This document shows, in pieces, positions 1 through 64,000 of a stretch of DNA of 64,000 nucleotides (its first letter is position 1; the number at the start of each line of letters is the position of its first letter). The DNA is taken from NCBI GenBank assembly GCA_965214775.1, contig OZ243974.1:2752001-2816000 (forward strand), read 5' to 3'. The notes under the pieces are model-generated. The model saw only the letters and a list, made by a program, of their open reading frames with translations, did no database searches and was not told the DNA's origin. Source of the stretch: Nitrosopumilus sp. (GTDB lineage: Archaea > Thermoproteota > Nitrososphaeria > Nitrososphaerales > Nitrosopumilaceae). Made by a program: the position numbers and the translations under genes.

Positions 1-1111
1 TTTCGTGGGCAACGATCTGCTGTGTTCTGAGGGCAATTTTTGCAGATTCCTCGGTCGGAAGTGCAAGTGCCTCGTCCCTAGAGTTTGTGTGCAGTGACTG
101 GGTGCCGCCGGCAACTGCGGCCATTGTTTGAATTGCAACTCGGACAATGTTGTTGTCAGGTTGCTGGGCAGCAAGGGACTCGCCGCTTGTCTGCGTATGG
201 AACTTCAGCTGTAACGAACGGGGGTTTTTTGCATGGAACATCTCTTTTAGGATTTTTGCATACACCTTTCTTGCGACTCTAAACTTTGCAACCTCCTCAA
301 AGAATTCCATTGTACAGCAGAAAAAGAACGACAGCCTGGGCGCAAAGTCATCAATCTTCAAGTCTTGATCAAGGCAGGTTTGGATGTATGCAATGGCGTT
401 GGCCAACGTGAATGCGACCTCTTGGGTTGCAGTACATCCAGCTTCCCTCATATGATAGCCGGAGATCGAGACAGGATACCACAGGGGAACCTTTTGCGCA
501 CAGTATCCAATCATGTCACCGATCAACCTCATCGAAGGCTGTGGAGGATAGATGTAGGTGTTTCTTGCAATGTATTCCTTGAGAATGTCGTTCTGAGTCG
601 TTCCGCGCAATTCATGGCTTTTAAAGCCCTGTGATTCGCCGACTGCAATATAGTATGCCAGCAGAGTCGATGCAGTGGAATTGATCGTCATAGAGGAGCT
701 GACATTTCCAAGGGGAATGCCGTCAAAGGCAGTCATCATGTCCCTGATAGAAGTAATTGACACGCCGACTTTTCCGACCTCGCCTTCTGCCTGCGGGGAA
801 TCAGAGTCATATCCAATCTGAGTAGGCAAATCAAAGGCCATGCTAAGACCGGTTTGTCCTTTTTCGAGCATGAACTTGAACCGCTCATTTGTGAGTCTTG
901 CATCCCCAAAACCAGAATACTGGCGCATGGTCCAGAATCTGTCACGATACATTCCCGGATGAATCCCTCTGGTAAACGGGAATTTTCCAGAGTCTTCGCT
1001 TGGACGCCTCTTTGATGACTTTAGATAGATTCGTTTTACCAGAAAGTTGGAATCCGTGAAAAATCTCTTTTCGGGATCTCTTGGTTTTTTTGCTTTCCTT
1101 GCTGCTGCCAT
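1..1111 (-). CDS. mcmA: Methylmalonyl-CoA mutase large subunit (runs off the window start)
   Basis: Not in the ORF track. My translation from ATG 1111: [23 protein letters not shown]...[26 protein letters not shown]...[20 protein letters not shown], the typical MCM N-terminus. Next to meaB. Confidence 0.95.
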
Positions 1112-1116
1112 TTACA

Positions 1117-2037
1117 TCACTTTAGCAACGACTTTGTAATTTTATCTCCGGCCTGATACGGATCCATGGCCTTTGACTGCAGTTTCAAAAGATATTTTGG
1201 GAACGCCTTGTCTGATTTGAGCATATCATCAATCTTTTCGCGGATGTTATTTAAAATGATATCCTTTAGTTCGGATTCCAGTCGTTCTTGGTCCTTCTGC
1301 TTTTTCGTTTTCTTTTTGGCAGCCATCATATCCTTGAGGGTTTTTGCAAACTCGTTGATTCCACCGGCATTCTTCTTTGCAGAGGTTTTCAGTATTGCTG
1401 GATTTTTCTCCGAGTCGCCAATAAAGTCCCGGACTGCATCAAACAGATGGTTTGCCCCACTCAAGTCACTCTTGTTGACAAGGTAGATATCACCGATTTC
1501 TGTCAGTCCGGCCTTGATTGTTTGGATGCCATCACCGGTGTGAGGGCTAAACACCACAACGGTGATGTCTGCAATGTTGGAAATTTCTATTTCGGTCTGT
1601 CCGGCACCGACGCTTTCAATTATTATCGGATCGAATCCGGCATACTCCAAGACACGAATGCAGTTTCGCAATGAGCGAGAGACTGCACCTGTTGCGCCAC
1701 GTGATGCGATGCTTCGAATGTATGTTCCAGAGTCGGTGGATTCAGTCATCCTGACTCTGTCGCCCAATATCGCACCGCCGGTAACATGGCTTGTAGGATC
1801 AACTGCCAGGACTGCGGGTTTTGTGCGCAGTTTTTTCATTGCAACGGCAGTCTTGTCAATTAGCGAGCTTTTTCCCGCGCCTGCAGGACCGGTGATTCCG
1901 ATGATGCTAGAGTTTCCCGTGTCTTTGTAGATTTTCCTCAAGAGTTTTTTTGCCTGCACTGGATCGTTTTCAACGATTGTTATTGCTTTTGCAATGGCAC
2001 CTCGTTTTCCTTTCTTCAGGTCGGCAAGCAAGTTCAA
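1117..2037 (-). CDS. meaB: MeaB/ArgK GTPase, methylmalonyl-CoA mutase chaperone
   Basis: GITGPAGAGKSS P-loop, AVDPTSHVTGGAILGDRVRM, ESVGAGQ, NKSD. Likely TTG start 2037 (ORF track extends to 2130). Confidence 0.93.
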   Translation of the reverse strand: MNLLADLKKGKRGAIAKAITIVENDPVQAKKLLRKIYKDTGNSSIIGITGPAGAGKSSLIDKTAVAMKKLRTKPAVLAVDPTSHVTGGAILGDRVRMTESTDSGTYIRSIASRGATGAVSRSLRNCIRVLEYAGFDPIIIESVGAGQTEIEISNIADITVVVFSPHTGDGIQTIKAGLTEIGDIYLVNKSDLSGANHLFDAVRDFIGDSEKNPAILKTSAKKNAGGINEFAKTLKDMMAAKKKTKKQKDQERLESELKDIILNNIREKIDDMLKSDKAFPKYLLKLQSKAMDPYQAGDKITKSLLK

Positions 2038-2213
2038 TACAGAATAGACTTTGGAGGTGCAATAAAATCTTGTTTCTGATATGCTCCTGGCAGACGTGCC
2101 TGATTCCTGCCGTGCAGGCGACGGCAACACACGGATCTGCTGAAGGCGGCATGATTAGTTGAACTGTCGGATCCAGAGCCGTCTTACGATGCTGCATCTC
2201 CGGGAATGCAGGG

Positions 2214-2651
2214 TTATGGTGCAGAGAAGATTACCGGGGGGTGAGGAGGCAGTTGGCCATGTGGACGAACCTCTGTTTTGATTTGAACATGTCCAAGTTC
2301 CGGATGCTCTACCTCCAGTACGACAGGATGAACCTTCCATCCGTATTTGGGAAGTATTGGAAACGGGACAATTTCGATAAATTCGTGACCAGAAAAACTT
2401 TTTTGAAATGACTCTTTCATTCCAAGAACTTCCATGACCACTGATTCGGTTTGTTCTGATTTATCAGAAAACGAGACCTCTATGTGGCCTGTGTCATAAT
2501 AGACGGCATTTACATCAAATGTCTGGCGATAGACGGCATTCTTGTCGTCGTCATCATCATCAAGCCATCCCCCTCCTCCGCCTGTAAGCAGCAATATTGC
2601 CAAGACAGTAAACACTCCAAGAAATATAGGAGCTCTGAGTTTTTTAGCCAT
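2214..2651 (-). CDS. Hypothetical membrane-anchored or exported protein
   Basis: 145 aa, N-terminal hydrophobic segment then poly-G/poly-D; overlaps the stop of the aminopeptidase gene. Confidence 0.75.
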   Translation of the reverse strand: MAKKLRAPIFLGVFTVLAILLLTGGGGGWLDDDDDDKNAVYRQTFDVNAVYYDTGHIEVSFSDKSEQTESVVMEVLGMKESFQKSFSGHEFIEIVPFPILPKYGWKVHPVVLEVEHPELGHVQIKTEVRPHGQLPPHPPVIFSAP

Positions 2652-5151
2652 TGAATTCGTCTCTCATGCTTCTCAAGAACTTTGAATTGATTCGGATTCG
2701 TTCCAGGGTTTGTGCCTGGGTTCTTTCTGTTCCCGGGGCAGGATTCTTTTTGAAAAACTGCCTGATCTCTTTTTCCATGGAATCATCAGCCACAAGAGGG
2801 ATGCTTGCAATGATTCTGTTGAACAAGGGATTCCCATGTCCAATTTTTTTGTTTAACTTTTTCCAGTTCTTCTTTAGCCAAGGCCACAAAACCTTATCGC
2901 CGTACGGATTTGCAGCAACTTTCATGACGGGCAACTGCATGTTTTGGGAGCGAACGTGCGGTGTTTGAGAGAAATTAAGTGATTTTATCAGTAATGTGGA
3001 AGATCGGAAGCTGCACATTGCGCCCAGGAAGCGCAGCTTCTCCTCCATGGTTTTTGCGTTCTTGTACAGATTTACCAGTTGTGTATGTGTTGTAGAATTT
3101 CCATTCCAGGCTGCAATCGAGCAGACCGGCTCGACCAAATCAGGGGACAGCGAGCTTGGAGATCTTAGAAGCTTTTTGTAGCGTCTCAAAGCCTCTTTGG
3201 TTACGTCTCGGTCATTCATTCTTCCCAGTGCGGAGATTGTAAATGAGCGAAGCAATGCGTCGGTGTGCCTGTCTGATGGTCTTGCATCCCACCCGAGATT
3301 GCGCAGTATTTTTCTAAAGTAATTGACCACATATCCCTTAATCTCTTCGGAGAATTTTTCTTTAAATGCTCGGAGGTACAGCGAGTCAAGATTGTGTGCA
3401 ACATTTACGGATGCAAGATAACTGTCCTCCTCAAGATAGGCATCTGAAAAATCCAGATAGTCCCTGACATTCTCATCGCCAGATATGCACAGTGAGAAGA
3501 GATCATTTTGTATTGCCCACCTGTCAACTGCGGGAATCTTCTTTTCGTCTACCAGCATTTTAAGATCAAGCAAAATGCCTTGATCATACTTTACGCGATA
3601 AAAGCCTCTTCGCCCAAAATTAACGACAGGTCCCACCACGGCATTTCTTGGAATTTTGATGTTGGCAGTTTTGCTTTTCAAAAGATTCTTCGAGATTTCC
3701 CGGTCAAGTCCAACTGAGAGTGGGATTGACCACAGTCCCTTTGAGAATCTCTTGTCTGGTTCTAGCAGGTATCGGCCCTGTTCTAACTTCAGACGGGCTC
3801 CATCCTGATTCACCGTAACTAGCGGAAAACCAGGCTGCCTTAGCCACGTGTTGACCACAGAGGAGACCGGCATGTTTGATGCCCTGCCAATGGCGTTCCA
3901 CAGATCTTGGCCTTCGGCGTTTTTGTATTTGAAATCAGAGAGGTATCTTTTGAGGCCTTTTCTAAAGTTAGGCTCGCCAACATAATGCTCAAGCATTCGC
4001 AAAACGCATCCGCCCTTGTCATAAGATATGGCATCAAAGATCTCGCGAATCTCTGCAGGAGAATTCACTTTAACGTCGATTGGATGGGTTGTTTTCAGCG
4101 CGTCAAGATCCATTGCGGTGTTCATTGCATCCTCAACAAACTGGTCCCACATGTCCCATTCGGGATAGAATTTGTCTATAAATTTGGTTGCCATAAACGT
4201 TGCAAAGCTTTCATTGAGCCACAGATCATTCCACCATTTCATGGTTACAAGGTTTCCGAACCACTGGTGTGCAATCTCATGAGAGAGTACTTCGGCGATG
4301 AACTGTTTGGTTCTGGTAGACGATGTCTTTTGATCATACAGAAGAATGGTCTCTCGAAAGGTTATAGCCCCCCAGTTTTCCATAGCGCCTGCTGCAAAAT
4401 CAGGAACTGCAATCAGATCAAGCTTTGGAAGAGGGTACCTTATTCCAAAGTATTTTTCGTATGAGACAAGCAACTTTTTTGCCAGGTCAAAAGAAAATCT
4501 TCCCCTTGAACTGTTTCCCTTGGTGGTGACTATACGAATCTGGGTTTTGCCAATCCAGCTTGCAAGGTACTCAAATTCGCCGACCCCAAGATAGATCAGG
4601 TATGTAGAGACCACAGGGGTTTTTGCAAAACGATACAACGTCTTGGAGCCAAGTCTTGTCTTTGATTTGACTGGCATGTTTGAGATTGCCGTGAAGTTGT
4701 TGTCGGCAATTATGGAGATGTCAAATGTGGCCTTGGCCTGAGGCTCGTCCCAAGACGGGAATGCACGCCTTGCATCGGCCGCCTCAAACTGCGTCGTGGC
4801 CAGGTATTTTGTCTTGCCGCCTTGAGTGTACTGGCTTCTGTAGAATCCCAACAGCCTGTCATTTAAGACGCCTTGAAATTCAAGATCAATTGTGGCCTTG
4901 CCTTTGATTTTTCGGGACAGCCTGATTTGTAACTCTTCTTTCTTCTCGTTTGTCTTGAAGGATGACCTGATTGTCTCACCAGAATGGGTTGTTACAGAGC
5001 AGGTCTTAATTTTGATTTCAGCACAGTTCATCGAAATCACCAAGGTGGGTTTTTTACAGTTTACAGAAATCTTTTCAGTACCTTCAAAAACAAACCTTTT
5101 CAGATCAGGCTCAAATGTCAATTCATAGTTGGTCGGAATTACGGCGTCCAT
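2644..5151 (-). CDS. M1-family zinc aminopeptidase (tricorn-interacting factor F2/F3 / puromycin-sensitive-like)
   Basis: GAMENWG exopeptidase motif and HEIAHQW...WLNESFA (HEXXH-18-E). Confidence 0.96.
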   Translation of the reverse strand: MDAVIPTNYELTFEPDLKRFVFEGTEKISVNCKKPTLVISMNCAEIKIKTCSVTTHSGETIRSSFKTNEKKEELQIRLSRKIKGKATIDLEFQGVLNDRLLGFYRSQYTQGGKTKYLATTQFEAADARRAFPSWDEPQAKATFDISIIADNNFTAISNMPVKSKTRLGSKTLYRFAKTPVVSTYLIYLGVGEFEYLASWIGKTQIRIVTTKGNSSRGRFSFDLAKKLLVSYEKYFGIRYPLPKLDLIAVPDFAAGAMENWGAITFRETILLYDQKTSSTRTKQFIAEVLSHEIAHQWFGNLVTMKWWNDLWLNESFATFMATKFIDKFYPEWDMWDQFVEDAMNTAMDLDALKTTHPIDVKVNSPAEIREIFDAISYDKGGCVLRMLEHYVGEPNFRKGLKRYLSDFKYKNAEGQDLWNAIGRASNMPVSSVVNTWLRQPGFPLVTVNQDGARLKLEQGRYLLEPDKRFSKGLWSIPLSVGLDREISKNLLKSKTANIKIPRNAVVGPVVNFGRRGFYRVKYDQGILLDLKMLVDEKKIPAVDRWAIQNDLFSLCISGDENVRDYLDFSDAYLEEDSYLASVNVAHNLDSLYLRAFKEKFSEEIKGYVVNYFRKILRNLGWDARPSDRHTDALLRSFTISALGRMNDRDVTKEALRRYKKLLRSPSSLSPDLVEPVCSIAAWNGNSTTHTQLVNLYKNAKTMEEKLRFLGAMCSFRSSTLLIKSLNFSQTPHVRSQNMQLPVMKVAANPYGDKVLWPWLKKNWKKLNKKIGHGNPLFNRIIASIPLVADDSMEKEIRQFFKKNPAPGTERTQAQTLERIRINSKFLRSMRDEFNG

Positions 5152-5370
5152 AAGAGACGTATTTTCAGTAGGCCATAAGAATATTTTCCATGTCTGTTAA
5201 ATCATGTCCGAAGACCCAGTGATCCCAAGATGTGTTTTTGCAGACCCGATGCGGCATCATCATCATCACCATCACCGCCGCTACTGCTTTCTGCGATCAT
5301 TTGTAAGCGAGTTTGCAGTATATGCAATGCACGCGGCAAAAGCATCATCAGTACAATCCCTTGCATCCTG

Positions 5371-5507
5371 AGAGTTGATTCGAAATTAGAAACCGTGCAA
5401 ATTTTTCAAGTAATTTCACAGATAATCTGCATTTTGTTGGTGTTTTGAGCCGTTCTATGCAAATTCGTTGACATGTAATCAGAGTCTGCTAATTTCAAAC
5501 CAACTCT
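5371..5507. mobile_element. MITE family A (137 bp)
   Basis: Imperfect TIRs AGAGTTGATTCGAAATTAG / CTAATTTCAAACCAACTCT; near-colinear second copy at 24333-24469. Confidence 0.8.
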
Positions 5508-5830
5508 GCAAATCCGCCTCGCATGGATTCCACATCCATGAACAGAGCAGCAAAAGCCACAGCAGTCCTCCACAGAGGCTGTCATGGGTTGGTTCGCAAC
5601 AGCTTGGGCTCTGGAAGTTCAGGCGCAAATTTTGCCACCAAAAAGGACTGTTCAAACAGAATTTGTGCCTAAAACCAGAAACAGCTTCCAGAACCCGATC
5701 AGTTACGCTGGTTCCTGATCTGCCAGAATTCCTGAAAGCCGTTGGGATGCCACATGGAAGGCATGCAAAAGGGCGGAAATTCGGAAAAAAAGGATGCAGA
5801 TTGAGTCAAGTAAACGGGATCAGGCAGGCA

Positions 5831-5918
5831 TAGTACGCACATCAAAAATTGGAACATGATTTTGGCATGTTGTGCCTATTTTGGCACAAAAATGTTTGAT
5901 TTTCAACTGTGCGCACTA
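5831..5918. mobile_element. MITE family B (~88 bp)
   Basis: TIRs TAGTACGCACA / TGTGCGCACTA; right half similar to 16582-16639. Confidence 0.6.
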
Positions 5919-6079
5919 CAGGCCAACAGCGGCAGCATCGGCAGAAGCCTGACGACAGAAGAGTTGCTGCATGTCTTGCCATTGTTCCCTTGGTCACCAC
6001 AAACCCGGTCTCAATTCTAAGAAAATCTGTTCAACGATTCACGTTATTTTTAAGTAGGGCACGAAAATCAGATCAACGC

Positions 6080-6862
6080 ATGGTATCTGGCAACCAAATC
6101 AGACTGAATCGAATCTTAAGAGAAGGAAGAATGCTCTGCATTCCGATGGATCACGGGATTTCAAACGGACCCATCGAGGGTCTTGAAGACCCCGCATCAA
6201 CGATTTACAGATGTGAAGGACACGGACTTACAAGCGTAATCATCAACAAGGGAATTCTCAAAGCCATGCCAAAACCCACAAAGATTGGAGTCTTGGTTCA
6301 CTTTTCAAGCAGTACGTCACTGTCATTGTCTCCAAACAGAAAGATGCTGACAGGAACCGTTAAAGAGGCAGCAGCAATGGGTGCAGACGGAGTTTCGCTT
6401 CACATCAACATAGGTGGAAGAGAGGAGTCAGAGATGCTAGAGCAGCTTGGAATGACAGCTGATCAGTGTCACAGATGGGGAATGCCGCTTTTAGCAATGA
6501 TGTATCCCAGAGGGGAGAACGTCAGGAATCCGCATGATCCAGAAATTGTAGCGCACGCTGCAAGAATCGGAGCAGAGTGCGGTGCGGACATTGTAAAGAC
6601 GGTATACACAGGGGACGTGGATTCATTTTCAAGAATCGTAAAGAGCACGCCGGTACCAATCGTAATTGCCGGCGGCCCAAAGACAGAAACAGATATGGAC
6701 ATCCTTCAAATGACCGAGGATGCGATGACTGCCGGGGCAAAAGGCGTCACATACGGGCGAAACATCTTTGCCCACAAGACTCCTGAAAAAATGGTCGAGG
6801 CACTAGCTGAAATTATTTTCAAGAGGGAAACTGCAAAGGAAGCAATGAAGAGAATTGAGTAA
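6080..6862 (+). CDS. 2-amino-3,7-dideoxy-D-threo-hept-6-ulosonate synthase (archaeal AroA', class I aldolase)
   Basis: [26 protein letters not shown]; first gene of the shikimate cluster; ATG at 6080. Confidence 0.9.
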
Positions 6863-7916
6863 AACAAGGGAGCTGATCATTTTGCCAAAAGGCTCACAGG
6901 CACAGTTAGACAAGTTTCTTCCGCAGTTAGAGGCAGAAGGAGTCAGGACGGCTTATCTTGATCCGAAAAAACTGGAAAAAAAGAGATCAAAACTCCAAAC
7001 AGTCTATCCCTCAAATGACGCAAACTTTGTGGTTCTTGAAAAAGAGAGCGCGGTAAAGCCAAAGGGAAAGAAGGCAGGAAGAAGATTTCAGGTTCTTTCA
7101 AATTCAGACATCGAAGACGTTCTCAATGCCGCAAAGAAGGGATTGGACTTTGTAATTGTAGAGGTCAAAGACTGGAAGATCATCCCGCTAGAAAACATCA
7201 TTGCCAAGCTTCACAAAATCCATACCAAGATTTTTGCAACGGCAGGAACTCCCAAGGAGGTTCGAAAGATGTTTTCAGTTTTGGAGATAGGGGTAGACGG
7301 GGTAATCTTTAGCACGTCGTCAATCAACGAGGTCAGAGAGGCAATGATCTATCTGGGAACCAGAAGCTTTGAGATGAAGCCGGCAAAGATCATCCAGATC
7401 AAAGAGGCAGGAGACGGAGAAAGGGTCTGTGTCGATACTGCATCTATGCTTCACAAAGGAGAGGGAATGCTTGTCGGAAACAGATCGAACTTTTTGTTTT
7501 TGGTACACAACGAATCAGTCGGCTCATCCTTTACATCGCCAAGACCGTTCAGAGTAAATGCGGGGGCAGTCCACTGCTATACGCTGTCACCAGACGGGAC
7601 GACCAGTTATCTGTCCGAAGTCGAGACGGGTTCTGAAGTCTTGATTCTCAATTCAAAAGGAAAAGCCAGAAGGGCCACCGTAGGAAGGTCAAAGATTGAG
7701 CGCAGGCCAATGCTAATGATAAAGGCATCAGCAGGGGGGGAGATCGGCGGGATTATTGCCCAGGATGCAGAGACTATCAGATTTGTAAAACAAAACGGAC
7801 AGCTGGTCTCTGTGACCCATCTCAAAAAGGGCGACACGATAATGGTTCATGCAAGACCGGCCACCGGAAGACACTTTGGTATGGAAGTTTCAGACGAGTA
7901 CATACTGGAAAAATAA
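6855..7916 (+). CDS. 3-dehydroquinate synthase II (AroB')
   Basis: DWKIIPLENIIA, RVCVDTAS, RPFRVNAGAVH, QDAETIR, GRHFG. Confidence 0.95.
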   Translation: MSKTRELIILPKGSQAQLDKFLPQLEAEGVRTAYLDPKKLEKKRSKLQTVYPSNDANFVVLEKESAVKPKGKKAGRRFQVLSNSDIEDVLNAAKKGLDFVIVEVKDWKIIPLENIIAKLHKIHTKIFATAGTPKEVRKMFSVLEIGVDGVIFSTSSINEVREAMIYLGTRSFEMKPAKIIQIKEAGDGERVCVDTASMLHKGEGMLVGNRSNFLFLVHNESVGSSFTSPRPFRVNAGAVHCYTLSPDGTTSYLSEVETGSEVLILNSKGKARRATVGRSKIERRPMLMIKASAGGEIGGIIAQDAETIRFVKQNGQLVSVTHLKKGDTIMVHARPATGRHFGMEVSDEYILEK

Positions 7917-7939
7917 AAAATGAAACGAGATGAAAAGAA

Positions 7940-8617
7940 ATGGGATACAAAACCTGCGTGTCAATAGCAGAAAAAACGCCACTCAAAGTAAGACAGACTT
8001 CCAAGATTGCGCTAAAAAGATCAGACTATATCGAGGTAAGGCTTGATTTTTTAAAAGTTGAAGATATTCCAAAAACGCTCGAATTAATCAAGAAAAGCCT
8101 CGACAGGACTGTTTGCACCCTAAGACCAAGAACAGAAGGCGGACAGTTTCCCGGAAGCGAGAAAGAGAGAATCGCCATCATCAAACTGGTTGCAGAGTAC
8201 GGCCCATACCTCCTAGATGTCGAGTTTAACACGATAAAGAAAAATGCAGCCCTGGCAGGATTCCTAAAATCAACAAAGACCAAGCTCTTGATCTCATGGC
8301 ACGACTTTAAGAAGACACCGAACACGGCTGAGCTAAGAAAAAAGATGAAAGACATGAGCAGGTTTTCAGATTTTATCAAGATTGTCAGCACGGCAAGATC
8401 AACTGACGACTCTGCCAGAATGCTAGAACTGTACGGTAAAAAGGGAAGAGCCACCAACCTAATTGCATTTGCCATGGGTGATTTTGGAAGGATTTCCAGG
8501 ATTTTGTGCCTGTATTTGGGCAGTCCCTACACCTACGTATCACTGGGAAGGGCAGTGGCACCCGGCCAGTTTAGCGTCGATGAAGTAAGGAAGATCACTG
8601 ACAATCTCAAAAGATAA
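7940..8617 (+). CDS. aroD: 3-dehydroquinate dehydratase type I
   Basis: EVRLD, TLRPRTEGG, SWHDFKKTP, AMGDFGRISR, APGQ. Confidence 0.95.
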   Translation: MGYKTCVSIAEKTPLKVRQTSKIALKRSDYIEVRLDFLKVEDIPKTLELIKKSLDRTVCTLRPRTEGGQFPGSEKERIAIIKLVAEYGPYLLDVEFNTIKKNAALAGFLKSTKTKLLISWHDFKKTPNTAELRKKMKDMSRFSDFIKIVSTARSTDDSARMLELYGKKGRATNLIAFAMGDFGRISRILCLYLGSPYTYVSLGRAVAPGQFSVDEVRKITDNLKR

Positions 8618-8659
8618 AAAAATCGAGAGTTTAAATCAATCATAGTGCACTGAGATTGC

Positions 8660-9481
8660 ATGTCAAAAACGTTTGCCGTAATAGGGGATCCGATCGATCA
8701 CTCTCTTTCGCCAAACATTCACAGCGCAGCTTTTAGGGAGCTGGGTTTGGACTGCTCATACATAGCGTATAGAATTCCAAAGGACGAGCTAAAATACGGG
8801 ATCGAGGGACTGAAAAGGATTCAGATCGAGGGGTTTAATGTCACAATCCCTCACAAGATAGAGATGATGAAATACGTGGACAAGCTTGACGAGTCATGCA
8901 GTCTGGTGGGCGCAGTAAATACTGTCAAAAACAACGACGGGGTTCTAAAGGGATACAATACGGACATGGACGGGTTTTTGGATCCGTTTAAGAAAAGAGG
9001 GATTCCGATCGAGGATTCCAGGGTGCTTCTTTTAGGTGCAGGAGGGGTTGCACGTGCAATTGTAGCTGGGTTTGCAAAAGAAAAGGCAGGCGACATCACC
9101 GTTGCAAACAGAACAGTCCAAAAAGCAGAAGAGCTTGCAGAATTTTCAAAAAAGATCGGTTTGGATGCAGTATCAATGAAAATCGGGGACGTAAGAGATT
9201 CTGCAAAAAACTATGACATTATTGTAAATGCCACGTCAGTCGGACTGAAAGGCGAGAAGAGTCCGATCTCGCCAGACAGCATTGTGGAAAATACTGTCGT
9301 ATACGACGTAGTGTACATGCCAATGAATACTGACTTTATCAAAAAGGCAAAAGAGAGGGGGGCCAGGATAATTTTTGGCTATGAGATGCTCCTGGGCCAG
9401 GCAGTTCGCGCATTTGAGGTCTGGCACGGCATAAAGGCACCCTATAATGCCATGAGAAAAGCACTCCTGGGAGGAGTCTAA
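8660..9481 (+). CDS. aroE: Shikimate dehydrogenase
   Basis: GDPIDHSLSP, NVTIPHK, GAVNT, NTD, GAGGVAR. Confidence 0.97.
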   Translation: MSKTFAVIGDPIDHSLSPNIHSAAFRELGLDCSYIAYRIPKDELKYGIEGLKRIQIEGFNVTIPHKIEMMKYVDKLDESCSLVGAVNTVKNNDGVLKGYNTDMDGFLDPFKKRGIPIEDSRVLLLGAGGVARAIVAGFAKEKAGDITVANRTVQKAEELAEFSKKIGLDAVSMKIGDVRDSAKNYDIIVNATSVGLKGEKSPISPDSIVENTVVYDVVYMPMNTDFIKKAKERGARIIFGYEMLLGQAVRAFEVWHGIKAPYNAMRKALLGGV

Positions 9482-9485
9482 ACAG

Positions 9486-10343
9486 ATGGCAGGGGCAACG
9501 GCTATTGTCCACGGGGCAATCTCACTTGTAAATGCAATTGCCACACAAAAAGGCGCGACACTGGGAATCGACCTCAAAGTAAGAGTGACAGTCGAGGCAA
9601 ACAAGGGGGGGAGGGGAATCTCAATCCGCTCTGAAAACAAGAGTTTGAGTTCAAGACTGATCAACAAGACAGTAGAAAAAATAATTCCAAAAAACGAACT
9701 GCATAAAAACAAGATTGTAGTCACGCTTAATTCGGAAATTCCAACAGGATACGGACTGAAAAGCTCCAGCGCGATATCCTCAGCAGTTGCGCTGGCATGC
9801 GCTAAAATTTTCAAGCCAAAATTGACAGATCAGCAGGTTATTCTTGCAGGAGTTGATGCCTCAATCGAGTCCAAAGTAAGCATTACTGGCGCATATGATG
9901 ATGCATGCTCATGCTATTACGGCGGCTTTAACGTTACAGACAATGCAAAAAGGAAGAGGGTTCGGTTCGAAAGAGGACCAGCAAGCCTAAGAGCGGTGAT
10001 TTTTATTCCAAGAGATCGCAGACGTGGAAACCTCAAAAAACTCAAGATGTTATCCTCGGTGTTTGATAGTGCGTGGGAGCTGGCAAGAAAGGCAAACTAT
10101 TGGGAGGCAATGATCATCAACGGGTTGGCAACTGGATCAACCCTAAACTCTGATCCTAAAATAATCGCCGCGTTGGTCGAAAAGGGCGCACTGGGCGCAT
10201 CTGTTTCAGGAAACGGGCCGTCGATTGCAGCAGTTACTACAAAAGAGAATGAGTATAACGTCAAAAAGATATTTTCGTCTCTGGATGGCAAGATCATTGT
10301 TTCAAAAATAAGCAACAAAAAGGCAGAAGCTCACGAGTTGTAG
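9486..10343 (+). CDS. aroK: Archaeal GHMP-type shikimate kinase
   Basis: IPTGYGLKSSSA GHMP motif, ITGAYDDA, SVSGNGPS. Confidence 0.95.
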   Translation: MAGATAIVHGAISLVNAIATQKGATLGIDLKVRVTVEANKGGRGISIRSENKSLSSRLINKTVEKIIPKNELHKNKIVVTLNSEIPTGYGLKSSSAISSAVALACAKIFKPKLTDQQVILAGVDASIESKVSITGAYDDACSCYYGGFNVTDNAKRKRVRFERGPASLRAVIFIPRDRRRGNLKKLKMLSSVFDSAWELARKANYWEAMIINGLATGSTLNSDPKIIAALVEKGALGASVSGNGPSIAAVTTKENEYNVKKIFSSLDGKIIVSKISNKKAEAHEL

Positions 10344-10640
10344 AATTTCAAAATCAGGGATTTTACGAGAACAGTTGGTCCTCATAACAGAGGATGATAC
10401 ACAGGGCGATTTTCCTTGCATCCTAGCAGAAAAAGAGAGCCAAAAAGAGAGTACGGCAGAAAATGGCATCCTACTGCTGCCGCCATCATCATCATCATCA
10501 TCAATAGCAGCAGACACCAGATCCGTCATGGAAACATCCACGAAATTTGGCGCAAAGACAGATAATTATTGAGCCATATCCGGCGATTGAGCGGCAGAAC
10601 GATGGAAACATCCACGAAATTTGGCGCAAAGACAGATGCC
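10333..10640 (+). pseudogene. aroA: Decayed 5' remnant of EPSP synthase
   Basis: Lies between aroK and aroC. Frameshifted pieces read (ACG)SCRISKS...HRAI.LAS/LAEKES...ADTRSVMETSTKFGAK, resembling the AroA N-terminus; the rest is missing. Confidence 0.75.
10528..10637. repeat. 36-bp exact direct repeat flanking a 38-bp unique insert
   Basis: ATGGAAACATCCACGAAATTTGGCGCAAAGACAGAT at 10528-10563 and 10602-10637. Confidence 0.92.
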
Positions 10641-10988
10641 ATCAAACAAGACCGTTTTGCAAAAAAATCAGATAAAAAAATGGAGATAAAGAGGCGCGAC
10701 CCTGTATAGAGGAATGAAAAGCCTTCTCTTCACCCTCAACGCCTTTTGCGTATACAACATGCCTTTTTCGCAGAGCCGCGCAAACTATGCGTTAAAAATT
10801 GCATGTTTTTCCATATATCGTATGAGTTATCATCATATTTAAGAATATATTGTAAATATTTGATATAATCAGACTAGTTATTGTAAATTTTAAAGATGTG
10901 TAGATATTGATGAAAAGGATGGCAGTTACGCAAAAGTTTTTCAAATTTTTCAGAATGAGGAATTATAAGCATCATCTTGCAACGATAG

Positions 10989-12086
10989 GTGTTGCCCGGA
11001 AGTTCTATTGGCCACCGCCTTGTTCTAACCAGTTTTGGAGAGAGTCACGGAAGAACAGTCGGAGCGGTTCTAGACGGGTTTCCGGCAGGACTAGAGGTTG
11101 ACGAGAAAGACATCCAAGGAATGTTAGATCAGAGAAGGCCCGGTCAGAACCTAATCTCAACGCAAAGAAAAGAGGGGGACGTCGTAGAAATTCTCTCCGG
11201 AGTTTTCAGAGGACATACAACAGGTGCCCCAATTACAATGTTGGTCTGGAACGGTGATCAAAAATCAAGGGATTATGAAAATTTGAGGACAAAGCTTCGT
11301 CCAGGTCATTCAGATTATCCTGCAATGATAAAGTACGATCACCAAAACGACTACAGAGGGGGCGGAAGGTTTTCTGGAAGAATGACGGCTACACACGTAA
11401 TGGGAGGGGCCCTTGCAAGAAAACTTCTCAAGGTGACACTAGGAATCGAGACAAACTCGTTTACATCACAGATTGGAAAGGTGAGGATGGGCAGAAGATT
11501 CAACGGTAAAATGATTGACTCTATTTATAAAAACGATGTAAGGTGTCCTGAAACTAGAATTGCAAAGATAATGAGGGAGAAGATTTTAGAGGCAAAAAAG
11601 AGGGGGGATTCGCTTGGAGGAATAATCGAATCGGTTACAACAAACGTTCCCGTAGGATTGGGTGAGCCGATCTTCAACTCCCTAGAGTCTGATTTGAGCA
11701 GGGCGATGTTCTCCATTCCATCTGTAAAGGGCGTGGAGTTTGGTTCAGGGTTTGAAGGCGCTGAACTATTTGGCTCAGAGAACAATGATTTGTATACAGT
11801 AAAAAGGGGAAAAATTGTTACAAGGACAAACAATTCAGGCGGAATCCTGGGAGGCATCTCCAACGGCATGCCAATTACAATGAAAGTTGCATTCAAGCCA
11901 GCATCATCAATTGCTCAAAAACAGAGCACAGTAGACATCAAAACCAAGAAAGAAACAGTATTACAGGTCAGGGGAAGGCATGACCCCTGTGTTGTGCCCC
12001 GGGCCCCGCCTGTTGTCGACTCCCTAGTTGCACTAACCATAGCAGATCACGCGTTATTGGCAGGAGCAATCAAGCCGGTACTGTAA
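10989..12086 (+). CDS. aroC: Chorismate synthase
   Basis: FGESHG, RPGHSD, GGGRFSGRMT, NNSGGILGGISNG, GRHDPCV. Confidence 0.97.
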   Translation: MLPGSSIGHRLVLTSFGESHGRTVGAVLDGFPAGLEVDEKDIQGMLDQRRPGQNLISTQRKEGDVVEILSGVFRGHTTGAPITMLVWNGDQKSRDYENLRTKLRPGHSDYPAMIKYDHQNDYRGGGRFSGRMTATHVMGGALARKLLKVTLGIETNSFTSQIGKVRMGRRFNGKMIDSIYKNDVRCPETRIAKIMREKILEAKKRGDSLGGIIESVTTNVPVGLGEPIFNSLESDLSRAMFSIPSVKGVEFGSGFEGAELFGSENNDLYTVKRGKIVTRTNNSGGILGGISNGMPITMKVAFKPASSIAQKQSTVDIKTKKETVLQVRGRHDPCVVPRAPPVVDSLVALTIADHALLAGAIKPVL

Positions 12087-12089
12087 GAA

Positions 12090-13460
12090 ATGTCCGACAT
12101 TGAAGGCCTGAGAGACAGGATGGACAGAGTGACAATCGAGATGGTAAAGCTGCTCAAGACCAGAACAGAGATTGCAAAGGAGATAGGGGAGGTAAAAAAG
12201 ACCATGGGCAAAGGCGTCACAGATGAATCAAGAGAAAACAACCTGCGCAAAAAAACGATTTCGTTGTGCAATGAGATCGGATTGGAGGAAACGATTGCCA
12301 CCAAATTCCTAAACTTTTTGCTAAACGAATCGGTAAAGGTTCAATCAGAGAACAGACAGACACATCTCTCTGTTTTCTTAAAAGCCAAATCACTAGAGCA
12401 GAAAGGAAAAAGAATCATACACATGGAGGTAGGAGAGCCTGACTTTTTGCCACCTCAAATTGTCAGACATGCGTTAAACGAAGTGTTTGACAGGGGCTTT
12501 CTCAGATATGGCCAGGCAAAAGGAATGCCTTCATTTAGGGGGGCACTGGCAAGATACGCCACGAGGAAATTCAAACATGATGTTTCTGAAGAGGAGATCA
12601 TCGTAAGTCCCGGTGCACGGTTTTCCATATTTGCCGCAATCACAACCCTGCTTAACCCGGGAGACGAGATGGTCATAATCGAACCTGCATGGCCCGCATA
12701 CAAGGACTGTGCGTTGAATGCAGGAGTCAAAGTCAGGGCAGTCAGCACGACACTTGAAGACAGATGGGAGCCAAGCTTAGAAGAGATCAGATCAGCAGTC
12801 AACGCAAACACAAAGATGATAGTGCTAAACTATCCCAACAATCCAACCGGAAAGATTCTTCCAGAAAAACTGCTAGACGGCACAATCCAAATTGCAAAAG
12901 AAAACAACCTGTATGTCCTAAGTGATGAAATTTATTCAGAATATGCAAAAAGCAGCTGGAAGAGCGTCCTAAGGTACGGGTATGACAAGAGTATCGTCAC
13001 CCAGTCATTTTCAAAATCTCATGCAATGACAGGATTCAGAATCGGTTATGCCGTTGCAGACCCCAAGATAACAGAAAAGATGGCAGAATTAGTGGCATTG
13101 TGTCTTACTAGTGTTTCTGAGCCAGTCCAATACGCTGCCATGAGGGCACTGGGGGCAGACACATCCAACAACTCTAATACGGTGCAAAACAGACTAGAGA
13201 TGTTGGCAGAAAAAGCTCAAAAAATGGGACTGGAATTTGTGATCCCTGACGGGGCAATGTACCTTTTTGCCAGGGTAAACCAAGAGGGATTTGACGGCGT
13301 GAGGTTTGCCAGCAGTGCGCTCCAAAATGGATTGGCAGTTGCCCCGGGGGAGGGATTTGGGGATTATCGGGATTTCATCAGGATTTCAGCATGTCAAGAC
13401 GAAAAAACACTAATTGAAGGGATGAATATATTGAGTAATATGGTGGGAGATAACCAATGA
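12090..13460 (+). CDS. Chorismate mutase fused to class I PLP aminotransferase
   Basis: N-terminal CM-like helices (LRDRMDRVTIEMVKLLKTR); NYPNNPTG, SDEIY, SFSKSHAMTGFRIGY. Confidence 0.9.
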   Translation: MSDIEGLRDRMDRVTIEMVKLLKTRTEIAKEIGEVKKTMGKGVTDESRENNLRKKTISLCNEIGLEETIATKFLNFLLNESVKVQSENRQTHLSVFLKAKSLEQKGKRIIHMEVGEPDFLPPQIVRHALNEVFDRGFLRYGQAKGMPSFRGALARYATRKFKHDVSEEEIIVSPGARFSIFAAITTLLNPGDEMVIIEPAWPAYKDCALNAGVKVRAVSTTLEDRWEPSLEEIRSAVNANTKMIVLNYPNNPTGKILPEKLLDGTIQIAKENNLYVLSDEIYSEYAKSSWKSVLRYGYDKSIVTQSFSKSHAMTGFRIGYAVADPKITEKMAELVALCLTSVSEPVQYAAMRALGADTSNNSNTVQNRLEMLAEKAQKMGLEFVIPDGAMYLFARVNQEGFDGVRFASSALQNGLAVAPGEGFGDYRDFIRISACQDEKTLIEGMNILSNMVGDNQ

Positions 13461-14347
13461 AGAAGAATGTGAAGAAGATGAACAACGGCAACAGCGAAAA
13501 GAAGGTGACAGTCATAGGCGCAGGGGGGCAAATGGGCCAGTGGTTTACAAGATATTTTGCACGCAAGGATTTTGAGGTAACGGGCTATGATTCTGAGAAC
13601 AAGGTATCAGGCAAAGACATCATTCAGGCCGAATCACTCGTAGGCGCAATCCTAAAGGCAGACTATGTCGTGTTATGCACGCCTACAAGAAGGACGCCGG
13701 AGATCATCAGGCTGATTGCAAAAGAGATGAAACGGGGAACGTATCTGATTGAAATCTCTTCAGAAAAATTCAAGGTCGTCTCATCGCTATCAAAAATGCC
13801 TGCAAAAATCAATCCAATTTGCATTCATCCAATGTTTGGCCCAGGCATCAAGACGATAAGGGGGCAGAACGTCATTTCAGTTCCGATCAGGGATGCAAAA
13901 AAAGAGTTGGCCGTTGCAAAATCACTGTTTGAGGGGGCAAACTTTGTTACGATTGACGCAGCCGAACATGACAAAAAGATTGCAGTGATTTTAGGACTGA
14001 CTCATTTGATGAACCTGGTATTTGCAAACATTGTTTCAAAGGACGAGAAGATGCTGCTGACAGAAAAGATGTCCGGAACTACTTTCAGGGTTCAAAAGAC
14101 ACTGGCCGAAAGCATAATGACAGAATCCCCGGAATTGATCGAGACGATCATTGCAAATCCAGAGATTAGGAGGGTTGCCGAAGAACTATGGAAGGACATC
14201 GGACGGCTGCTTACTGCAGTACAAGAGTCAAAGACAGAGGAGATCATAAACTACATCAAGGATTGCCAGGAGAGGTTAGGAAAGCATACAGACGTTAACG
14301 AATCTTACAAAAAGATGACCAGAATGGTCAAAGCCGTTGAAAAATAG
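13457..14347 (+). CDS. tyrA: Prephenate dehydrogenase
   Basis: IGAGGQMG, IHPMFGP, EHDKKIAVILGLTH. Confidence 0.9.
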   Translation: MKKNVKKMNNGNSEKKVTVIGAGGQMGQWFTRYFARKDFEVTGYDSENKVSGKDIIQAESLVGAILKADYVVLCTPTRRTPEIIRLIAKEMKRGTYLIEISSEKFKVVSSLSKMPAKINPICIHPMFGPGIKTIRGQNVISVPIRDAKKELAVAKSLFEGANFVTIDAAEHDKKIAVILGLTHLMNLVFANIVSKDEKMLLTEKMSGTTFRVQKTLAESIMTESPELIETIIANPEIRRVAEELWKDIGRLLTAVQESKTEEIINYIKDCQERLGKHTDVNESYKKMTRMVKAVEK

Positions 14348-14352
14348 CGGAA

Positions 14353-14757
14353 ATGCGCTCAACAAAGATCGTCACTTCATTTATCACAGATAACGGCAAG
14401 CTGCTAATCCTAAAGCGAAGCGGCAGGGTAAAGACCATGAAGGGGTTGTGGGCAGGAATTAGCGGCATAATAGAAAAAAACGAAGAGCCGCTTCAGCGTG
14501 CAAAGATCGAGATTTTCGAGGAAACGGGGATTCCCGAAGAGGACATCACACTGGTCAAATCGTCCCAAAAAATCATGGTGGACTCGCCGCAATACGAAGA
14601 TCACGAATGGGAGATTTTTCCATTTTTGTTTGAATCAAGAAATCCGATCATCAGGCTGAACTGGGAAAATTCGGACTTTAGGTGGATTGATGTCAGCGAG
14701 TTGGAAAATTATGAAACCGTCCCTAGCCTGCAAAGGGTGTTACTCAGCTTGCTGTAG
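14353..14757 (+). CDS. NUDIX hydrolase
   Basis: Nudix-like box GIIEKNEEPLQRAKIEIFEETGI; LNWEN. Confidence 0.88.
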   Translation: MRSTKIVTSFITDNGKLLILKRSGRVKTMKGLWAGISGIIEKNEEPLQRAKIEIFEETGIPEEDITLVKSSQKIMVDSPQYEDHEWEIFPFLFESRNPIIRLNWENSDFRWIDVSELENYETVPSLQRVLLSLL

Positions 14758-16068
14758 TTTTTTGTTTTCCTGGTCATAGTCTTTCTGTTGTGGAAGCATC
14801 ATGTATACACATGCGCCGCCGCACATCGTACAGGGGACGTTGTTTCCAGGATGCTGGCCTGCCCTGCCATGAATTTTTGCCGCCTCCTCAGGATCAATGG
14901 ACAGTGCCAGCTGCCTTTCCCAGTCAAGGGTCCGGCGGGCTTCAGTCATTGCCATGTCCCATTTGATGGCTTTTTCCCTGATCTTTACGAGATCTCCTGC
15001 ATGTGCAGCTATTCTGTATGCAATCAATCCTGCTTTTACTTCTTCGGCATTGGGCAACGCCAGGTGTTCTGAGGGGGTAAGATAGCACAACAGATCGACT
15101 CCCTCGCTTGCAGAAACTGCAGCGCCGATTGCGCTTGCAATGTGATCATGGCCTGATGCAACATCAGTTACAAGTGGTCCCAGAACATAGTAGGGCACAT
15201 CGCCAATCAATGATTTTGCCAGCCTGACATTTGCTGCAACCTCGTTTAATGGAACGTGTCCCGGGCCTTCGACCATTACCTGGACGTCCTGTTCGTGAGC
15301 CCGCTTGGTCAGTTGTGAGATGTTTATCATTTCTTGTACCTGCAGTTCGTCATGAGAGTCCAGAATCGAGCCGGGCCTCAGGGCATCCCCAAGGCTGAAC
15401 GTGACGTCGTATTTCCTTGCAACCTCGATCAGATAGTCGTAATGGGTAAGGTACGGGTTTTCTTTGTCATGCTTTAGCATCCATGCAGCAGTAATGGTCC
15501 CGCCCTTGCTAACTACGCCTCCATGTCTTTGGACTTTTAGGATTCTTTTTGCGATATTCCTTGTTATGCCGCAATGAATCGTGGTATAGTCCACGCCATC
15601 CTTTGCGTTGTTTTCAAATGCCTTGATATAGTCATCTTCAGTTAGATTCAGCGGGTTTTTGTGAACCTCAACTCCATAGTTGTATGCCTCGTAGATTGGA
15701 ACGGTTCCAAACGTTATCGGTGCGGCATCCAGCAGCGTCTGTCTGATCCTTTTTACATCGCCACCGTCACTGAGATCCATGATGGTATCAGCGTGATACT
15801 TTACTGCAACTCTTGCTTTTTCAATCTCCCCATCCAAGTTGACATTTAGTGTCGAGGTGCCAATGTTTACGTTGACCTTGGTTTTCAGGCCTTTGCCAAT
15901 TCCCACATTGTGAATTTTTTGAGGTCTTGCATTATTGCTCGGGATAATGATTGAGCCTTTTGCGATTTTTGAAACTAGCCAGCCAATGGAAACATCCTCG
16001 TCTTTTGCAACTTGTTTCATTTGATCAGTTGCAATACCCCTGCGAGCTGCTGTCATCTGTGTTGCCAC
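14740..16068 (-). CDS. thiC: Phosphomethylpyrimidine synthase ThiC
   Basis: KVNVNIGTS, SLGDALRPG, EGPGHVP, EHLALP, CTMCGGAC. Confidence 0.97.
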   Translation of the reverse strand: MATQMTAARRGIATDQMKQVAKDEDVSIGWLVSKIAKGSIIIPSNNARPQKIHNVGIGKGLKTKVNVNIGTSTLNVNLDGEIEKARVAVKYHADTIMDLSDGGDVKRIRQTLLDAAPITFGTVPIYEAYNYGVEVHKNPLNLTEDDYIKAFENNAKDGVDYTTIHCGITRNIAKRILKVQRHGGVVSKGGTITAAWMLKHDKENPYLTHYDYLIEVARKYDVTFSLGDALRPGSILDSHDELQVQEMINISQLTKRAHEQDVQVMVEGPGHVPLNEVAANVRLAKSLIGDVPYYVLGPLVTDVASGHDHIASAIGAAVSASEGVDLLCYLTPSEHLALPNAEEVKAGLIAYRIAAHAGDLVKIREKAIKWDMAMTEARRTLDWERQLALSIDPEEAAKIHGRAGQHPGNNVPCTMCGGACVYMMLPQQKDYDQENKKLQQAE

Positions 16069-16194
16069 AAGTAATCTCTAGGCTCACCTGATTTAAACAT
16101 CGTTGAGCCGCCGCAAGCAAATGACCGCAAAATGCAGGGCACTATATTAGGCAGATGGATCGATCTTATATGCAAGAAATGGCAATAGTTCACC

Positions 16195-16293
16195 ATGAGA
16201 TCAATTAGGGAGTGCAAGCATTGCGGAAGAGAGTTTTACAGCATAAGGGATGACTTTTGTTCTTTTGACTGTGTGTCTCAGGCATCATCCTGA
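16195..16293 (+). CDS. Small zinc-finger-like protein (32 aa)
   Basis: MRSIRECKHCGREFYSIRDDFCSFDCVSQASS; CxxC...CxxxC; below the ORF-track cutoff. Confidence 0.6.
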   Translation: MRSIRECKHCGREFYSIRDDFCSFDCVSQASS

Positions 16294-16639
16294 TTTTATG
16301 GCTGCAGTTATTTGTATGGACAGGCGTCTCTCGGCCTGAATTTTAGGTTCTACTCAAGACAGGCTCAATCATGCCCAGTTTGATCAGGAGAATTTTTGAC
16401 TACCGCTAATTTCAGATTCTCCGGACTGGTTCCAACTCTGCAAAACGCAATGGGGTAGTGTCCAAGTCTCATTTTCTTTTTCAAAAAAAATGTTTTCGGA
16501 GGTTTGCCCGATCTTATGGTTTTGGATTAAAAATAATTGTCAACGCAGTACCGTAGTCAACTCATAAAAAAACGGACTGTAATTTTGACATATCGTGCCT
16601 ATGTCGATAAAAAATGTTCAGATTTCAACTGTGCGTACT

Positions 16640-18174
16640 AGACTTTATGCGTAATCGACCGTGATTAAAAATTCCGTAGGCTTTTCCAAACGCAAATGCG
16701 CTGATCGGATCAAATTACCGCATGCATCTCGTGTCATGACGCACGTAAAAGCCAGTTGCGCCAAAAGAACGTGCGCAACCATGCAGCACGGCAATGTGCC
16801 CCTTTGACAAGTCAGAAAGAATGGCGGTCCGTGCCGCCGTATGTCATGTGTCTGGCAGCAGATGCAGCTGCTGCAGCAGCTGGCCATAGTGTTTTTTCCT
16901 TTTCAGCATAGTCTTGAGGTTCTCAAGACCCGTGATTATCTGCATGAAATAGTTTAGATCCTTGGCAGTTCCGCCAAACGGCATGGTAAGAATGCCATAT
17001 CTTTTGAGCCGCCCTATGTGGTGCTCCACTCTGACGCGGACCCTGCTTATCTGCTTGCGGCGCCTCTTTTGCGTTGCAGTAAGATCCCCGTCCCTGGGCT
17101 TCTTTGGGGGCTGCCTGTGTATGGCGCCCGGAAGCATCTTTTGAATGCCCTCAAATCCCAGGTCGCTGAAAACGACAAACGCCTCTTCCGGATCGTCTGC
17201 GTTTTTTGCATTCCTCATTGATCCGGTGTGCCTTCCAAAGTCCGGGCCGCCCCCTGCGTTCATCACGCCCTTGTCGTTGACGCTTCCGTCCACAGTCTTG
17301 CCGCAGTGCAGTATGAGGCCGTCCAGGTTCGAGGTAATTATCGTGTTGAACATGTGCCGCTTTTTTCTTCCCGAGTATCTGGTCTTTCTTGCGGTCCTGT
17401 CCCCGGGCCTGTCTACCGGAGTCAGGGTGCCGTCAATCAGGAGCGTCTTTTTTGGGATCAGCACCTCCTCCAGCTTGCCTGCCGGGGTCTTGCAGATGAT
17501 GCTTGTTAGCTTTTCGGAGGCAGGCAGGAGATGGCGCAGTAACACGGCACCGTACCGGAGGTACCTGGACATTGTGGACTGGTCGACGTCAAATGTCGCG
17601 GCCAGATGATGCTGCGTTGCCTTGGTCCTTATGCTCATGAGTACTGCAAGCAGCGCGTGCCTGATGTACAGCTTGCACCGGTTTCCGGCATCGCCGCCTC
17701 TTACGTCGTCCTCCCAGAACAGGGGTCTGTCCTCGTCGTCCATGACTTCTTCCGTAAAGCGCTCCAGTATGATCTCAAATGACTCCTTTGTGCATCCCGT
17801 GACGTTGCGAAGGCGCACCGGATCGCCGATTATGCCGTCTGCAACCTCGATTGCGTGCATCCGCAGAGGCGTCCCGCCGCGCACGACTCTTTTTGTCTTG
17901 TTTTCTTCGGACTGCCACAGCGAGTCCTCAAACGCAAGCTGCTTCCTCATACGCTCGTTTTGCTTGGACATCTGTTTGTTTTGCTTGGATACCTGCTCGT
18001 GTTGCTCGACTAGCATCTCGTGTTGCGCTTGTAACGCTTGAAATGCTTGGAGAGTCTTGTCATTTGAGCCCATACAGTCAGGGAATCATACAGATCTTTA
18101 GGGTTGTTGGTGTGCAAATAATGATCTATTGTGTCGTATTTTTAGATCAGATGGGCCGATTACGCATAAAGTCT
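16640..18174 (-). mobile_element. IS5-family (ISL2-like) insertion sequence, copy 1
   Basis: TIRs AGACTTTATGCGTAATCG / CGATTACGCATAAAGTCT, 3-bp TSD ACT. Confidence 0.92.
16844..18073 (-). CDS. IS5-family DDE transposase (HTH_Tnp_4/DDE_Tnp_4 type)
   Basis: LIDGT, YSGRKK, DLGFEG, RVRVEHHIGRLK. Confidence 0.92.
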   Translation of the reverse strand: MGSNDKTLQAFQALQAQHEMLVEQHEQVSKQNKQMSKQNERMRKQLAFEDSLWQSEENKTKRVVRGGTPLRMHAIEVADGIIGDPVRLRNVTGCTKESFEIILERFTEEVMDDEDRPLFWEDDVRGGDAGNRCKLYIRHALLAVLMSIRTKATQHHLAATFDVDQSTMSRYLRYGAVLLRHLLPASEKLTSIICKTPAGKLEEVLIPKKTLLIDGTLTPVDRPGDRTARKTRYSGRKKRHMFNTIITSNLDGLILHCGKTVDGSVNDKGVMNAGGGPDFGRHTGSMRNAKNADDPEEAFVVFSDLGFEGIQKMLPGAIHRQPPKKPRDGDLTATQKRRRKQISRVRVRVEHHIGRLKRYGILTMPFGGTAKDLNYFMQIITGLENLKTMLKRKKHYGQLLQQLHLLPDT

Positions 18175-18402
18175 ACTATGTATGCACTACGACACGAAGG
18201 CAGATGCACAGGCTTTTACGTGTCAATCAAGCCAAAGCGCATCCACCTCAACAGGGTTTATCCGAAAAAGTATTTCCGTAGTCAGCAGCTTCAATTCTAA
18301 ATCCTTGCAGAAAGGGATTGATCTTATCATGACTGAATTCAGTGTTGAACTGGACCCCGTATTTTCGAACCACTTTTTGGGCATTTTTGAGTAGCTCTGA
18401 CA

Positions 18403-18677
18403 TCATTTGCCTGCCTCCCTTTGGTGCCGTACGATGAACTCCATCGGAGTGAGATATCCAAGCGAGGAGTGTATTCTATCGTGATTATAGTCCCTAAATG
18501 CCTCCTTTATGACGTCTGAGGCGTCCTGGAAGGAGTCAAACTCATGGGGCCACAGGTATTCCCTCTTGATGCTTCCGTGAAACGACTCTATGTGGCCGTT
18601 TTGCTCTGGCGTCCTGTATGCTATGAGCTCGTGCCTGATTCCCAGCTGTTTTAGGGACTCCCTGAACATACGCGATG
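18403..18677 (-). pseudogene. IS3-family transposase C-terminal fragment
   Basis: PEQNGHIESFHGSIKRE...YNHDRIHSSLGYLTP; 5' part replaced by the IS481 end at 18678. Confidence 0.85.
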
Positions 18678-19246
18678 TGTATTATATGAAAATTATGTCG
18701 CACCATCACCGGTATCCTCCTCCATCCATTTCGGGTTGCTTTTCCTGATCGCATCTGTGGCCTTCCTGTCGCAAAATGCCCGCAGAGGCGTCTCGTAGTT
18801 GTCTATATCCAGCGACCAGTGCAGTCTGTCCTCGTTGTAATAGCCGATATATGCAGACAGGCTCTCGTGGTTCCATATCTCCTCCTCGATGCTCCTGTGG
18901 AAGCGCTCCAGCCTGCCGTTGGTCTGCGGGTGATACGGCCTGGAGCTTGTCAGCTCGATTCCGCAGTCGAGCAGCTCCTCCTCCTCAAAGGCAGTGGGCC
19001 TCCACACGCCCTTGGGCGGATTCTTCTTTTTCTTTGGATCCGAGCGCGCCCCGACAAAGCACTTGCCGTTGTCTGAGAGGATTGTGGCAGGCGCGCCGAA
19101 CCGGGCCACGGCCTGCCGCAGGACCGCCATGACGTTCTCCGAGGTGGCCTCCCAGAACAGGCCCGCACCGGTCACGCACCTGAACGAGTCGTCCAGAAAC
19201 GTGACCAGGCTGGGCCCTGCAAAGCGCGGATCCTTCATGGTATGCC
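18678..19246 (-). pseudogene. Truncated IS481 element (3' half of the element at 45644-46708)
   Basis: TIR TGTATTATATGAAAATTATGTCGCAC at 18678; ORF 18693-19238 closely matches the C-terminal half of 45674-46693. Confidence 0.9.
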
Positions 19247-19499
19247 ATAATCAATTCATAAAAAAACGAACAATTTTGACAACTGCTTTTGATCCAAACA
19301 TTAAGATCATGCAAACCATCGCACATGCATGGGAAAACAGGCAGAATTTGTGGCATCCAGGGACAAATTCCTGGCAAGCAAAGTACTCACGTCTTCGCAA
19401 GGCGTACTAGACCCGACAGTATGGAACACGACAGTTATTACTGCAGTAGTTAATTCGTGTATGTGGGGTTTGACATGCTGCCACACAAGACTCTACAAT

Positions 19500-21034
19500 A
19501 GACTTTATGCGTAATCGACCGTGATTAAAAATTCCGTAGGCTTTTCCAAACGCAAATGCGCTGATCGGATCAAATTACCGCATGCATCTCGTGTCATGAC
19601 GCACGTAAAAGCCAGTTGCGCCAAAAGAACGTGCGCAACCATGCAGCACGGCAGTGTGCCCCGTTGACAAGTCAGAAAGAATGGCGGTCCGTACCGCCGT
19701 ATGTCATGTGTCTGGCAGCAGATGCAGCTGCTGCAGCAGCTGGCCATAGTATTTTTTCCTTTTCAACATCGTCTTGAGGTTCTCAAGACCCGTGATTATC
19801 TGCATGAAATAATTGAGATCCTTGGCAGTTCCGCCAAACGGCATGGTAAGAATGCCATATCTTTTGAGCCGCCCTATGTGGTGCTCCACCCTGACGCGAA
19901 CCCTGCTTATCTGCTTGCGGCGCCTCTTTTGCGTTGCAGTAAGATCCCCGTCCCTGGGCTTCTTTGGGGGCTGCCTGTGTATGGCGCCCGGAAGCATCTT
20001 TTGAATGCCCTCAAATCCCAGGTCGCTGTAAATCACAAACGCCTCTTCCGGATCGTCTGCGTTTTTTGCATTCCTCATTGATCCGGTGTGCCTTCCAAAG
20101 TCCGGGCCGCCCCCTGCGTTCATCACGCCCTTGTCGTTGACGCTTCCGTCCACAGTCTTGCCGCAGTGCAGTATGAGGCCGTCCAGGTTCGAGGTAATTA
20201 TCGTGTTGAACATGTGCCGCTTTTTTCTTCCCGAGTATCTGGTCTTTCTTGCGGTCCTGTCCCCGGGCCTGTCTACCGGAGTCAGGGTGCCGTCAATCAG
20301 GAGCGTCTTTTTTGGGATCAGCACCTCCTCCAGCTTGCCTGCCGGGGTCTTGCAGATGATGCTTGCTAGCTTTTCGGAGGCAGGCAGGAGCCGGCGCAGT
20401 AACACGGCACCGTACCGGAGGTACCTGGACATTGTGGACTGGTCGACGTCAAACGTTGCGGCCAGATGATGCTGCGTTGCCTTGGTCCTTATGCTCATGA
20501 GTACTGCAAGCAGCGCGTGCCTGATGTACAGCTTGCACCGGTTTCCGGCATCGCCGCCTCTTACGTCGTCCTCCCAGAACAGGGGCCTGTCCTCGTCGTC
20601 CATGACTTCTTCCGTAAAGCGCTCCAGTATGATCGTAAATGACTCCTTTGTGCATCCCGTGACGTTGCGAAGGCGCACCGGATCGCCGATTATGCCGTCT
20701 GCAACCTCGATTGCGTGCATCCGCAGAGGCGTCCCGCCGCGCACGACTCTTTTTGTCTTGTTTTCTTCGGACTGCCACAGTGAGTCCTCAAACGCAAGCT
20801 GCTTCCTCATACGCTCGTTTTGCTTGGACATCTGTTTGTTTTGCTTGGATACCTGCTCGTGTTGCTCGACTAGCATCTCGTGTTGCGCTTGTAACGCTTG
20901 AAATGCTTGGAGAGTCTTGTCATTTGAGCCCATACAGTTAGGGAATCATACAGATCTTTAGGGTTGTTGGTGTGCAAATAATGATCTATTGTGTCGTATT
21001 TTTAGATCAGATGGGCCGATTACGCATAAAGTCT
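19500..21034 (-). mobile_element. IS5-family (ISL2-like) insertion sequence, copy 2
   Basis: Same TIRs as copy 1, 3-bp TSD AAT. Confidence 0.92.
19704..20933 (-). CDS. IS5-family DDE transposase, copy 2
   Basis: 409 aa, a few substitutions relative to 16844-18073. Confidence 0.92.
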   Translation of the reverse strand: MGSNDKTLQAFQALQAQHEMLVEQHEQVSKQNKQMSKQNERMRKQLAFEDSLWQSEENKTKRVVRGGTPLRMHAIEVADGIIGDPVRLRNVTGCTKESFTIILERFTEEVMDDEDRPLFWEDDVRGGDAGNRCKLYIRHALLAVLMSIRTKATQHHLAATFDVDQSTMSRYLRYGAVLLRRLLPASEKLASIICKTPAGKLEEVLIPKKTLLIDGTLTPVDRPGDRTARKTRYSGRKKRHMFNTIITSNLDGLILHCGKTVDGSVNDKGVMNAGGGPDFGRHTGSMRNAKNADDPEEAFVIYSDLGFEGIQKMLPGAIHRQPPKKPRDGDLTATQKRRRKQISRVRVRVEHHIGRLKRYGILTMPFGGTAKDLNYFMQIITGLENLKTMLKRKKYYGQLLQQLHLLPDT

Positions 21035-22040
21035 AATATGGAACACGACAGTTATTACTGCAGTCAGCCCATCAAATATCGGAACATCTTTACCGGTAGG
21101 ATCTCTCCGCTGGCAAACAGATTCCGCACGGACTGCTCCATCTCATCAAGCGTATCAAACACCTTGGCAGACAGCCTCCGCTTTATCTCCCTCCACTGTA
21201 TCTCTACAGGATTGAGCTCCGGCGTGGACGGCGGCAGGTACTCCAGCATTAACTCGCCCTTGTACTTTTCCAGCGTCTTTTTTACGCCGACAGACTTGTG
21301 GTATGACGCATTATCTAGGAATATCAACACCTTTCCGTATTTTTCGTGCAGATTTTCCAAAAAGTCGCAAAAGCTGTCGGTGTTGGTCTTGTCATAGAAC
21401 ATATGGTAGAATATACCGACTGCCAGCACGCCGAAGATGTACCGGCGCTGCCGTGACAGCGTCAAGGGCGCCGTGATGCTCATGCCGCGCCTGAACCACC
21501 CATGTTTGGGGCTATTTGAGGTCTTTTGTATGGATGACTCGTCTTCTGTCATTACCGTATACCCTTGTGCCTCCTTTTCCCGTATCAGCTCCTGGGATGC
21601 CTCCTCGAACTCGTTCTGCTTGCGTTTTGAGGCGGACTTTGGGTTCTTTGGCCTTGATTTCTTCCAGGAGAACCCAAGCTCGTGTGCCAGCAGCCGCGTG
21701 CCGCTCTTGCTGTATTCTATGCCGAACTTCTTTTTGATGTGCCGCCTTATCAGGCCCGAGTCCCACAAACTGCTCTCAAAGCCGCACTCCTCTGATCCTG
21801 ACTTGAGATCCGCCTCAAGCTGTTTCAGCTGCGACTCACTCAGCTTGTGCTTGCGTCCCCTGCCTGGCCGCTCATGCCTTGCGCGTATTCCCTCGTCCTG
21901 CGCGCGGATGAGCCACCTGGATATGGTGGAATGTGCCCGGTCGAGGTTCTTTGCTATCTGTTCTGTATCGAGGTCGTCCTTGCGCTGCATGTATGCCAGC
22001 AACCTGTCGCGCTTTCTCTTGTCTGTCTCCTTTTTGTACG

Positions 22041-24282
22041 TAGTATCCTCGGCTACCAATTGATCACAAAAAGGACAATTTTTTTCAACCAAAGGATCTA
22101 AGAGCTATTAGTCCCATATATACACATGAAAGGAAAGAAGGAATTACCGACGGGAACAGCGTTCCTGTACGGGATAGCAAGCAAGGACGAGCTTTTTAGG
22201 ATGCACAAGTCCGAGAAGGACGCCAAGGCGGCAATCCGGCTCCTTGCATACCACATGAGAAAGTGCGGCGCGAGCATATATGATATTGCCGAGAAGCTGA
22301 GCAGGCCGTATGGAACCGTACGATACTGGCTGGTGCGTGCGCACAAGCATGGCCTGGAGGGCAGGTTTGACATAAAGCATGGCGCCCCGTGCAGGCTCGA
22401 CAAGAAACAGCTTGAACGGCTGCGCGCAGACCTGATCAAGGGCCCGGACAACTGCGGCTTTAAGGCCACAACATGGACAGGGCCGCTGGTCATTGCCCAC
22501 GTCAAAAAGAAGTTCGGCATCACGTATGCAGAAACGAGCATGTACGACCTGCTGCACAGAATCGGCTTCTCATGCAGAAAGCCCAGGCCAAAACACCCAA
22601 AATCAGCCTCAGAATCCGAGAAAAAGGAGTTCAAAAAAAAGCTAGGCAGAGCGCAAAGTACTATTCAAAAAAGGGGTACACGGTAATGATAGGCGACGAG
22701 TCCATGTTCATACTGGGATGGAACGTCAAGAACAGCTGGTACCCCGTAGGAGAGCCGGTCTATACGCCCGTCAGCCTGTCCAGGAAGGTTCTATGTCATA
22801 GGGGCCCTCTCAAGAAACAGGTTTGACTATAGCAATGATCAGAAGTCTTTGAGCCAAAACGGGATCATTCGAAAAGTATATGGATCGCCTAACCGGCGCA
22901 ATGACATGGCAAAAGAAACAGACAAAAGCCTGTCAGAGGCCATGCGCAAAGAAAAGGATGTCAAAGTCTACAAGAAGATCATGGCGCTGATGTTTGTGCT
23001 AGAAGACGACGTGGGCGTGCCTGAGACTGCAAGAAGGGTCCGGTGCAGTGAGAATTCCGTGCGCAACTGGCTGGCGAGGTTTTCGGAGGACGGCATAGAC
23101 GGTCTCCGGGATCTTCCCCGTTCCGGATGCAGGCCAAAGGTGGACAGAGAAAGTATTGCCGCCATAATGGACCTGTCCACTGCATGCAAAAGTACCGATG
23201 TTATGACGGTACGCGATGACATAAGGGATGCCACCGGGACAGAATACAGCACAGGACATGTCCGAAAACTGATGCGCCAGCACGGCCTGTCGCGCCGCAA
23301 GGTGCAAAACGTGCATGTCAACCATGCCACCCCAAGCTCCGTATACTCGTGGCAACGGTATCTTGAAAACGTGCGGATTCCGTGCCTGAAAAGAGAGGGT
23401 TTTACGCTGGTGTCATCTGATGAGGCGTTCTTCGTGCAGGGCGCATACGACAGATACGTGTGGGGTCCGGTCGGCACCAGAAGCGTGGCATCGTATTCGG
23501 GGGACCACACAAAGGTGGCCGTGTTTGGAAGCATCGCAGAAGACGGCAGAAGGCTGTTCAGGACGTTTACGGGATCGTTTAGGTCAGTGCAGTTCATACA
23601 ATGTCTGGAGGCGTTGCGCGCCAAGTTTGGCAAGGTTGCCGTCTTTTGCGACAGGTGGAGTGTGCACAGATCTATTGACGTCGCAGAATATCTGGCAGGT
23701 CATCCCGACATCAGGCTGATAATGATCCCGAAGGGATCGCCGTACCTCAATATCGTGGAAGAATGCTGGAACCTAGGCAAGCCTGTCGTTTTCAGGGGGA
23801 TAGTGTACAGGAAAATCAGCGAGCTACGGCATGCCATATCCGAGTACTACAGGACGGTGTCGTTTGCCCACCTTTGCATGTACAAGTACATTTACAGATC
23901 GCCGGTCAAAGCCCTCAATTACTTGTGACCGTTGCTATATCGCTTTTACGAAAAGGCCAACACGGGAACGTTCTACAAGTTTCTCAGGACACTGCGCCGC
24001 AAGTACGGCAAGGTGTTGTTGTTTGTCGACAACGCATCGTACCACAAGTCAGCAGAACTCAATGGAATGATGGCCAAGTGGAACGGGGACGTGGTGCTAA
24101 AGTACCTGCCGCCGTACGCGCCGGAGCTTAACAACTCGGAGGGGCAGTGGCGCGGGTTCAAAAAGGCGACTTCAAACTGCCTTTACAAGACCGTCAAGGA
24201 GATGCAGAGATCACTGCGCAGTATGACGCGCAGGGGCGAGATAAAGGTGGTAAAGATGAACAAATGGCTGACGTAGATACTA
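22041..24282 (+). mobile_element. IS630 element B, copy 1 (frameshifted and interrupted)
   Basis: Ends TAGTATC...GATACTA flanked by CG. Near-identical to 48792-49926 except A8 vs A9 run, a 2-bp deletion near 22787 and insertion of element C. Confidence 0.9.
22830..23937 (+). mobile_element. IS630 element C with transposase 22849/22906-23928
   Basis: TIRs TAGCAATGATCA / TGACCGTTGCTA; TA duplication confirmed against the empty site GACTATCGC in B copy 2; SDEA, CDRWSVH, PYLNIVE. Confidence 0.92.
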
Positions 24283-24332
24283 CGTCTTGTGCAGGTAGGA
24301 GCGACTCGTATTTGGCAGGAATTTGCCCCCTG

Positions 24333-24469
24333 TGAGATGATCCGAAATTAGAAACCATACGAATTTTTCAAGTAATTTCACAGATAACTTGTATTTTGTT
24401 GACATTTTGAGCCGTTCTATGCAAATTAGTTCACAAATAATCCGAATCTGCTAATTTCGAATCAACTCT
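24333..24469. mobile_element. MITE family A, copy 2
   Basis: Colinear with 5371-5507; sits where the 5' end of IS630 A is lost. Confidence 0.8.
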
Positions 24470-24474
24470 CTGAT

Positions 24475-24581
24475 GCCACAAACTCCTTTCTCTGTCTGTC
24501 CATGCATATGTCGTCATTACGACACTCCCCATCCCTCGAATAGTTAGGCCACAAACTCCTTTCTCTGTCTGTCCATGCATA
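24475..24581. repeat. 35/36-bp exact direct repeat flanking a 37/38-bp unique insert
   Basis: GCCACAAACTCCTTTCTCTGTCTGTCCATGCATAT(G) at 24475 and 24548; the second copy completes to 36 bp when the MITE at 24582-24706 is removed. Confidence 0.9.
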
Positions 24582-24706
24582 TCAGTACTTCCTAGGTGTA
24601 CTTTTACAGGCACGGTAATTACGTAATTTGGAGAAGATCTTATGCGTAAACGAAGTTAGCGGCTATGGCGTGCCGGGTCTGCAAAAACACATCTAGGAAG
24701 TACTGA
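24582..24706. mobile_element. MITE (125 bp) with TA duplication, IS630-type
   Basis: TIRs TCAGTACTTCCTAG / CTAGGAAGTACTGA, both flanked by TA. Confidence 0.82.
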
Positions 24707-24966
24707 TATGCGTATTCCTTGCCTGATCTAAATCTTTGGATCAAAAATAGTTGTCAAAATCGTCCATTTTTTTATGTGTTGACTATGGTGGAGGCGGCCT
24801 GAGGCGAATTAGGCGGCAATCTCCCTCCCCCTCCCCCCTCGGGGGTCACCTGCCATATTCACCTCCTTGCAATACATAGGACGCCTGCCAGTACAGAACA
24901 TACCTCAACAAACTCTGCAACAGAAAAAATGGAAAGGCAGATTAGGCAAGGTGCGCAAAAAACAGC

Positions 24967-26298
24967 ATGAATTTACTTTCCATAGGTGGCTCGGATCCAT
25001 CAACGGGTGCCGGAATCCAGAGCGATGTCAAGTTATTTGCAAACATGGATGCAAACTGCTTTACGGTCATTACTGCAATTACAGGTCAGAACACTTCAAG
25101 TTTCGGACTGGTCGAACCAGTATCAATAAAAATCCTTAAAAATCAACTTGATTTAGTCCTTTCAGATTTTCAAATCGACGTAATTAAAATCGGAATGCTC
25201 TACAATTCCAAAACCATCAGATTCCTTTTCAAAGAATTAAAAAAACTGAAAATCCCAATAGTTCTAGATCCCGTGATAAGGTCCACGACAGGAGCAATGC
25301 TGATAGAAAAATCAGCATTAAATGACTTTAGGAGATACATGGTTCCAATCTCAACTGTCATTACACCTAACAAGTTTGAGGCCCAAATCATTGCAAACTC
25401 CAGAGTTTTGCCGTCCAACAAAATCGAAAAGATTGCAAAAAAGATTCAGGGTATGGGTGCAAAAAACGTCATAGTTACGGGAATTCAGAAGAGCGGCAAC
25501 AAAATAGAGGACCTAATTCTTGAAAAAAATACAAGATACACAATCTCAAGCAAAAAGATCTTTAGGGAGAATCACGGGAGCGGATGCACGTATTCGGCAA
25601 TAGTTGCATATTCTCTTGCAAACAAGAAGAGCATCAAAGAGTCGGCAAAGTTTGCAAAAGAGTTCACGCTACAATCAATAAAAAACGCAAAAAAGATCGG
25701 AGGCGGGATCCCCGTCACATCACCATTACCATCATCATCATCATCATCATCACATGTCCCAACAAAAGACCCGCTTCAAAGCGAGCTGTCATCTGAGATT
25801 CAAAAGTTTACAGAGATCAGAGGCGTTTATCAGTTGATTCCAGAATGTCAGACAAATTTTGTAGTCTCAAAGACAAGACCAAGATCAACAAAAGACGTCC
25901 TGGGAGTTTCCGGAAGAATAGTAAAGGCCGGAACAATGGCCGTCGTTGCAGGGGATTTAACGTACGGCGGATCAAAACACGTGGCAACAGCCCTGCTGGC
26001 AGTCAACAAAAGATTTCCCCGCACAAGATCGGCAGTCAACATAAGGTATCAAGAAAAAACCCTCAAAAAAATTTCAAAAATAGGGTTCCTTGTCGGAAAT
26101 TACGACAGAAAGTCAGAGCCAAAGAGCGTAAGGGCCAGGGGTTCGTCAATCAGATGGGGCATAAACTCTGCAATAAGAGAATCAGAGAAAAGTCCAGACG
26201 TAATCTTTCACAGGGGCGGTTTTGGCAAGGAGCCAATGATGATTGTCTTTGGAGACAGTCCAAAAAAAGTCACAGAGAAGATCATGAAAATCGTATGA
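24967..26298 (+). CDS. thiD: Bifunctional HMP(P) kinase / thiamine-phosphate synthase ThiDN
   Basis: GSDPSTGAGIQSD, TPNKFEA, HGSGC; C-terminal ThiN domain IPECQTN, GGSKHVA, GFGKEPM. Confidence 0.95.
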   Translation: MNLLSIGGSDPSTGAGIQSDVKLFANMDANCFTVITAITGQNTSSFGLVEPVSIKILKNQLDLVLSDFQIDVIKIGMLYNSKTIRFLFKELKKLKIPIVLDPVIRSTTGAMLIEKSALNDFRRYMVPISTVITPNKFEAQIIANSRVLPSNKIEKIAKKIQGMGAKNVIVTGIQKSGNKIEDLILEKNTRYTISSKKIFRENHGSGCTYSAIVAYSLANKKSIKESAKFAKEFTLQSIKNAKKIGGGIPVTSPLPSSSSSSSHVPTKDPLQSELSSEIQKFTEIRGVYQLIPECQTNFVVSKTRPRSTKDVLGVSGRIVKAGTMAVVAGDLTYGGSKHVATALLAVNKRFPRTRSAVNIRYQEKTLKKISKIGFLVGNYDRKSEPKSVRARGSSIRWGINSAIRESEKSPDVIFHRGGFGKEPMMIVFGDSPKKVTEKIMKIV

Positions 26299-26352
26299 GT
26301 CCTTCAGGACAGACATCCTTGAACATAAATACACAGCGCACAAGAAAATAGC

Positions 26353-27054
26353 ATGAAGGCAGTAATTCTAGCAGGTGGACTGGGCACAAGGCTGCAGCCA
26401 TATACAACGTTTTTGCCAAAACCAATGCTGCCTTTGGGGGAAAAGCCGATTTTAGAGCACCTGATCGACTGGAACAAAAAAAACGGGGTAAGATCAATCG
26501 TGCTTTGTGTCAGTTATCTTAGAAGAACCATAGAGGATTATTTTGAGGACGGAAAACGGTTTGGAGTGGACATAAGATACGCAGTTTCAGACAGGCCGCT
26601 TGCCACTGCAGGCCAGCTAAAAACCGCCGAGGAGTTTTTGAAAGAGACCTTTGTCTGCATGTACGGAGATTCAATCTTTGATTTTAGCCTGAGAGGCATG
26701 ATAAAAGATCACGTAAAGAATGGATCGTTTATCACCATGAGTTTACACCAATACAAAACCAATCTTCCTTACGGGGTGATTGAAACTGCAAAAAACGGCA
26801 GGGTTGCAAGCTGGAACGAAAAGCCAGAAATCAAGGCCAATATCAACATGGGATGTTACGTAATGGAGGCAGGAGTCCTCAGATACATTCCAAAAAACAG
26901 GCCGTACGGAATGGATAGCGTGATAAAAAAGGCAATTGGCAGCAGAAAAGCAGTAAATGCGTTTGTTACAAAAAGGGGATTTGTGGATATAGGAGACAAG
27001 GCATCTTACAAAAAGGCATACCAGGAATACATACAAAAGCTAGGCAAGATCTGA
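26353..27054 (+). CDS. Sugar-phosphate nucleotidyltransferase
   Basis: ILAGGLGTRLQPYT.FLPKPM. Confidence 0.92.
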   Translation: MKAVILAGGLGTRLQPYTTFLPKPMLPLGEKPILEHLIDWNKKNGVRSIVLCVSYLRRTIEDYFEDGKRFGVDIRYAVSDRPLATAGQLKTAEEFLKETFVCMYGDSIFDFSLRGMIKDHVKNGSFITMSLHQYKTNLPYGVIETAKNGRVASWNEKPEIKANINMGCYVMEAGVLRYIPKNRPYGMDSVIKKAIGSRKAVNAFVTKRGFVDIGDKASYKKAYQEYIQKLGKI

Positions 27055-27057
27055 CCC

Positions 27058-27495
27058 ATGACAGAGCCAATTATCCGTGAATTGAAAAAAGGGGATTTGT
27101 GGAACGGGTTTTTGACATCCCTTGACTCGCTGAGGCAGGCAAGCAGAATCGACAGGTCAAGGGCCGATCAGGTTTTTGAAAAAATCAGTTCAAACGAAGA
27201 CCATGTCATTGCAGTTGCAGAGGTTCAGGGAAGGATTGTCGGTTCAGCAACGCTGCTGATAGAGCAAAAGTTCATCCACGACGGGGGTCTTGCAGGACAC
27301 ATAGAAGACGTTGTGGTCGACAAAAGGTTTCAAGGACAGAAAATCGGAGGAAAGATCATAGAATTTTTGCTTGAAAGATCAAAAAACCGGGGCTGTTACA
27401 AAACAGTCCTGGACTGTACAGATGACGTAAGGCCGTTTTATGAGAAATTGGGGTTCAAAGCGACTGCAAGCGAGATGCGGTTTGATCACGCCTAG
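27058..27495 (+). CDS. GNAT acetyltransferase, glucosamine-6-phosphate N-acetyltransferase-like
   Basis: EQKFIH, GHIEDVVV, QGQKIG, CYKTVLDC, FYEKLGF. Confidence 0.9.
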   Translation: MTEPIIRELKKGDLWNGFLTSLDSLRQASRIDRSRADQVFEKISSNEDHVIAVAEVQGRIVGSATLLIEQKFIHDGGLAGHIEDVVVDKRFQGQKIGGKIIEFLLERSKNRGCYKTVLDCTDDVRPFYEKLGFKATASEMRFDHA

Positions 27496-27932
27496 AAATA
27501 TTCTTTCCTTGGGCGCCTCTTCTTGTGTTTGAGCAGGTACACGCCAAATCCCACAACTGGTGCAGACAGCCCCATGAAGAGGAGCGGAACATAGATGACG
27601 GCATCAGTCACGTATGACCCTGGAATTTTTGGAAGAACCAAATAGCATGCGATCATTCCGGCAAGCAGGATGACTCCGCCGCCAATGATTAATCCGCCGA
27701 TTTGTTTGGAGCCGTATTGTCGTGACATGATAAATGCAACAGCTGCCAGTATGCCTGCAGGGGCAACGCCGATGGAGATGAATTGGAGTATTTTAGGATC
27801 AGCTGCAAACCCCTGAGCAAACTCAAAATCGTCAGGAACGTCAACCATGAAATTGTAAATCGAGAACATTTCCCCGGCAAACATTGCAAACAACCCAACA
27901 CTTGCAATTGCAAGCCATTTTTCCAGAGCCAT
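27492..27932 (-). CDS. Hypothetical membrane protein (about 4 TM)
   Basis: Hydrophobic segments and a basic C-terminus. Confidence 0.8.
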   Translation of the reverse strand: MALEKWLAIASVGLFAMFAGEMFSIYNFMVDVPDDFEFAQGFAADPKILQFISIGVAPAGILAAVAFIMSRQYGSKQIGGLIIGGGVILLAGMIACYLVLPKIPGSYVTDAVIYVPLLFMGLSAPVVGFGVYLLKHKKRRPRKEYF

Positions 27933-28072
27933 GATTCAAAGAAGACCGGTTGATAAATAAACCATTCAAAAGGTCACACAGTAAGTTTACCCCATCTCGA
28001 GGAATGCGACGTGGCAGGCACGATCATGAATGTCCCGGCCAACCTTGTCGCCTGAGGGGTAAACTCGTACGG

Positions 28073-29092
28073 TCACACAATGCCTACAAGAGTCGCAAGC
28101 TCTTTTCTGCATGCCGTGCCGAGCTTTTCTGCGGCCTGCTCTGGGGAGACATCGTTGAGATATATGCCATATCCGCGTTCAAGACCAGACCACGTCTTTG
28201 TAATTGGATAAATTTCAATGTGCCAGTGAATCTGACGGCTGTTTTTCTTCTCAGGTGATAAATGGAATACGAGGTTGTATGATACGTTTTTGATGGTTTT
28301 GGACAACCCGCCCAGAGTCGCCCTCAGAATCAGCGACAGATCATTGATCTCCTTTTGGGTGATTTTAGAGAAGAGGGTTGTGTGTTTTTTGGGCGCAACC
28401 CAGAACTCGTACGGATACGAGGGAGACCAAGGACAAAAGGCGATAAAGCCCTCTGTTTGCAGGATCTGCCTGGGGCCGCCCATTTCTTCGTTGACTGTTT
28501 GGCACATGGGACACACGCCTTTTTCGTTTAGGATCTTGTGGGATGCCTCTGCCTCCTCCACAATTAACGGTGGAATCGTAGAGAATGTCAGAACGTTGAG
28601 ATGCGGGTGGGAATTCGTAGTGCCAGACAGCTGGCCCTGATCAGCATAAATTGAGACATAGGTGACTCCCTTTTGGGTATACAGCCAGCGCAGTCTGTCC
28701 TGGACGACAACCAGAATGTTTGACCACTGCTCAACGTCGATTGTTGCAAAGGTATCCTTTTGATTCGGGGATGCGACGACGACATAGTGATAGCCGTATG
28801 AAGGCTCGCTGTAAAACGGCTTGTCACTGTAGGAATTTTCCGCCTCGAGGGAGACGATGGGGTTCTTGCTTTCAAAGACCCTGATTGACCAGCCTTCAAC
28901 ACACCCGTCTTCGCTGTCCTGCAGCCTCTGCAGCATTCCGTCTTTTGCAACAAGGGACAGCACAGAAGGGTTGGTCATCGACTCGTTTCCAGGCGAATAC
29001 GGGGATTTTTTAGGGTTGTTGGTTGCCTTGTCAGTTTTTTTGGAGACGATCATAAAACGTTCAGAAACATAGTCCTTGCGAATGTCTCCCAT
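28073..29092 (-). CDS. galT: Galactose-1-phosphate uridylyltransferase-like (HIT superfamily)
   Basis: SHPH, CPMC, WSPSYPYEFW, HWHIEIYP. Confidence 0.85.
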   Translation of the reverse strand: MGDIRKDYVSERFMIVSKKTDKATNNPKKSPYSPGNESMTNPSVLSLVAKDGMLQRLQDSEDGCVEGWSIRVFESKNPIVSLEAENSYSDKPFYSEPSYGYHYVVVASPNQKDTFATIDVEQWSNILVVVQDRLRWLYTQKGVTYVSIYADQGQLSGTTNSHPHLNVLTFSTIPPLIVEEAEASHKILNEKGVCPMCQTVNEEMGGPRQILQTEGFIAFCPWSPSYPYEFWVAPKKHTTLFSKITQKEINDLSLILRATLGGLSKTIKNVSYNLVFHLSPEKKNSRQIHWHIEIYPITKTWSGLERGYGIYLNDVSPEQAAEKLGTACRKELATLVGIV

Positions 29093-29289
29093 AATTGTAA
29101 TCTGAGGCAGCTGTATGTTAAAACGTTTACTAAGATCTCAGAGAAAACAAAGGACAGGGTTTTGAACTCAAGAAGTTGCAAGAACCATCAAAGACAATTC
29201 TTTTTTTTCTTCTTTTGTTTTTCTCAGAAAGAGGGTTTGCTGATCGCAGTCTTGTAAGACTTAAAGTAGAGAATCAGATCCCTGAAAAC

Positions 29290-30579
29290 ATGAATAATTC
29301 TGACATACGCATGATTTACGTGCTGCTAGACGGGGTCGGGGACCTTCCACATCCGGATCTGGGCGGAAAGACGCCATTACAGGCTGCAAACACGCCGGTT
29401 TTAGACAGAATTGCAGGCAACGGGGCCATCGGCGAGGTGATCTCTGTGGGAAGGGGAATCGCACCAGAATCAGACATTGCAGTCTTTAACATGCTAGGAT
29501 ACAAGTTCAACCATGCAGACTATGCGGGCCGCGGAGTAATCGAGGCAATTGGAATAGGCCTGGATTTCAAAGACGGAGACCTGGCATTAAGAGGAAACTT
29601 TTCCACGCTAGATGATCAAGGCATCATAGTTGACAGGCGTGCCGGAAGACACATTAAAAAAGAGGATGCGGCATATGCTGCAAGGGAGATCGAAGAGAAG
29701 ATAAGATTTTCAAACCCGGGTACGGAGGTTGCAGTTGCGCCAACAATTGCGCACAGGGTCACAGTCAGAATCAGAAGCAGATCCCAAAGACTGTCATCAA
29801 AGATCACAAACACCGATCCGGCATACGCCAATATCGGAGGGATGGGGGTGGCAAAAGCAGTCGGGGACTTTTTAAGAGTTGAAAGATGTCTGCCCTTGGA
29901 GGAGGCAGAAGACTCCAAACTCACAGCAGACCTCGTAAACGAGTTCTCAGATCAGTCCGTCAGAATTTTAAGAGAGAGTCAGATCAATCAAAGACGGGCA
30001 GAGCAAAACAAAAAACTCCTCAGCTGTATCCTCCTAAGGGATGCAGGCAACAGATACCCAGACGTGGTTCCGATTAATGAGAAATATTCGATGAGGTTTT
30101 CATGTATCGTGGATATGCCCGTAGAGCTGGGAATATCAAAAGTCCTGAAGATGAGGGCCTTTGAGGCAGGGGGACTGACAGACTATGAGGAGAAAGCAAG
30201 AGTTGCAGCAGAGGCAATGGAGACGCAAAACGCAATTTATGTTCATCTCAAGGGACCAGACGAGTTTGGTCATGACGGGGATGCGGTTGGAAAAACGAGA
30301 AACATCGAGGAGATTGATCAGAGGTTTTTCAAAACGCTTGTCGAAAACATCGATACTGGCAGGGTGGCAATCGTAGTTTCTGCGGACCATTCAACGCCGT
30401 GCATCATCAAGGGACACAGCGATGATCCAGTCCCTGTCTTGGTTTCAGGGGACTTTATTAAAAAGGACGGAACCACCAGAATGACAGAGCAGCAGGCAAA
30501 GAGGGGAAGCATCGGTTTGCTTGAAGGCTCCCAGGTGGTTGAAAAGTCTCTGGAGTTAATCAAATCTCAAACAGAGTAA
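29290..30579 (+). CDS. apgM: Archaeal BPG-independent phosphoglycerate mutase
   Basis: LLDGVGD, GKTPL, PESD, KGPDEFGHDGD, SADHSTP, GHSDDPVP. Confidence 0.93.
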   Translation: MNNSDIRMIYVLLDGVGDLPHPDLGGKTPLQAANTPVLDRIAGNGAIGEVISVGRGIAPESDIAVFNMLGYKFNHADYAGRGVIEAIGIGLDFKDGDLALRGNFSTLDDQGIIVDRRAGRHIKKEDAAYAAREIEEKIRFSNPGTEVAVAPTIAHRVTVRIRSRSQRLSSKITNTDPAYANIGGMGVAKAVGDFLRVERCLPLEEAEDSKLTADLVNEFSDQSVRILRESQINQRRAEQNKKLLSCILLRDAGNRYPDVVPINEKYSMRFSCIVDMPVELGISKVLKMRAFEAGGLTDYEEKARVAAEAMETQNAIYVHLKGPDEFGHDGDAVGKTRNIEEIDQRFFKTLVENIDTGRVAIVVSADHSTPCIIKGHSDDPVPVLVSGDFIKKDGTTRMTEQQAKRGSIGLLEGSQVVEKSLELIKSQTE

Positions 30580-31120
30580 GCCGGTTTGCCTGCTGCATTT
30601 CAGCTGCCTTTGCCCTCATCCTGTCAACATCAATGGAATGGTATGTGGAAGGAGAGGTTCCCAGTTTATCTAAGGATCTGCCAAGCATTCCTATGGCTAT
30701 CGTCAGATCATTTTTTTGGCCGTGTGCAAATGCTACTGCCAGCAAGATAATTCCCTGGACCAGTTCTTTTTCACGTCCAAAGCATTGCTTCCAGACGCCT
30801 TCAAAGGCCTCATGGCTTTCCCAGAACCGCTCATTGTTGAAATAAAATATGCCGTCTTGGATTCCCTGTTCTTTGTCAATCTCTTCAAGTACAACATGAC
30901 GGACGTCGTAAAGGGGCCCAATGGATGCAAGTCTTTCTATCAAGGAGTCCAACTTGTCAGGATCTACAGAAACGTCAAGTTCGACGAATCTTCTAGCTAT
31001 CCTGCAGACTCGAATCGAGGCGTTCATGTCTCCGGCCAGATCGCGGGCCCTGTACACGACCTCCCTAGAGTTCTCAGGTGACAGTTTTTCATTTTTGAGA
31101 TGAAGCATATAGCGTTCCAT
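30560..31120 (-). CDS. DUF309-domain protein
   Basis: FNNERFWESHEAFEGVW...QGII. Confidence 0.85.
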   Translation of the reverse strand: MERYMLHLKNEKLSPENSREVVYRARDLAGDMNASIRVCRIARRFVELDVSVDPDKLDSLIERLASIGPLYDVRHVVLEEIDKEQGIQDGIFYFNNERFWESHEAFEGVWKQCFGREKELVQGIILLAVAFAHGQKNDLTIAIGMLGRSLDKLGTSPSTYHSIDVDRMRAKAAEMQQANRLTLFEI

Positions 31121-31231
31121 GACAGGGTTTCAAAGCAATTTCTTAAATTTCTTGTCTTCAGTGCATTCTTCCCAAAAGTATCACGTCAATATCCTGACTG
31201 GCGTCCAAACGGGGCCGCCGGCAGATCGTAT

Positions 31232-31302
31232 GCCGCTGCTGCCGCTGTTGTTGTTGTTGCTGTTGTTGCTGCTGCTGTTGTTGTTGTTACTACTACTGCT
31301 GC
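31232..31302. repeat. Compound trinucleotide microsatellite (CTG/TTG/CTA)
   Basis: gccgctgctgccgctgttgttgttgttgctgttgttgctgctgctgttgttgttgttactactactgctgc. Confidence 0.9.
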
Positions 31303-31374
31303 AAGCCGGTACTTTTGAAAAGACGACTGCATCCAATCAAGGTTTATATGAAATGTCTGGAGGATTTTGGATAC

Positions 31375-31797
31375 ATGTCCATAATTGAGACCGTTGCAGA
31401 CGTTGACAATACGTTTCTATCAAGAAGAGAGATTACATGTAATTTTGCCGGACTGGCAGGCAAGCTCAAGAGAACAGAGGCAGCAGACATGATTGCCAGA
31501 GAGTTCAAGCTTGACGGCAAGGCAATCATCATCCCAATGAGGCTAAAGACCCATGTTGGAAGACCGGTTGTTACCGGAACCTTTTATGTATATGAAGACG
31601 AGGGGCTGGCAAAAAAACACGTGAATCCGACAATTTTCTCAAGACTGGAAAAAAGCAAGGCAAAAGATGCCAAACCAGAATCCACAGAAGACAAGAGCGG
31701 CTCTGCCGAAGGGGTCACAGAAAAGAAAGGAGGAGGAGAGGAGGAGAAGGAGAAAGAAGGTGAGAAGGAAGACAAGAAGGAGGAGAAGTCCGAATAA
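31375..31797 (+). CDS. rps24e: 30S ribosomal protein S24e with charged C-terminal tail
   Basis: NTFLSRREI, KTHVG, GTFYVYED; directly upstream of S27ae. Confidence 0.9.
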   Translation: MSIIETVADVDNTFLSRREITCNFAGLAGKLKRTEAADMIAREFKLDGKAIIIPMRLKTHVGRPVVTGTFYVYEDEGLAKKHVNPTIFSRLEKSKAKDAKPESTEDKSGSAEGVTEKKGGGEEEKEKEGEKEDKKEEKSE

Positions 31798-31970
31798 TGG
31801 CCGGCAAGAAGGGCTCCAGTCCAAGAATTCACACGTATTTTAAAATAGACGGAGACAAAATTTCACGGCTTAAGAAAATTTGTGCCAGGTGTGGAAAGGG
31901 AGTCTACATGTCAGAACACAAAGACAGACGCGCATGCGGCAAATGTACCGACACGGAATTCATTCAATAA
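31797..31970 (+). CDS. rps27ae: 30S ribosomal protein S27ae
   Basis: MAGKKGSSPRIHTYFKIDGDKISRLKKICARCGKGVYMSEHKDRRACGKCTDTEFIQ (not in the ORF track). Confidence 0.95.
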   Translation: MAGKKGSSPRIHTYFKIDGDKISRLKKICARCGKGVYMSEHKDRRACGKCTDTEFIQ

Positions 31971-31989
31971 GTCAGTCTTCAAAGTCAGC

Positions 31990-32064
31990 AGACTTTATGC
32001 GTAATTACTTGAATGAGATGAATCTGTTTGCAACAATCCTAGTTTTGAACCGATTACGCAGTCT
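31990..32064. mobile_element. 75-bp MITE-like derivative of the ISL2-like IS5
   Basis: Ends AGACTTTATGCGTAAT / CGATTACGCAGTCT resemble the TIRs of 16640-18174. Confidence 0.6.
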
Positions 32065-32173
32065 AGTGCCCGTAGATGCATCTGATCATCAAATGCTTCA
32101 AGAACTTTTGCCAGTCAGCACGGTTCATTGCGCAGGCCGGTATTGCCTTATCGAAACCGCAGGCAGAGGCAGT

Positions 32174-32287
32174 TCATATATGCAGTTTTGATTTTATATT
32201 GGTTATGTCGTTTTCAATCCTCTCGAACCTAGAGTCAAGGCTCTTGTATTGTCTGATGAATTTTTTGTTTCTGTCCAAACCCCACAG
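32174..32287 (-). pseudogene. Possible truncated RelE/ParE-like toxin
   Basis: WGLDRNKKFIRQYKSLDSR... directly after a small acidic ORF. Confidence 0.45.
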
Positions 32288-32290
32288 TTT

Positions 32291-32428
32291 CTAATCACTG
32301 TGCAGCTCTTCAAGCAGTTCATCAAAGGTCACGATTTTTCGATCTTCAGGATGTGCATAAAAATCTTTGATGTCCTTGATTTCTTCATCAGATAACGGAG
32401 GGGATTCTATCTGTTCTGTATCAGACAT
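32291..32428 (-). CDS. Small acidic protein, putative antitoxin
   Basis: MSDTEQIESPPLSDEEIKDIKDFYAHPEDRKIVTFDELLEELHSD. Confidence 0.55.
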   Translation of the reverse strand: MSDTEQIESPPLSDEEIKDIKDFYAHPEDRKIVTFDELLEELHSD

Positions 32429-32472
32429 GTTTCTTGTGTTACTCCATCATAAAAAAAGGATTAGGGTCAAGG

Positions 32473-34158
32473 GGGGTTGTCCAAAAAATTTCCTCAAAAT
32501 GACCGCCAAGCTTATAGACGCTATATGAAATCTTATCAGTATCCTGTGATATACAATTACTGTTGGGCCTGAGAGTCGATATGATCTTACCATGTACAAG
32601 GGTGTCTTATAGACTGACTCGCAACAGCAGGCGGAAAGCAATGTACCGCGCAGACGGTGAATGGGAGATTCCGCTCGGATCAGGCATTTTGATCAAAAAG
32701 GAGGTGATAACATGATCAACGTAGGAATAGACGTACACAAAAAGACATGCGTTGCAGCAGTAAAGGACGACTCTGGCAAGCTGCTAGAGCGATCCAAGTT
32801 TGAGAACAGCGTTTCTACAACAACGAATTTTGCAACAGACCTCAAGGCACAATACCCTGGACAGCTGTCAATCATGACAGTATGCGAGTCTACTGTCACG
32901 CAGAGAAAGTATAAGAGGATGCATCGCTTAGCAACATTGTCCTGATTCGGAACACTGAGCTGGCAAGGGTCCACGGTAGGATTTGGCACGATTTCATATG
33001 GGAGATCATGGGCGTAATACGCCGAAAACAATTTTGATCAGCCGATCCTGGCTATTTCAATGAGTAACGACAGAAAGAACACAGAATACTACCGACTCTA
33101 CGAGCAAAAGCGCAGGCAGGAGAGCCCCCGCAAGAAGAAGGCAAGGAAGAACCTGGGAAAGATCGTGCGCAGGGTGGCCAAGAAGATGGCAGACAAAACG
33201 GGAATCGATGCCAAACTTGCATGGTCTGCCATACGCATTGCGATCCTCAGGATCGAGAACCACCTGTCCTACAGGATCATGGCCACGCATCTGGAGACAA
33301 ATCCGGACGATCTCAGGAGGTGCGGCCTAGACCACACACTCTCCAAGTCCACCATACACAACAGGGTGAAGATGCTCTGGGAAATGGGCAAGGACTTTAT
33401 GGACGAGGTCGTGCTGGCCATGTCAGACGGCAAGCGCATAGCGGACCTGCACGGCGACTCGACGGGGTTTGGCCTCCGCAAGTACAAGAGCTGGCATCAT
33501 GCCAAGTACGGGGAGATGACAGGACACGACTTTGCAAAGCTGCATAGTAGGCGCAGTAGGAGGCAGGATACTGTCATTTGAGGCCACACCTGGCACATCG
33601 GCCGACTCGCCGGAGTTTGCCCGCATGTTTTCCCGCATTCCAAAGGGAGGATACGGCATAGTGGCGCTGGATTCGGCATACGATTCGTACAAAAACTGCG
33701 AGTTGATTGCAAAAAGCGGCCGCGGACCTGCCATAAAGCCGGCAAAGGGAAACGAAAAGCCTTGGCAGGTTCAGCGCCCGGGCCAGGATGCTGCAGTGGC
33801 TGCGCGACAGGCAGACGAATTCTGGCGCGCCTACCACAAGAGGAGCCAGGCAGAGTCCCTGTTCTCGGCAATGAAGGAAAGGACTGGATCCGTCCTGCGC
33901 TCAAAGCTGGACGGAACCATTACAGTCGAGCTGTTCGCTTGCGTGTTGTGCTACAACCTTACGGTATAATTTTTATCATAATTCCGTACTGTTGTTGGAC
34001 TGCAGCAGCACTACCGTAAGGTATGGCCCGCATGGATATTTACGTTGCCTTTTGCGCATGTCCGGCCGAAAATGTCCCGTTCTGCATCTGAATTTACATA
34101 CATACGGGGGCAGACTGGCAGATTATGGCAGCCTCTTGGAAATTTTTTGGACAACCCC
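32473..34158 (+). mobile_element. IS5-family element D, copy 1 (frameshifted transposase 33060-33969), carrying a mini-IS110
   Basis: TIRs GGGGTTGTCCAAAAAATTTCC / GGAAATTTTTTGGACAACCCC; DSTGF, ALDSAYDS, YHKRSQAESLFSAMK. Confidence 0.88.
32614..33005 (+). mobile_element. Internally deleted mini-IS110 (N-terminal DEDD fragment fused to extreme C-terminus)
   Basis: MINVGIDVHKKTCVAAV...VCEST joined to TQRKYKRMHRLATLS; AGA at both junctions. Confidence 0.85.
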
Positions 34159-34396
34159 GGATTGCACAGTCTTTCCAAAAGTAACCCAAAAAACGGCTCC
34201 AAATTCGAAACAATCTAAGATGAGTCACATGCAGATCCATATACTGCCGTCTGCACCATCCCTAATTTGGAATCATCTTGAATACTTCATCTGTAGTGAC
34301 GACTGAAAGTTTTCGAGCACCTATGGCATGAAATATGCAGGAAGACGCTTTTTGATGATCAAAGACTTTCAGCCACCACTATAGGAACTACTGGCA

Positions 34397-34975
34397 TTAT
34401 GGAATTGTAATTTTTAGAGGTTCGATTTCATCCAATCCACGTAGTCCTAAAAACCCTTTGTCAAAAGTATACAATTCGTCACATTGAGAGTCATGTGCTA
34501 TGATGGCGTGTAAAATATCTGCAAACATGACTTGTTTATAGTTGATGCCAACATGATCTGCACTGCACTGTTCATATTTTTTATGAAATCGTTGAGACCC
34601 TATGCTTTTTTCCATTAGTTCCAATCCACGAGCAAGGACATCGTCTAGTCTGGCACTTCCTCCTTTTTCTAGTTTGACGTTTGGCAGCCTCATTATGGTA
34701 CTAGTTGTGGATTGATAAATCTTGCTGGCCTTGTCCTTTACATAGGCGTCTTGTTTTTTTTCTGGAATTCTGATCATCTCTTCTTTATTTTTACTAACAA
34801 GCATGCGAATCACTCCCATCAATTCGGTTAGAGCAAGAATGGAAATCACTCCTGCATATCTGCCCTGTGAGATTCCGTCAATTACCAATTTTGCACGACG
34901 GTGCTGATCGGGTTCCTTTTTTGACCCTATCGTATAAGCAATTATGATGTTGGTGTCTAGGTAGATTTTATCCAT
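34397..34975 (-). CDS. PIN-domain (VapC-like) nuclease
   Basis: IYLDTNII, LTEL, FADILHAIIA, LYTFDKGF. Confidence 0.88.
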   Translation of the reverse strand: MDKIYLDTNIIIAYTIGSKKEPDQHRRAKLVIDGISQGRYAGVISILALTELMGVIRMLVSKNKEEMIRIPEKKQDAYVKDKASKIYQSTTSTIMRLPNVKLEKGGSARLDDVLARGLELMEKSIGSQRFHKKYEQCSADHVGINYKQVMFADILHAIIAHDSQCDELYTFDKGFLGLRGLDEIEPLKITIP

Positions 34976-35433
34976 TACGTGTCCCTCATAGTTCTAACCG
35001 CATCTACGGCATCGACGGCCTGGTCTCCGATCTGGTCTCCGATAATGCCAGAGAGCTGTTTGAATGCGTTGGAGTCAAGTTTTGGAATTTCCTTGAGTCC
35101 TATGAGCCTACAGAGCATTTCGCGGGTATCTCTGTCATTGAATTTGAATTCGCTGACATGTTCTGTTGACTCGATGATTGAGAGATCCGGTGGGCTCGTG
35201 TCGTTATCATATGGTATGACGTCCTTGGAGGGGCTTGCACCGTCATCGTATTGTATGATGTGGTTTGATAGTGTGATGAAGAAAGGCGCCAGGAAGTAGA
35301 TCGGCCGTTCCGGCGGTTTGTCGATCTCATCCAAGTCCTTGGCGCTCATCAGGCTGCCGAGGTGTTGTTTACTTCCAGAACCGCTCATGTGTGTCATAGC
35401 ATCCACATCTGTATCATGCGGGGTGCTGAACAA
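34975..35433 (-). CDS. Hypothetical protein, possible VapB-like partner
   Basis: Stop overlaps the PIN gene start; C-terminal DAVDAVRTMRD. Confidence 0.6.
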   Translation of the reverse strand: MFSTPHDTDVDAMTHMSGSGSKQHLGSLMSAKDLDEIDKPPERPIYFLAPFFITLSNHIIQYDDGASPSKDVIPYDNDTSPPDLSIIESTEHVSEFKFNDRDTREMLCRLIGLKEIPKLDSNAFKQLSGIIGDQIGDQAVDAVDAVRTMRDT

Positions 35434-35848
35434 GGTTTGCAGTCCGCATTCCTACAAGCTCCCTTGTCTCCTTGATTCTGTTGTAGGCATTGAGAAAGTC
35501 AACGGCGGATGCGTCGTCCCGTAAAAATATAGACAGCGAAAAGCCGAAAAATCGCTTGCTGTCATTTGTTATTATCTTGTGCCTGATGTCCAGAGCCACC
35601 AGCGTATGCTCCAATTCATACACGATTCCACTTTTGGCCGACTCGTCCATCTGAAAGAATTTTTCTGTTATTTTGTCATTGAAGGGATGTGTGGCCTGCA
35701 GCTCGACCAGATCTGATTTGCCAAGCGCCACTATGCTGTCCTTTTTTACAAGCCGGGCATATCGGTAGGATGGAGGGTATTCCTTCATTCTTATGTGTTG
35801 AATATTTGCATTGTCCATCAACTTGCAAATGTCGGACTCTTCCAACAA
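35414..35848 (-). CDS. Hypothetical protein
   Basis: 144-aa ORF overlapping the next gene, first of a three-gene unit. Confidence 0.65.
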   Translation of the reverse strand: MLEESDICKLMDNANIQHIRMKEYPPSYRYARLVKKDSIVALGKSDLVELQATHPFNDKITEKFFQMDESAKSGIVYELEHTLVALDIRHKIITNDSKRFFGFSLSIFLRDDASAVDFLNAYNRIKETRELVGMRTANLVQHPA

Positions 35849-36031
35849 GATATGTCGCGTGCGATATTATAAAAGCATATACAACTGAGGGGGGTTGTCC
35901 AAAAAATTTCCTCAAAATGACCGCCAAGCTTATAGACGCTATATGAAATCTTATCAGTATCCTGTAATATACAATTATCGTTGGGCCTGAGAGTCGATGT
36001 GATCTTACCATGTACAAGGGTGTTTTATAGA

Positions 36032-36694
36032 CTGACTCGTAACAGCAGGCGGAAAGCAATATACCGCGTAGACGGTGAATGGGAGATTCCGCCCGGATCA
36101 GGCATTTTGATCAAAAAGGAGGTGATAACATGATCAACTCGGCCACAGCAGTACGAAACGACTCAAGACTTGGTTCTATATATGAAAGGATAAGAAAGAG
36201 ACGAGGATGGCAAAAGGCAAAGATTGTAGTTGCAAGGCACATGCTGGAGATAATCTGGCACATGCTGACCACCGGGGAGGAGTACCGCACTCAGAGCAAG
36301 ACTCTCACGCAGAGAAAGTATAAGAGAATGCATCGCATAGCAACATTGTCCTGATTCGGAACATCACGCTGGCAAGGGTCCACGGTAGGATTAGGTACGA
36401 TTTCATATGGGAGACTGACTCGTAACAGCAGGCGGAAAGCAATATACCGCGTAGACGGTGAATGGGAGATTCCGCCCGGATCAGGCATTTTGATCAAAAA
36501 GGAGGTGATAACATGATCAACTCGGCCACAGCAGTACGAAACGACTCAAGACTTGGTTCTATATATGAAAGGATAAGAAAGAGACGAGGATGGCAAAAGG
36601 CAAAGATTGTAGTTGCAAGGCACATGCTGGAGATAATCTGGCACATGCTGACCACCGGGGAGGAGTACCGCACTCAGAGCAAGACTCTCACGCA
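36032..36694 (+). mobile_element. Head-to-tail tandem of mini-IS110 (383-bp unit plus truncated second unit)
   Basis: Unit 36032-36414 repeats from 36415; ORF MIN joined to the IS110 C-terminus (KAKIVVARHMLEIIWHMLTTGEEY). Confidence 0.88.
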
Positions 36695-37735
36695 TGTTTC
36701 ATATGAAAATTAGTTCCGCCCCTCATTAGTATCCTTCTCCATCCATTTGGGGTCGCTTTTCCTGATCGCTTCTGTGGCCTCCCGGCTCCGGAACGCCATT
36801 CTGGGAGTCTCTGCACGCTTGATGTCAAGCGACCAGTGCGTCCTGTGCTCGTTGTAGAACTCGATGAACTCGTCTACCTTCTCAAAGTGCGTCAGCTCCT
36901 TCTCAAGCGTTCTGAACCACCTCTCCAACTTGCCGTTGGTCTGGGGGTGATGCGGACGCGAGTTGAGCAGGACGATGCTGTGCTCTAGCAGCTCGTTCTC
37001 AAACAGCGTGGGCGTCCAGCTGCCCCTTGGGGTACCGCGCCTGGCTGACGTAAAGCAGCTGCCGTTGTCTGAGAGTATCTGGGCTGGCGTCCCGAACTCT
37101 TTGATGGCCTTGCGCAGCACCAGGACTGCGTTCTCCGAGGTCGCGCGCTCAAAGACGCCAAATCCGGTTATGCACCGCGAGGAATCGTCAAGATATGCCA
37201 CCAGATTGAGTTTTTCTAGGCGTGAATCCTTCATTTCGTGCCAGTCCACGTGCCACATTGCATTGGAGTACTTGCGCTCATAGCGCAGCCACTTGAGCTG
37301 TCTGGGTCTGGCAGGCGAGCCGTCCGTTATTCCCTCGGCCTTCATGATCCTGTATACTGCATGGTAGCTTATCTGCCTGCCTGCGGCCCTCATGCGCAAT
37401 GCCAGCCTCTCCACACCCGACGGCATCCGCGCATATGCGTCAAGGACCGCCTCCACATCCACGGGATCCGTGTCCATGCAGGGCCTTCCTGCCCCGCTCC
37501 GTGGCAGGACTGTGCCGGAGCTGCGGAATCTGGCCCATATCTTCCTGACATACCTGTCGCTGATGCCCAGCTCCCGGGCTATCTGCTTTGCAGGCACGCC
37601 CTTTTTCCTCTGCTTTTCTATGTACCGGAGCGACTTTTCCTCCAATTTTTTCCTCACGTTTTTTGATCGGTACAGCCTAAAATAATCCTTCAAAGTACGC
37701 CTGATCTTAGGCGGAACTAATTTTCGTATGATAGA
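36695..37735 (-). mobile_element. IS481-family element with transposase 36710-37693
   Basis: TIRs TGTTTCATATGAAAATTAGTTCCGCC / GGCGGAACTAATTTTCGTATGATAGA; WHVDW, LSDNGS, PQTNGKLER; no TSD, both flanks truncated. Confidence 0.92.
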
Positions 37736-38531
37736 ATGCTCTGGGAAATGGGCAAGGACTTTATGGACGAGGTCGTGCTGGCCATGTCAGACGGCAAGCG
37801 CATAGCGGACCTGCACGGCGACTCGACGGGGTTTGGCCTCCGCAAGTACAAGAGCTGGCATCATGCCAAGTACGGGGAGATGACAGGACACGACTTTGCA
37901 AAGCTGCATAGTAGGCGCAGTAGGAGGCAGGATACTGTCATTTGAGGCCACACCTGGCACATCGGCCGACTCGCCGGAGTTTGCCCGCATGTTTTCCCGC
38001 ATTCCAAAGGGAGGATACGGCATAGTGGCGCTGGATTCGGCATACGATTCGTACAAAAACTGCGAGTTGATTGCAAAAAGCGGCCGCGGACCTGCCATAA
38101 AGCCGGCAAAGGGAAACGAAAAGCCTTGGCAGGTTCAGCGCCCGGGCTAGGATGCTGCAGTGGATGCGTGACAGGCAGACGAATTCTGGCGCGCCTACCA
38201 CAAGAGGAGCCAGGCAGAGGCCCTGCTCTCGGCAATGAAGGAAAGGACTGGATCCGTCCTGCGCTCAAAGCTGGACGGAACCATTACAGTCGAGCTGTTC
38301 GCTCGCGTGTTGTGCTACAACCTTACGGTATAATTTTTAACATAATTCCGTACTGTTGTTGGACTGCAGCAGCACTACCGTAAGGTATGGCCCGCATGGA
38401 TATTTACGTTGCCTTTTGCGCATGTCCGGCCGAAAATGTCCCGTTCTGCATCTGAATTTGCATACATACGGGGGCAGACTGGCAGATTATGGCAGCCTCT
38501 TGGAAATTTTTTGGACAACCCCGGGTCAAGG

Positions 38532-38673
38532 CAGTAGTTGAAAATGTACTTTTGTTCACCAGAACAGCTGTCTCACGCGGTTCTGGCATGCGGAATCCCA
38601 TGCGTGCAGAGCCGTGGATGGACGGAGGCGCCATCACGCAGGTGCCATGCAAAGTGTACATTTTCAACTACTG
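38532..38673. mobile_element. MITE (142 bp)
   Basis: Perfect 18-bp TIR CAGTAGTTGAAAATGTAC / GTACATTTTCAACTACTG. Confidence 0.85.
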
Positions 38674-38691
38674 TTGAACCGATTACGCAGT

Positions 38692-39399
38692 CTAGTATAG
38701 TTTTTTCTTGCGAAACTTGGAGCTCTTTTCTTCCAATTGGCTAATTTTAGCTAGAAAGTTCGGGTCAATCTTTATTTTTGACAGTGATTCGGCAGATAAT
38801 TTTACAGTATTGCTGTCCAGTGCAACGTTGGTTTTTGGAAGGTTTTTGTCAGACCAGAGCTTCATAGCCTTGTCTTCTAGCCTGTAGTCTCTAAAACCTG
38901 CCGGGAATCGTTTTGTTATGTGATCTAACAGGGTCCGGTCTTTGAAGACAACTTTTGGCTCAAACAACCGCGTCTCATCGCCATACACGTTTTCAAACAG
39001 GTTTCCCGAGACCTCGTCGGAGAGCAGCTCCATCTTTGAGATCTTGCGAATCAGCTCCAGAAAGTGCAGAAACTCGTGTGCCAGGATTGCGTGAATGGTA
39101 CCCTTGAGCCCGTAGGCGACCAAGGGTGCGGAGATTTGAATTACCACCTGAAAACGCTCCTCAAACATTACCGGGATGGTTCTTGCAAACAGAATTCCAA
39201 ACTCGTAGGAATTTGCAGTCGAAGAGGACAGAACCAGCGACGGCTCGACATATGCTGCAGGGTACCTGATTCCAGAAGCCTTTTCGATGCGGTTGATTCC
39301 AGAAACGGCGATTGGAAATCTCCTTGCAGTCAGATCACAGACATCCCGTGGTATGACTCCCTTGTGACATGCGTCTTTTAGGCGGACAAGAGGATCCAA
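38692..39399 (-). CDS. Hypothetical protein with HEXXH motif
   Basis: AILAHEFLH; backbone-like composition. Confidence 0.8.
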   Translation of the reverse strand: MDPLVRLKDACHKGVIPRDVCDLTARRFPIAVSGINRIEKASGIRYPAAYVEPSLVLSSSTANSYEFGILFARTIPVMFEERFQVVIQISAPLVAYGLKGTIHAILAHEFLHFLELIRKISKMELLSDEVSGNLFENVYGDETRLFEPKVVFKDRTLLDHITKRFPAGFRDYRLEDKAMKLWSDKNLPKTNVALDSNTVKLSAESLSKIKIDPNFLAKISQLEEKSSKFRKKKLY

Positions 39400-39440
39400 T
39401 ACCTCCCCTCAGGGCGTTGAATGTAAAAAGGTTGATTTGT

Positions 39441-39539
39441 TCAGGAACGCGGTTTTCCGGCCTTGGCTTTTTTAACCCTTCTAGTTTTGGCCCTTTGATC
39501 AGCATGTCTTAGGTGCTTGCCTTTTTTTCTTATCGGCAT
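39441..39539 (-). CDS. Small basic protein (32 aa)
   Basis: MPIRKKGKHLRHADQRAKTRRVKKAKAGKPRS, fills the gap between co-oriented genes. Confidence 0.5.
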   Translation of the reverse strand: MPIRKKGKHLRHADQRAKTRRVKKAKAGKPRS

Positions 39540-39564
39540 GCGGTAAGGGGGCGGCCAGTGATAG

Positions 39565-40731
39565 TTAATTGTTGCCATCGGTTATTTTGACGTCAAGAAA
39601 ATCAAACGTATCTGCCAGGCAGCTTGTGCCAAGAATCGAGGAGACGCTGGGAACGACATCATCGCCGCTTACAAACCGCTTGATCGGCAGTCCGCCTTCA
39701 GCATTGATCTCCAATGCAAACTTTTGATCTGAGAGTCTTTCATATGAGACCAGGCTGATCTTTTTTTCTGCACGGCTGCCGGATTTTTGATAAACTGCCA
39801 CGGCTGCAGAAGGCAAGAAAAGGGCTCTGATTTTTTCAAGCTGGGACGGCGTGACTTTTGAATCAGCAGAGATGCGGATGTTGATCCTCGAGGAGAACCT
39901 GATTGGCTGTGGCGGCAGCCTGTCTTCAACCCTCAAATCCGTCACAGATACACAGCTGCTGCCGTCTTTTTTGGACATAGTGCGAATCTTTCGTTTCAGA
40001 GGGTTTTGAAGCCTTACAAAAAAAGGCCTGCCGGTGCCCAAGACGAGGCTGGATTTGTCCTCGCCGCCAACCCAGGTGAATTTGGCAGTCGTGCAGCCTA
40101 TCTCCCGGAATAGCAGTTCAGATATCACGCCTTCAACGCTCTCAGATCCGGTTATCCCGTGAAAGTCACACATTCTGCAGCCCTTTGCCAAACAATTAGG
40201 ACAGGGTTTCTGCTTTTGGGGGAGATTGCGATCGTTTTTTGTGTATCTTCCCGAGAGAAGGATTGGCTTGGAGCGAAGCTGGCACGATTCGTCTCTGGTA
40301 TTCACAGTAAAGGTGACATCAGAATCCAGGGGGTCAAGGATTTTTTTTGTTTTCTTGGAGTATAGTTTTGCCAGCTGTCTTGTAACGTCGGTTTTTACGC
40401 TGTCAGTTCCCCTTAGCCTGTATTTGGAGCGTATGGCATCGTCATGATCAACCATGGTGGGTTTCAGGATTGCACCCACGCTAAAGGATTCAAAGGAGAA
40501 CCCTGATGAAGAGTCAACCATCATCCTGACATAGTAGTCCATGTTATCAAACAGGTCCTTGCAGACATGGCACTTTGAGGTCTTTTGTCCTTTGTTTAGT
40601 TTCCTTCCCAGGAGCTTGTGGGATGACAGACGGAGTTTTTTTGCAAAAAAACGGCCCAGACACTGATCACACAGAACGTGCTCTTTTAAGATCCGGTCTG
40701 CAACAGGGGCAATCAGGGCGTATTCAGACAT
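39565..40731 (-). CDS. pus10: tRNA pseudouridine(54/55) synthase Pus10
   Basis: CDQCLGR, GRYTK, GGEDKSSLVLGTGRPF, EGGLPIKRFVSG. Confidence 0.9.
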   Translation of the reverse strand: MSEYALIAPVADRILKEHVLCDQCLGRFFAKKLRLSSHKLLGRKLNKGQKTSKCHVCKDLFDNMDYYVRMMVDSSSGFSFESFSVGAILKPTMVDHDDAIRSKYRLRGTDSVKTDVTRQLAKLYSKKTKKILDPLDSDVTFTVNTRDESCQLRSKPILLSGRYTKNDRNLPQKQKPCPNCLAKGCRMCDFHGITGSESVEGVISELLFREIGCTTAKFTWVGGEDKSSLVLGTGRPFFVRLQNPLKRKIRTMSKKDGSSCVSVTDLRVEDRLPPQPIRFSSRINIRISADSKVTPSQLEKIRALFLPSAAVAVYQKSGSRAEKKISLVSYERLSDQKFALEINAEGGLPIKRFVSGDDVVPSVSSILGTSCLADTFDFLDVKITDGNN

Positions 40732-40747
40732 GTCAGATGCGGGGATG

Positions 40748-42073
40748 TTAGCCCAGTCCCATCCGCCTGAGTGTTCCCTGCATCTGCCGTCCCTTTGAGG
40801 CCTTCATCATGTTCTTGGAATTTTTATAGTTTTTTATCAGTTCTTTGACTTCCCCCTCTGGCCAGCCAGAGCCCCTTGCTATCCGTTTTATTCTAGACGG
40901 GTTCAGCAGGCCGGGATCTGCCTTTTCATCCCCGGTCATGCTCTGAATGATGTATCGCCACTTTGAGACCCTGTCCTCTATTTGATCGACCTGATCATCT
41001 TTTACCAACCCAGACAGGCCAGGCACGCTCTCCAAAAGCCCCTTAAACGAGCCAACTTTTGTAACCTCCTCTAGCTGGTAAAAGAAATCATCCATGTTCA
41101 TTTTTCCGCTGGAGATTCTCTTCATTCTAACGTCGTTTCCCTCGCTCTCCAGGCGCTTGGCCAGATCAAGGACTGCCTGGATGTCCCCCATCCCAAGCAG
41201 TCTGCCGACAAACCGCGTCGGGGAAAACTTTTCCAAATCGTCAATTCTCTCACCGGTTCCAATGTACATTATCTGCGCGCCCGTGGCAGCAGATGCTGCT
41301 AGTGCACCGCCGCCTTTTGCAGAACTGTCAAGCTTGGTAACAATCACGCCGCCCACGGGAATTGTTTTGTGGAACGCCTCTGCCTGACTGTAGCACTGCT
41401 GGCCAATGGTTCCATCAATTACCAGTAGCGCCAGATCGGGATCCGCTGCTTTTCTGATTTGGGCCATTTCGTCTAAAAGATCCTGCTCCTCTTTGTGCCT
41501 GCCGGCCGTGTCTATCAGAATTACGTCAAGAGGCTGACTTTCAAAGTGCCTCAAGCCGTTTTTTACAATGCCAGGAGAGTCCCTGCTTTTTTCCTCGCCA
41601 TAAACCTCGACGTTGGATTTTTCGCACATCGTCTTTAGCTGAACAAGGGCGCCGGGCCGGTACGTATCGGCTCCAATAACGCCCACCTTGTACCCCTGAC
41701 GGGTCAGAAATTTTGCCAGTTTGGAGGAGGCAGTAGTCTTTCCGCTCCCCTGGATTCCCAGCAAGACAATCTTGTTTTGTCTGTCTGGCTTGAAATCAAA
41801 CCCTGATTCGTTTCCAAGAAGTTTTGAGAGTTCGTCATACAGGATCTTTACAATGTGATCCTTTCTTGATAGTCCTGGAGGGGGCGTCTCATTGAGGGCC
41901 CTTTCTTCAAGGCTTTCAGTTATCTTTAGAATCAGCCCGACGTCGACATCAGAGTGCATCAATGCCCTTTGGACGTCCTTGGACAGTTCCTTGATCAGCT
42001 CCTCGTCTATGCCTGAGGATTTGATGATTTTTTTGATTGCAGCGCCAAGGCTGTCTTTTAGGCCATCAAGCAT
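40748..42073 (-). CDS. srp54: Signal recognition particle protein SRP54
   Basis: [20 protein letters not shown] domain [11 protein letters not shown]. Confidence 0.97.
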
Positions 42074-42758
42074 GGTAATCATCAAGTCCCGCCTCCACTA
42101 TTTCAAACCTTCCCCTGTAGCCATCCCAGTATTTTTCAAACTTTGTTACCAGTATGGCAGAAGAAAACATCGGACAGTCCACCACAAACGTTTCTGCCTC
42201 GCCGCCTTCAAAGTCAAGATTGAACTTGTACCTGTCAGAGAGGGCACTTAGTATAGGCAGATCCGAGGAGGTCACTTTTCTGCCCAGCCATGCGTCATCC
42301 AGACCTTCGGAGGCAACAGACGTCACGATAAACGAAAAGCCGGCTCCAAGCAGGTCACTCATGTGTTTTTGTGCATCAGTGTTCCAGAGGGGTGCAACAG
42401 ATTTCAGATCTAGTTTTTGACAGACGGACTCGAATCTTTCTTTTTGGAAATTGCTTTTGATTCCCCCGTGAACAATCCCTTCAATGTTGAATTTTTCCTT
42501 GGCGGCAATCAGGAGCTTTTCTATATGGAGCAGTTCGTCTTCAGTGGCATTGGAATCTGATTCGACGGTTAGTTGGGGGACGTTCATGGATTCGGCCTGA
42601 AGCCTAGTCCAGATCATGTTTGGATGGTGCAGAAGATGACTTTCGGCAGAGTTTGGAAACACTGTCAGCAAAACGACCACGTCGTGGCCCTGCTTTTGCG
42701 CCAAGTGGGTTGCAAACGCACTGTCCTTTCCGCCGGAGAACAAGGATGCAAGTTTCAT
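42066..42758 (-). CDS. dph6: Diphthine--ammonia ligase
   Basis: LFSGGKDS PP-loop, EGGEAETFV. Confidence 0.92.
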   Translation of the reverse strand: MKLASLFSGGKDSAFATHLAQKQGHDVVVLLTVFPNSAESHLLHHPNMIWTRLQAESMNVPQLTVESDSNATEDELLHIEKLLIAAKEKFNIEGIVHGGIKSNFQKERFESVCQKLDLKSVAPLWNTDAQKHMSDLLGAGFSFIVTSVASEGLDDAWLGRKVTSSDLPILSALSDRYKFNLDFEGGEAETFVVDCPMFSSAILVTKFEKYWDGYRGRFEIVEAGLDDYHA

Positions 42759-43265
42759 GTCTTTGGTTGGATTCCGTTTTACAAATTTTAGGGTTGTTAT
42801 TTGACAGGATGCCTCAACACTCATAATCGTCATCATAAATCAGACGGCTTTTCCGGCAATCATCAGCATCCGTACTGGTTTCCAACGCGCATGATTTTAG
42901 TTGTATGGTCGCAGAGCATCTCCTGCAGGCACGAATTTCTGTCTTCATGCAAGGTATTGAAAATTGGAATGACTACTCCCTTACCTTCCAGCGATATCAA
43001 CTCTGTCAGGGTTTGAAGCAATCACAGATTCGTAGGAAGGTTTGTAATTTAAAGTAAAAGACTGTCAAAAACAAAGGCATCTGATCGTGCTCTGGAAGAT
43101 GTCTCTGACTTTTTTAGGCACGAACTCCTTGAACTGCCCTTTTTGGTGGCAAGATTCATGCTTGAGCTTCCAGTGCGAGTTGTTACAAATATAATGCCAC
43201 AAAATACGTTGATCGTGCCGGTCATGCCAAGCCACGTATCATCAAAACGCCGCCTTTTACGTAGG

Positions 43266-44303
43266 ATGGAAAACATGGCAAAGGGTTTGCTGTTTGCCGA
43301 TTACCGATTGTACAACTATCAGATTGCGTGTCCGGTCTGCGGCCGTTTAAGGGACGTTCAAAGAACTGATTTTTGGTGGTCTCTCAAGTACCCAAAGGTA
43401 TCTGCGTTTTTGATGCCATACCGGCTGAATAACGTCACGTCGTTTCTCCGCACCCTGCCGGACTTTCTGATAATAGGCATTGCCAAGTCAGGAACCACAT
43501 CACTGTACGGCCTGATAAGCGCGCATCCGAACGTGGTTCCGGCACGGGTCAAGGAGGTGCACTATTTTACCGATTCACGGCATTATGAGATGGGTACGCT
43601 GTGGTACCGCGCCAAGTTTCCAAGCGTATTGTACAAACGCTGGCTTGCCCTACGGCGGCACGGCCAAAAAATACTGTCCGGCGAGGCATCCTCCACCTAT
43701 TTGTTCCACCCGATGGTACCTGGCAGGGCCAAGGCACTGCTTCCCGATGTCAAGCTGATCGTGATACTGCGCAACCCCGTCGACCGTGCCTACTCTGAAT
43801 ATCACATGCAGATCAGGGATCGATACGAGTCGCTGACATTTGAGGATGCAATAGAGGCAGAAAAAGACAGGATCTCATACGAGATGGAAAGAGTCAGATC
43901 TGATCCGCAATTTTATTGGAGCAACCTGCACCATTATTCCTATCTGCAAAAGGGACATTATGCAGAACAGCTGACTCGCTGGTTCAGATACTACGACAAA
44001 GACCGGTTTCTCATCCTGACCATGGAGGAACTAGAGGCAGATCAGCGGGGCGTACTTGACCGGGTCTTTGAGTTCCTGGGACTTGAGCCGTTTGATGTAA
44101 GCGGCCTTGACTCCTTGCCGAGTCATTCGTGGACAAAGCAATTCATACGCAAGCCGTCCGATGAGACTGATCGTGGGTTGTTAAACGCATACAGTTACGG
44201 CGCGATGAAGCCCAAGACGCGTGCAATGTTGCTGGATTATTTCAAGCCCCACAACAAACGGCTGTCTGAACTCTTGCAGCGTGACTTTGACTGGGACAGA
44301 TGA
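43266..44303 (+). CDS. PAPS-dependent sulfotransferase
   Basis: IGIAKSGTTSL (5'-PSB), KEVHYF, LRNPVDRAYS (3'-PB), DYFKPHNKRLSELL. Confidence 0.92.
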   Translation: MENMAKGLLFADYRLYNYQIACPVCGRLRDVQRTDFWWSLKYPKVSAFLMPYRLNNVTSFLRTLPDFLIIGIAKSGTTSLYGLISAHPNVVPARVKEVHYFTDSRHYEMGTLWYRAKFPSVLYKRWLALRRHGQKILSGEASSTYLFHPMVPGRAKALLPDVKLIVILRNPVDRAYSEYHMQIRDRYESLTFEDAIEAEKDRISYEMERVRSDPQFYWSNLHHYSYLQKGHYAEQLTRWFRYYDKDRFLILTMEELEADQRGVLDRVFEFLGLEPFDVSGLDSLPSHSWTKQFIRKPSDETDRGLLNAYSYGAMKPKTRAMLLDYFKPHNKRLSELLQRDFDWDR

Positions 44304-44726
44304 TTTGCACGGTATCCGTTCATCTGTCCGTACCATACATTGGCTCATTTTTACGGCCTTTCTTGTTCCTGAGAGGCATGGAGGAGGCGGTTCAAGATTA
44401 GAAATTGCAGATGCTCGGATTTTTCTGTACGTTTGCTAAGCGATTTTACATGCAGGCAACTTGTAACTTGCAGGCATTTTGATTAGACCTATATCCATGT
44501 GTCGGGTTTATAAGAATTCCACGCGCAACGGTGTTGTGAGGCATAGCATTGGCTGGGGGTCTCTTCCTGACAATCCCAAAATGAAGGTCGGACATTTATC
44601 TATACGAGGATCTCCCTCAGCACCATTCTTCATCCATTTGTCAGAACCATTCTGCAGTTACTAAACGAGGATCTCCCTCAACTAGGTCAACGCAGATTAA
44701 AGTTCTAACTGTAATGATGATGATAT

Positions 44727-45092
44727 TCATTTCACACACATATATCTCCTATGCCTTGATTGAAGGTCATCCACTTCTTTAGCATCCAGTATGATATGCG
44801 CAGCAGCTTGGATGCTGCAACCACTGCGGACTTGGACCTTTCCCCTCTTCTTTACAAACATCTTCTTTATCTCGCTTTCCTTGTTGCTTATTTTTGTGTT
44901 CCTCAGAACCTTCCTGTTCTTGTCCATCACCGCGACCTGGATGGACTCCTTGTGCACGTCCAGGCCGACATACTGCTGCTGCTGTTGCCGTTGCACCGCC
45001 TTTGATTTCACACATATCCTCTTTTTTGGGGCAATCTGTTTGTTTGCATCGCAATTTATTTTGGCATCATCTGAATTTCGTTTTTGAGACAC
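44727..45092 (-). pseudogene. IS110 transposase N-terminal fragment
   Basis: YVGLDVHKESIQVAVMD. Confidence 0.8.
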
Positions 45093-45113
45093 ACATGGTT
45101 ACTAGGCCAAAAA

Positions 45114-45377
45114 CTAGTACTGATCGCTAGGATTTCTTTTATGTGGTGTATTCATATAAACAGAATGAAAGAATTCAAATCTCAGTTTTACTGGTTCAAA
45201 AATAGCTTCAAGCACGTCGCGTAAGAATCCCTGATCTGTTTTTGGGATCCAAACTTCTTCCTGTGTTATTGTGTGGATGCAAAAAATGGTAGTAGCACCA
45301 TCCGGATTACGTACATTAAACCCCAACATTTTGAGTGCATCTATAGTATCATCAGTGTTATACCTTTGACCACTCAA
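45114..45377 (-). CDS. Divergent HicA-like toxin candidate
   Basis: DALKMLGFNV..., size and position downstream of a HicB-like gene; lacks the GSH motif. Confidence 0.5.
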   Translation of the reverse strand: MSGQRYNTDDTIDALKMLGFNVRNPDGATTIFCIHTITQEEVWIPKTDQGFLRDVLEAIFEPVKLRFEFFHSVYMNTPHKRNPSDQY

Positions 45378-45385
45378 GTAATCTT

Positions 45386-45592
45386 TTAGAGGATAACTTC
45401 CTTAGGTGTATTGAAGATTTCGTCTTCCTTCTCTGGAAATATTTTCAAATAATCTTTTACAGATTTCACTAAATTGTCACCTGCCTCCTCTTTGGTACTT
45501 CCAAATGCGGTGACTTTATCGTTGGCCATACAACGCGCAACATATCCTTCCTTTACTTTCTTGAGATCATATGTAATTATTTTTCCACCCAT
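45386..45592 (-). CDS. HicB-like antitoxin
   Basis: EGYVARC...TAFGSTKEEAGDNLVKSVKDYL pattern. Confidence 0.75.
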   Translation of the reverse strand: MGGKIITYDLKKVKEGYVARCMANDKVTAFGSTKEEAGDNLVKSVKDYLKIFPEKEDEIFNTPKEVIL

Positions 45593-45643
45593 GCGAATTC
45601 TTCCAATGCTGACAATTTAAACCTTAAAGAATTTGCTTATAAG

Positions 45644-46708
45644 TCTATTGTACGAAAATTAGGTCGCACTAATTTGAGGAGGATTGCAAAGGATTACTTT
45701 AGGCTTTACCGATCAAGAAAACCGATGGTTGTAAGGCTCGAGGCAAAGCAGATCAGATACGCAGTGACGCAATGTGCAGGGGGACGAAAGCCCTCGGAGG
45801 TGGCCCCGGAGATAGGCGTCACGACAAGGCACGTCCAGCGGATGTATGCCCGGTTCAGGAAGACAGGCGACACGCACCACGTGCCGCTCAAGCCGGGAAG
45901 GAAAAAGAGCGCCCCGGTTCCCGACGGGGACATGCGCGCAGTCCTGGAGGAGTACAAACACAGTGCAGCAGGGGTGGTTCATACGGCCAAGAGGCTGCGA
46001 AGGCAACTCGATATAAGCTACTACGAGGTATACAGGATAATGAAAGAAAACGGGCTGGTGACGCCATCGGCTGCAAAATCAATGCCCAGAAAATACGTCC
46101 GCTTTGAGCGCAAATACTCCAATGCCATGTGGCACGTGGACTGGCATACCATGAAGGATCCGCGCTTTGCAGGGCTCAATTTGGTCACGTTCCTAGACGA
46201 CTCGTCCAGGTGCGTGACTGGTGCGGGCCTGTTCAGGGAGGCCACCTCAGAAAACGTCGTGGCGGTCCTGCGGCAGGCCGTGGCCCAGTTCGGCGCGCCT
46301 GCCACCATACTCTCAGACAACGGCAAGTGCTTTGTCGGGGCGCGCTCGGATCCGAAGAAGAAGAAGAGTCCGCCCAAGGGCGGATGGAGGCCCACTGCCT
46401 TTGAGGAGGAGCTGCTCAACTGCGAAATCGGGCTGATAAACTCCAGGCCGTATCACCCGCAGACCAATGGCAAACTGGAGAGATTCCACAGGAGCATCGA
46501 GGAGGAGATATGGAACCACAAGAGTCTGTCTGCATACATCGACTACTATAACGAGGACAGGCTGCACTGGTCGCTTGACATCGACAACTACGAGACGCCG
46601 CTGCGGGCATTCTCCGACAGGGAGGCCACAGAAGCGATCAGGAAAAACAACCCAAGATGGATGGAGGAGGACATTGGTGATGGTGCGACATAATTTTCAT
46701 ATAATACA
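45644..46708 (+). mobile_element. Intact IS481-family element (transposase 45674-46693)
   Basis: Imperfect 26-bp TIRs; 15-bp TSD GAATTTGCTTATAAG at 45629-45643 and 46709-46723. Confidence 0.95.
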
Positions 46709-46802
46709 GAATTTGCTTATAAGAGCGGAGATATGTGGTCGCCTGCCCCTCCTACCAATCAGGCACAAATTGGTATGTGCAACTATATGGTCTTCGTGCC
46801 TA

Positions 46803-47427
46803 TACTGATGATCATTGAAAATTTCACCTGATTACACGCCTTGTGAAGGTTTATGGATCTCCATCCATGGCCATCCTGACATGAACAAGACGAAAACCCT
46901 CACGGATGCCATGCGTGTCGAAAAGGATCTCAAGATTCACACCAGAATCCTGGCGGTGCGCTCCGTGCTGCTTGGCAACACCATCGCACAGACCGCAGAG
47001 ATTGCCAACGTGACACATCGTACCGTACAGATGTGGATCAAGAGATTCGATCTTGACGGCGTTGACGGCCTCCGTGACTCCCCTGACAGGGGCAAAAAGC
47101 CAAAGGTTCCGGTCGGCAGGATAAAAAAGATCGCCACAAAGTTGCGCAGGATGGGAAAGATCACCCCGAAGAAGCTGTGCAACTGGGTGCGCCGCAGGCT
47201 GCATGTCACATACAGCGTGGGAAGCATCAGAAGAATCCTGCGCACGATGGGATTCTCGCTAAAGACGTCAACCACCAGGCTGGCAGATGCTGCCGACGCA
47301 AAGGCTGTAAGACGGTGGCAAGGGGCGACAAGAACCGCGATTGCGCTTGCAAAAAGGCGCGGATTTAGGATAACCGTACAGGACGAGTCGATATTCGTCA
47401 GTACGGGAAGGGACGGTAGAAAGTTCT
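46803..47427 (+). pseudogene. IS630 transposase 5' part, truncated by IS66
   Basis: HTH region and first catalytic motif VQDES; ends at the IS66 TIR. Confidence 0.85.
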
Positions 47428-50400
47428 GTACAACTTCAGGTCCTTTTTATACTGACAGTCAAACATTTTTGGGCAGCATCTTATGATCAGATGCCCCTGC
47501 GAACATGGCTGAACATCAGACATTTGTGATCAGATATTGCAGGTTTGGAATTTACGGGAGTGACATAATATCGGCATCTTGGTCAAAGAATTTCGATGGA
47601 AATCTTTTTTGATCTTGCCTGTCTGATGTAACATATGGACTCCAAAGCCGTGCTTGCACACTGTACGGATCCTGGAAAGGCACTTGTCATGATCATGGAG
47701 CAGGATGAGAAGATCTCCGGGCTGGAAAAAGAACTCTCTATTGTCAAGAAGGAGAATGCTGATGTCAAGAAGGAGAACTCTAAGCTCCGGGCAAGGCTTG
47801 CCCTGTACGAGAGTCCCAACATGCCCACGTCCACGCCGTCATTATACAATGATGCCAGAAGAAAGTTCAGGGAGAAAAGGGGCGAGGATCCCGGCGGCAG
47901 TCCCGGCGATGCTGCTCGGGGCAAGAAACGCGGCCCTCCGTGCGGACACCATGGTACATCGCACGGCAACCGGCCATCCATGACATTAAGGTACGATCTT
48001 GGCTCCAAAATATGCCCAAAGTGCAACATCCAGTTACGGATGCTCAAGCCGATCCACAAGCTTGTCAACGACCTAGATGACTCCATGCGCATGCTCACTG
48101 CCAATGCCATCATCCAAAACGCGGTGTGTCCACAGTGCAATACCGTGCATGTCGCAGCTACCCCGTTTCTAAGCGGCACGTCACTTGGGCCCGTCTCACT
48201 CTCTCTAATCATGATGTTCTTTGAGAAGGGAAACACAGACGAGGACATTGCAGAGTACTTTCAGTATATGTTTGGATTCAAGATGGCCCCAAATACCGTG
48301 ACTGCCGCCCGGCACGCAGTGGCAGAGGCGATTCAACAAAACATGATACAACGCATACAGTCATTCATTGCGGGCAGGCCGTGGATACAGATGGACGAGA
48401 CCGGCTTTAAGCGCGGCGACGGACACATGGGATACGTCTGGGTGCTCAACTGCGAGGGGGCGTGTTTTGTGGTCTTTGCAGATTCCCGGTCCTCCGAGGT
48501 ACTGCACACGCACTTTGGATGGCTGGATCCCAAGACTCCCATAGTCGTAGACGGGCTGGCCCAGTACAAGCTGTTCTTTGTGACAATCCAGAGGTGCTGG
48601 AGGCACCTTCTGGCATATGCAGAAAAGCTTGCAGTAAAGATGCCCGAAGGCGATAACGAGAAAAGGTATGACTTGCTGCTGGAATTTTACAGGAAGATAG
48701 ATAAAATCAAGACGCTTGCGCCGCTTACATGCATGGAGCTTTCCAGGGAAGTATACAAAATAATCAACCCGTATGAGGACGTTCACGTGCGTAGTATCCT
48801 CGGCTACCAATTGATCACAAAAAGGACAATTTTTTTCAACCAAAGGATCTAAGAGCTATTAGTCCCATATATACACATGAAAGGAAAGAAGGAATTACCG
48901 ACGGGAACAGCGTTCCTGTACGGGATAGCAAGCAAGGACGAGCTTTTTAGGATGCACAAGTCCGAGAAGGACGCCAAGGCGGCAATCCGGCTCCTTGCAT
49001 ACCACATGAGAAAGTGCGGCGCGAGCATATATGATATTGCCGAGAAGCTGAGCAGGCCGTATGGAACCGTACGATACTGGCTGGTGCGTGCGCACAAGCA
49101 TGGCCTGGAGGGCAGGTTTGACATAAAGCATGGCGCCCCGTGCAGGCTCGACAAGAAACAGCTTGAACGGCTGCGCGCAGACCTGATCAAGGGCCCGGAC
49201 AACTGCGGCTTTAAGGCCACAACATGGACAGGGCCGCTGGTCATTGCCCACGTCAAAAAGAAGTTCGGCATCACGTATGCAGAAACGAGCATGTACGACC
49301 TGCTGCACAGAATCGGCTTCTCATGCAGAAAGCCCAGGCCAAAACACCCAAAATCAGCCTCAGAATCCGAGAAAAAGGAGTTCAAAAAAAAAGCTAGGCA
49401 GAGCGCAAAGTACTATTCAAAAAAGGGGTACACGGTAATGATAGGCGACGAGTCCATGTTCATACTGGGATGGAACGTCAAGAACAGCTGGTACCCCGTA
49501 GGAGAGCCGGTCTATACGCCCGTCAGCCTGTCTAGGAAGCGGTTCTATGTCATAGGGGCCCTCTCAAGAAACAGGTTTGACTATCGCTTTTACGAAAAGG
49601 CCAACACGGGAACATTCTACAAGTTTCTCAGGACACTGCGCCGCAAGTACGGCAAGGTGTTGTTGTTTGTCGACAACGCATCGTACCACAAGTCAGCAGA
49701 ACTCAATAGAAAGATGGCCAAGTGGAACGGGGACGTGGTGCTAAAGTACCTGCCGCCGTACGCGCCGGAGCTTAACAACTCGGAGGGGCAGTGGCGCGGG
49801 TTCAAAAAGGCGACTTCAAACTGCCTTTACAAGACCGTCAAGGAGATGCAGAGATCACTGCGCAGTATGACGCGCAGGGGCGAGATAAAGGTGGTAAAGA
49901 TGAACAAATGGCTGACGTAGATACTACGTACACACCTGCTAAACGCCATACATGACATGTTTACGTGTCTGGCGCATCGGGGAATGCCGCTGCACAACAA
50001 CGATACGGAGCGGTGCATACGCGACGGGATCATACCACAACGCAATGCTCGCCACAAGATCGTAACTGACGGCGGAAGAAAGACGGCTTCTGCACTGCTG
50101 ACGTTCTCGATGACATGTCGCAAGCAGAATATACATCCTGCCGGCGGACTTTTGAAATACCTGCGGAATCCGGGCTGGGATATCTTTGCAGAAGCAGGAG
50201 ATGATGATGATAATGCGCGCCTGCTGTCCTCGCTTGTCAATACGGACGGTACAAGATACAGCGTCTTTGAGTGTCCCGGGCCGCCGCCGGTGTGGCCGCC
50301 TGTAGTCGATGATGACGCAGGCAGCAGAGGAGGAGCGGTACGCCGGAACCGGACGGCCGTCGTACCAGTAGTAGCAGCTCCGATAGTAACAACATGATCC

Positions 50401-50676
50401 GTCTGGCGCCTACGGGACGGCGTAACCCGTAGCTTCATATCCAAAGATCTGACCGTGTAGGCAAGTCTGCCAGTCAACAACGCCTGACAAATCTGACAAT
50501 GCTGGTTTCCTGCAGGTGCCGTCTGCCAATAATCTGTTGTCTGCGCGCTGCCGGTCTTGCATATACAAGGGACGTGTGGTGATGATGTAGCGGGTCTGTC
50601 ACAGCAGATGCGGAAGGATCAAAAAGTTCCGGGCAAAAAGTTCCCTAGTCAGTATAAAAAGGACCTGAAGTTGTAC
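47428..50676 (+). mobile_element. IS66-family element (single-ORF type), transposase 47635-50397 interrupted by IS630 B
   Basis: Perfect 29-bp TIR GTACAACTTCAGGTCCTTTTTATACTGAC; QMDETG, QRCWRHLL, HNNDTERCIR. Confidence 0.92.
48792..49926 (+). mobile_element. IS630 element B, copy 2, intact (transposase 48877-49920)
   Basis: GDES, VDNASYH, PELNNSE; ends TAGTATC/GATACTA flanked by CG. Confidence 0.93.
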
Positions 50677-51116
50677 AATTTTCATATGAAACATAATCCT
50701 TAATTGATTTTTAGCCCTTCTTTCTGTCTGGTTTCGTGATTCCTTTTCTTACAAGCCTGTTGTGCCGCATCTTGCGATTCGTCTCAAAGGATAACTCGGG
50801 AGCTGCCAGATCGGTTCTGGTATTCGGGCGCTTGTTTTCCTACAAGCAGCCAGCACAGCCTTCCAAGATCCCGGCGATTTGCTCAGAATCATGCTTTAGC
50901 AGCGATTCAAAGTCTCCTGCATGCCCTCGACAAATCCCTGCAATTTTACAAGCTTTGAGCTTTGGAATTTTGCATCCGTGTGCCTCTTTTGAGGCATCTG
51001 CGGTTGGCGGCTTGGCAAACCCTCTAAAACGCCTGTCACGTTACGATGGCGCCTTCTTTTGCCACCAGACCTGAACGCCTCTGAGAACCAAAATGCACGA
51101 CGTTTTGCAGAATATT

Positions 51117-51533
51117 TCAGGTGCTGCTTTTGATGCGCATGATCTTGGTTTTATCCATGACGACCCAGTATTCGACATTTTGGCCGTTCTCCAACCTGTC
51201 TTTTACCTCGTCATCAATCATGGACACATCGATGGTCTCAAAGGTTTCAGAATCCATCACTTGGACCGTATCACCATTAATTGAGATGATCTGGCCGACC
51301 TTTTTGTTGATCATGGGCACGTGAATCTGCATGCTGACCGGCCCCACATGAGGCCTCTTTTGGCCATCAAAGATTCCCTCGGCAACAATTCTTGCCTTTG
51401 CCGCCCCGTGTTTTCCGGGTTTTGACGTATCATATTCTACAATCCTGCACGGTTCGCCACTTGGCTGATCAGAATGCGGCAGCAAAATGTATGACCCGAT
51501 TTTTAGCGAACCAAGGTCAGAGGGTTTGCTCAT
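51117..51533 (-). CDS. eif5a: Translation factor aIF5A
   Basis: SKPGKHGAAK hypusine motif. Confidence 0.97.
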   Translation of the reverse strand: MSKPSDLGSLKIGSYILLPHSDQPSGEPCRIVEYDTSKPGKHGAAKARIVAEGIFDGQKRPHVGPVSMQIHVPMINKKVGQIISINGDTVQVMDSETFETIDVSMIDDEVKDRLENGQNVEYWVVMDKTKIMRIKSST

Positions 51534-51567
51534 GAAAAGGCAGGTTTTTGTCGAATATTTAACTTTT

Positions 51568-52179
51568 CTACTTTAGCTGATCAAGAAGAGACAGGCTTAT
51601 CAGATTTGTCATTGTCAGTCCCTTTCTGTTTGCATCCCTTCGGGTTTGCTCACAGTATTTTTTCACGCTTTGATGGCTCTTTTTGCTGGCCACCTCGATT
51701 ACGACGATATTATTTGAATAGGGAAAAGTGAATCTTGAAGGAGTAGTACAGTACGTCTTCATGTTTCCCAGGCCGGCCTTTTCGATTTTTTCCCTTTTCA
51801 GCAAAAGATTTGCAATTTCCTGTAAATCCTCGCCTTCCTTGTCATACTCCAAATAGTAAACAGAGACAAAGTTGATTTCTCCCAATATTTCACGTTCAAA
51901 AAGATCGTCTTTGATATTGAATACAAAGGAGAGTTTTTCCTGATTGTGAGATTCCAAATCAGCATAAATTTTCGAACTGTCCTTAAATTTTGCCAAGAGA
52001 TAATGGTTGGTTGAATCTGAAAAAAAAGGCCTGCTGTCATCAGAGAATGTTCCGGTCACAAAATATAACGATTCAATATTTCTTGACTTTGTCCAGGAAT
52101 CTTTCAATTCCACTGATTCATGTGTGTGAAGGTATGGCGCGCACACATACCCAGAATAGGACATTTCCAGTTCAGACAC
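51568..52179 (-). CDS. Hypothetical protein
   Basis: 203-aa ORF with backbone composition. Confidence 0.75.
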   Translation of the reverse strand: MSELEMSYSGYVCAPYLHTHESVELKDSWTKSRNIESLYFVTGTFSDDSRPFFSDSTNHYLLAKFKDSSKIYADLESHNQEKLSFVFNIKDDLFEREILGEINFVSVYYLEYDKEGEDLQEIANLLLKREKIEKAGLGNMKTYCTTPSRFTFPYSNNIVVIEVASKKSHQSVKKYCEQTRRDANRKGLTMTNLISLSLLDQLK

Positions 52180-52288
52180 AAGTCAACCTCAGCGCTGGTG
52201 AGTATTTATGCCTATTCAGAATTCTACGATCATGAGATCGGCTTGCCTACAATGGTTTTTTAATAGCAGGGATCTTCGTTTTTCTTGT

Positions 52289-52415
52289 CCCGTGGTAGCT
52301 CAGCCTGGTAGAGCTTCCGGCTGTAGTTGTTGGCTTTAGATGGCTTACAGAACAACAGCATATCAGGCATACAGAAACCGGGTTGTCGGTGGTTCAACTC
52401 CGCCCCGCGGGACCA
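52289..52415 (+). tRNA. tRNA-Tyr(GTA) with ~50-nt intron at 37/38 (52327-52376) and encoded CCA
   Basis: Acceptor CCCGTGG/CCGCGGG-A-CCA, D arm TAGCTCAGCCTGGTAGAGC, anticodon CT-GTA-G, T loop GGTTCAACTCC. Confidence 0.95.
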
Positions 52416-52453
52416 TCAATCAAGTTTAAACCCTCAGCCTGCATACCATAAGT

Positions 52454-53800
52454 ATGAAGCCACCTGCAAAGGCAGTCACAAAGAACAGGGTTGCCAAAAA
52501 TCTTGATGAAAAATTGGACATCCACGGATATGACAAGATCCTACAAAGAGTATGGAGGCAGATCAAAGACGACCTGCCCGAGTACGTGGAGATGTACCAG
52601 AAATACGAAGACTTGCTGGTCACCCAGTCAAAGTCAAAGTCGTCGAAGATCAACAACATGAGAAACCTGTTATCACTGGGAAGAATCCTGAAGTCCAAAG
52701 GGTATGGCTGGCAGACAATCACCAGAGAACAGGTGGTGGATGTTCAGGCCTACATCATGAGGACATGGGCAGATGCAGACGGAAAGGAGACATGGCATAC
52801 GTCAGATCACAAGAAATTTCTGATGCTGTTTGTGAGATGGCTGAAGACCGGCAAGAGAGAATACGACAAGAAGATACCAGAACCGGAGGAGATTCTTGAC
52901 ATCACGATCAAAAGAGTGGGACAGAAACTCACAAGAAACGAGCTGCTAAAGCAGGGCGAGATCAGCGAGCTTCTTGAGGCGTGCGGGGACAACCTAAGGG
53001 ACAAGGCCTTGATCTCAGTTCATGCCGAGGCCGGGGACAGGGCAGGTGAAACACTGAACATCCGTATCGGGCATGTGACGTTTTTGAACAACGGCGGCGC
53101 CGTGATTCGCGTAAATGGTAAGACGGGAAAGAGGGATGTCCACCTGGTAAAATCCGTTCCGGAATTATCGGCATGGATCAACTCGCATCCAAGAAAAAAG
53201 GACAGGTTTGCGCCGTTGTGGCTGGACAGGTACGGTAGTTTTCTCAGCTATCCGGGGGCCAGGGCCGTTTTCAAGAGGCGTGTGAAGATGGCCATACGAA
53301 GCGCCGAGAATGTGGGAAAGGCCAGCACCCTGAGCGACAAGCGCGTGTTCATGACGCTATTCAGGCATACTGAAATCACAAACAACGCCAAATGGATGTC
53401 GTCCCAGCTGTCAAAGAAGAGGCACGGATGGACCCCGGATTCGGACGTGATTGCAAACTATGAGCATCTGATAGATGACGACGTGCAGAATGCGACGTTT
53501 AGTCACTACGGGCTGGAGGTCGAAAAATCAAGGGAGGACGAGGAATGCATGCCAAAGGTCTGCAACGTCTGCAAGAAGCACAACTCCTCGACGTCGATAC
53601 TTTGCGAGCAGTGCGGCAGGGCTCTGACGCTGAAGGACGCAATCGAGATCGAGGAAAAGACGGCAGTGGAAAAGGAGCAGACCGACGACGAGGTCAAGAG
53701 ACTCGAGCAGGTGACTGCCAACCAGGGCAAGAGGATGAAGATAATGGAGGAGAAGCTGGACGCCCTGACTGAAATCCTAAAGCAGCAGGGCAGTCACTGA
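52454..53800 (+). CDS. Tyrosine recombinase/integrase with C-terminal zinc ribbon and coiled coil
   Basis: GDRAGE (R), GKTG (K), TLFRH, RHGW, ANYEH (Y); CNVC..CEQCG; directly downstream of the tRNA. Confidence 0.92.
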   Translation: MKPPAKAVTKNRVAKNLDEKLDIHGYDKILQRVWRQIKDDLPEYVEMYQKYEDLLVTQSKSKSSKINNMRNLLSLGRILKSKGYGWQTITREQVVDVQAYIMRTWADADGKETWHTSDHKKFLMLFVRWLKTGKREYDKKIPEPEEILDITIKRVGQKLTRNELLKQGEISELLEACGDNLRDKALISVHAEAGDRAGETLNIRIGHVTFLNNGGAVIRVNGKTGKRDVHLVKSVPELSAWINSHPRKKDRFAPLWLDRYGSFLSYPGARAVFKRRVKMAIRSAENVGKASTLSDKRVFMTLFRHTEITNNAKWMSSQLSKKRHGWTPDSDVIANYEHLIDDDVQNATFSHYGLEVEKSREDEECMPKVCNVCKKHNSSTSILCEQCGRALTLKDAIEIEEKTAVEKEQTDDEVKRLEQVTANQGKRMKIMEEKLDALTEILKQQGSH

Positions 53801-53850
53801 CGTGTCACATATGCGACCATTCCCAAGATGTTTGCGGTCAAGAAATACGG

Positions 53851-53957
53851 TAGAGAATCAGTTGAGAGATGATTCGGAATTAGAAACCAATCCAAGTAAT
53901 CTCTTTCTTTTCCTCGATATTAGAAAATCAGTTGAGAGATGATTCGGAATTAGAAAC
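53851..53957. repeat. 37-bp direct repeat (1 mismatch) flanking a 33-bp insert; CRISPR-like mini unit
   Basis: TAGA(G/A)AATCAGTTGAGAGATGATTCGGAATTAGAAAC at 53851-53887 and 53921-53957. Confidence 0.88.
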
Positions 53958-54159
53958 TACAAATATCTGGATTTTGCTACACATTTGCCAAGGAATTTCA
54001 CAGGCAACTTGCTATTTGATGAGAGTTTATCACCTAGGTGATACTGCCGCTCAGGGTTTTCATGATCATGCCCACCGTGCTGTATTCTCTTGGCGGGGTA
54101 AATTCGTACGACTGACTGCAAACAGACAGTTAAGTTAGTTACTTTATGAGTAATGTGCA

Positions 54160-54321
54160 ATGAATGGACGTTTACTGTTGCTAGTCATGCCGTTACTTGT
54201 GGCTGCAATAATAATGCCAATTACCACCACAGTACATGGTTTTTGGTGGATGTTTGAGGATGTAGAACTGGAGGGATTGTCAACGAAAATGAGCTGTGTC
54301 TTTTTAATAGATTGGTTTTAA
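54160..54321 (+). pseudogene. Short ORF with signal peptide, probable remnant
   Basis: MNGRLLLLVMPLLVAAIIMPITTTVHGFWWMF... Confidence 0.4.
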
Positions 54322-54362
54322 ATTCGACGTGGTCGTGGCGTTTTGGCGGCGTCAACATGCAG

Positions 54363-54480
54363 TAATAGGGTAGCCCCTGCCTAGGCAGCAATCAGGCATG
54401 AATCTGCTTGCAGTTGCGGTTTTCATGCCTGAACAGCGGGGGATGTGTGACTTTAACTCTAGGCAGGGGCTAACCTATTA
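54363..54480. mobile_element. MITE-like palindromic element (118 bp)
   Basis: TAATAGGGTAGCCCCTGCCTAG / CTAGGCAGGGGCTAACCTATTA, plus inner TCAGGCATGAA/TTCATGCCTGA. Confidence 0.75.
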
Positions 54481-54490
54481 TCATTGGACA

Positions 54491-56713
54491 CTATCTGCCG
54501 TCCCAGTCGCCTGCAACAGCTAGATCACCTGCCATCCCGTACCCGAATGTCTGCTCGGGTATGCCGTCAAACCCGTTGTTGACGTACCATATGCCGTTGC
54601 GGAATATGGCAGGAGTGTCGATGCCGTCACCGTCCCAGTCGCCTGCAACAGCTAGATCACCTGCCATCCCGTACCCGAATGTCTGCTCGGGTATGCCGTC
54701 AAACCCGTTGTTGACGTACCATATGCCGTTGCGGAATATGGCAGGAGTGTCGATGCCGTCACCGTCCCAGTCGCCTGCAACAGCTAGATCACCTGCCATC
54801 CCGTACCCGAATGTCTGCTCGGGTATGCCGTCAAACCCGTTGTTGACGTACCATATGCCGTTGCGGAATATGGCAGGAGTGTCGATGCCGTCACCGTCCC
54901 AGTCGCCTGCAACAGCTAGATCACCTGCCATCCCGTACCCGAATGTCTGCTCGGGTATGCCGTCAAACCCGTTGTTGACGTACCATATGCCGTTGCGGAA
55001 TATGGCAGGAGTGTCGATGCCGTCACCGTCCCAGTCGCCTGCAACAGCTAGATCACCTGCCATCCCGTACCCGAATGTCTGCTCGGGTATGCCGTCAAAC
55101 CCGTTGTTGACGTACCATATGCCGTTGCGGAATATGGCAGGAGTGGATGTACCGAGGCCGGAAATGCTCAGGGAATCAACCATCACGTCCTCTGAGGACG
55201 AGGATGTTTTTACCGCCAGCCTCACCTTGAAATTGCTCGAATGCAGATGATCTGCCAGGTCAAACATGTGCTTGGTCCACGTATCATCATCGTCCCGGTT
55301 CCCCTGCCAGTCATACGCGTTGATCCAGCTTGTCCCGCCGTTGGTCGAAACGTCCACCTCGAGGTACTCCCCGCCATCAAGGTCGTCATCTACATACCTG
55401 TAAAGTGTCATGGCAGCCGAGTCGTATCCCGTAAGATCCAACCCGTCGGAGAGGACCAGCCTGCATTCAGAGTCGCAGTCGTCCGCCTTGGCCACCGTGT
55501 TGGTCGCCGCATTGTGGCCCGGCGGGTGGCCGCCCTCGTCGGGAGATCCCGTACTCCAGCCGGTTTCGCCCTCCTCGGTCCACACGTCAAGGTCGTCAAA
55601 GGACTCGAAGAGGGACGTAGGCGCCTCCAGGCTTCCCGTGACAGGCTTCAGGTTCAGCTCGGACCGGACATGCTCCCAGGGCGAGTATACGGGAAAGACG
55701 TATTTGCAGTCTGGTGAATGGATCGTCGGCGGAAAGTCAGAGAAACATGATTTTCCCACATGGATGCCGTGAAGCAGCACGCCGTCCCCGGAACCGATGG
55801 AGTAGACAGGTGCCCCGCTGTCACCTTTTGCTGACCTGTATCCAGCCGTGTTTTGATCGGTAAGCGTCCCGTATGTTGGACTATATATCGTAACCCCGGT
55901 TGAGGTCACCCCGCCGGAAGTGGTCGTGTAGTTTTTGTCCCCGATGGTCTTGTTTATTATCCCTGCCATGCGCACAATGTCATGAACCTCAGATGTTCTT
56001 GTCCCTACAACGTTGAACGGATCGCCGTCAGGGTTGAAGATCTTTTGCTCCAACGCAATGTTGTCAAGCGTACGGACAAACGCAGAGTCGCTAGACCGGG
56101 CATTGGTTGGATTAGTGATCACATTTCCCACACCAATATGGTTCAAGTGATTCTCATTTGGCTGGAATATGCCAACATTAAGGCGGGTACCAGCTACATG
56201 ACCTGACATGACAAATCCCAAATCCCCATTGTTGTTAACTACAGGAATTGTGATTGGACCAACCGGCAAATCAAGAACAGTGATTGGCACATTGCGGCTG
56301 ATCTCTATACCACCGATCAGCGGATCGCACCTGTCATTGACTGCATCACATGACTCCTCTACAAAGTGGCCTGAGACTAGTCGTACCGGAATGGCAGAAC
56401 CGTTTGTAATTTGTCGTATCTTTTCCATGTATTGCTCTGCCGTCCCGGTGGCATTTCGATCCAGGCCGATCACCAGCTCGTTGGATGTCCTATTTACAAA
56501 CGACATGAACACCGGCAGTTCGTCTGCTATGTCGGGCTGTTGTCGTTGCGGTGATGAATGGGTCAGGATTGCGTCGCTTTGCGCTTGCATGTACCGCGTG
56601 ATTTTGGCGTGTGCGTCGGCCAAGTCGTCTGTTTGAGACTCTTCGGCATGTATTGAGGCCGCCACGGCGGACAGAAACACAATCAATGCAAGGAGGGGCG
56701 CAATTTTGAGCAT
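54491..56713 (-). CDS. Secreted S1 (chymotrypsin-like) serine protease with beta-sandwich domain and five FG-GAP-like repeats
   Basis: Signal peptide MLKIAPLLALIVFLSAVAA; triad motifs MSGHV, SDSAFV, GDSGAP; GDWDGDGIDT repeats. Confidence 0.88.
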   Translation of the reverse strand: MLKIAPLLALIVFLSAVAASIHAEESQTDDLADAHAKITRYMQAQSDAILTHSSPQRQQPDIADELPVFMSFVNRTSNELVIGLDRNATGTAEQYMEKIRQITNGSAIPVRLVSGHFVEESCDAVNDRCDPLIGGIEISRNVPITVLDLPVGPITIPVVNNNGDLGFVMSGHVAGTRLNVGIFQPNENHLNHIGVGNVITNPTNARSSDSAFVRTLDNIALEQKIFNPDGDPFNVVGTRTSEVHDIVRMAGIINKTIGDKNYTTTSGGVTSTGVTIYSPTYGTLTDQNTAGYRSAKGDSGAPVYSIGSGDGVLLHGIHVGKSCFSDFPPTIHSPDCKYVFPVYSPWEHVRSELNLKPVTGSLEAPTSLFESFDDLDVWTEEGETGWSTGSPDEGGHPPGHNAATNTVAKADDCDSECRLVLSDGLDLTGYDSAAMTLYRYVDDDLDGGEYLEVDVSTNGGTSWINAYDWQGNRDDDDTWTKHMFDLADHLHSSNFKVRLAVKTSSSSEDVMVDSLSISGLGTSTPAIFRNGIWYVNNGFDGIPEQTFGYGMAGDLAVAGDWDGDGIDTPAIFRNGIWYVNNGFDGIPEQTFGYGMAGDLAVAGDWDGDGIDTPAIFRNGIWYVNNGFDGIPEQTFGYGMAGDLAVAGDWDGDGIDTPAIFRNGIWYVNNGFDGIPEQTFGYGMAGDLAVAGDWDGDGIDTPAIFRNGIWYVNNGFDGIPEQTFGYGMAGDLAVAGDWDGR
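54498..55145 (-). repeat. 132-bp (44-aa) tandem repeat, ~4.9 identical copies
   Basis: TPAIFRNGIWYVNNGFDGIPEQTFGYGMAGDLAVAGDWDGDGID x5; no nucleotide differences seen. Confidence 0.95.
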
Positions 56714-56715
56714 GT

Positions 56716-57021
56716 CTAAAACCCACAACCCAAATAACACACATCCTCACAAGTACCCTTAAAGCAATTAAGTTCCGGACCAGAATAGCAGGAAGCACTG
56801 CCGCCCCACTCACGGCATAAATCAAAATTATGCATATGACAATGATCATACTCCTCGCTCCACTTGGCACCGTATGCCTCGCACAATGCAGACGGCGCAG
56901 TGGGGTCTATGTCTGTACCGGCCGGCTCTGGCCCGGCAGACGACATTGCAAGTGTAACGCCTACTGCCAATATCACTATGGCCGCACTCCAGAGTGCCGC
57001 AAGCCTGTCTATTGCCGCCAT
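56716..57021 (-). CDS. Small exported cysteine-rich protein
   Basis: Hydrophobic N-terminus, 8 Cys in the C-terminal 55 aa; stop 2 bp before the protease ATG. Confidence 0.75.
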   Translation of the reverse strand: MAAIDRLAALWSAAIVILAVGVTLAMSSAGPEPAGTDIDPTAPSALCEAYGAKWSEEYDHCHMHNFDLCREWGGSASCYSGPELNCFKGTCEDVCYLGCGF

Positions 57022-57602
57022 GCCTCGCCCTCCTACGCGTGCGCCTCAGACAGCGCTTCGCCAAGTCTCCAGACGTCGTCCATTGGCATCATCATCATCA
57101 TGTGTGGATTCTTTTCTTCAATTGTAAAGCTACTATCGCCAAACCTGATTTTTTCTCCTCCGTCTGCTGTTCCCACTGCATCGTCAATGTCACATTGACA
57201 GGGATGATTGCCAGAATTATCCGTGCCAAGGCGTGCAAGATCCAGTCTGACCATTCAGCATTCTGTACCATATTCCATATTTTAGTACTCTGTTTTGCAC
57301 AAACCGTCGACGGCCATATACCATGCACCATAACTTGATTTATTTCAAATCCAAGGTCGTTTTCGGGATTACTTCTAGGAAGACTGTTCCAAATGCAGGC
57401 ATCATGAAACAGGATGCAATATCAATAAGGATGATGCTTGTCAAATGACAGTTTTTAGGATCGTGGCCGGCTACTTTTCGAGGCCCAGCAGCGCGTCCTT
57501 TTTCATTTCAAAGTCGGATCTTGAGATTATTCCACGCAACATCAGGTCGTGATATTTCTCGATCTCCCTTATTGCCCTGTCGTGGTTTGGCTCTCGCATC
57601 TT

Positions 57603-59256
57603 CTATGAGAGCCATGTCGCCTTGTCTGCTGCAGACGCGCCGTAGCCCCTCATCTTCCCGGACGGCACCCTCCCTGCAGCCCTTTTGCCGAGATTCCCAA
57701 AGCCCGCCGCCACCCTCCGGCCTGCATCGGCCACCTCTTCCTCAACGTTTCTCTGCGCAGGATCCCTGCGCTTCCATTCCCTCTTTGACCTGCATCCAAA
57801 GTTCTCAAGGTTGTACTTGGTAGTCCACCTGAACATGCAGTATATCATGGCAAACACGGGGCCGACGGGCACAGCCCAGTCCCACAGCAGCGTCAGCACC
57901 ACGGATGCGGCGCGTACCGTGCCGTCTGCGATGGCATCAGTAGTATCTGGAGCGCCGCTCTGCATTGCCGTACCTACGAGATCCTCGATTTGTGGGTTTG
58001 GGACATCATACCCCACCAGATCCCACCAGGTCGTGGAACCGTCAAGCGTGTAGAGCATCTCGTCTGCCGAGAAGGCCAGCACGAGCACCGGGGTTGTTTC
58101 CTAATTCGGCAATCTAGTCTAATTTTTTAGATTCTACACTATATTGATCAGAACGGGCGTGGTTCTCTAATGACGGAACATAAGAGACGCAATGGGTACT
58201 GGAAGTATTACCATGCTGCCCACACCCAAGAAATGGTGTTTCTCCTATCCAATATAGTTTCCTTGATCGTGGAGAACCCGTGTCCCGTGAAGGTTGGTTC
58301 CGGACCGGGTCGGCCAATAGTCCACAGCCGTGACAAGCTGGCATGCCTGTGCATATTGATGGTGTGTCTGGATATGACATACCGTGACACGCAGTGCATT
58401 GCGCACTTTCTAAGGCTGCCTCGCTGGAACGACGAGCCGGTGCCAGACCACGTCACCCTGTGCAAATTCATGCCAAAGATTCCAAACAAGTGGCTTGAGG
58501 AGATGATATCAGAAACTGCACGCATATGCCTTGCAGGGTTTGACCTGTCTGCACTCAAGTTTGCGGCCGACAGCACCGGCGTCGTTACTGACAGATACGA
58601 CAAGAAGAAGAAGAGAAAGGATCTCAAGCCAAAGAAGGTGACGGGCAAAAAGGCCGATTCTAGGCACGAATCTGGCGCAAAAAAGGCCGAAAGAAAGAGA
58701 AAGGCCAAGCCCTACAAACAATATCTAAAGTGGCACGTGGCATCCGTGCTGGGCCTGCAGGTAATCCTGGCATGCCGGATTACCTCAGACAGAATGGCAG
58801 ACACTACCATCCTAAGATCACTCTTGCAGAGAATTGGAAAGATCGGACTCGGATTCTCTGGCATCTTCAACGCCGACAGGGGATACGACTCGGATGAGAA
58901 CATAAGGATCCTCAAGGAATCCGGAATGAAACCGAACATCAAGCTGAGAGATAATGCAGTCCGTACCAAAATGAAACACAGGAAGGAAGCTTCCGAGGCG
59001 TTTGATCCGGAATCCTACACGATGCGCGCTACGATAGAGGGAATCTTTGGCGCAGAGGAGGCAGAGAACCACAGGCTGATGTGCAGGTTCAGAAAGGCAT
59101 CCACCCGCAGAAGGTTTGGCCTGTGCAAGGCCATAGGATGGAACCTTGAGGTGCTAAACAGGATGGAGTGTGCTGCAAGGATTGGCGTGCCGGTGGAGGC
59201 AGCCTGAGGTGAATTAGGCGACAACCCCCCTGTACACTCCATATTTTCTTACTCAT
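57603..59256 (-). pseudogene. Membrane protein gene split by IS5 element E
   Basis: Removing 58090-59228 plus one CC restores MSKKIWSVQ-VLVLAFSADEM in frame. Confidence 0.75.
58090..59228 (+). mobile_element. IS5-family element E with intact transposase 58170-59207
   Basis: TIRs GGGGTTGTTTCCTAATTC / GAATTAGGCGACAACCCC; ADSTG, NADRGYD, RATIEGIF; 2-bp CC duplication. Confidence 0.92.
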
Positions 59257-59322
59257 ATTTGTGATTCGACCTCCTGATTCAAAAAGTGTGCGAAAAAAAG
59301 TGTTCCTATTCTAGCAGGGTCC

Positions 59323-59490
59323 TCACCAATGCGATATCTCGCTTGCTGCAGGGCAGCCTTTGTGCCTGGCCCACAGCTTCTGGACCCACCATACCGTCAC
59401 GTCCATGGTTCCGGCTATCTGGGCGTTGGTAAGCTCTCCCTTTTTCTTTTCCTGCACTATCCATTGTACCTGGTTTTTCTCTAGCTTCAT
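59323..59490 (-). pseudogene. IS481-type transposase N-terminal HTH fragment
   Basis: MKLEKNQVQWIVQEKKKGELTNAQIAGTMDVTVWWVQKLWARHK resembles the N-termini of the other IS481 proteins here. Confidence 0.7.
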
Positions 59491-59731
59491 GCCGTTTGGG
59501 TGCTCAAGACTCACGTATTTACGGATCTTTCGTCGCCAGACCCACACACCTGTACTTCCAGTGTGGGTCAGGCTTGCACATCTGGTCCTGACCGACTTTA
59601 CACACTCGGAGAAGGGGTGAACTACTTTTTGGACTATACAAAACACACCATACAACAAACATGAAAAATAATAAAAAGATAGACTGATTTAAGAAAACAA
59701 AGGTTGAATCTTAAATTAAAAAACTGATTGC

Positions 59732-59938
59732 CTATTCTGATTTTTTGACTTTTTGGGCTGCAGGTCCTTTCTTGCCTTCGCCTACTTCAAACTCGACTTT
59801 ATCGCCTTCGTTGATAAATCCATCAACATCTGATTTGTGAACAAACAGATCATCTCCAGATTCCCTTTCGATAAAACCAAAGCCCTTAGTACGGTTAAAC
59901 CACTTTACGGTGCCTTGTTCCATTTGTTTTTGAACCAA
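59732..59938 (-). CDS. Cold-shock protein
   Basis: [21 protein letters not shown]. Confidence 0.96.
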
Positions 59939-59998
59939 TAACTGGCTATATTAAGTAAGTCATAAGCAGTATGCCGCCACCCATCAAAAGATCACAAT

Positions 59999-60310
59999 TC
60001 AAAAATCCTTAGGGATGTGATTGTTCTCTTTGAGCCATCCAACCTGTGGAAGAGTAAACCTCCAAACAATATCGCCTTGTTCTGACTCGTTAAAATCCCA
60101 GGGCGCGATAATTACAATGTCATTGTCCCTAATCCAGACCCTTCGTTTTAATTTTCCTCGAATTCTTCCCCTTCTTGTGACGTTGTCAGTGCATTTGATC
60201 AGAACATTCTCCCCTCCAAGCATCTTCAAGACCCTGCCAAACATCTCTCCTTCCTCAGGCAGACGGATTTCTTTCAGATCACTTTCGCTTTTTACCTGGC
60301 GCTTGCCCAT
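59999..60310 (-). CDS. eif1a: Translation initiation factor aIF1A
   Basis: RGRIRGKLKRRVWI, GDIVWRF. Confidence 0.95.
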   Translation of the reverse strand: MGKRQVKSESDLKEIRLPEEGEMFGRVLKMLGGENVLIKCTDNVTRRGRIRGKLKRRVWIRDNDIVIIAPWDFNESEQGDIVWRFTLPQVGWLKENNHIPKDF

Positions 60311-60419
60311 ACCACAGTAGGTTCTCACCATAACCATATAACTGATGGGTTTTGACTGATTTGGCCTGAAAGAACATTCAATCCGCAAGAAATTTTACAT
60401 GTCATTCCAAAAACAACGC

Positions 60420-61004
60420 ATGAAATTCCAATGTGTAGATGAGTGTGCACAATGCTGCATTGAGAGAGGGTATTTTCCATCAAAGGAGTTTGGAAAAATC
60501 GGCGTATTGATTCTGCCAGAAGAAAAAGAGAGGATAGAGAAAAGATCAGCGGCAATGGCCGGCAATCGGATCAAAATCCTTCCAAGAATCGGTGTTTCTG
60601 AAGAGAAAAACCGCGGGCCGACAAGAATTTTGGCATATCAGTTAATGGGAGTAGAGGACAACGGCAACACATGTCCGTTTTTAGATACAGGCGGGGATGA
60701 AAAATCACCCCATGGGGGCTTCCCATGCAAAATTTACAAAGACAGGCCTTTAGCTTGCGCTGCATATCCCTTAATCGAATCAAACCCAATCAACATGGAT
60801 GCAAAGTGCAGGTTCTGCAAAGAGAACAAAAATGCAGATGAAAATTTGAATGAGGAGATAGAATCATTGCTAAAAATCAAAGAAAAAATGGCGACAGATG
60901 CCAGGTATGTCTGGAGGTATGCAACAGGGATTGGTGAACCAGATGACAGGCCCGTCATCAAAACAGGATGGATCTTAGATGATGATGATGATGATGATGA
61001 GTAA
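60420..61004 (+). CDS. YkgJ-family cysteine-cluster protein
   Basis: CVDECAQCC, CPFL, CKIYKDRPLACAAYP. Confidence 0.88.
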   Translation: MKFQCVDECAQCCIERGYFPSKEFGKIGVLILPEEKERIEKRSAAMAGNRIKILPRIGVSEEKNRGPTRILAYQLMGVEDNGNTCPFLDTGGDEKSPHGGFPCKIYKDRPLACAAYPLIESNPINMDAKCRFCKENKNADENLNEEIESLLKIKEKMATDARYVWRYATGIGEPDDRPVIKTGWILDDDDDDDE

Positions 61005-61576
61005 GTGGAGGAGGAAGAGGAAGAGAAAAAAGTTTGAGGCATGAAAAAACAGCTACTGGCAGGCAGTCAGAAATTCAAAGTATGAAAACGTGAGAGAGTC
61101 AGTTCCCGCATATGGTGGTGCCTGCTCATGGCAGTGCAGACGGCAACAACAATACGAGACATATCTGTAGTAGCAGTAGCAATGGCAGCAACAGCAGCAA
61201 CAGCAGTAGTAATAGTCAGTCTGATTTGAGTTGTTTTGAGATCGGAACCATTCTGCGCGGCGCTTGGAATCGTTGGGACTGGTTCAGTCTTTCCAAAAGT
61301 TCCCAGAAAAACGGTTCCAAATTTGACATGATTCAGATTATGATGCCTGCAGATCCGCATGCAGTCGTCTGCACTGCCACGAGTCGGGTTACATCTGTGA
61401 GGACTACTGATTGCAAGTACTGATAAGCCGCTTACGCGTTAAAAGAATACAGACAGGCAATTTCGCATGCATCCTTGGATTCTATCATAAATTGCCGATT
61501 GTTGTCTTGTAAAAAATTTTGCAGCCGTCATTATCATCGTCATCGTTGTAAAACCAGCTGCCGATTCCACCAGACA

Positions 61577-62629
61577 CTATGGGTTGATTACTGCCCTGCC
61601 AATAATTTTCCTGTCCTTTAGATCCTGCAAAGCGGTATTTGCCTCATCCAAAGAATATCTTTTTGAGATTACTGGGTTGATGATGCCCTTTCTGGCAAGT
61701 CCCAACAGTTCTTCCATGTCATTGTAATTTCCGGTATAGGCACCCTGTATGACAATTGACTTTAAAGGGACGGTTACAAGGGACAGCTCAATAGAGCCCC
61801 CAAACAGCCCAACCAGAACCAGATTGCCCCTTTTTCTCAAGACGGCCAGACCGGTCTTTACAGTCGGCGGGGCGTTTACAAAGTCAACTACGCTATCGGC
61901 GCCCTTGCCATTGCAGATTGAAAGGATTTTTTGGACGGTTTCCGGATCCCTTGAATTGATGGTAAAATGTGCACCCATCTCTTTTGCGGTTTCCAGTTTT
62001 TTATCATCCAGATCAACACAGATAATTTTCGCATCGGTGATTTCCCTGCCAATCTGTATGCCCATCAGGCCCAGCCCGCCGGCGCCAACAATTACAATAA
62101 ACTCCGGAGAGTTCTGGTTTGCTTTCTTAATTGCAGTATAGGCAGTCAGTCCAGAACATGCCAAGGATGTCGCAGCGTCAGGATCGACTCCGTCAAGCTT
62201 TGCCAGATATTTAGAATCAGGTATCAGCGTATGATCGGCGTACCCTCCGTTTTGGAAGAGTCCCATTGATTTTGGGGCATCGCACAGGTTTTCATTTCCC
62301 GCCTTGCATGCAGGACAGTCCCCGCATCCCATCCATGGAAAGACAAGAACGTCATCGCCTACCGATACGTCAGAGACATCCTTGCCGATTTCGTGGACGG
62401 TCCCGACAATTTCATGACCGGGGGTGACAGGATATTTTACCCCCCTGTCTGTAACCTTTAAAAACTGTCCATCCCCAAGATCGTACCCCCCTTCCCACAG
62501 GTGCAGATCACTGTGGCACACACCCTCGGACTTTACCTTGATGAGGACCTGGGTGCCTACCGGCTTGGGATTTTCAGATTCAGTTACGACAAGGGGCTCG
62601 TTAGGGCCCGGAATTCTAGCCGATTTCAC
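61577..62629 (-). CDS. Zinc-dependent alcohol dehydrogenase (MDR family)
   Basis: GVCHSD, PGHE, CGDCPAC...C, GAGGLG. Confidence 0.95.
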   Translation of the reverse strand: MKSARIPGPNEPLVVTESENPKPVGTQVLIKVKSEGVCHSDLHLWEGGYDLGDGQFLKVTDRGVKYPVTPGHEIVGTVHEIGKDVSDVSVGDDVLVFPWMGCGDCPACKAGNENLCDAPKSMGLFQNGGYADHTLIPDSKYLAKLDGVDPDAATSLACSGLTAYTAIKKANQNSPEFIVIVGAGGLGLMGIQIGREITDAKIICVDLDDKKLETAKEMGAHFTINSRDPETVQKILSICNGKGADSVVDFVNAPPTVKTGLAVLRKRGNLVLVGLFGGSIELSLVTVPLKSIVIQGAYTGNYNDMEELLGLARKGIINPVISKRYSLDEANTALQDLKDRKIIGRAVINP

Positions 62630-62723
62630 AGATTTGATTTTCCTGCTAACAATATAAGAGTTGACTGAAAACAAGAAAAAAATAGATCCGTTAGATATTA
62701 TTGAATTAAATCAGAGTCATCTT

Positions 62724-63434
62724 ATGAGCGATTCGCCTCCTCCTCCTCCTAGCAGCAGCGATGATTCTCCTAGCAGCATCTCGCAAGAACCGGTTAGCGT
62801 TCTGTTTAGTCCCGCCGCATCAGTTGCAAAGAAGGACGTTTGGGAGATCGACCTCATTCATATTTTGAACCTGTTAATCAAAATTCTAGAAAAATCAGGC
62901 AAGAAAGACCTCAAAGTGGCAGGAATGGCCGCACTGTCATCATCCCTAATATACAGAATGAAAGTTGAGAGCATCTTTGCCCTGCAAAGGGCAGCCATGC
63001 AGAAAAAACCGATGCATCAACGGACAGATGTCGATATTCAGTTAATCGACATCCCATACAGGCACGAGTCCACATACCCGGTTTCTTTAGATGACCTGCT
63101 AGGATTGTTGCAGAATCTTATAGGAACGATTGCAAACCCGCAATCAAGAAGAGGTGGGGAACGGGTAAAAATTGAGCCGGTTGAGGCGCCAAATTTTCAA
63201 GAATATTTCATCTCTCTTGAAAACATCATTGGAAGGTACGAGGAGCTTGTAATGAAGAAGATTGCAGTAGAAGGTTCTGGCATTCTACAGGAAATAATTG
63301 CAGATCTGGACGAGATCGATTCAATTCGATGCTTTTTTGCAGTGCTGTTTTTGGCAAGAGATCAAAAAGTCGACCTGGAACAGATAAATGACGATATCAG
63401 AATTACCGCCATAAAAGAAGAGTTAACAAACTGA
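62724..63434 (+). CDS. scpA: ScpA-like kleisin (segregation/condensation protein A)
   Basis: DVWEIDL, RCFFAVLFLA..KVDLEQ; upstream of scpB. Confidence 0.8.
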   Translation: MSDSPPPPPSSSDDSPSSISQEPVSVLFSPAASVAKKDVWEIDLIHILNLLIKILEKSGKKDLKVAGMAALSSSLIYRMKVESIFALQRAAMQKKPMHQRTDVDIQLIDIPYRHESTYPVSLDDLLGLLQNLIGTIANPQSRRGGERVKIEPVEAPNFQEYFISLENIIGRYEELVMKKIAVEGSGILQEIIADLDEIDSIRCFFAVLFLARDQKVDLEQINDDIRITAIKEELTN

Positions 63435-63487
63435 TCAAAAATGGCCAAGGAGACCCTTTTTAACTGATATGCAGGTGGTGATGACTT

Positions 63488-64000
63488 GTGGCAAAAGTTG
63501 AGAACATGGATGAGGCAATGGCAAGGATAGAATCGGCATTGTACTCTGCAGGCAGGCCGCTCAGAATCGAGGAGATAATCCGAGCCTCGGGTACAGAATC
63601 AAGGACAAAGACACTGGACTTGATCAGCATCTTGATCAAGAGGACAAAGTCGGCATTCAGGGGGCTAGAGGTGGCGATTCTGCCAGACGGCTCGTATGTT
63701 TTTCAGATAAAGCCAGAATACAGTGCAACTGTGAAAAGATATGCCTCAAAGCCAGTCCTGCCCAATGCGACATTAAAGACGCTGTCATATATAGCGTACA
63801 TGCAGCCGATCTCATCAAAGCAGCTTGTGGAGACAAGGGGGTCGGGAGTTTATGCACATCTCAAAGAACTAAGACAGTTGGACTTTATCTCGCATCAGAA
63901 TGTTGGAAGACTGAAAATTTACAGCACCACGGACAAATTCCAGAAATACTTTGGAATCCAAGGGGATGTCGAGGATCTCAAGCAGAGGCTGTTCTCAAAG
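63488..64000 (+). CDS. scpB: Segregation/condensation protein B (runs off the window end)
   Basis: GTG after GGTGGTGA; IESALYSAGRPL, LKTLSYIAYMQPI, ETRG, YSTTDKFQKYFG (not in the ORF track). Confidence 0.92.
   Translation, partial: MAKVENMDEAMARIESALYSAGRPLRIEEIIRASGTESRTKTLDLISILIKRTKSAFRGLEVAILPDGSYVFQIKPEYSATVKRYASKPVLPNATLKTLSYIAYMQPISSKQLVETRGSGVYAHLKELRQLDFISHQNVGRLKIYSTTDKFQKYFGIQGDVEDLKQRLFSK

What the first reader, a model, noticed from the sequence alone, without database searches (positions are those of the whole stretch)
10528..53957. Recurring ~36-bp duplication plus 33-38-bp insert at three unrelated non-CRISPR loci: possible ectopic spacer-integration scars
Seen: 10528-10637 (36-bp repeat, 38-bp insert, inside the aroA remnant); 24475-24581 (36/37 after removing a later MITE); 53851-53957 (37 with one mismatch/33, just after the tRNA-linked integrase). 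The three repeats are unrelated local sequences, yet all have CRISPR repeat-spacer dimensions. In one orientation each has A at position 7 and TCC at 10-12 (ATGGAAACATCC, GCCACAAACTCC, GTTTCTAATTCC), resembling GTTTCAATCC-type repeat starts. Established: Cas1-Cas2 duplicates a repeat-length target while inserting a spacer and can act off-target. Inference: a Cas1-Cas2(-Cas4) or other Cas1-like integrase has written short DNA fragments into random chromosomal sites that became fixed in a drifting genome. No cas genes are visible in this window.
Basis: partly seen in the sequence, partly recalled or inferred. Interest (0 to 1): 0.88.

Follow-up and report, generated by a model that had tools for sequence, protein, structure and literature searches.

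The report
Stray CRISPR spacers scattered genome-wide
The three repeat-insert-repeat sites are scars left where the cell's own CRISPR spacer-inserting enzyme pasted short DNA pieces into ordinary chromosome sites instead of its CRISPR array, and this archaeal genome carries about forty such scars.

Summary
All three window loci are A-B-A structures: a 36-37-nt direct duplication around a 33-38-nt insert.

They belong to a genome-wide class. Outside the two native CRISPR arrays, the 2.83-Mb chromosome holds 42 isolated pairs with a period of 70-76 nt, mostly 72-74, plus one three-copy mini-array. Neighbouring periods hold almost none.

- The genome has one intact cas1-cas2-cas4 module in a type I-B-like locus. 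It sits beside a 68-repeat array (37-nt repeat, 33-37-nt spacers). An isolated second array has a 36-nt repeat and 36-39-nt spacers.
- 13 of 42 loci have paralogous empty sites, with one copy of A and no insert.
- 11 of 42 inserts are near-exact, end-to-end copies of DNA elsewhere in the same chromosome. None of the 78 native spacers is.
- A congener with a related Cas1 carries 6 such scars at its own array period. 0.96 Mb of a Cas1-less congener carries none.

Best reading: off-target spacer integration by Cas1-Cas2, confidence about 0.9. The mechanism is known from E. coli experiments; a natural record of this size is new as far as my searches show.

The parts
10528..10563 (.). Locus 1, first copy of the duplicated target (A1, 36 nt). 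It lies in the aroA remnant and corresponds to about residues 51-62 of the EPSP synthase of relatives.
10564..10601 (.). Locus 1 insert (38 nt). No match elsewhere in the genome; no exact match of its 24-nt core in the viral or metagenome collections.
10602..10637 (.). Locus 1, second copy of the target (A2, identical to A1).
24475..24510 (.). Locus 2, first copy of the target (36 nt counting G24510).
24511..24547 (.). Locus 2 insert (37 nt). It is a copy of genome 2615428-2615464, outside the window, with 36 of 37 aligned nt identical.
24548..24582 (.). Locus 2, second copy of the target. Its 36th base (G24710) is separated from it by a later MITE insertion.
24583..24709 (.). A 123-nt MITE with terminal inverted repeats (24583-24705) plus its ATAT target duplication. 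It inserted after the spacer-like event. Matches of about 100 nt, up to 100% identical, occur at more than 160 other places in the genome.
53851..53887 (.). Locus 3, first copy of the target (37 nt). It overlaps the start of a dispersed repeat element of about 70-95 nt.
53888..53920 (.). Locus 3 insert (33 nt). No full-length match in the genome; no exact match of its 25-nt core in viral contigs.
53921..53957 (.). Locus 3, second copy of the target (1 mismatch to the first).

Best explanation
These are scars of off-target (non-canonical) CRISPR spacer integration.

Inferred mechanism, from established Cas1-Cas2 chemistry: the genome's Cas1-Cas2 integrase, loaded with a prespacer of about 35-38 nt, made its two staggered strand-transfer attacks about 36 (35-37) bp apart on an ordinary chromosomal site. 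This should happen at the leader-repeat junction of a CRISPR array. Gap repair then duplicated the 36-37 bp between the two attack points, giving target-insert-target.

Shown here:
- the dimensions of the scars;
- the empty sites;
- the discrete, copied origin of many inserts;
- an intact adaptation module in the genome;
- co-occurrence with Cas1 in two of two congeners examined, one with Cas1 and one without.

Inferred only:
- that Cas1-Cas2 is the catalyst;
- that the events are neutral or mildly harmful and survive mainly in IS copies, pseudogenes and dispensable island genes;
- that self-derived inserts persist here because these loci make no functional crRNA, whereas self-targeting spacers in real arrays are removed by autoimmunity.
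For: Dimensions. The period of the 42 isolated pairs is 72 (11), 73 (14), 74 (12), 71 (3), 70 (1) and 76 (1). Native array 2 has a 37-nt repeat plus spacers of 35 (25), 34 (16), 36 (12) and 37 (5) nt. Native array 1 has a 36-nt repeat plus 36-39-nt spacers. Where a protospacer fixes the boundaries without ambiguity, the duplication is 36 nt (1266906, 1900928, 2725140, 2744112) or 37 nt (2297249), read.

Specific peak. See the period histogram and the length table.

Enzyme. There is one Cas1 frame without stops. Cas4, Cas2 and Cas1 pass their NCBIfam cut-offs. Cas3, Cas5 and Cas7 of I-B type lie upstream.

Derived state. 13 of 42 loci have paralogues with a single A and no insert, 9 of them at >=90% identity.

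Inserts are copied fragments.
- 11 of 42 have near-full self matches that end at the insert ends. 5 are exact over the full length.
- The second insert of the mini-array matches IS copies 37 of 37.
- Inserts form no sequence family. Only 1 pair shares a 10-mer, and the ends are not conserved.
- 0 of 78 native spacers have a full-length self match.

End preference. Over the 84 ends, position 1 is G or C, position 2 is T or C (p=3e-5), and positions 6-7 are A-rich. The commonest starting dinucleotides are GT, CT, TC and GC. The native repeats start GT, GT, CT and GC on their two strands.

Recent events. 35 of 42 pairs are identical, with 8 mismatches in 1552 nt.

Selection filter. 4 of the 5 events inside ORFs of more than 400 codons have period 72, which is in frame, against 11 of 42 overall.

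Congener G083 has Cas1 beside a 67-repeat array with period 70-72. It carries 6 isolated non-repeat-like pairs with periods 69, 69, 71, 71, 71 and 73. 2 of those 6 inserts have exact self protospacers.

Congener G010 has no Cas1 hit and is 98% complete. It has 0 such pairs in the 960,000 of 1,360,076 bp examined.
Against: - No experiment links Cas1 to the events. The link is co-occurrence in three genomes, one of them only 71% scanned.
- No clear PAM. TTN flanks 5 of 14 protospacers against 15% by chance (p=0.05), although a Cas4 gene is present.
- The commonest duplication is 36 nt, while the array next to cas1 has a 37-nt repeat. Inserts (mode 36-38 nt) are longer than array-2 spacers (mode 35) and look more like those of the isolated array 1.
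- The targets are no more similar to the native repeats than random 36-mers: mean 13.5 and 13.1 identical positions against 13.0 and 13.4.
- Five events divide the same period differently: 43/30, 46/28, 44/28, 32/40 and 31/41.
- 31 of 42 inserts have no identified source. The two window inserts that I searched gave no exact hit in viral or metagenome contigs.
- For window locus 1, relatives are only 64-73% identical. They show a single copy of A but cannot show that the insert is foreign.
Confidence: 0.9

Rival explanations
1. Same chemistry, different enzyme. The scars were written by another Cas1-Cas2 module that has since been lost, for example one that served the isolated array 1 with its 36-nt repeat. 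The extant module beside array 2 did not write them.
For: The duplication mode of 36 nt and insert mode of 36-38 nt match array 1 (36-nt repeat, 36-39-nt spacers) better than array 2 (37-nt repeat, 33-37-nt spacers). Array 1 has no Cas hits in its 10 upstream ORFs.
Against: Only one Cas1 match is found in six-frame search of the genome, with no remnant. The events are very recent, with 35 of 42 pairs identical, so the enzyme should still be present. In G083 the scars track the single cas-adjacent array. An off-target stagger need not equal the repeat length exactly.
Confidence: 0.07
2. An unknown non-Cas integrase or mobile-element mechanism makes duplications of about 36 bp around short captured fragments.
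For: No PAM was found, and the targets are unlike CRISPR repeats. The genome is rich in IS elements and MITEs.
Against: The inserts share no family, no termini and no coding capacity. The dimensions equal the native repeat and spacer lengths in two genomes with different periods. None was found in the Cas1-less relative. I know of no transposase with a 36-bp staggered cut (from my own knowledge, not a call).
Confidence: 0.02
3. Local tandem duplication or replication slippage followed by decay, or an assembly artefact.
For: A-B-A can be read as 1.5 copies of a 72-74-nt tandem unit. Logan contigs of two runs stop inside both copies of A at locus 1, so no short-read contig bridges the structure.
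Against: Many inserts are copies of distant loci with exact ends. The sequence after A2 is not B. The period is fixed at 72-74 nt across unrelated sequences. The same class is seen in an independently assembled congener. A contig break at a 36-nt exact repeat is what a 31-mer graph is expected to give.
Confidence: 0.01

Closest known systems
Non-canonical (off-target) spacer integration, 'neo-CRISPR' loci (Nivala, Shipman & Church 2018, Nat Microbiol). The paper is not held; I know it only through passages in papers that cite it.
   Same: Cas1-Cas2 inserts a spacer-sized fragment at a non-CRISPR chromosomal site and duplicates a repeat-length stretch of the target. Such a site can take a further spacer; here that is the three-copy mini-array at genome 1266837-1267014.
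   Different: That work used E. coli type I-E with overproduced Cas1-Cas2 and supplied oligonucleotides. A citing preprint says evidence for natural genomes was 'circumstantial' in two other species. Here the events are natural, retained in the assembled genomes, in an archaeal type I-B-like system. There are 42 isolated pairs plus one three-copy mini-array in one chromosome and 6 pairs in a congener, with empty sites and identified self protospacers.
In vitro off-target integration by Pyrococcus furiosus Cas1-Cas2 (PMC6698737; passages read)
   Same: An archaeal Cas1-Cas2 alone integrates into non-CRISPR DNA, and off-target sites reveal the enzyme's intrinsic preferences.
   Different: [quoted passage not shown] Here overall likeness to the repeats is at the random level and only positions about -3 to +7 at each end are biased. 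That study was in vitro on plasmids; these are events retained in chromosomes.
Canonical leader-proximal spacer acquisition in type I-B CRISPR-Cas
   Same: The same adaptation module (Cas1, Cas2, Cas4), and the same sizes of duplicated unit and insert.
   Different: There is no leader, the duplicated unit is unique to each locus, no clear PAM is seen, and many inserts are self-derived (11 of 42 against 0 of 78 native spacers).
Isolated and mini CRISPR arrays thought to arise from off-target acquisition (Shmakov et al. 2020, CRISPR J). The paper is not held. I know it from a citing passage and from recall.
   Same: Off-target acquisition is proposed there as one origin of arrays away from cas genes.
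   Different: Those are arrays detected because their repeats are CRISPR-like. The loci here have unrelated 'repeats' and standard CRISPR finders would miss them.
Casposon integration by casposase (a Cas1 homologue). Casposons are described in Ca. Nitrosopumilus koreensis (PMC8464041, title and start of abstract seen in the listing), and 409-442-aa Cas1-family frames, which I read as likely casposases, occur in other genomes of this genus.
   Same: Cas1-family strand transfer with a target-site duplication.
   Different: Casposons are kilobase-sized elements with terminal inverted repeats and duplications of about 14-15 bp (recalled). Here the inserts are 33-39 nt, the duplications 36-37 bp, and this genome has only the CRISPR-type Cas1.

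Membership tests
Off-target (non-canonical) CRISPR spacer integration | The duplicated target has the length of the native CRISPR repeat. | tested here: met
   The exact duplication is 36 nt in 13, 37 in 10, 35 in 5, 38 in 4 and 39 in 3 of 42 events. Native repeats are 36 and 37 nt. In congener G083 the duplications are 35-37 nt against a 36-nt repeat.
Off-target (non-canonical) CRISPR spacer integration | The insert has the length of native spacers. | tested here: met
   34 of 42 inserts are 33-39 nt long, with mode 36-38. Native spacers are 33-37 nt (array 2) and 36-39 nt (array 1). The period tracks the native period in both genomes: 72-74 against 70-75 in G000, and 69-73 against 70-72 in G083.
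Off-target (non-canonical) CRISPR spacer integration | An intact Cas1-Cas2 is present in the genome. | tested here: met
   Cas1 scores 232 bits to PF01867 with no stops. Cas1, Cas2 and Cas4 are above their NCBIfam cut-offs.
Off-target (non-canonical) CRISPR spacer integration | An empty site exists: one copy of the target and no insert. | tested here: met
   13 of 42 loci have paralogous empty sites, 9 of them at >=90% identity. Window locus 1 has a single A homologue in three congeners. No empty site was found for window loci 2 and 3.
Off-target (non-canonical) CRISPR spacer integration | The insert is a discrete fragment captured from other DNA (a protospacer). | tested here: met
   11 of 42 inserts have near-full self matches that end at the insert ends, 5 of them exact. 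2 of 6 do in G083. 31 of 42 have no source found.
Off-target (non-canonical) CRISPR spacer integration | Dependence on Cas1-Cas2 catalysis. | not testable with these tools
   Only co-occurrence is available. Scars occur in two Cas1-bearing genomes and none in 0.96 Mb of a Cas1-less one.
Off-target (non-canonical) CRISPR spacer integration | A PAM beside the protospacers, as expected for Cas4-assisted type I adaptation. | tested here: inconclusive
   TTN lies next to 5 of 14 protospacers against 15% expected, p=0.05. The native PAM is unknown, because 0 of 78 native spacers have a full-length match in the genome.
Off-target (non-canonical) CRISPR spacer integration | The target resembles the leader-repeat junction or the repeat. 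| tested here: inconclusive
   Overall identity to the repeats is at the random level. There is a significant but weak bias at positions -3 to +7 of both ends, and the starting dinucleotides agree with those of the native repeats. Motif information is 8.1 bits against 5.0-6.6 in 20 random controls.
Canonical CRISPR array | The repeat sequence is shared among units and with cas-associated arrays, next to a leader. | tested here: not met
   Each locus has its own unrelated 'repeat'. At most 13-nt words are shared between targets, and there is no likeness to native repeats. Only one locus has three copies.
MITE or IS element with target-site duplication | Inserts form a sequence family with terminal inverted repeats. 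| tested here: not met
   Only 1 pair of the 42 inserts shares a 10-mer, and there is no significant bias at the insert ends.
Casposon | A casposase gene, terminal inverted repeats and a duplication of about 14-15 bp. | tested here: not met
   The single Cas1 in the genome lies in the cas operon. The inserts are 28-41 nt and the duplications about 36 nt. The size of casposon duplications is recalled.
Tandem duplication | The unit A-B is repeated head to tail, and B is native local sequence. | tested here: not met
   A2 is not followed by B. B is copied from distant loci in 11 of 42 events. Paralogues lack B.

The most novel reading that the evidence does not exclude
In this archaeal lineage, Cas1-Cas2 off-target integration is a recurrent natural mutagen. 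It also leaves an unselected record of what the adaptation machinery samples.

- It breaks genes or adds 24 codons in frame.
- It occasionally seeds a growing proto-array, as in the three-copy locus at 1266837-1267014.
- It shows that about a quarter or more of captured fragments are self DNA.
- 5 of 10 single-copy protospacers lie within 100 kb of the CRISPR-cas locus.

The scars would then be a fossil read-out of naive adaptation, and of its cost, that CRISPR arrays themselves cannot give, because self-targeting spacers are purged from arrays.
Probability: 0.5. Interest if true: 0.8.

Novelty: new member of a known kind. Interest (0 to 1): 0.72.

Why it matters
Off-target spacer integration has been shown in E. 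coli with overproduced Cas1-Cas2. A citing paper describes the natural evidence as circumstantial.

Here one natural archaeal chromosome carries 42 isolated scars plus a three-copy mini-array, supported by empty sites and identified sources, and a congener carries 6. This matters in three ways.

1. It gives an in vivo map of the intrinsic target preference and ruler of a type I-B integrase without any experiment.
2. It gives an unselected sample of prespacers. 11 of 42 are self-derived, against 0 of 78 in the arrays. That bears directly on how much self DNA adaptation captures and how strongly autoimmunity filters arrays.
3. It shows a fitness cost of carrying an adaptation module, namely insertional mutation of genes. 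It also shows a possible route to new arrays.

In practice, a simple scan for isolated direct repeats at the native repeat-plus-spacer period could find such records in many genomes. Standard CRISPR finders would miss them.

Tried and rejected
- PAM. No convincing motif beside 14 protospacers. TTN is present in 5 of 14 (p=0.05).
- Likeness of targets to native repeats: none.
- Source of window inserts 1 and 3. Exact searches with 24-25-nt cores found 0 hits in viral contigs and 0 in metagenome contigs for insert 1. Exact-match searches miss diverged sources.
- Sequencing runs. Only Logan contigs were available.
  - In runs X3 and X4, contigs stop at window 10557 and restart at 10608, inside the two copies of A. 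No listed contig bridges locus 1 or joins across it.
  - Runs X1 and X2 cover the unique parts at depth 1-3 only.
  - Locus 2 is buried in multi-copy repeats.
  - So there is no verdict on polymorphism or on the assembly from reads.
- GC skew, tried to place the protospacer cluster relative to replication landmarks: uninformative.
- Nucleotide alignment of locus 1 to congeners. It shows a single copy of A. At 64-73% identity it cannot decide whether the insert or the downstream flank continues the ancestral sequence. The first 14 nt of the insert match a relative's continuation at 10 of 14 positions, which I take as chance; the alternative needs several extra events.
- Candidates dropped from the event set before counting:
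  - a six-copy IS-internal pair (period 75, 34 nt, 2 mismatches: 113943, 228016, 794568, 1521943, 1531675, 1590841);
  - 2288313, whose insert is contiguous with A in other copies;
  - 2701975, 44/32, whose insert is the end of a repeat element;
  - 90701, 44/26;
  - four short pairs of 28-29 nt (200048, 801292, 1405649, 2378877);
  - pairs with >=3 mismatches (1690978, 2133530);
  - all low-complexity or tandem coding repeats.
- Nivala 2018 and Shmakov 2020 are not held.
- Literature searches (listings only, except for the passages cited elsewhere) showed no paper describing genome-wide natural scars of this kind. Supplements are closed and subscription journals are not searched, so a prior description cannot be excluded.

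Full report
OBSERVATION

The three loci are as described.
- Locus 1: 10528-10563 and 10602-10637 are identical 36-mers around a 38-nt insert.
- Locus 2: 24475-24509 and 24548-24582 are identical 35-mers. A 123-nt MITE (24583-24705) with an ATAT duplication sits directly after the second copy. Removing it extends the repeat to 36 nt and leaves a 37-nt insert.
- Locus 3: 53851-53887 and 53921-53957 are 37-mers with one mismatch around a 33-nt insert.

GENOME-WIDE PICTURE

The window is G000:C1:2752001-2816000 of a single 2,833,656-bp contig with 47% G+C.

A scan for direct repeats shows a sharp peak of exact repeat length at 36-39 nt. Part of that peak is two native CRISPR arrays.
- Array 2 lies at about 2420150-2425043. 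It has 68 copies of a 37-nt repeat, and its spacers are 35 (25), 34 (16), 36 (12) and 37 (5) nt. It is read on the minus strand.
- Array 1 lies at 1977219-1978062. It has 12 copies of a 36-nt repeat, the last with 6 mismatches, and its spacers are 36-39 nt.

I then excluded the arrays, low-complexity sequence and tandem arrays. That left 109 isolated pairs (>=28 nt, <=2 mismatches, period 40-199). Of these, 38 have period 72-74, while most other 4-nt bins hold 0-8.

After dropping one IS-internal six-copy family and a few pairs of another nature (listed under Tried and rejected), 42 isolated events remain.
- Periods: 73 (14), 74 (12), 72 (11), 71 (3), 70 (1), 76 (1).
- Duplications: mostly 36 (13) or 37 (10) nt.
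- Inserts: mostly 36-38 nt.
- By my reading of that list, 37 events are typical and 5 divide the same period unusually (43/30, 46/28, 44/28, 32/40, 31/41).
- One further locus, 1266837-1267014, has three copies of its target and two inserts.

The three window loci are the only events inside the window.

THE ENZYME

- Six-frame search finds one Cas1 in the genome, at 2426073-2426972 on the minus strand. It scores 232 bits and has no stops.
- The operon reads Cas3 (HD plus helicase), Cas5 and Cas7 (best partial hits to type I-B models, below their cut-offs), a 591-aa and a 216-aa protein without hits, then Cas1, Cas2 and Cas4. The leader and array 2 follow.
- Array 1 has no Cas hits among its ten upstream ORFs.
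- Archaeal ribosomal protein genes flank the cas locus.
- The nearest Cas1 in the species collection is from a MAG labelled Thaumarchaeota, at 52% identity.

THE A-B-A STATE IS DERIVED

Many events lie in multi-copy IS elements. For 13 of 42 events, other copies align without interruption across a construct holding one A and no insert. For 9 of these the alignment is at >=90% identity, for example 48 such copies for 2249808 and 15 each for 1266242 and 1929695.

For window locus 1, three congeners have an intact EPSP synthase gene between the same shikimate-kinase-like and chorismate synthase genes. They hold a single segment homologous to A, at about residues 51-62. At 64-73% identity these alignments cannot show whether the insert is foreign.

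THE INSERTS ARE CAPTURED FRAGMENTS

11 of 42 inserts match another place in the same chromosome over all but at most 3 nt at >=94% identity. 5 match exactly from first to last base. Examples:
- 345230 from 1393039-1393076, 38 of 38;
- 1372070 from 2405741-2405776, 36 of 36;
- 1900928 from 2358344-2358380, 37 of 37;
- 2725140 from 2445016-2445053, 38 of 38;
- the window locus 2 insert from 2615428-2615464;
- the second insert of the mini-array, which matches IS copies 37 of 37.

The matches stop at the insert ends, so discrete pieces of 35-38 nt were copied. The inserts share no family and have no conserved ends.

By contrast, none of the 78 native spacers has a full-length match in the genome; there are only four 17-nt partial hits. 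This is what is expected if self-derived spacers are lethal in expressed arrays but harmless at sites that make no crRNA. That expectation is an inference.

Of the ten single-copy protospacers, five lie within 100 kb of the cas/array-2 locus, one of them a weak 88% match. That zone is about 7.5% of the genome, so by my own binomial arithmetic the chance is about 6e-4. A hot spot next to the active array has been reported for E. coli (recalled, not checked). In G083 the two protospacers are not near its array.

TARGET CHOICE

- The duplicated segments are unrelated to each other.
- They are no closer to the native repeats than random 36-mers.
- Over the 84 ends, read 5' to 3' into the duplication, the composition is biased from -3 to +7. 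Position 1 is G (34) or C (22). Position 2 is T (34) or C (30), p=3e-5. Positions -1 to -3 are poor in A. Positions 6-7 are A-rich.
- The commonest starts are GT (17), CT (11), TC (9) and GC (9). The native repeats start GT and GT (array 2) and CT and GC (array 1) on their two strands.
- An orientation-free motif search gives 8.1 bits against 5.0-6.6 in 20 random controls.
- Targets fold slightly better than GC-matched random 36-mers, -6.3 against -5.1 kcal/mol, p=0.007.

AGE AND SELECTION

- 35 of 42 pairs are identical, with 8 mismatches in 1552 nt. Only two degenerate pairs occur at these periods. The events are therefore recent, or old ones are soon lost.
- At locus 2 a MITE 100% identical to other copies landed after the event.
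- Events lie in IS copies, remnants and genes.
- Of the five events inside ORFs longer than 400 codons, four have the in-frame period 72, and three of those keep the frame open.
- 9 of 42 events lie between 1.2 and 1.4 Mb. The 20 kb examined there holds an AbiE toxin-antitoxin pair, glycosyl- and sulfotransferases and large surface-type ORFs.

CONGENERS

31 of the 80 other genomes of the genus that were sampled have a Cas1-family match.

G083 (1,699,898 bp, 33% G+C) has a Cas1 at 1582355-1583224 beside a 67-repeat array. The repeat is 36 nt and the period is 70 (10), 71 (33) or 72 (20).
- It has six isolated, non-repeat-like pairs with periods 69, 69, 71, 71, 71 and 73.
- Two of their inserts are exact copies of other places in that genome.
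- It also has a two-repeat mini-array and a solo copy of a repeat very like G000's array-2 repeat.

G010 has no Cas1 match and is 98% complete. It shows no pair with a 33-40-nt duplication and a 32-40-nt insert in the 960,000 of 1,360,076 bp obtained. The remainder could not be fetched.

INTERPRETATION

The simplest account is off-target spacer integration by Cas1-Cas2. Two staggered attacks about 36 bp apart are made on a non-CRISPR site, a prespacer is joined, and repair duplicates the target.

Points that remain open:
- the catalyst, which rests on co-occurrence only;
- the missing PAM, despite a Cas4 gene;
- why the duplication is mostly 36 nt and the inserts 36-38 nt, closer to the isolated array 1 than to the cas-adjacent array 2. 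A lost second module is a minor rival.

Tandem duplication, a mobile-element family, casposons and mis-assembly are each contradicted by tested features; see Membership tests and Rival explanations.

COMPARISON WITH WHAT IS KNOWN

- Off-target integration giving 'neo-CRISPR' loci was shown in E. coli with overproduced Cas1-Cas2. A citing preprint calls the evidence from natural genomes circumstantial, in two species (passages).
- P. furiosus Cas1-Cas2 integrates into repeat-like off-target sites in vitro (passages).
- Off-target acquisition is listed as one origin of isolated arrays (passage).

I could not read Nivala 2018 or Shmakov 2020. My five searches listed no report of a natural genome with tens of such scars.

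I therefore file this as a new, unusually rich natural member of a known kind. It is not a new mechanism.

Noticed in passing
G000:C1:1266837-1267014 (outside the window; L009 6838-7015): The only ectopic locus with three copies of its target and two different inserts (36 and 37 nt). The first copy differs by an indel and a mismatch. This may be a site used twice, that is, a nascent array. Two further events lie within 1.6 kb of it (1266242 and 1267835).
   Followed up: partly
G000:C1:2424476-2424900 (leader-proximal part of array 2): Among the first seven spacers next to the leader, four have odd lengths (50, 30, 29 and 57 nt). The 57-nt one contains a decayed partial repeat. This points to imprecise recent acquisitions or rearrangement at the active end.
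   Followed up: no
G000:C1:1977219-1978062: Isolated second CRISPR array: 12 repeats of 36 nt and 36-39-nt spacers, with no Cas hits in the ten upstream ORFs. Its repeat and spacer lengths fit the ectopic scars better than those of the cas-adjacent array.
   Followed up: partly
G000:C1, about 2.35-2.52 Mb: 5 of 10 single-copy self protospacers of ectopic inserts lie within 100 kb of the CRISPR-cas locus, one of them a weak match. This may be an acquisition hot spot around the active array, or a mobile region.
   Followed up: partly
window 54498-55145: A perfect tandem array of 4.9 copies of a 132-nt unit (100% matches), inside a 749-aa minus-strand ORF (54491-56740) that has no Pfam hit.
   Followed up: no
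window 24583-24705: A 123-nt MITE with terminal inverted repeats. Matches of about 100 nt, up to 100% identical, occur at more than 160 other places in the genome, so it seems recently active.
   Followed up: partly
window 10344-10988: aroA (EPSP synthase) is reduced to a remnant of about 645 nt that keeps only about the first 60 codons. The neighbouring shikimate-kinase-like gene and chorismate synthase gene are intact. Relatives have a 422-aa gene here.
   Followed up: partly
window 16855-16882 / 19715-19742 and 17953-18006 / 20813-20866: The same short tandem repeats recur 2,860 nt apart, which indicates a direct duplication of about 2.9 kb or two adjacent IS copies. Contig depth in sequencing runs is 50-100 times that of the flanks over 16.3-24.8 kb.
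   Followed up: no
window 52289-52412 and 52454-53800: A 124-nt tRNA match, long enough to hold an intron and missed by ARAGORN, directly upstream of a 448-aa ORF with a weak Phage_integrase hit. This may be the border of an integrated element.
   Followed up: partly
G083:C1:43914-44022 and 1512313-1512349: The congener carries a two-repeat mini-array and a solo copy of a 37-nt repeat nearly identical to G000's array-2 repeat, far from its own cas locus, whose array uses a different repeat.
   Followed up: no

What the first reader, a model, noticed from the sequence alone, without database searches (positions are those of the whole stretch)
32614..36694. Mini-IS110 elements with a bridge-RNA-like donor guide and a reconstituted end-to-end junction
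Two different internal deletions of one IS110 (32614-33005; 36032-36414) keep both non-coding ends. The tandem at 36414/36415 shows the RE-LE junction CATATGGGAGA|CTGACTCG, the expected circle (donor) sequence. The left end contains ATGGGAGA-T-[TCCG..CGGA hairpin]-TCAG: left donor plus core, a stem-loop, then the reverse complement of the right donor CTGA. This matches the established donor-binding-loop layout of IS110 bridge RNAs. Inference: non-autonomous archaeal bridge-RNA cassettes mobilised in trans, with a compact ~100-nt left end. I could not identify a convincing target guide.
Basis: partly seen in the sequence, partly recalled or inferred. Interest (0 to 1): 0.72.

Follow-up and report, generated by a model that had tools for sequence, protein, structure and literature searches.

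The report
Archaeal IS110 mini-elements carrying bridge RNAs

Summary
The repeats, the two different internal deletions and the 383-bp tandem are real. ATGGGAG(A) in the left end does equal the right end, so it is a left donor guide.

Uninterrupted copies of the host IS5-like element read CTTAT-AG^ATCATGGG, so mini-element 1 is 32518-33004 (487 bp) and mini-element 2 is 35936-36413 (478 bp). The core is AG and the non-coding left end is about 194 nt.

That left end encodes a bridge RNA of about 125 nt: a closing stem plus two stem/internal-loop/hairpin modules. All four guides were found by covariation with flanks and ends:
- RTG: 32581-87
- RDG: 32637-40
- LDG: 32661-67

Its TCCG..CGGA "hairpin" is one strand of the donor-loop stem.

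Guide order (top-strand complement first), the 10-bp subterminal inverted repeats and the GL-P motif are IS1111-like. The position upstream of the transposase gene is IS110-like.

Three intact 1336-bp copies exist in the genome. Guide-predicted 12-mers occur 12-60 times against about 0.3 expected, at the ends of other repeats.

The tandem junction joins the right end to the LTG-coding DNA. A reciprocal "solo left end" exists elsewhere, which suggests half-site recombination. This last point is inference.

Verdict: a new member of a known kind.

The parts
32473..34158 (+). Host IS5-like element, copy 1. It has 21-bp terminal inverted repeats at 32473-93 and 34138-58 and split DDE_Tnp_1 ORFs at 33060-33969. 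It carries mini-element 1.
   Evidence: Inverted repeat I2, 100% complementary. Pfam DDE_Tnp_1 3.4e-10. Uninterrupted copies exist elsewhere in the genome.
32511..32517 (+). Left target plus core of the insertion site (CTTAT-AG). The right target ATCAT follows the element at 33005-33009.
   Evidence: Empty sites read CTTATAG^ATCAT. The 12-mer occurs 17 times in the genome against about 0.34 expected.
32518..33004 (+). Mini-element 1 (487 bp, deletion type m1). It runs from the left end ACGCTATATG... to the right end ...CATATGGG-AG. The boundary is ambiguous within the shared AGA.
   Evidence: Empty-site comparison. Multi-copy alignment. Three genome copies share the same deletion junction and length.
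32523..32532 (+). Left subterminal inverted repeat ATATGAAATC. Its partner GATTTCATAT lies at 32990-32999.
   Evidence: Read directly. Compensated in homologs: TATACGAAAT/ATTTCGTAT and TATATCAAAT/ATTTGATAT.
32567..32685 (+). Bridge RNA core of mini-element 1. It is a closing stem P1 (32567-72 with 32680-85) around the target-binding and donor-binding modules.
   Evidence: CM hits of 96.5 bits (R1) and 113.3 bits (R2). On A4, 21 of 27 pairs show changes on both sides and 86.8% of cells pair, against 74.4% in shuffles (0/500 reach it).
32581..32587 (+). Right target guide ATGATCT, the reverse complement of core AG plus ATCAT. It is on the 5' side of the target loop.
   Evidence: 7/7 match to the right junction. 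Permutation test: 101/119 against a mean of 64.8, 0/20000.
32606..32612 (+). Left target guide CTTATAG, identical to left target plus core. It is on the 3' side of the target loop.
   Evidence: LT/LTG identity across genome copies: 108/125 variable positions against 53 in permutations, 0/20000.
32637..32640 (+). Right donor guide AGCA. It pairs with left-end positions 2-5 (CGCT), 3 of 4 in this family.
   Evidence: Covariation in 14 elements: 49/56 against 27.1, 0/20000.
32661..32667 (+). Left donor guide ATGGGAG, identical to the right end 32998-33004 (left donor plus core).
   Evidence: It changes together with the right end in homologs.
32712..32945 (+). Remnant transposase ORF of mini-element 1: N-terminal ~60 codons fused to the last ~15 codons.
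   Evidence: The full-length protein is 359 aa from MINVGID.
35891..35935 (+). Left end of host IS5-like copy 2, up to the same CTTAT-AG target.
   Evidence: Direct repeat D3, 96% identity.
35936..36413 (+). Mini-element 2 (478 bp, deletion type m2). Bridge RNA with flanks (R2 hit) 35980-36110; core P1 to P1 35985-36103. RTG GTGATCT 35999-36005, LTG TTTATAG 36024-30, RDG 36055-58, LDG 36079-85.
   Evidence: CM hits of 99.8 and 119 bits. Coordinates. The same deletion junction is found at four loci.
36414..36694 (+). Second tandem unit. It starts just after the LTG position (A-CTGACTCG), has the donor module but no target module or left terminus, and is cut at 36694.
   Evidence: Repeat D2, 100% identity, period 383. 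The CM hit at 36369-36479 scores only 55.3 bits, with the target module broken. It is the only such junction in the genome.
36699..37731 (-). Separate IS with an rve integrase (327 aa) and 22-bp inverted repeats. It truncates the tandem unit.
   Evidence: Repeat I4. Pfam rve 2.3e-13. The same left junction occurs at a second genome locus.

Best explanation
The window holds two non-autonomous derivatives of a 1336-bp IS110-family insertion sequence of an archaeal genome. Both sit in the same 12-bp site (CTTAT-AG-ATCAT) of two copies of an IS5-like element.

Each derivative keeps the full ~194-nt left end. That end encodes a bridge (seek) RNA of about 125 nt. A closing stem holds two modules, each made of an outer stem, an internal loop and a hairpin.

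- In the first module the 5' strand of the loop (RTG) is complementary to the top strand of core plus right target. The 3' strand (LTG) is identical to left target plus core, so it pairs with the bottom strand.
- In the second module the 5' strand (RDG) pairs with bases 2-5 of the element's left end. The 3' strand (LDG) equals the right end plus core.

With transposase supplied in trans by the intact copies, the RNA would bridge the abutted ends of an excised circle to the target and recombine at the AG core.

Shown by computation: the boundaries, the core, the structure, all four guide/DNA correspondences and the over-representation of predicted targets. Inferred: expression of the RNA, circle formation and trans-mobilisation.

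The 383-bp tandem most likely arose because the DNA encoding the LTG is by construction a copy of left target plus core. It is therefore a half-site that recombined with the right-end junction.
For: Boundaries and core:
- Empty host sites define the insertion.
- All 18 aligned copies share the ~96 nt upstream of CTGACTCG, while 10 complete copies have 8 different right flanks.
- Empty sites TCAGT-AG-TTCCG (12 copies), compared with filled junctions TCAGT-AG|ACGC and ATGGG-AG|TTCC, fix the core as AG.

Transposase:
- Three open 376-aa frames exist in the genome.
- Pfam DEDD_Tnp_IS110 3.3e-28 and Transposase_20 5.8e-21.
- NCBIfam NF033542 'IS110 family RNA-guided transposase', 245.5 bits against a cut-off of 140.

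Guides:
- LT/LTG in the genome's own copies: 108/125 matches against a permutation mean of 53, 0/20000.
- RT/RTG in 17 elements: 101/119 against 64.8 (maximum 87), 0/20000.
- RD/RDG in 14 elements: 49/56 against 27.1, 0/20000.
- The LDG changes with the right end in three variants.

Structure:
- A1: 89.7% of cells paired against 73.4%, 13/21 pairs with double changes, slid controls 33-46%.
- A4: 21/27 pairs with double changes, and P1 6/6.

Targets: predicted 12-mers occur 17, 12, 14 and 60 times against about 0.34 expected, at the ends of other repeats.

Mini-elements:
- Each deletion type has the same junction in every copy.
- m1 has 3 copies at 2 kinds of site, and m2 has 4 copies at 3 kinds of site (flanks).
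- Two different mini-elements occupy the same host site.

Half-site reading of the tandem:
- The junction lies exactly at AG-A after the LTG.
- One reciprocal solo left end exists...GTGT TCAGT-AG|TTCCG, with a perfect right target.
- Half-match recombination is reported for IS621 in the preprint 10.64898/2026.08.31.748434; I read its sections 7 and 8.
Against: - No RNA data: no RNA run is listed, so expression and RNA ends are unknown.
- No RE|LE head-to-tail (circle-type) junction is present in the assembly (0 hits).
- Folding of the single sequence is not better than shuffles (z -0.75). The structure rests on covariation, and the alignments A2 and A4 were fitted to the model.
- The RDG pairs only 3 of 4 in this family, and the bases next to the core are unpaired.
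- The RTG register relative to the hairpin shifts by +/-1 between homologs.
- Two complete copies (genome 2751227 and 2634798) have right flanks that match their RTG poorly, 3/7 and 4/7.
- Two left ends have LT/LTG matches of only 3-4 of 7.
- The predicted perfect 12-mers for the two m2 guide sets occur 0 times in the genome.
- Homolog boundaries were located by requiring LT to resemble LTG and LD to equal LDG. Those two correspondences are therefore independent only in the window's own genome.
- The tandem could also come from slippage on the 3-nt AGA.
Confidence: 0.85

Rival explanations
1. The elements start at CTGACTCG (32614 and 36032) and have a ~100-nt left end. Its donor loop is ATGGGAGA, then a hairpin, then TCAG. 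The tandem preserves the true circle junction.
For: The tandem junction and the 8-nt identity with the right end are real. TCAG is the reverse complement of CTGA.
Against: Empty host sites place the left end at 32518. Homology continues upstream in all 18 aligned copies. TCAGGC pairs with GCCTGA, with 6/6 covarying pairs. The proposed hairpin has a 2-nt loop and is absent from homologs. The RDG covaries at another place. CTGACTC is the 3' strand of the target-module stem.
Confidence: 0.03
2. The bridge-RNA reading holds, but the 383-bp tandem and the solo left end come from replication slippage or illegitimate recombination on short homology, not from the recombinase.
For: The two sites share only AGA. 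There is one tandem and one solo left end in the genome. The region is heavily rearranged by other insertion sequences.
Against: Both products break exactly at the core after the LTG. The solo left end is joined to a perfect 5/5 right target for its own RTG. A 3-nt homology offers many other possible breakpoints in 383 bp.
Confidence: 0.35
3. The ~96-nt segment upstream of CTGACTCG is a separate small mobile element that makes an 8-bp target duplication, which would explain why 'LTG' equals the left flank. The IS110 element then always inserts beside it.
For: The solo copy at genome 1348669 is flanked by TCAGTAG on both sides.
Against: In filled host sites the second copy of the 7-mer is internal and is followed by the rest of the element, not by host DNA. 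A second block inside the segment is the reverse complement of the right flank and covaries with it. The segment forms covarying stems with downstream sequence. It is never found apart from the element, except for that one solo copy and truncated fragments.
Confidence: 0.02

Closest known systems
IS621 / IS110-group bridge RNA (Durrant et al. 2024, PMC11208160; passages read)
   Same: A DEDD recombinase, with a non-coding RNA encoded in the left end upstream of the gene. The RNA has two internal loops, one for the target and one for the donor, and each reads one strand on each side of a 2-nt core included in the pairings. The left guides are 7-9 nt and the right guides shorter.
   Different: [quoted passage not shown] Here the 5' side pairs with the top strand, so each module is a circular permutation. 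The core is AG (TG in distant relatives) rather than CT. The subterminal inverted repeats are 10 bp rather than 2-3 bp. The host is an archaeon.
IS1111-type seekRNA: ISEc11, ISKpn4, ISPa11 (Siddiquee et al. 2024, PMC11187229; abstract, section 6 and passages read)
   Same: [quoted passage not shown] Subterminal inverted repeats are present. The transposase has a GL-P----S(G/A) motif. Natural reprogramming is seen between relatives.
   Different: [quoted passage not shown] Here it is upstream, which the paper notes for only a few members such as ISMtsp17. I ran no phylogeny against ISfinder members.
ISPpu9 / ssr9 modular circles (Pares-Guillen et al. 2025, PMC12288879; abstract only)
   Same: Parts of an IS110-family element can form separate circles, and an RNA-only module spreads using the transposase in trans.
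   Different: There the modules are bounded by repeated boxes, and Ssr9 was not needed for transposition. Here the mini-elements keep both true ends, and the sub-element is bounded by guide-coding DNA.
Half-match recombination of IS621 (Xie et al. 2026 preprint, 10.64898/2026.08.31.748434; abstract and sections 7-8 read)
   Same: A site matching only the core and one arm of a loop can recombine. The tandem and the solo left end here have exactly that geometry (left target plus core only).
   Different: That work is cell-free and in E. coli, with other half-sites. Here there are only genomic footprints, and the half-site is the element's own guide gene.

Membership tests
IS110 family (sensu lato), bridge-RNA-guided | DEDD_Tnp_IS110 (PF01548) plus Transposase_20 (PF02371) recombinase | tested here: met
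   The full-length copy (L009:650-1729) scores 3.3e-28 and 5.8e-21 and NF033542 245.5 bits against a cut-off of 140. The window's two copies keep only ORF remnants.
IS110 family (sensu lato), bridge-RNA-guided | A non-coding RNA with two loops whose strands covary with the target flanks and the element ends | tested here: met
   The permutation tests for LT/LTG, RT/RTG and RD/RDG all gave 0/20000. The LDG changes with the right end.
IS110 family (sensu lato), bridge-RNA-guided | A 2-nt core shared by donor and target, with no further target duplication | tested here: met
   Comparison of empty and filled sites gives AG.
IS110 family (sensu lato), bridge-RNA-guided | A circular intermediate with abutted ends | not testable with these tools
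   There are 0 RE|LE junctions in the assembly. The public contigs were too fragmented to tell.
IS110 family (sensu lato), bridge-RNA-guided | The RNA is expressed and required for transposition | not testable with these tools
   No RNA run is listed.
IS1111 group | Subterminal inverted repeats of 7-17 bp | tested here: met
   ATATGAAATC / GATTTCATAT, 10 bp, compensated in homologs. The definition is from PMC11208160.
IS1111 group | The long non-coding region / bridge RNA lies downstream of the transposase gene | tested here: not met
   The RNA lies upstream (32567-32685, before the ATG at 32712). The right end after the stop codon is only about 60 nt.
IS1111 group | The top-strand complement lies 5' of the bottom-strand match in the guide RNA | tested here: met
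   RTG 32581-87 precedes LTG 32606-12, and RDG precedes LDG. The rule is from PMC11187229.
IS1111 group | A GL-P----S(t)G motif in the C-terminal domain | tested here: inconclusive
   The genome's own copies read GLTPSRRDSA (SA rather than SG). Of the 17 homolog loci examined, 13 carry a G.-P----S(G/A) match: 10 GL-P----SG, 2 GL-P----SA and 1 GV-P----SA. No tree against ISfinder members was made.
IS110 group (IS621-like) | [quoted passage not shown] | tested here: not met
   The order is reversed in both loops.
Non-autonomous derivative (MITE-like) of an IS | No transposase, both ends kept, the same deletion junction at different sites, and an autonomous copy in the genome | tested here: met
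   m1 has 3 copies at 2 kinds of site and m2 has 4 copies at 3 kinds of site. There are 3 intact full-length copies.

The most novel reading that the evidence does not exclude
The DNA that encodes a bridge RNA's left target guide is unavoidably a copy of 'left target plus core'. Every element therefore carries a built-in half-site for its own recombinase. In this archaeal genome that half-site has recombined with the right-end junction. The result is a tandem of the sub-element in the window and a solo left end joined to a perfect right target elsewhere in the genome. These would be natural footprints of half-match recombination. It would also be a route by which guide-only or guide-less fragments of RNA-guided transposons arise.
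Probability: 0.45. Interest if true: 0.65.

Novelty: new member of a known kind. Interest (0 to 1): 0.48.

Why it matters
- It gives a fully annotated bridge RNA for an archaeal IS110-family clade: four guides, the core and a three-helix architecture. The transposase has relatives in 54 of 301 genomes of the class searched. That tally counts the window's own genome and one unpublished genome on which nothing here rests.
- The clade mixes IS1111-type features (guide order, inverted repeats) with an IS110-type position of the RNA gene. That bears on how the two groups diverged.
- One genome holds about 30 copies of the RNA gene with at least six guide sets aimed at the ends of other mobile elements. 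It also holds transposase-less mini-elements that carry their own guides. This is a natural experiment in reprogramming and in guide-only parasitism.
- If the tandem and the solo left end are recombinase products, they are field evidence for half-site recombination, which matters for the off-target behaviour of bridge editors.

Tried and rejected
- Rfam 15 at E<=1 over 31000-39000 gave only a chance miRNA hit. No curated family covers this RNA.
- RNA evidence: no RNA holder is listed. Four runs of one study hold the stretch as contigs. Laid on 35850-36760, the pieces are 53-162 nt long within the stretch. None bridges the tandem junction with 31 nt on both sides, and no joints were reported. 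This neither confirms nor disputes the tandem or a circle.
- MFE folding of the single sequence gave z -0.75. It is not informative, although the centroid contains the proposed helices.
- RNAalifold on the MAFFT alignment A1 recovered only the target module, because the donor-module 3' strand is shifted by 1 nt in some rows. I therefore gave the structure by hand and re-aligned with covariance models. Those alignments lean towards the model.
- The second subfamily in the genome (left end about 67% identical) could not be used for right-end tests. The copy followed beyond its left end (genome 403766) is interrupted by a ~93-bp repeat and truncated, and none of its relatives matches it beyond about 380 nt.
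- I first read the core as GA and looked for the RDG as the reverse complement of GACGCT, without success. The full-length copies and the empty sites showed the core to be AG, and homologs showed the RDG register.
- I considered an antisense transcript. It does not restore the IS621 order either (by reasoning only).
- A simple longest-helix score for P1 was noisy, with a diagonal mean of 6.7 against 5.9 off the diagonal. It was replaced by the model-based count.
- Rows dropped before the LT/LTG test: genome 1269605, 1802388 and 369540, because of mis-set or truncated left ends. One pair (2033038) was added by hand after an alignment slip. The L045 RDG was set by hand to ATCA.
- L037, L043, L044, L047, L048 and L052-L060 were not used in the guide tables, because they have no clear ends or are truncated. 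L042 has no right end in the locus.
- Supplementary files of the papers were not seen. They may hold predicted bridge RNAs for archaeal or ISfinder elements related to this one.

Full report
**What is in the sequence.** 36029-36311 is repeated exactly at 36412-36694 with period 383. Copy 1 keeps about 60 N-terminal and 15 C-terminal codons of an IS110-type transposase. Copy 2 keeps 3 N-terminal and about 72 C-terminal codons. The observation as such is therefore real.

**The boundaries are different.** The window is part of a 2.83-Mb single-contig genome, which was laid for scripts.
- An alignment of 18 copies shows that homology does not stop at CTGACTCG. It runs on about 96 nt upstream, to ...AG|ACGCTATATGAAATC in 16 of the 18; two diverged copies are unclear. 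The right flanks of 10 complete copies fall into 8 different sequences.
- The repeats found in the window already began at 32470 (D3). That is because both copies sit inside an IS5-like element with 21-bp inverted repeats at 32473-93 and 34138-58 and a DDE_Tnp_1 ORF.
- Six uninterrupted copies of that host element read (c/a/g)ttataga^tcat..., four of them aagcttataga^tcatgggcg, joining window 32518 directly to 33006.
- The inserted segment is therefore 487 bp (32518-33004, ambiguous within the shared AGA) for copy 1 and 478 bp (35936-36413) for copy 2. The non-coding left end is about 194 nt, not about 100 nt.

**Full-length element.**
- Three copies of 1336 bp have open 376-aa frames, at genome 2030287(+), 2746645(+) and 2751227(-). 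The last two lie 1-5 kb before the window.
- The protein has DEDD_Tnp_IS110 and Transposase_20 domains. It scores 245.5 bits on NCBIfam NF033542, 'IS110 family RNA-guided transposase', against a cut-off of 140.

**The core is AG.**
- Full-length copies read TCAGT-AG|ACGC... on the left and ...ATGGG-AG|TTCC on the right.
- The sequence TCAGTAGTTCCG occurs 12 times in the genome as an empty site.
- Host empty sites read CTTAT-AG-ATCAT.

**Guides in the genome's own copies.**
Its five variable bases equal the five bases left of the element in most copies: CTTAT, TTTAT, CAAAC, TCAGT, CTTAC, and GTATG or GTAAG in a second subfamily.
- Of 18 left ends of the main family, 10 match 7/7 (one of them read by eye after an alignment slip), 6 match 6/7 and 2 match 3-4/7. 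Of 7 usable left ends of the second subfamily, 3 match 7/7 and 4 match 6/7. Three rows were dropped for mis-set ends.
- In total 108 of 125 variable positions agree, against 53 on permutation (0/20000). With unique pairs only, 69/85 agree against 36. This is the left target guide.
- A second variable block 25 nt upstream is the reverse complement of core plus right flank. For mini 1, ATGATCT matches AG-ATCAT 7/7. For the full-length class, CGGAACT matches AG-TTCC(G).

**Homologs.**
- The transposase has relatives at E<=1e-30 in 54 of 301 genomes of the class. That tally includes the window's own genome and one unpublished genome, G283, which I did not use.
- In 13 loci from other genomes (37-55% protein identity) the same layout is present.
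- RT/RTG agreement over 17 elements is 101/119, against a permutation mean of 64.8 and a maximum of 87 (0/20000). Targets were permuted within core classes, and a register of +/-1 was allowed both for the observed data and for the permutations.
- The left donor guide changes with the right end: ATGGGAG, ATGGATG and ATGAGTG. The core changes from AG to TG in the distant loci.
- The right donor guide is the first four bases of the 5' strand of the second loop. It pairs with left-end positions 2-5: AGUG/CACT, AGUA/TACT, AGCA/TGCT, GGCA/TGCC, AACG/CGTT, AAAG/CTTT and AAGG/CCTT. Over 14 elements 49/56 positions agree against 27.1 (0/20000). The L045 register was set by hand.
- In the window's family the RDG is AGCA against CGCT, 3 of 4.
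- Caveat: in the homologs I located the ends by LT resembling LTG and LD equalling LDG. Only RT/RTG and RD/RDG are independent tests there. The subterminal inverted repeats give separate support for those ends.

**Structure.**
- Four helices (an outer and an inner stem for each module) given by hand on a MAFFT alignment of 15 sequences pair in 89.7% of cells, against 73.4% in shuffles (0/500). 13 of 21 pairs change on both sides. Slid controls give 33-46%.
- A fifth helix, P1, closes the RNA: GCCTGA at 32567-72 pairs with TCAGGC at 32680-85. On a model-fitted alignment of 29 hits, all six P1 pairs show double changes. Overall 21 of 27 pairs do, with 86.8% paired against 74.4%. That alignment leans towards the model.
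- The single-sequence fold is not special (z -0.75), although its centroid shows these helices.
- The covariance model finds two complete RNA genes in the window (32566-32678 and 35984-36096). It also finds a weak third hit across the tandem junction, where the target module is destroyed. It finds 30 hits in the genome, including the sequences it was built from.

- ATGGGAG(A) is the left donor guide, as proposed.
- TCAG is part of the P1 3' strand.
- TCCG is part of TTCCGC(T/C), the 3' strand of the donor-module stem that pairs with GGCGGAA. A TCCG-NN-CGGA hairpin would have a 2-nt loop.
- CTGACTC is the 3' strand of the target-module outer stem.
- The 'flank' TATAGA is the left target guide.

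**Targets.**
- The 12-mers predicted from LTG plus RTG are far over-represented, with about 0.34 expected for each.
- CTTATAGATCAT occurs 17 times: 4 in the left end of the IS5-like host and 13 in another repeat.
- TCAGTAGTTCCG occurs 12 times, at the end of a repeat.
- GTATGAGTTTAC occurs 14 times and GTAAGAGTTTAC 60 times, at the ends of small repeats.
- The perfect 12-mers for the two m2 guide sets occur 0 times. Their actual sites differ by one base per arm.
- Aiming at the termini of other mobile elements is known behaviour for this family. The Durrant paper's reference list cites IS4321/IS5075; I did not read that paper.

**Mini-elements.**
- Type m1 has the same deletion junction and length at three loci: two in host copies and one at an unrelated site with CTTAT-AG-ATCGG.
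- Type m2 has the same junction at four loci of three site kinds, and it carries two different guide sets (TTTAT/GTGATCT and CAAAC/TTAATCT).
- In the window, two different mini-elements occupy the same site of two host copies.
- Together with the intact copies, this makes trans-mobilisation and guide turnover after the deletions likely. It is not shown.

**The tandem.**
- The junction ATGGG-AG-A|CTGACTC joins the right end to the base after the LTG, 96 nt inside the element. It is the only such junction in the genome. There is no RE|LE head-to-tail junction.
- One reciprocal product exists at genome 1348669(-). It is a left end running through its LTG TCAGT-AG and then directly into TTCCGATTG, the perfect right target for its own RTG.
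- LTG-coding DNA is a copy of left target plus core. Recombination between it and the right junction (left donor, core, right target) gives exactly these two products, whether by unequal exchange or by excision and re-entry of a sub-circle.
- Recombination at sites matching the core and a single arm has been reported for IS621 (preprint 10.64898/2026.08.31.748434, sections 7-8). That work stresses donor arms for excision, so the fit is by analogy only.
- Slippage on AGA cannot be excluded.
- The second unit is cut at 36694 by an rve-type IS. The same IS/element junction occurs at genome ~1123747, where the element continues after a 15-bp repeat. In the window the far side is host-element interior (37736 equals 33372), so a further rearrangement happened.

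**Comparison with known systems.**
[quoted passage not shown] Here the order is reversed in both loops.
- Siddiquee et al. report exactly this reversed order for IS1111-type seekRNAs. They also report long subterminal inverted repeats, a GL-P----S(t)G motif and a non-coding region that is usually downstream, with a few upstream exceptions.
- The present clade has the IS1111-type order, a 10-bp inverted repeat and GLTPSRRDSA in its own copies. Of the 17 homolog loci examined, 13 carry a match to the motif: 10 GL-P----SG, 2 GL-P----SA and 1 GV-P----SA. The RNA, however, lies upstream of the transposase gene.
- Archaeal IS110 recombinases are known (662 in Vaysset et al., passages read). I found no description of their bridge RNAs.
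- Two searches of the held library found nothing on this: 'Nitrososphaera' with 'IS110' gave 2 unrelated papers, and 'bridge RNA' with 'archaea' and 'non-autonomous' gave 0. Supplements were not visible.
- From genome size and gene content I suspect a soil or hot-spring ammonia-oxidising archaeon. This rests on recall, not on a call.

**Verdict.** This is an ordinary kind of system (an IS110-family bridge RNA), here fully resolved in an archaeal clade. Two natural-history points are worth following up: guide-carrying mini-elements, and possible half-site recombination at the guide gene itself.

Noticed in passing
window 32473-38524: Two direct copies of the IS5-like element (32473-34158 and 35891 to about 38524) bracket 34159-35890. 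That stretch holds three minus-strand ORFs (34397-34975, 34975-35433, 35414-35848) with no NCBIfam family. The layout looks like a composite transposon.
   Followed up: partly
window 33060-33969: The IS5-like transposase is split into two overlapping ORFs of 173 and 145 aa. Only the second hits DDE_Tnp_1. This is either a frameshift or a decayed gene.
   Followed up: no
window 36699-37731; genome ~1122700-1123750: An rve-integrase IS with 22-bp inverted repeats sits at the same position of an m2 mini-element at two loci. At the other locus it is flanked by a 15-bp direct repeat (CAAGACTCTCACGCA). In the window its far side is joined to host-element interior (37736 equals 33372), which implies an IS-mediated deletion or exchange.
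   Followed up: partly
genome 403766, 834796, 1100775, 1191334, 2075125, 2666050 and others (outside the window): A second subfamily of the same IS has a left end about 67% identical, with LTG GTATG or GTAAG and RTG GTAAACT. No copy with a right end was found, yet its predicted target occurs 74 times at the ends of small repeats.
   Followed up: partly
genome 2746645-2747980 (about 4 kb before the window): This otherwise intact full-length copy has a changed core at its right end (ATGGGTG) and Gly-to-Val in the conserved GL-P motif (YAVLTP). It may be inactive.
   Followed up: no
window 32687-32690 and 36105-36108: A T4 run follows the closing stem and precedes the GGAGGTGA ribosome-binding site. 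It may mark the 3' end of the RNA. A TATA-like CTATATGA lies inside the left subterminal repeat, about 45 nt before P1.
   Followed up: no
window 31228-31296: A (GCT/GTT)n low-complexity tract gives overlapping poly-Leu, poly-Ala-Val and poly-Asn-Ser reading frames just upstream of ribosomal-protein-like ORFs.
   Followed up: no
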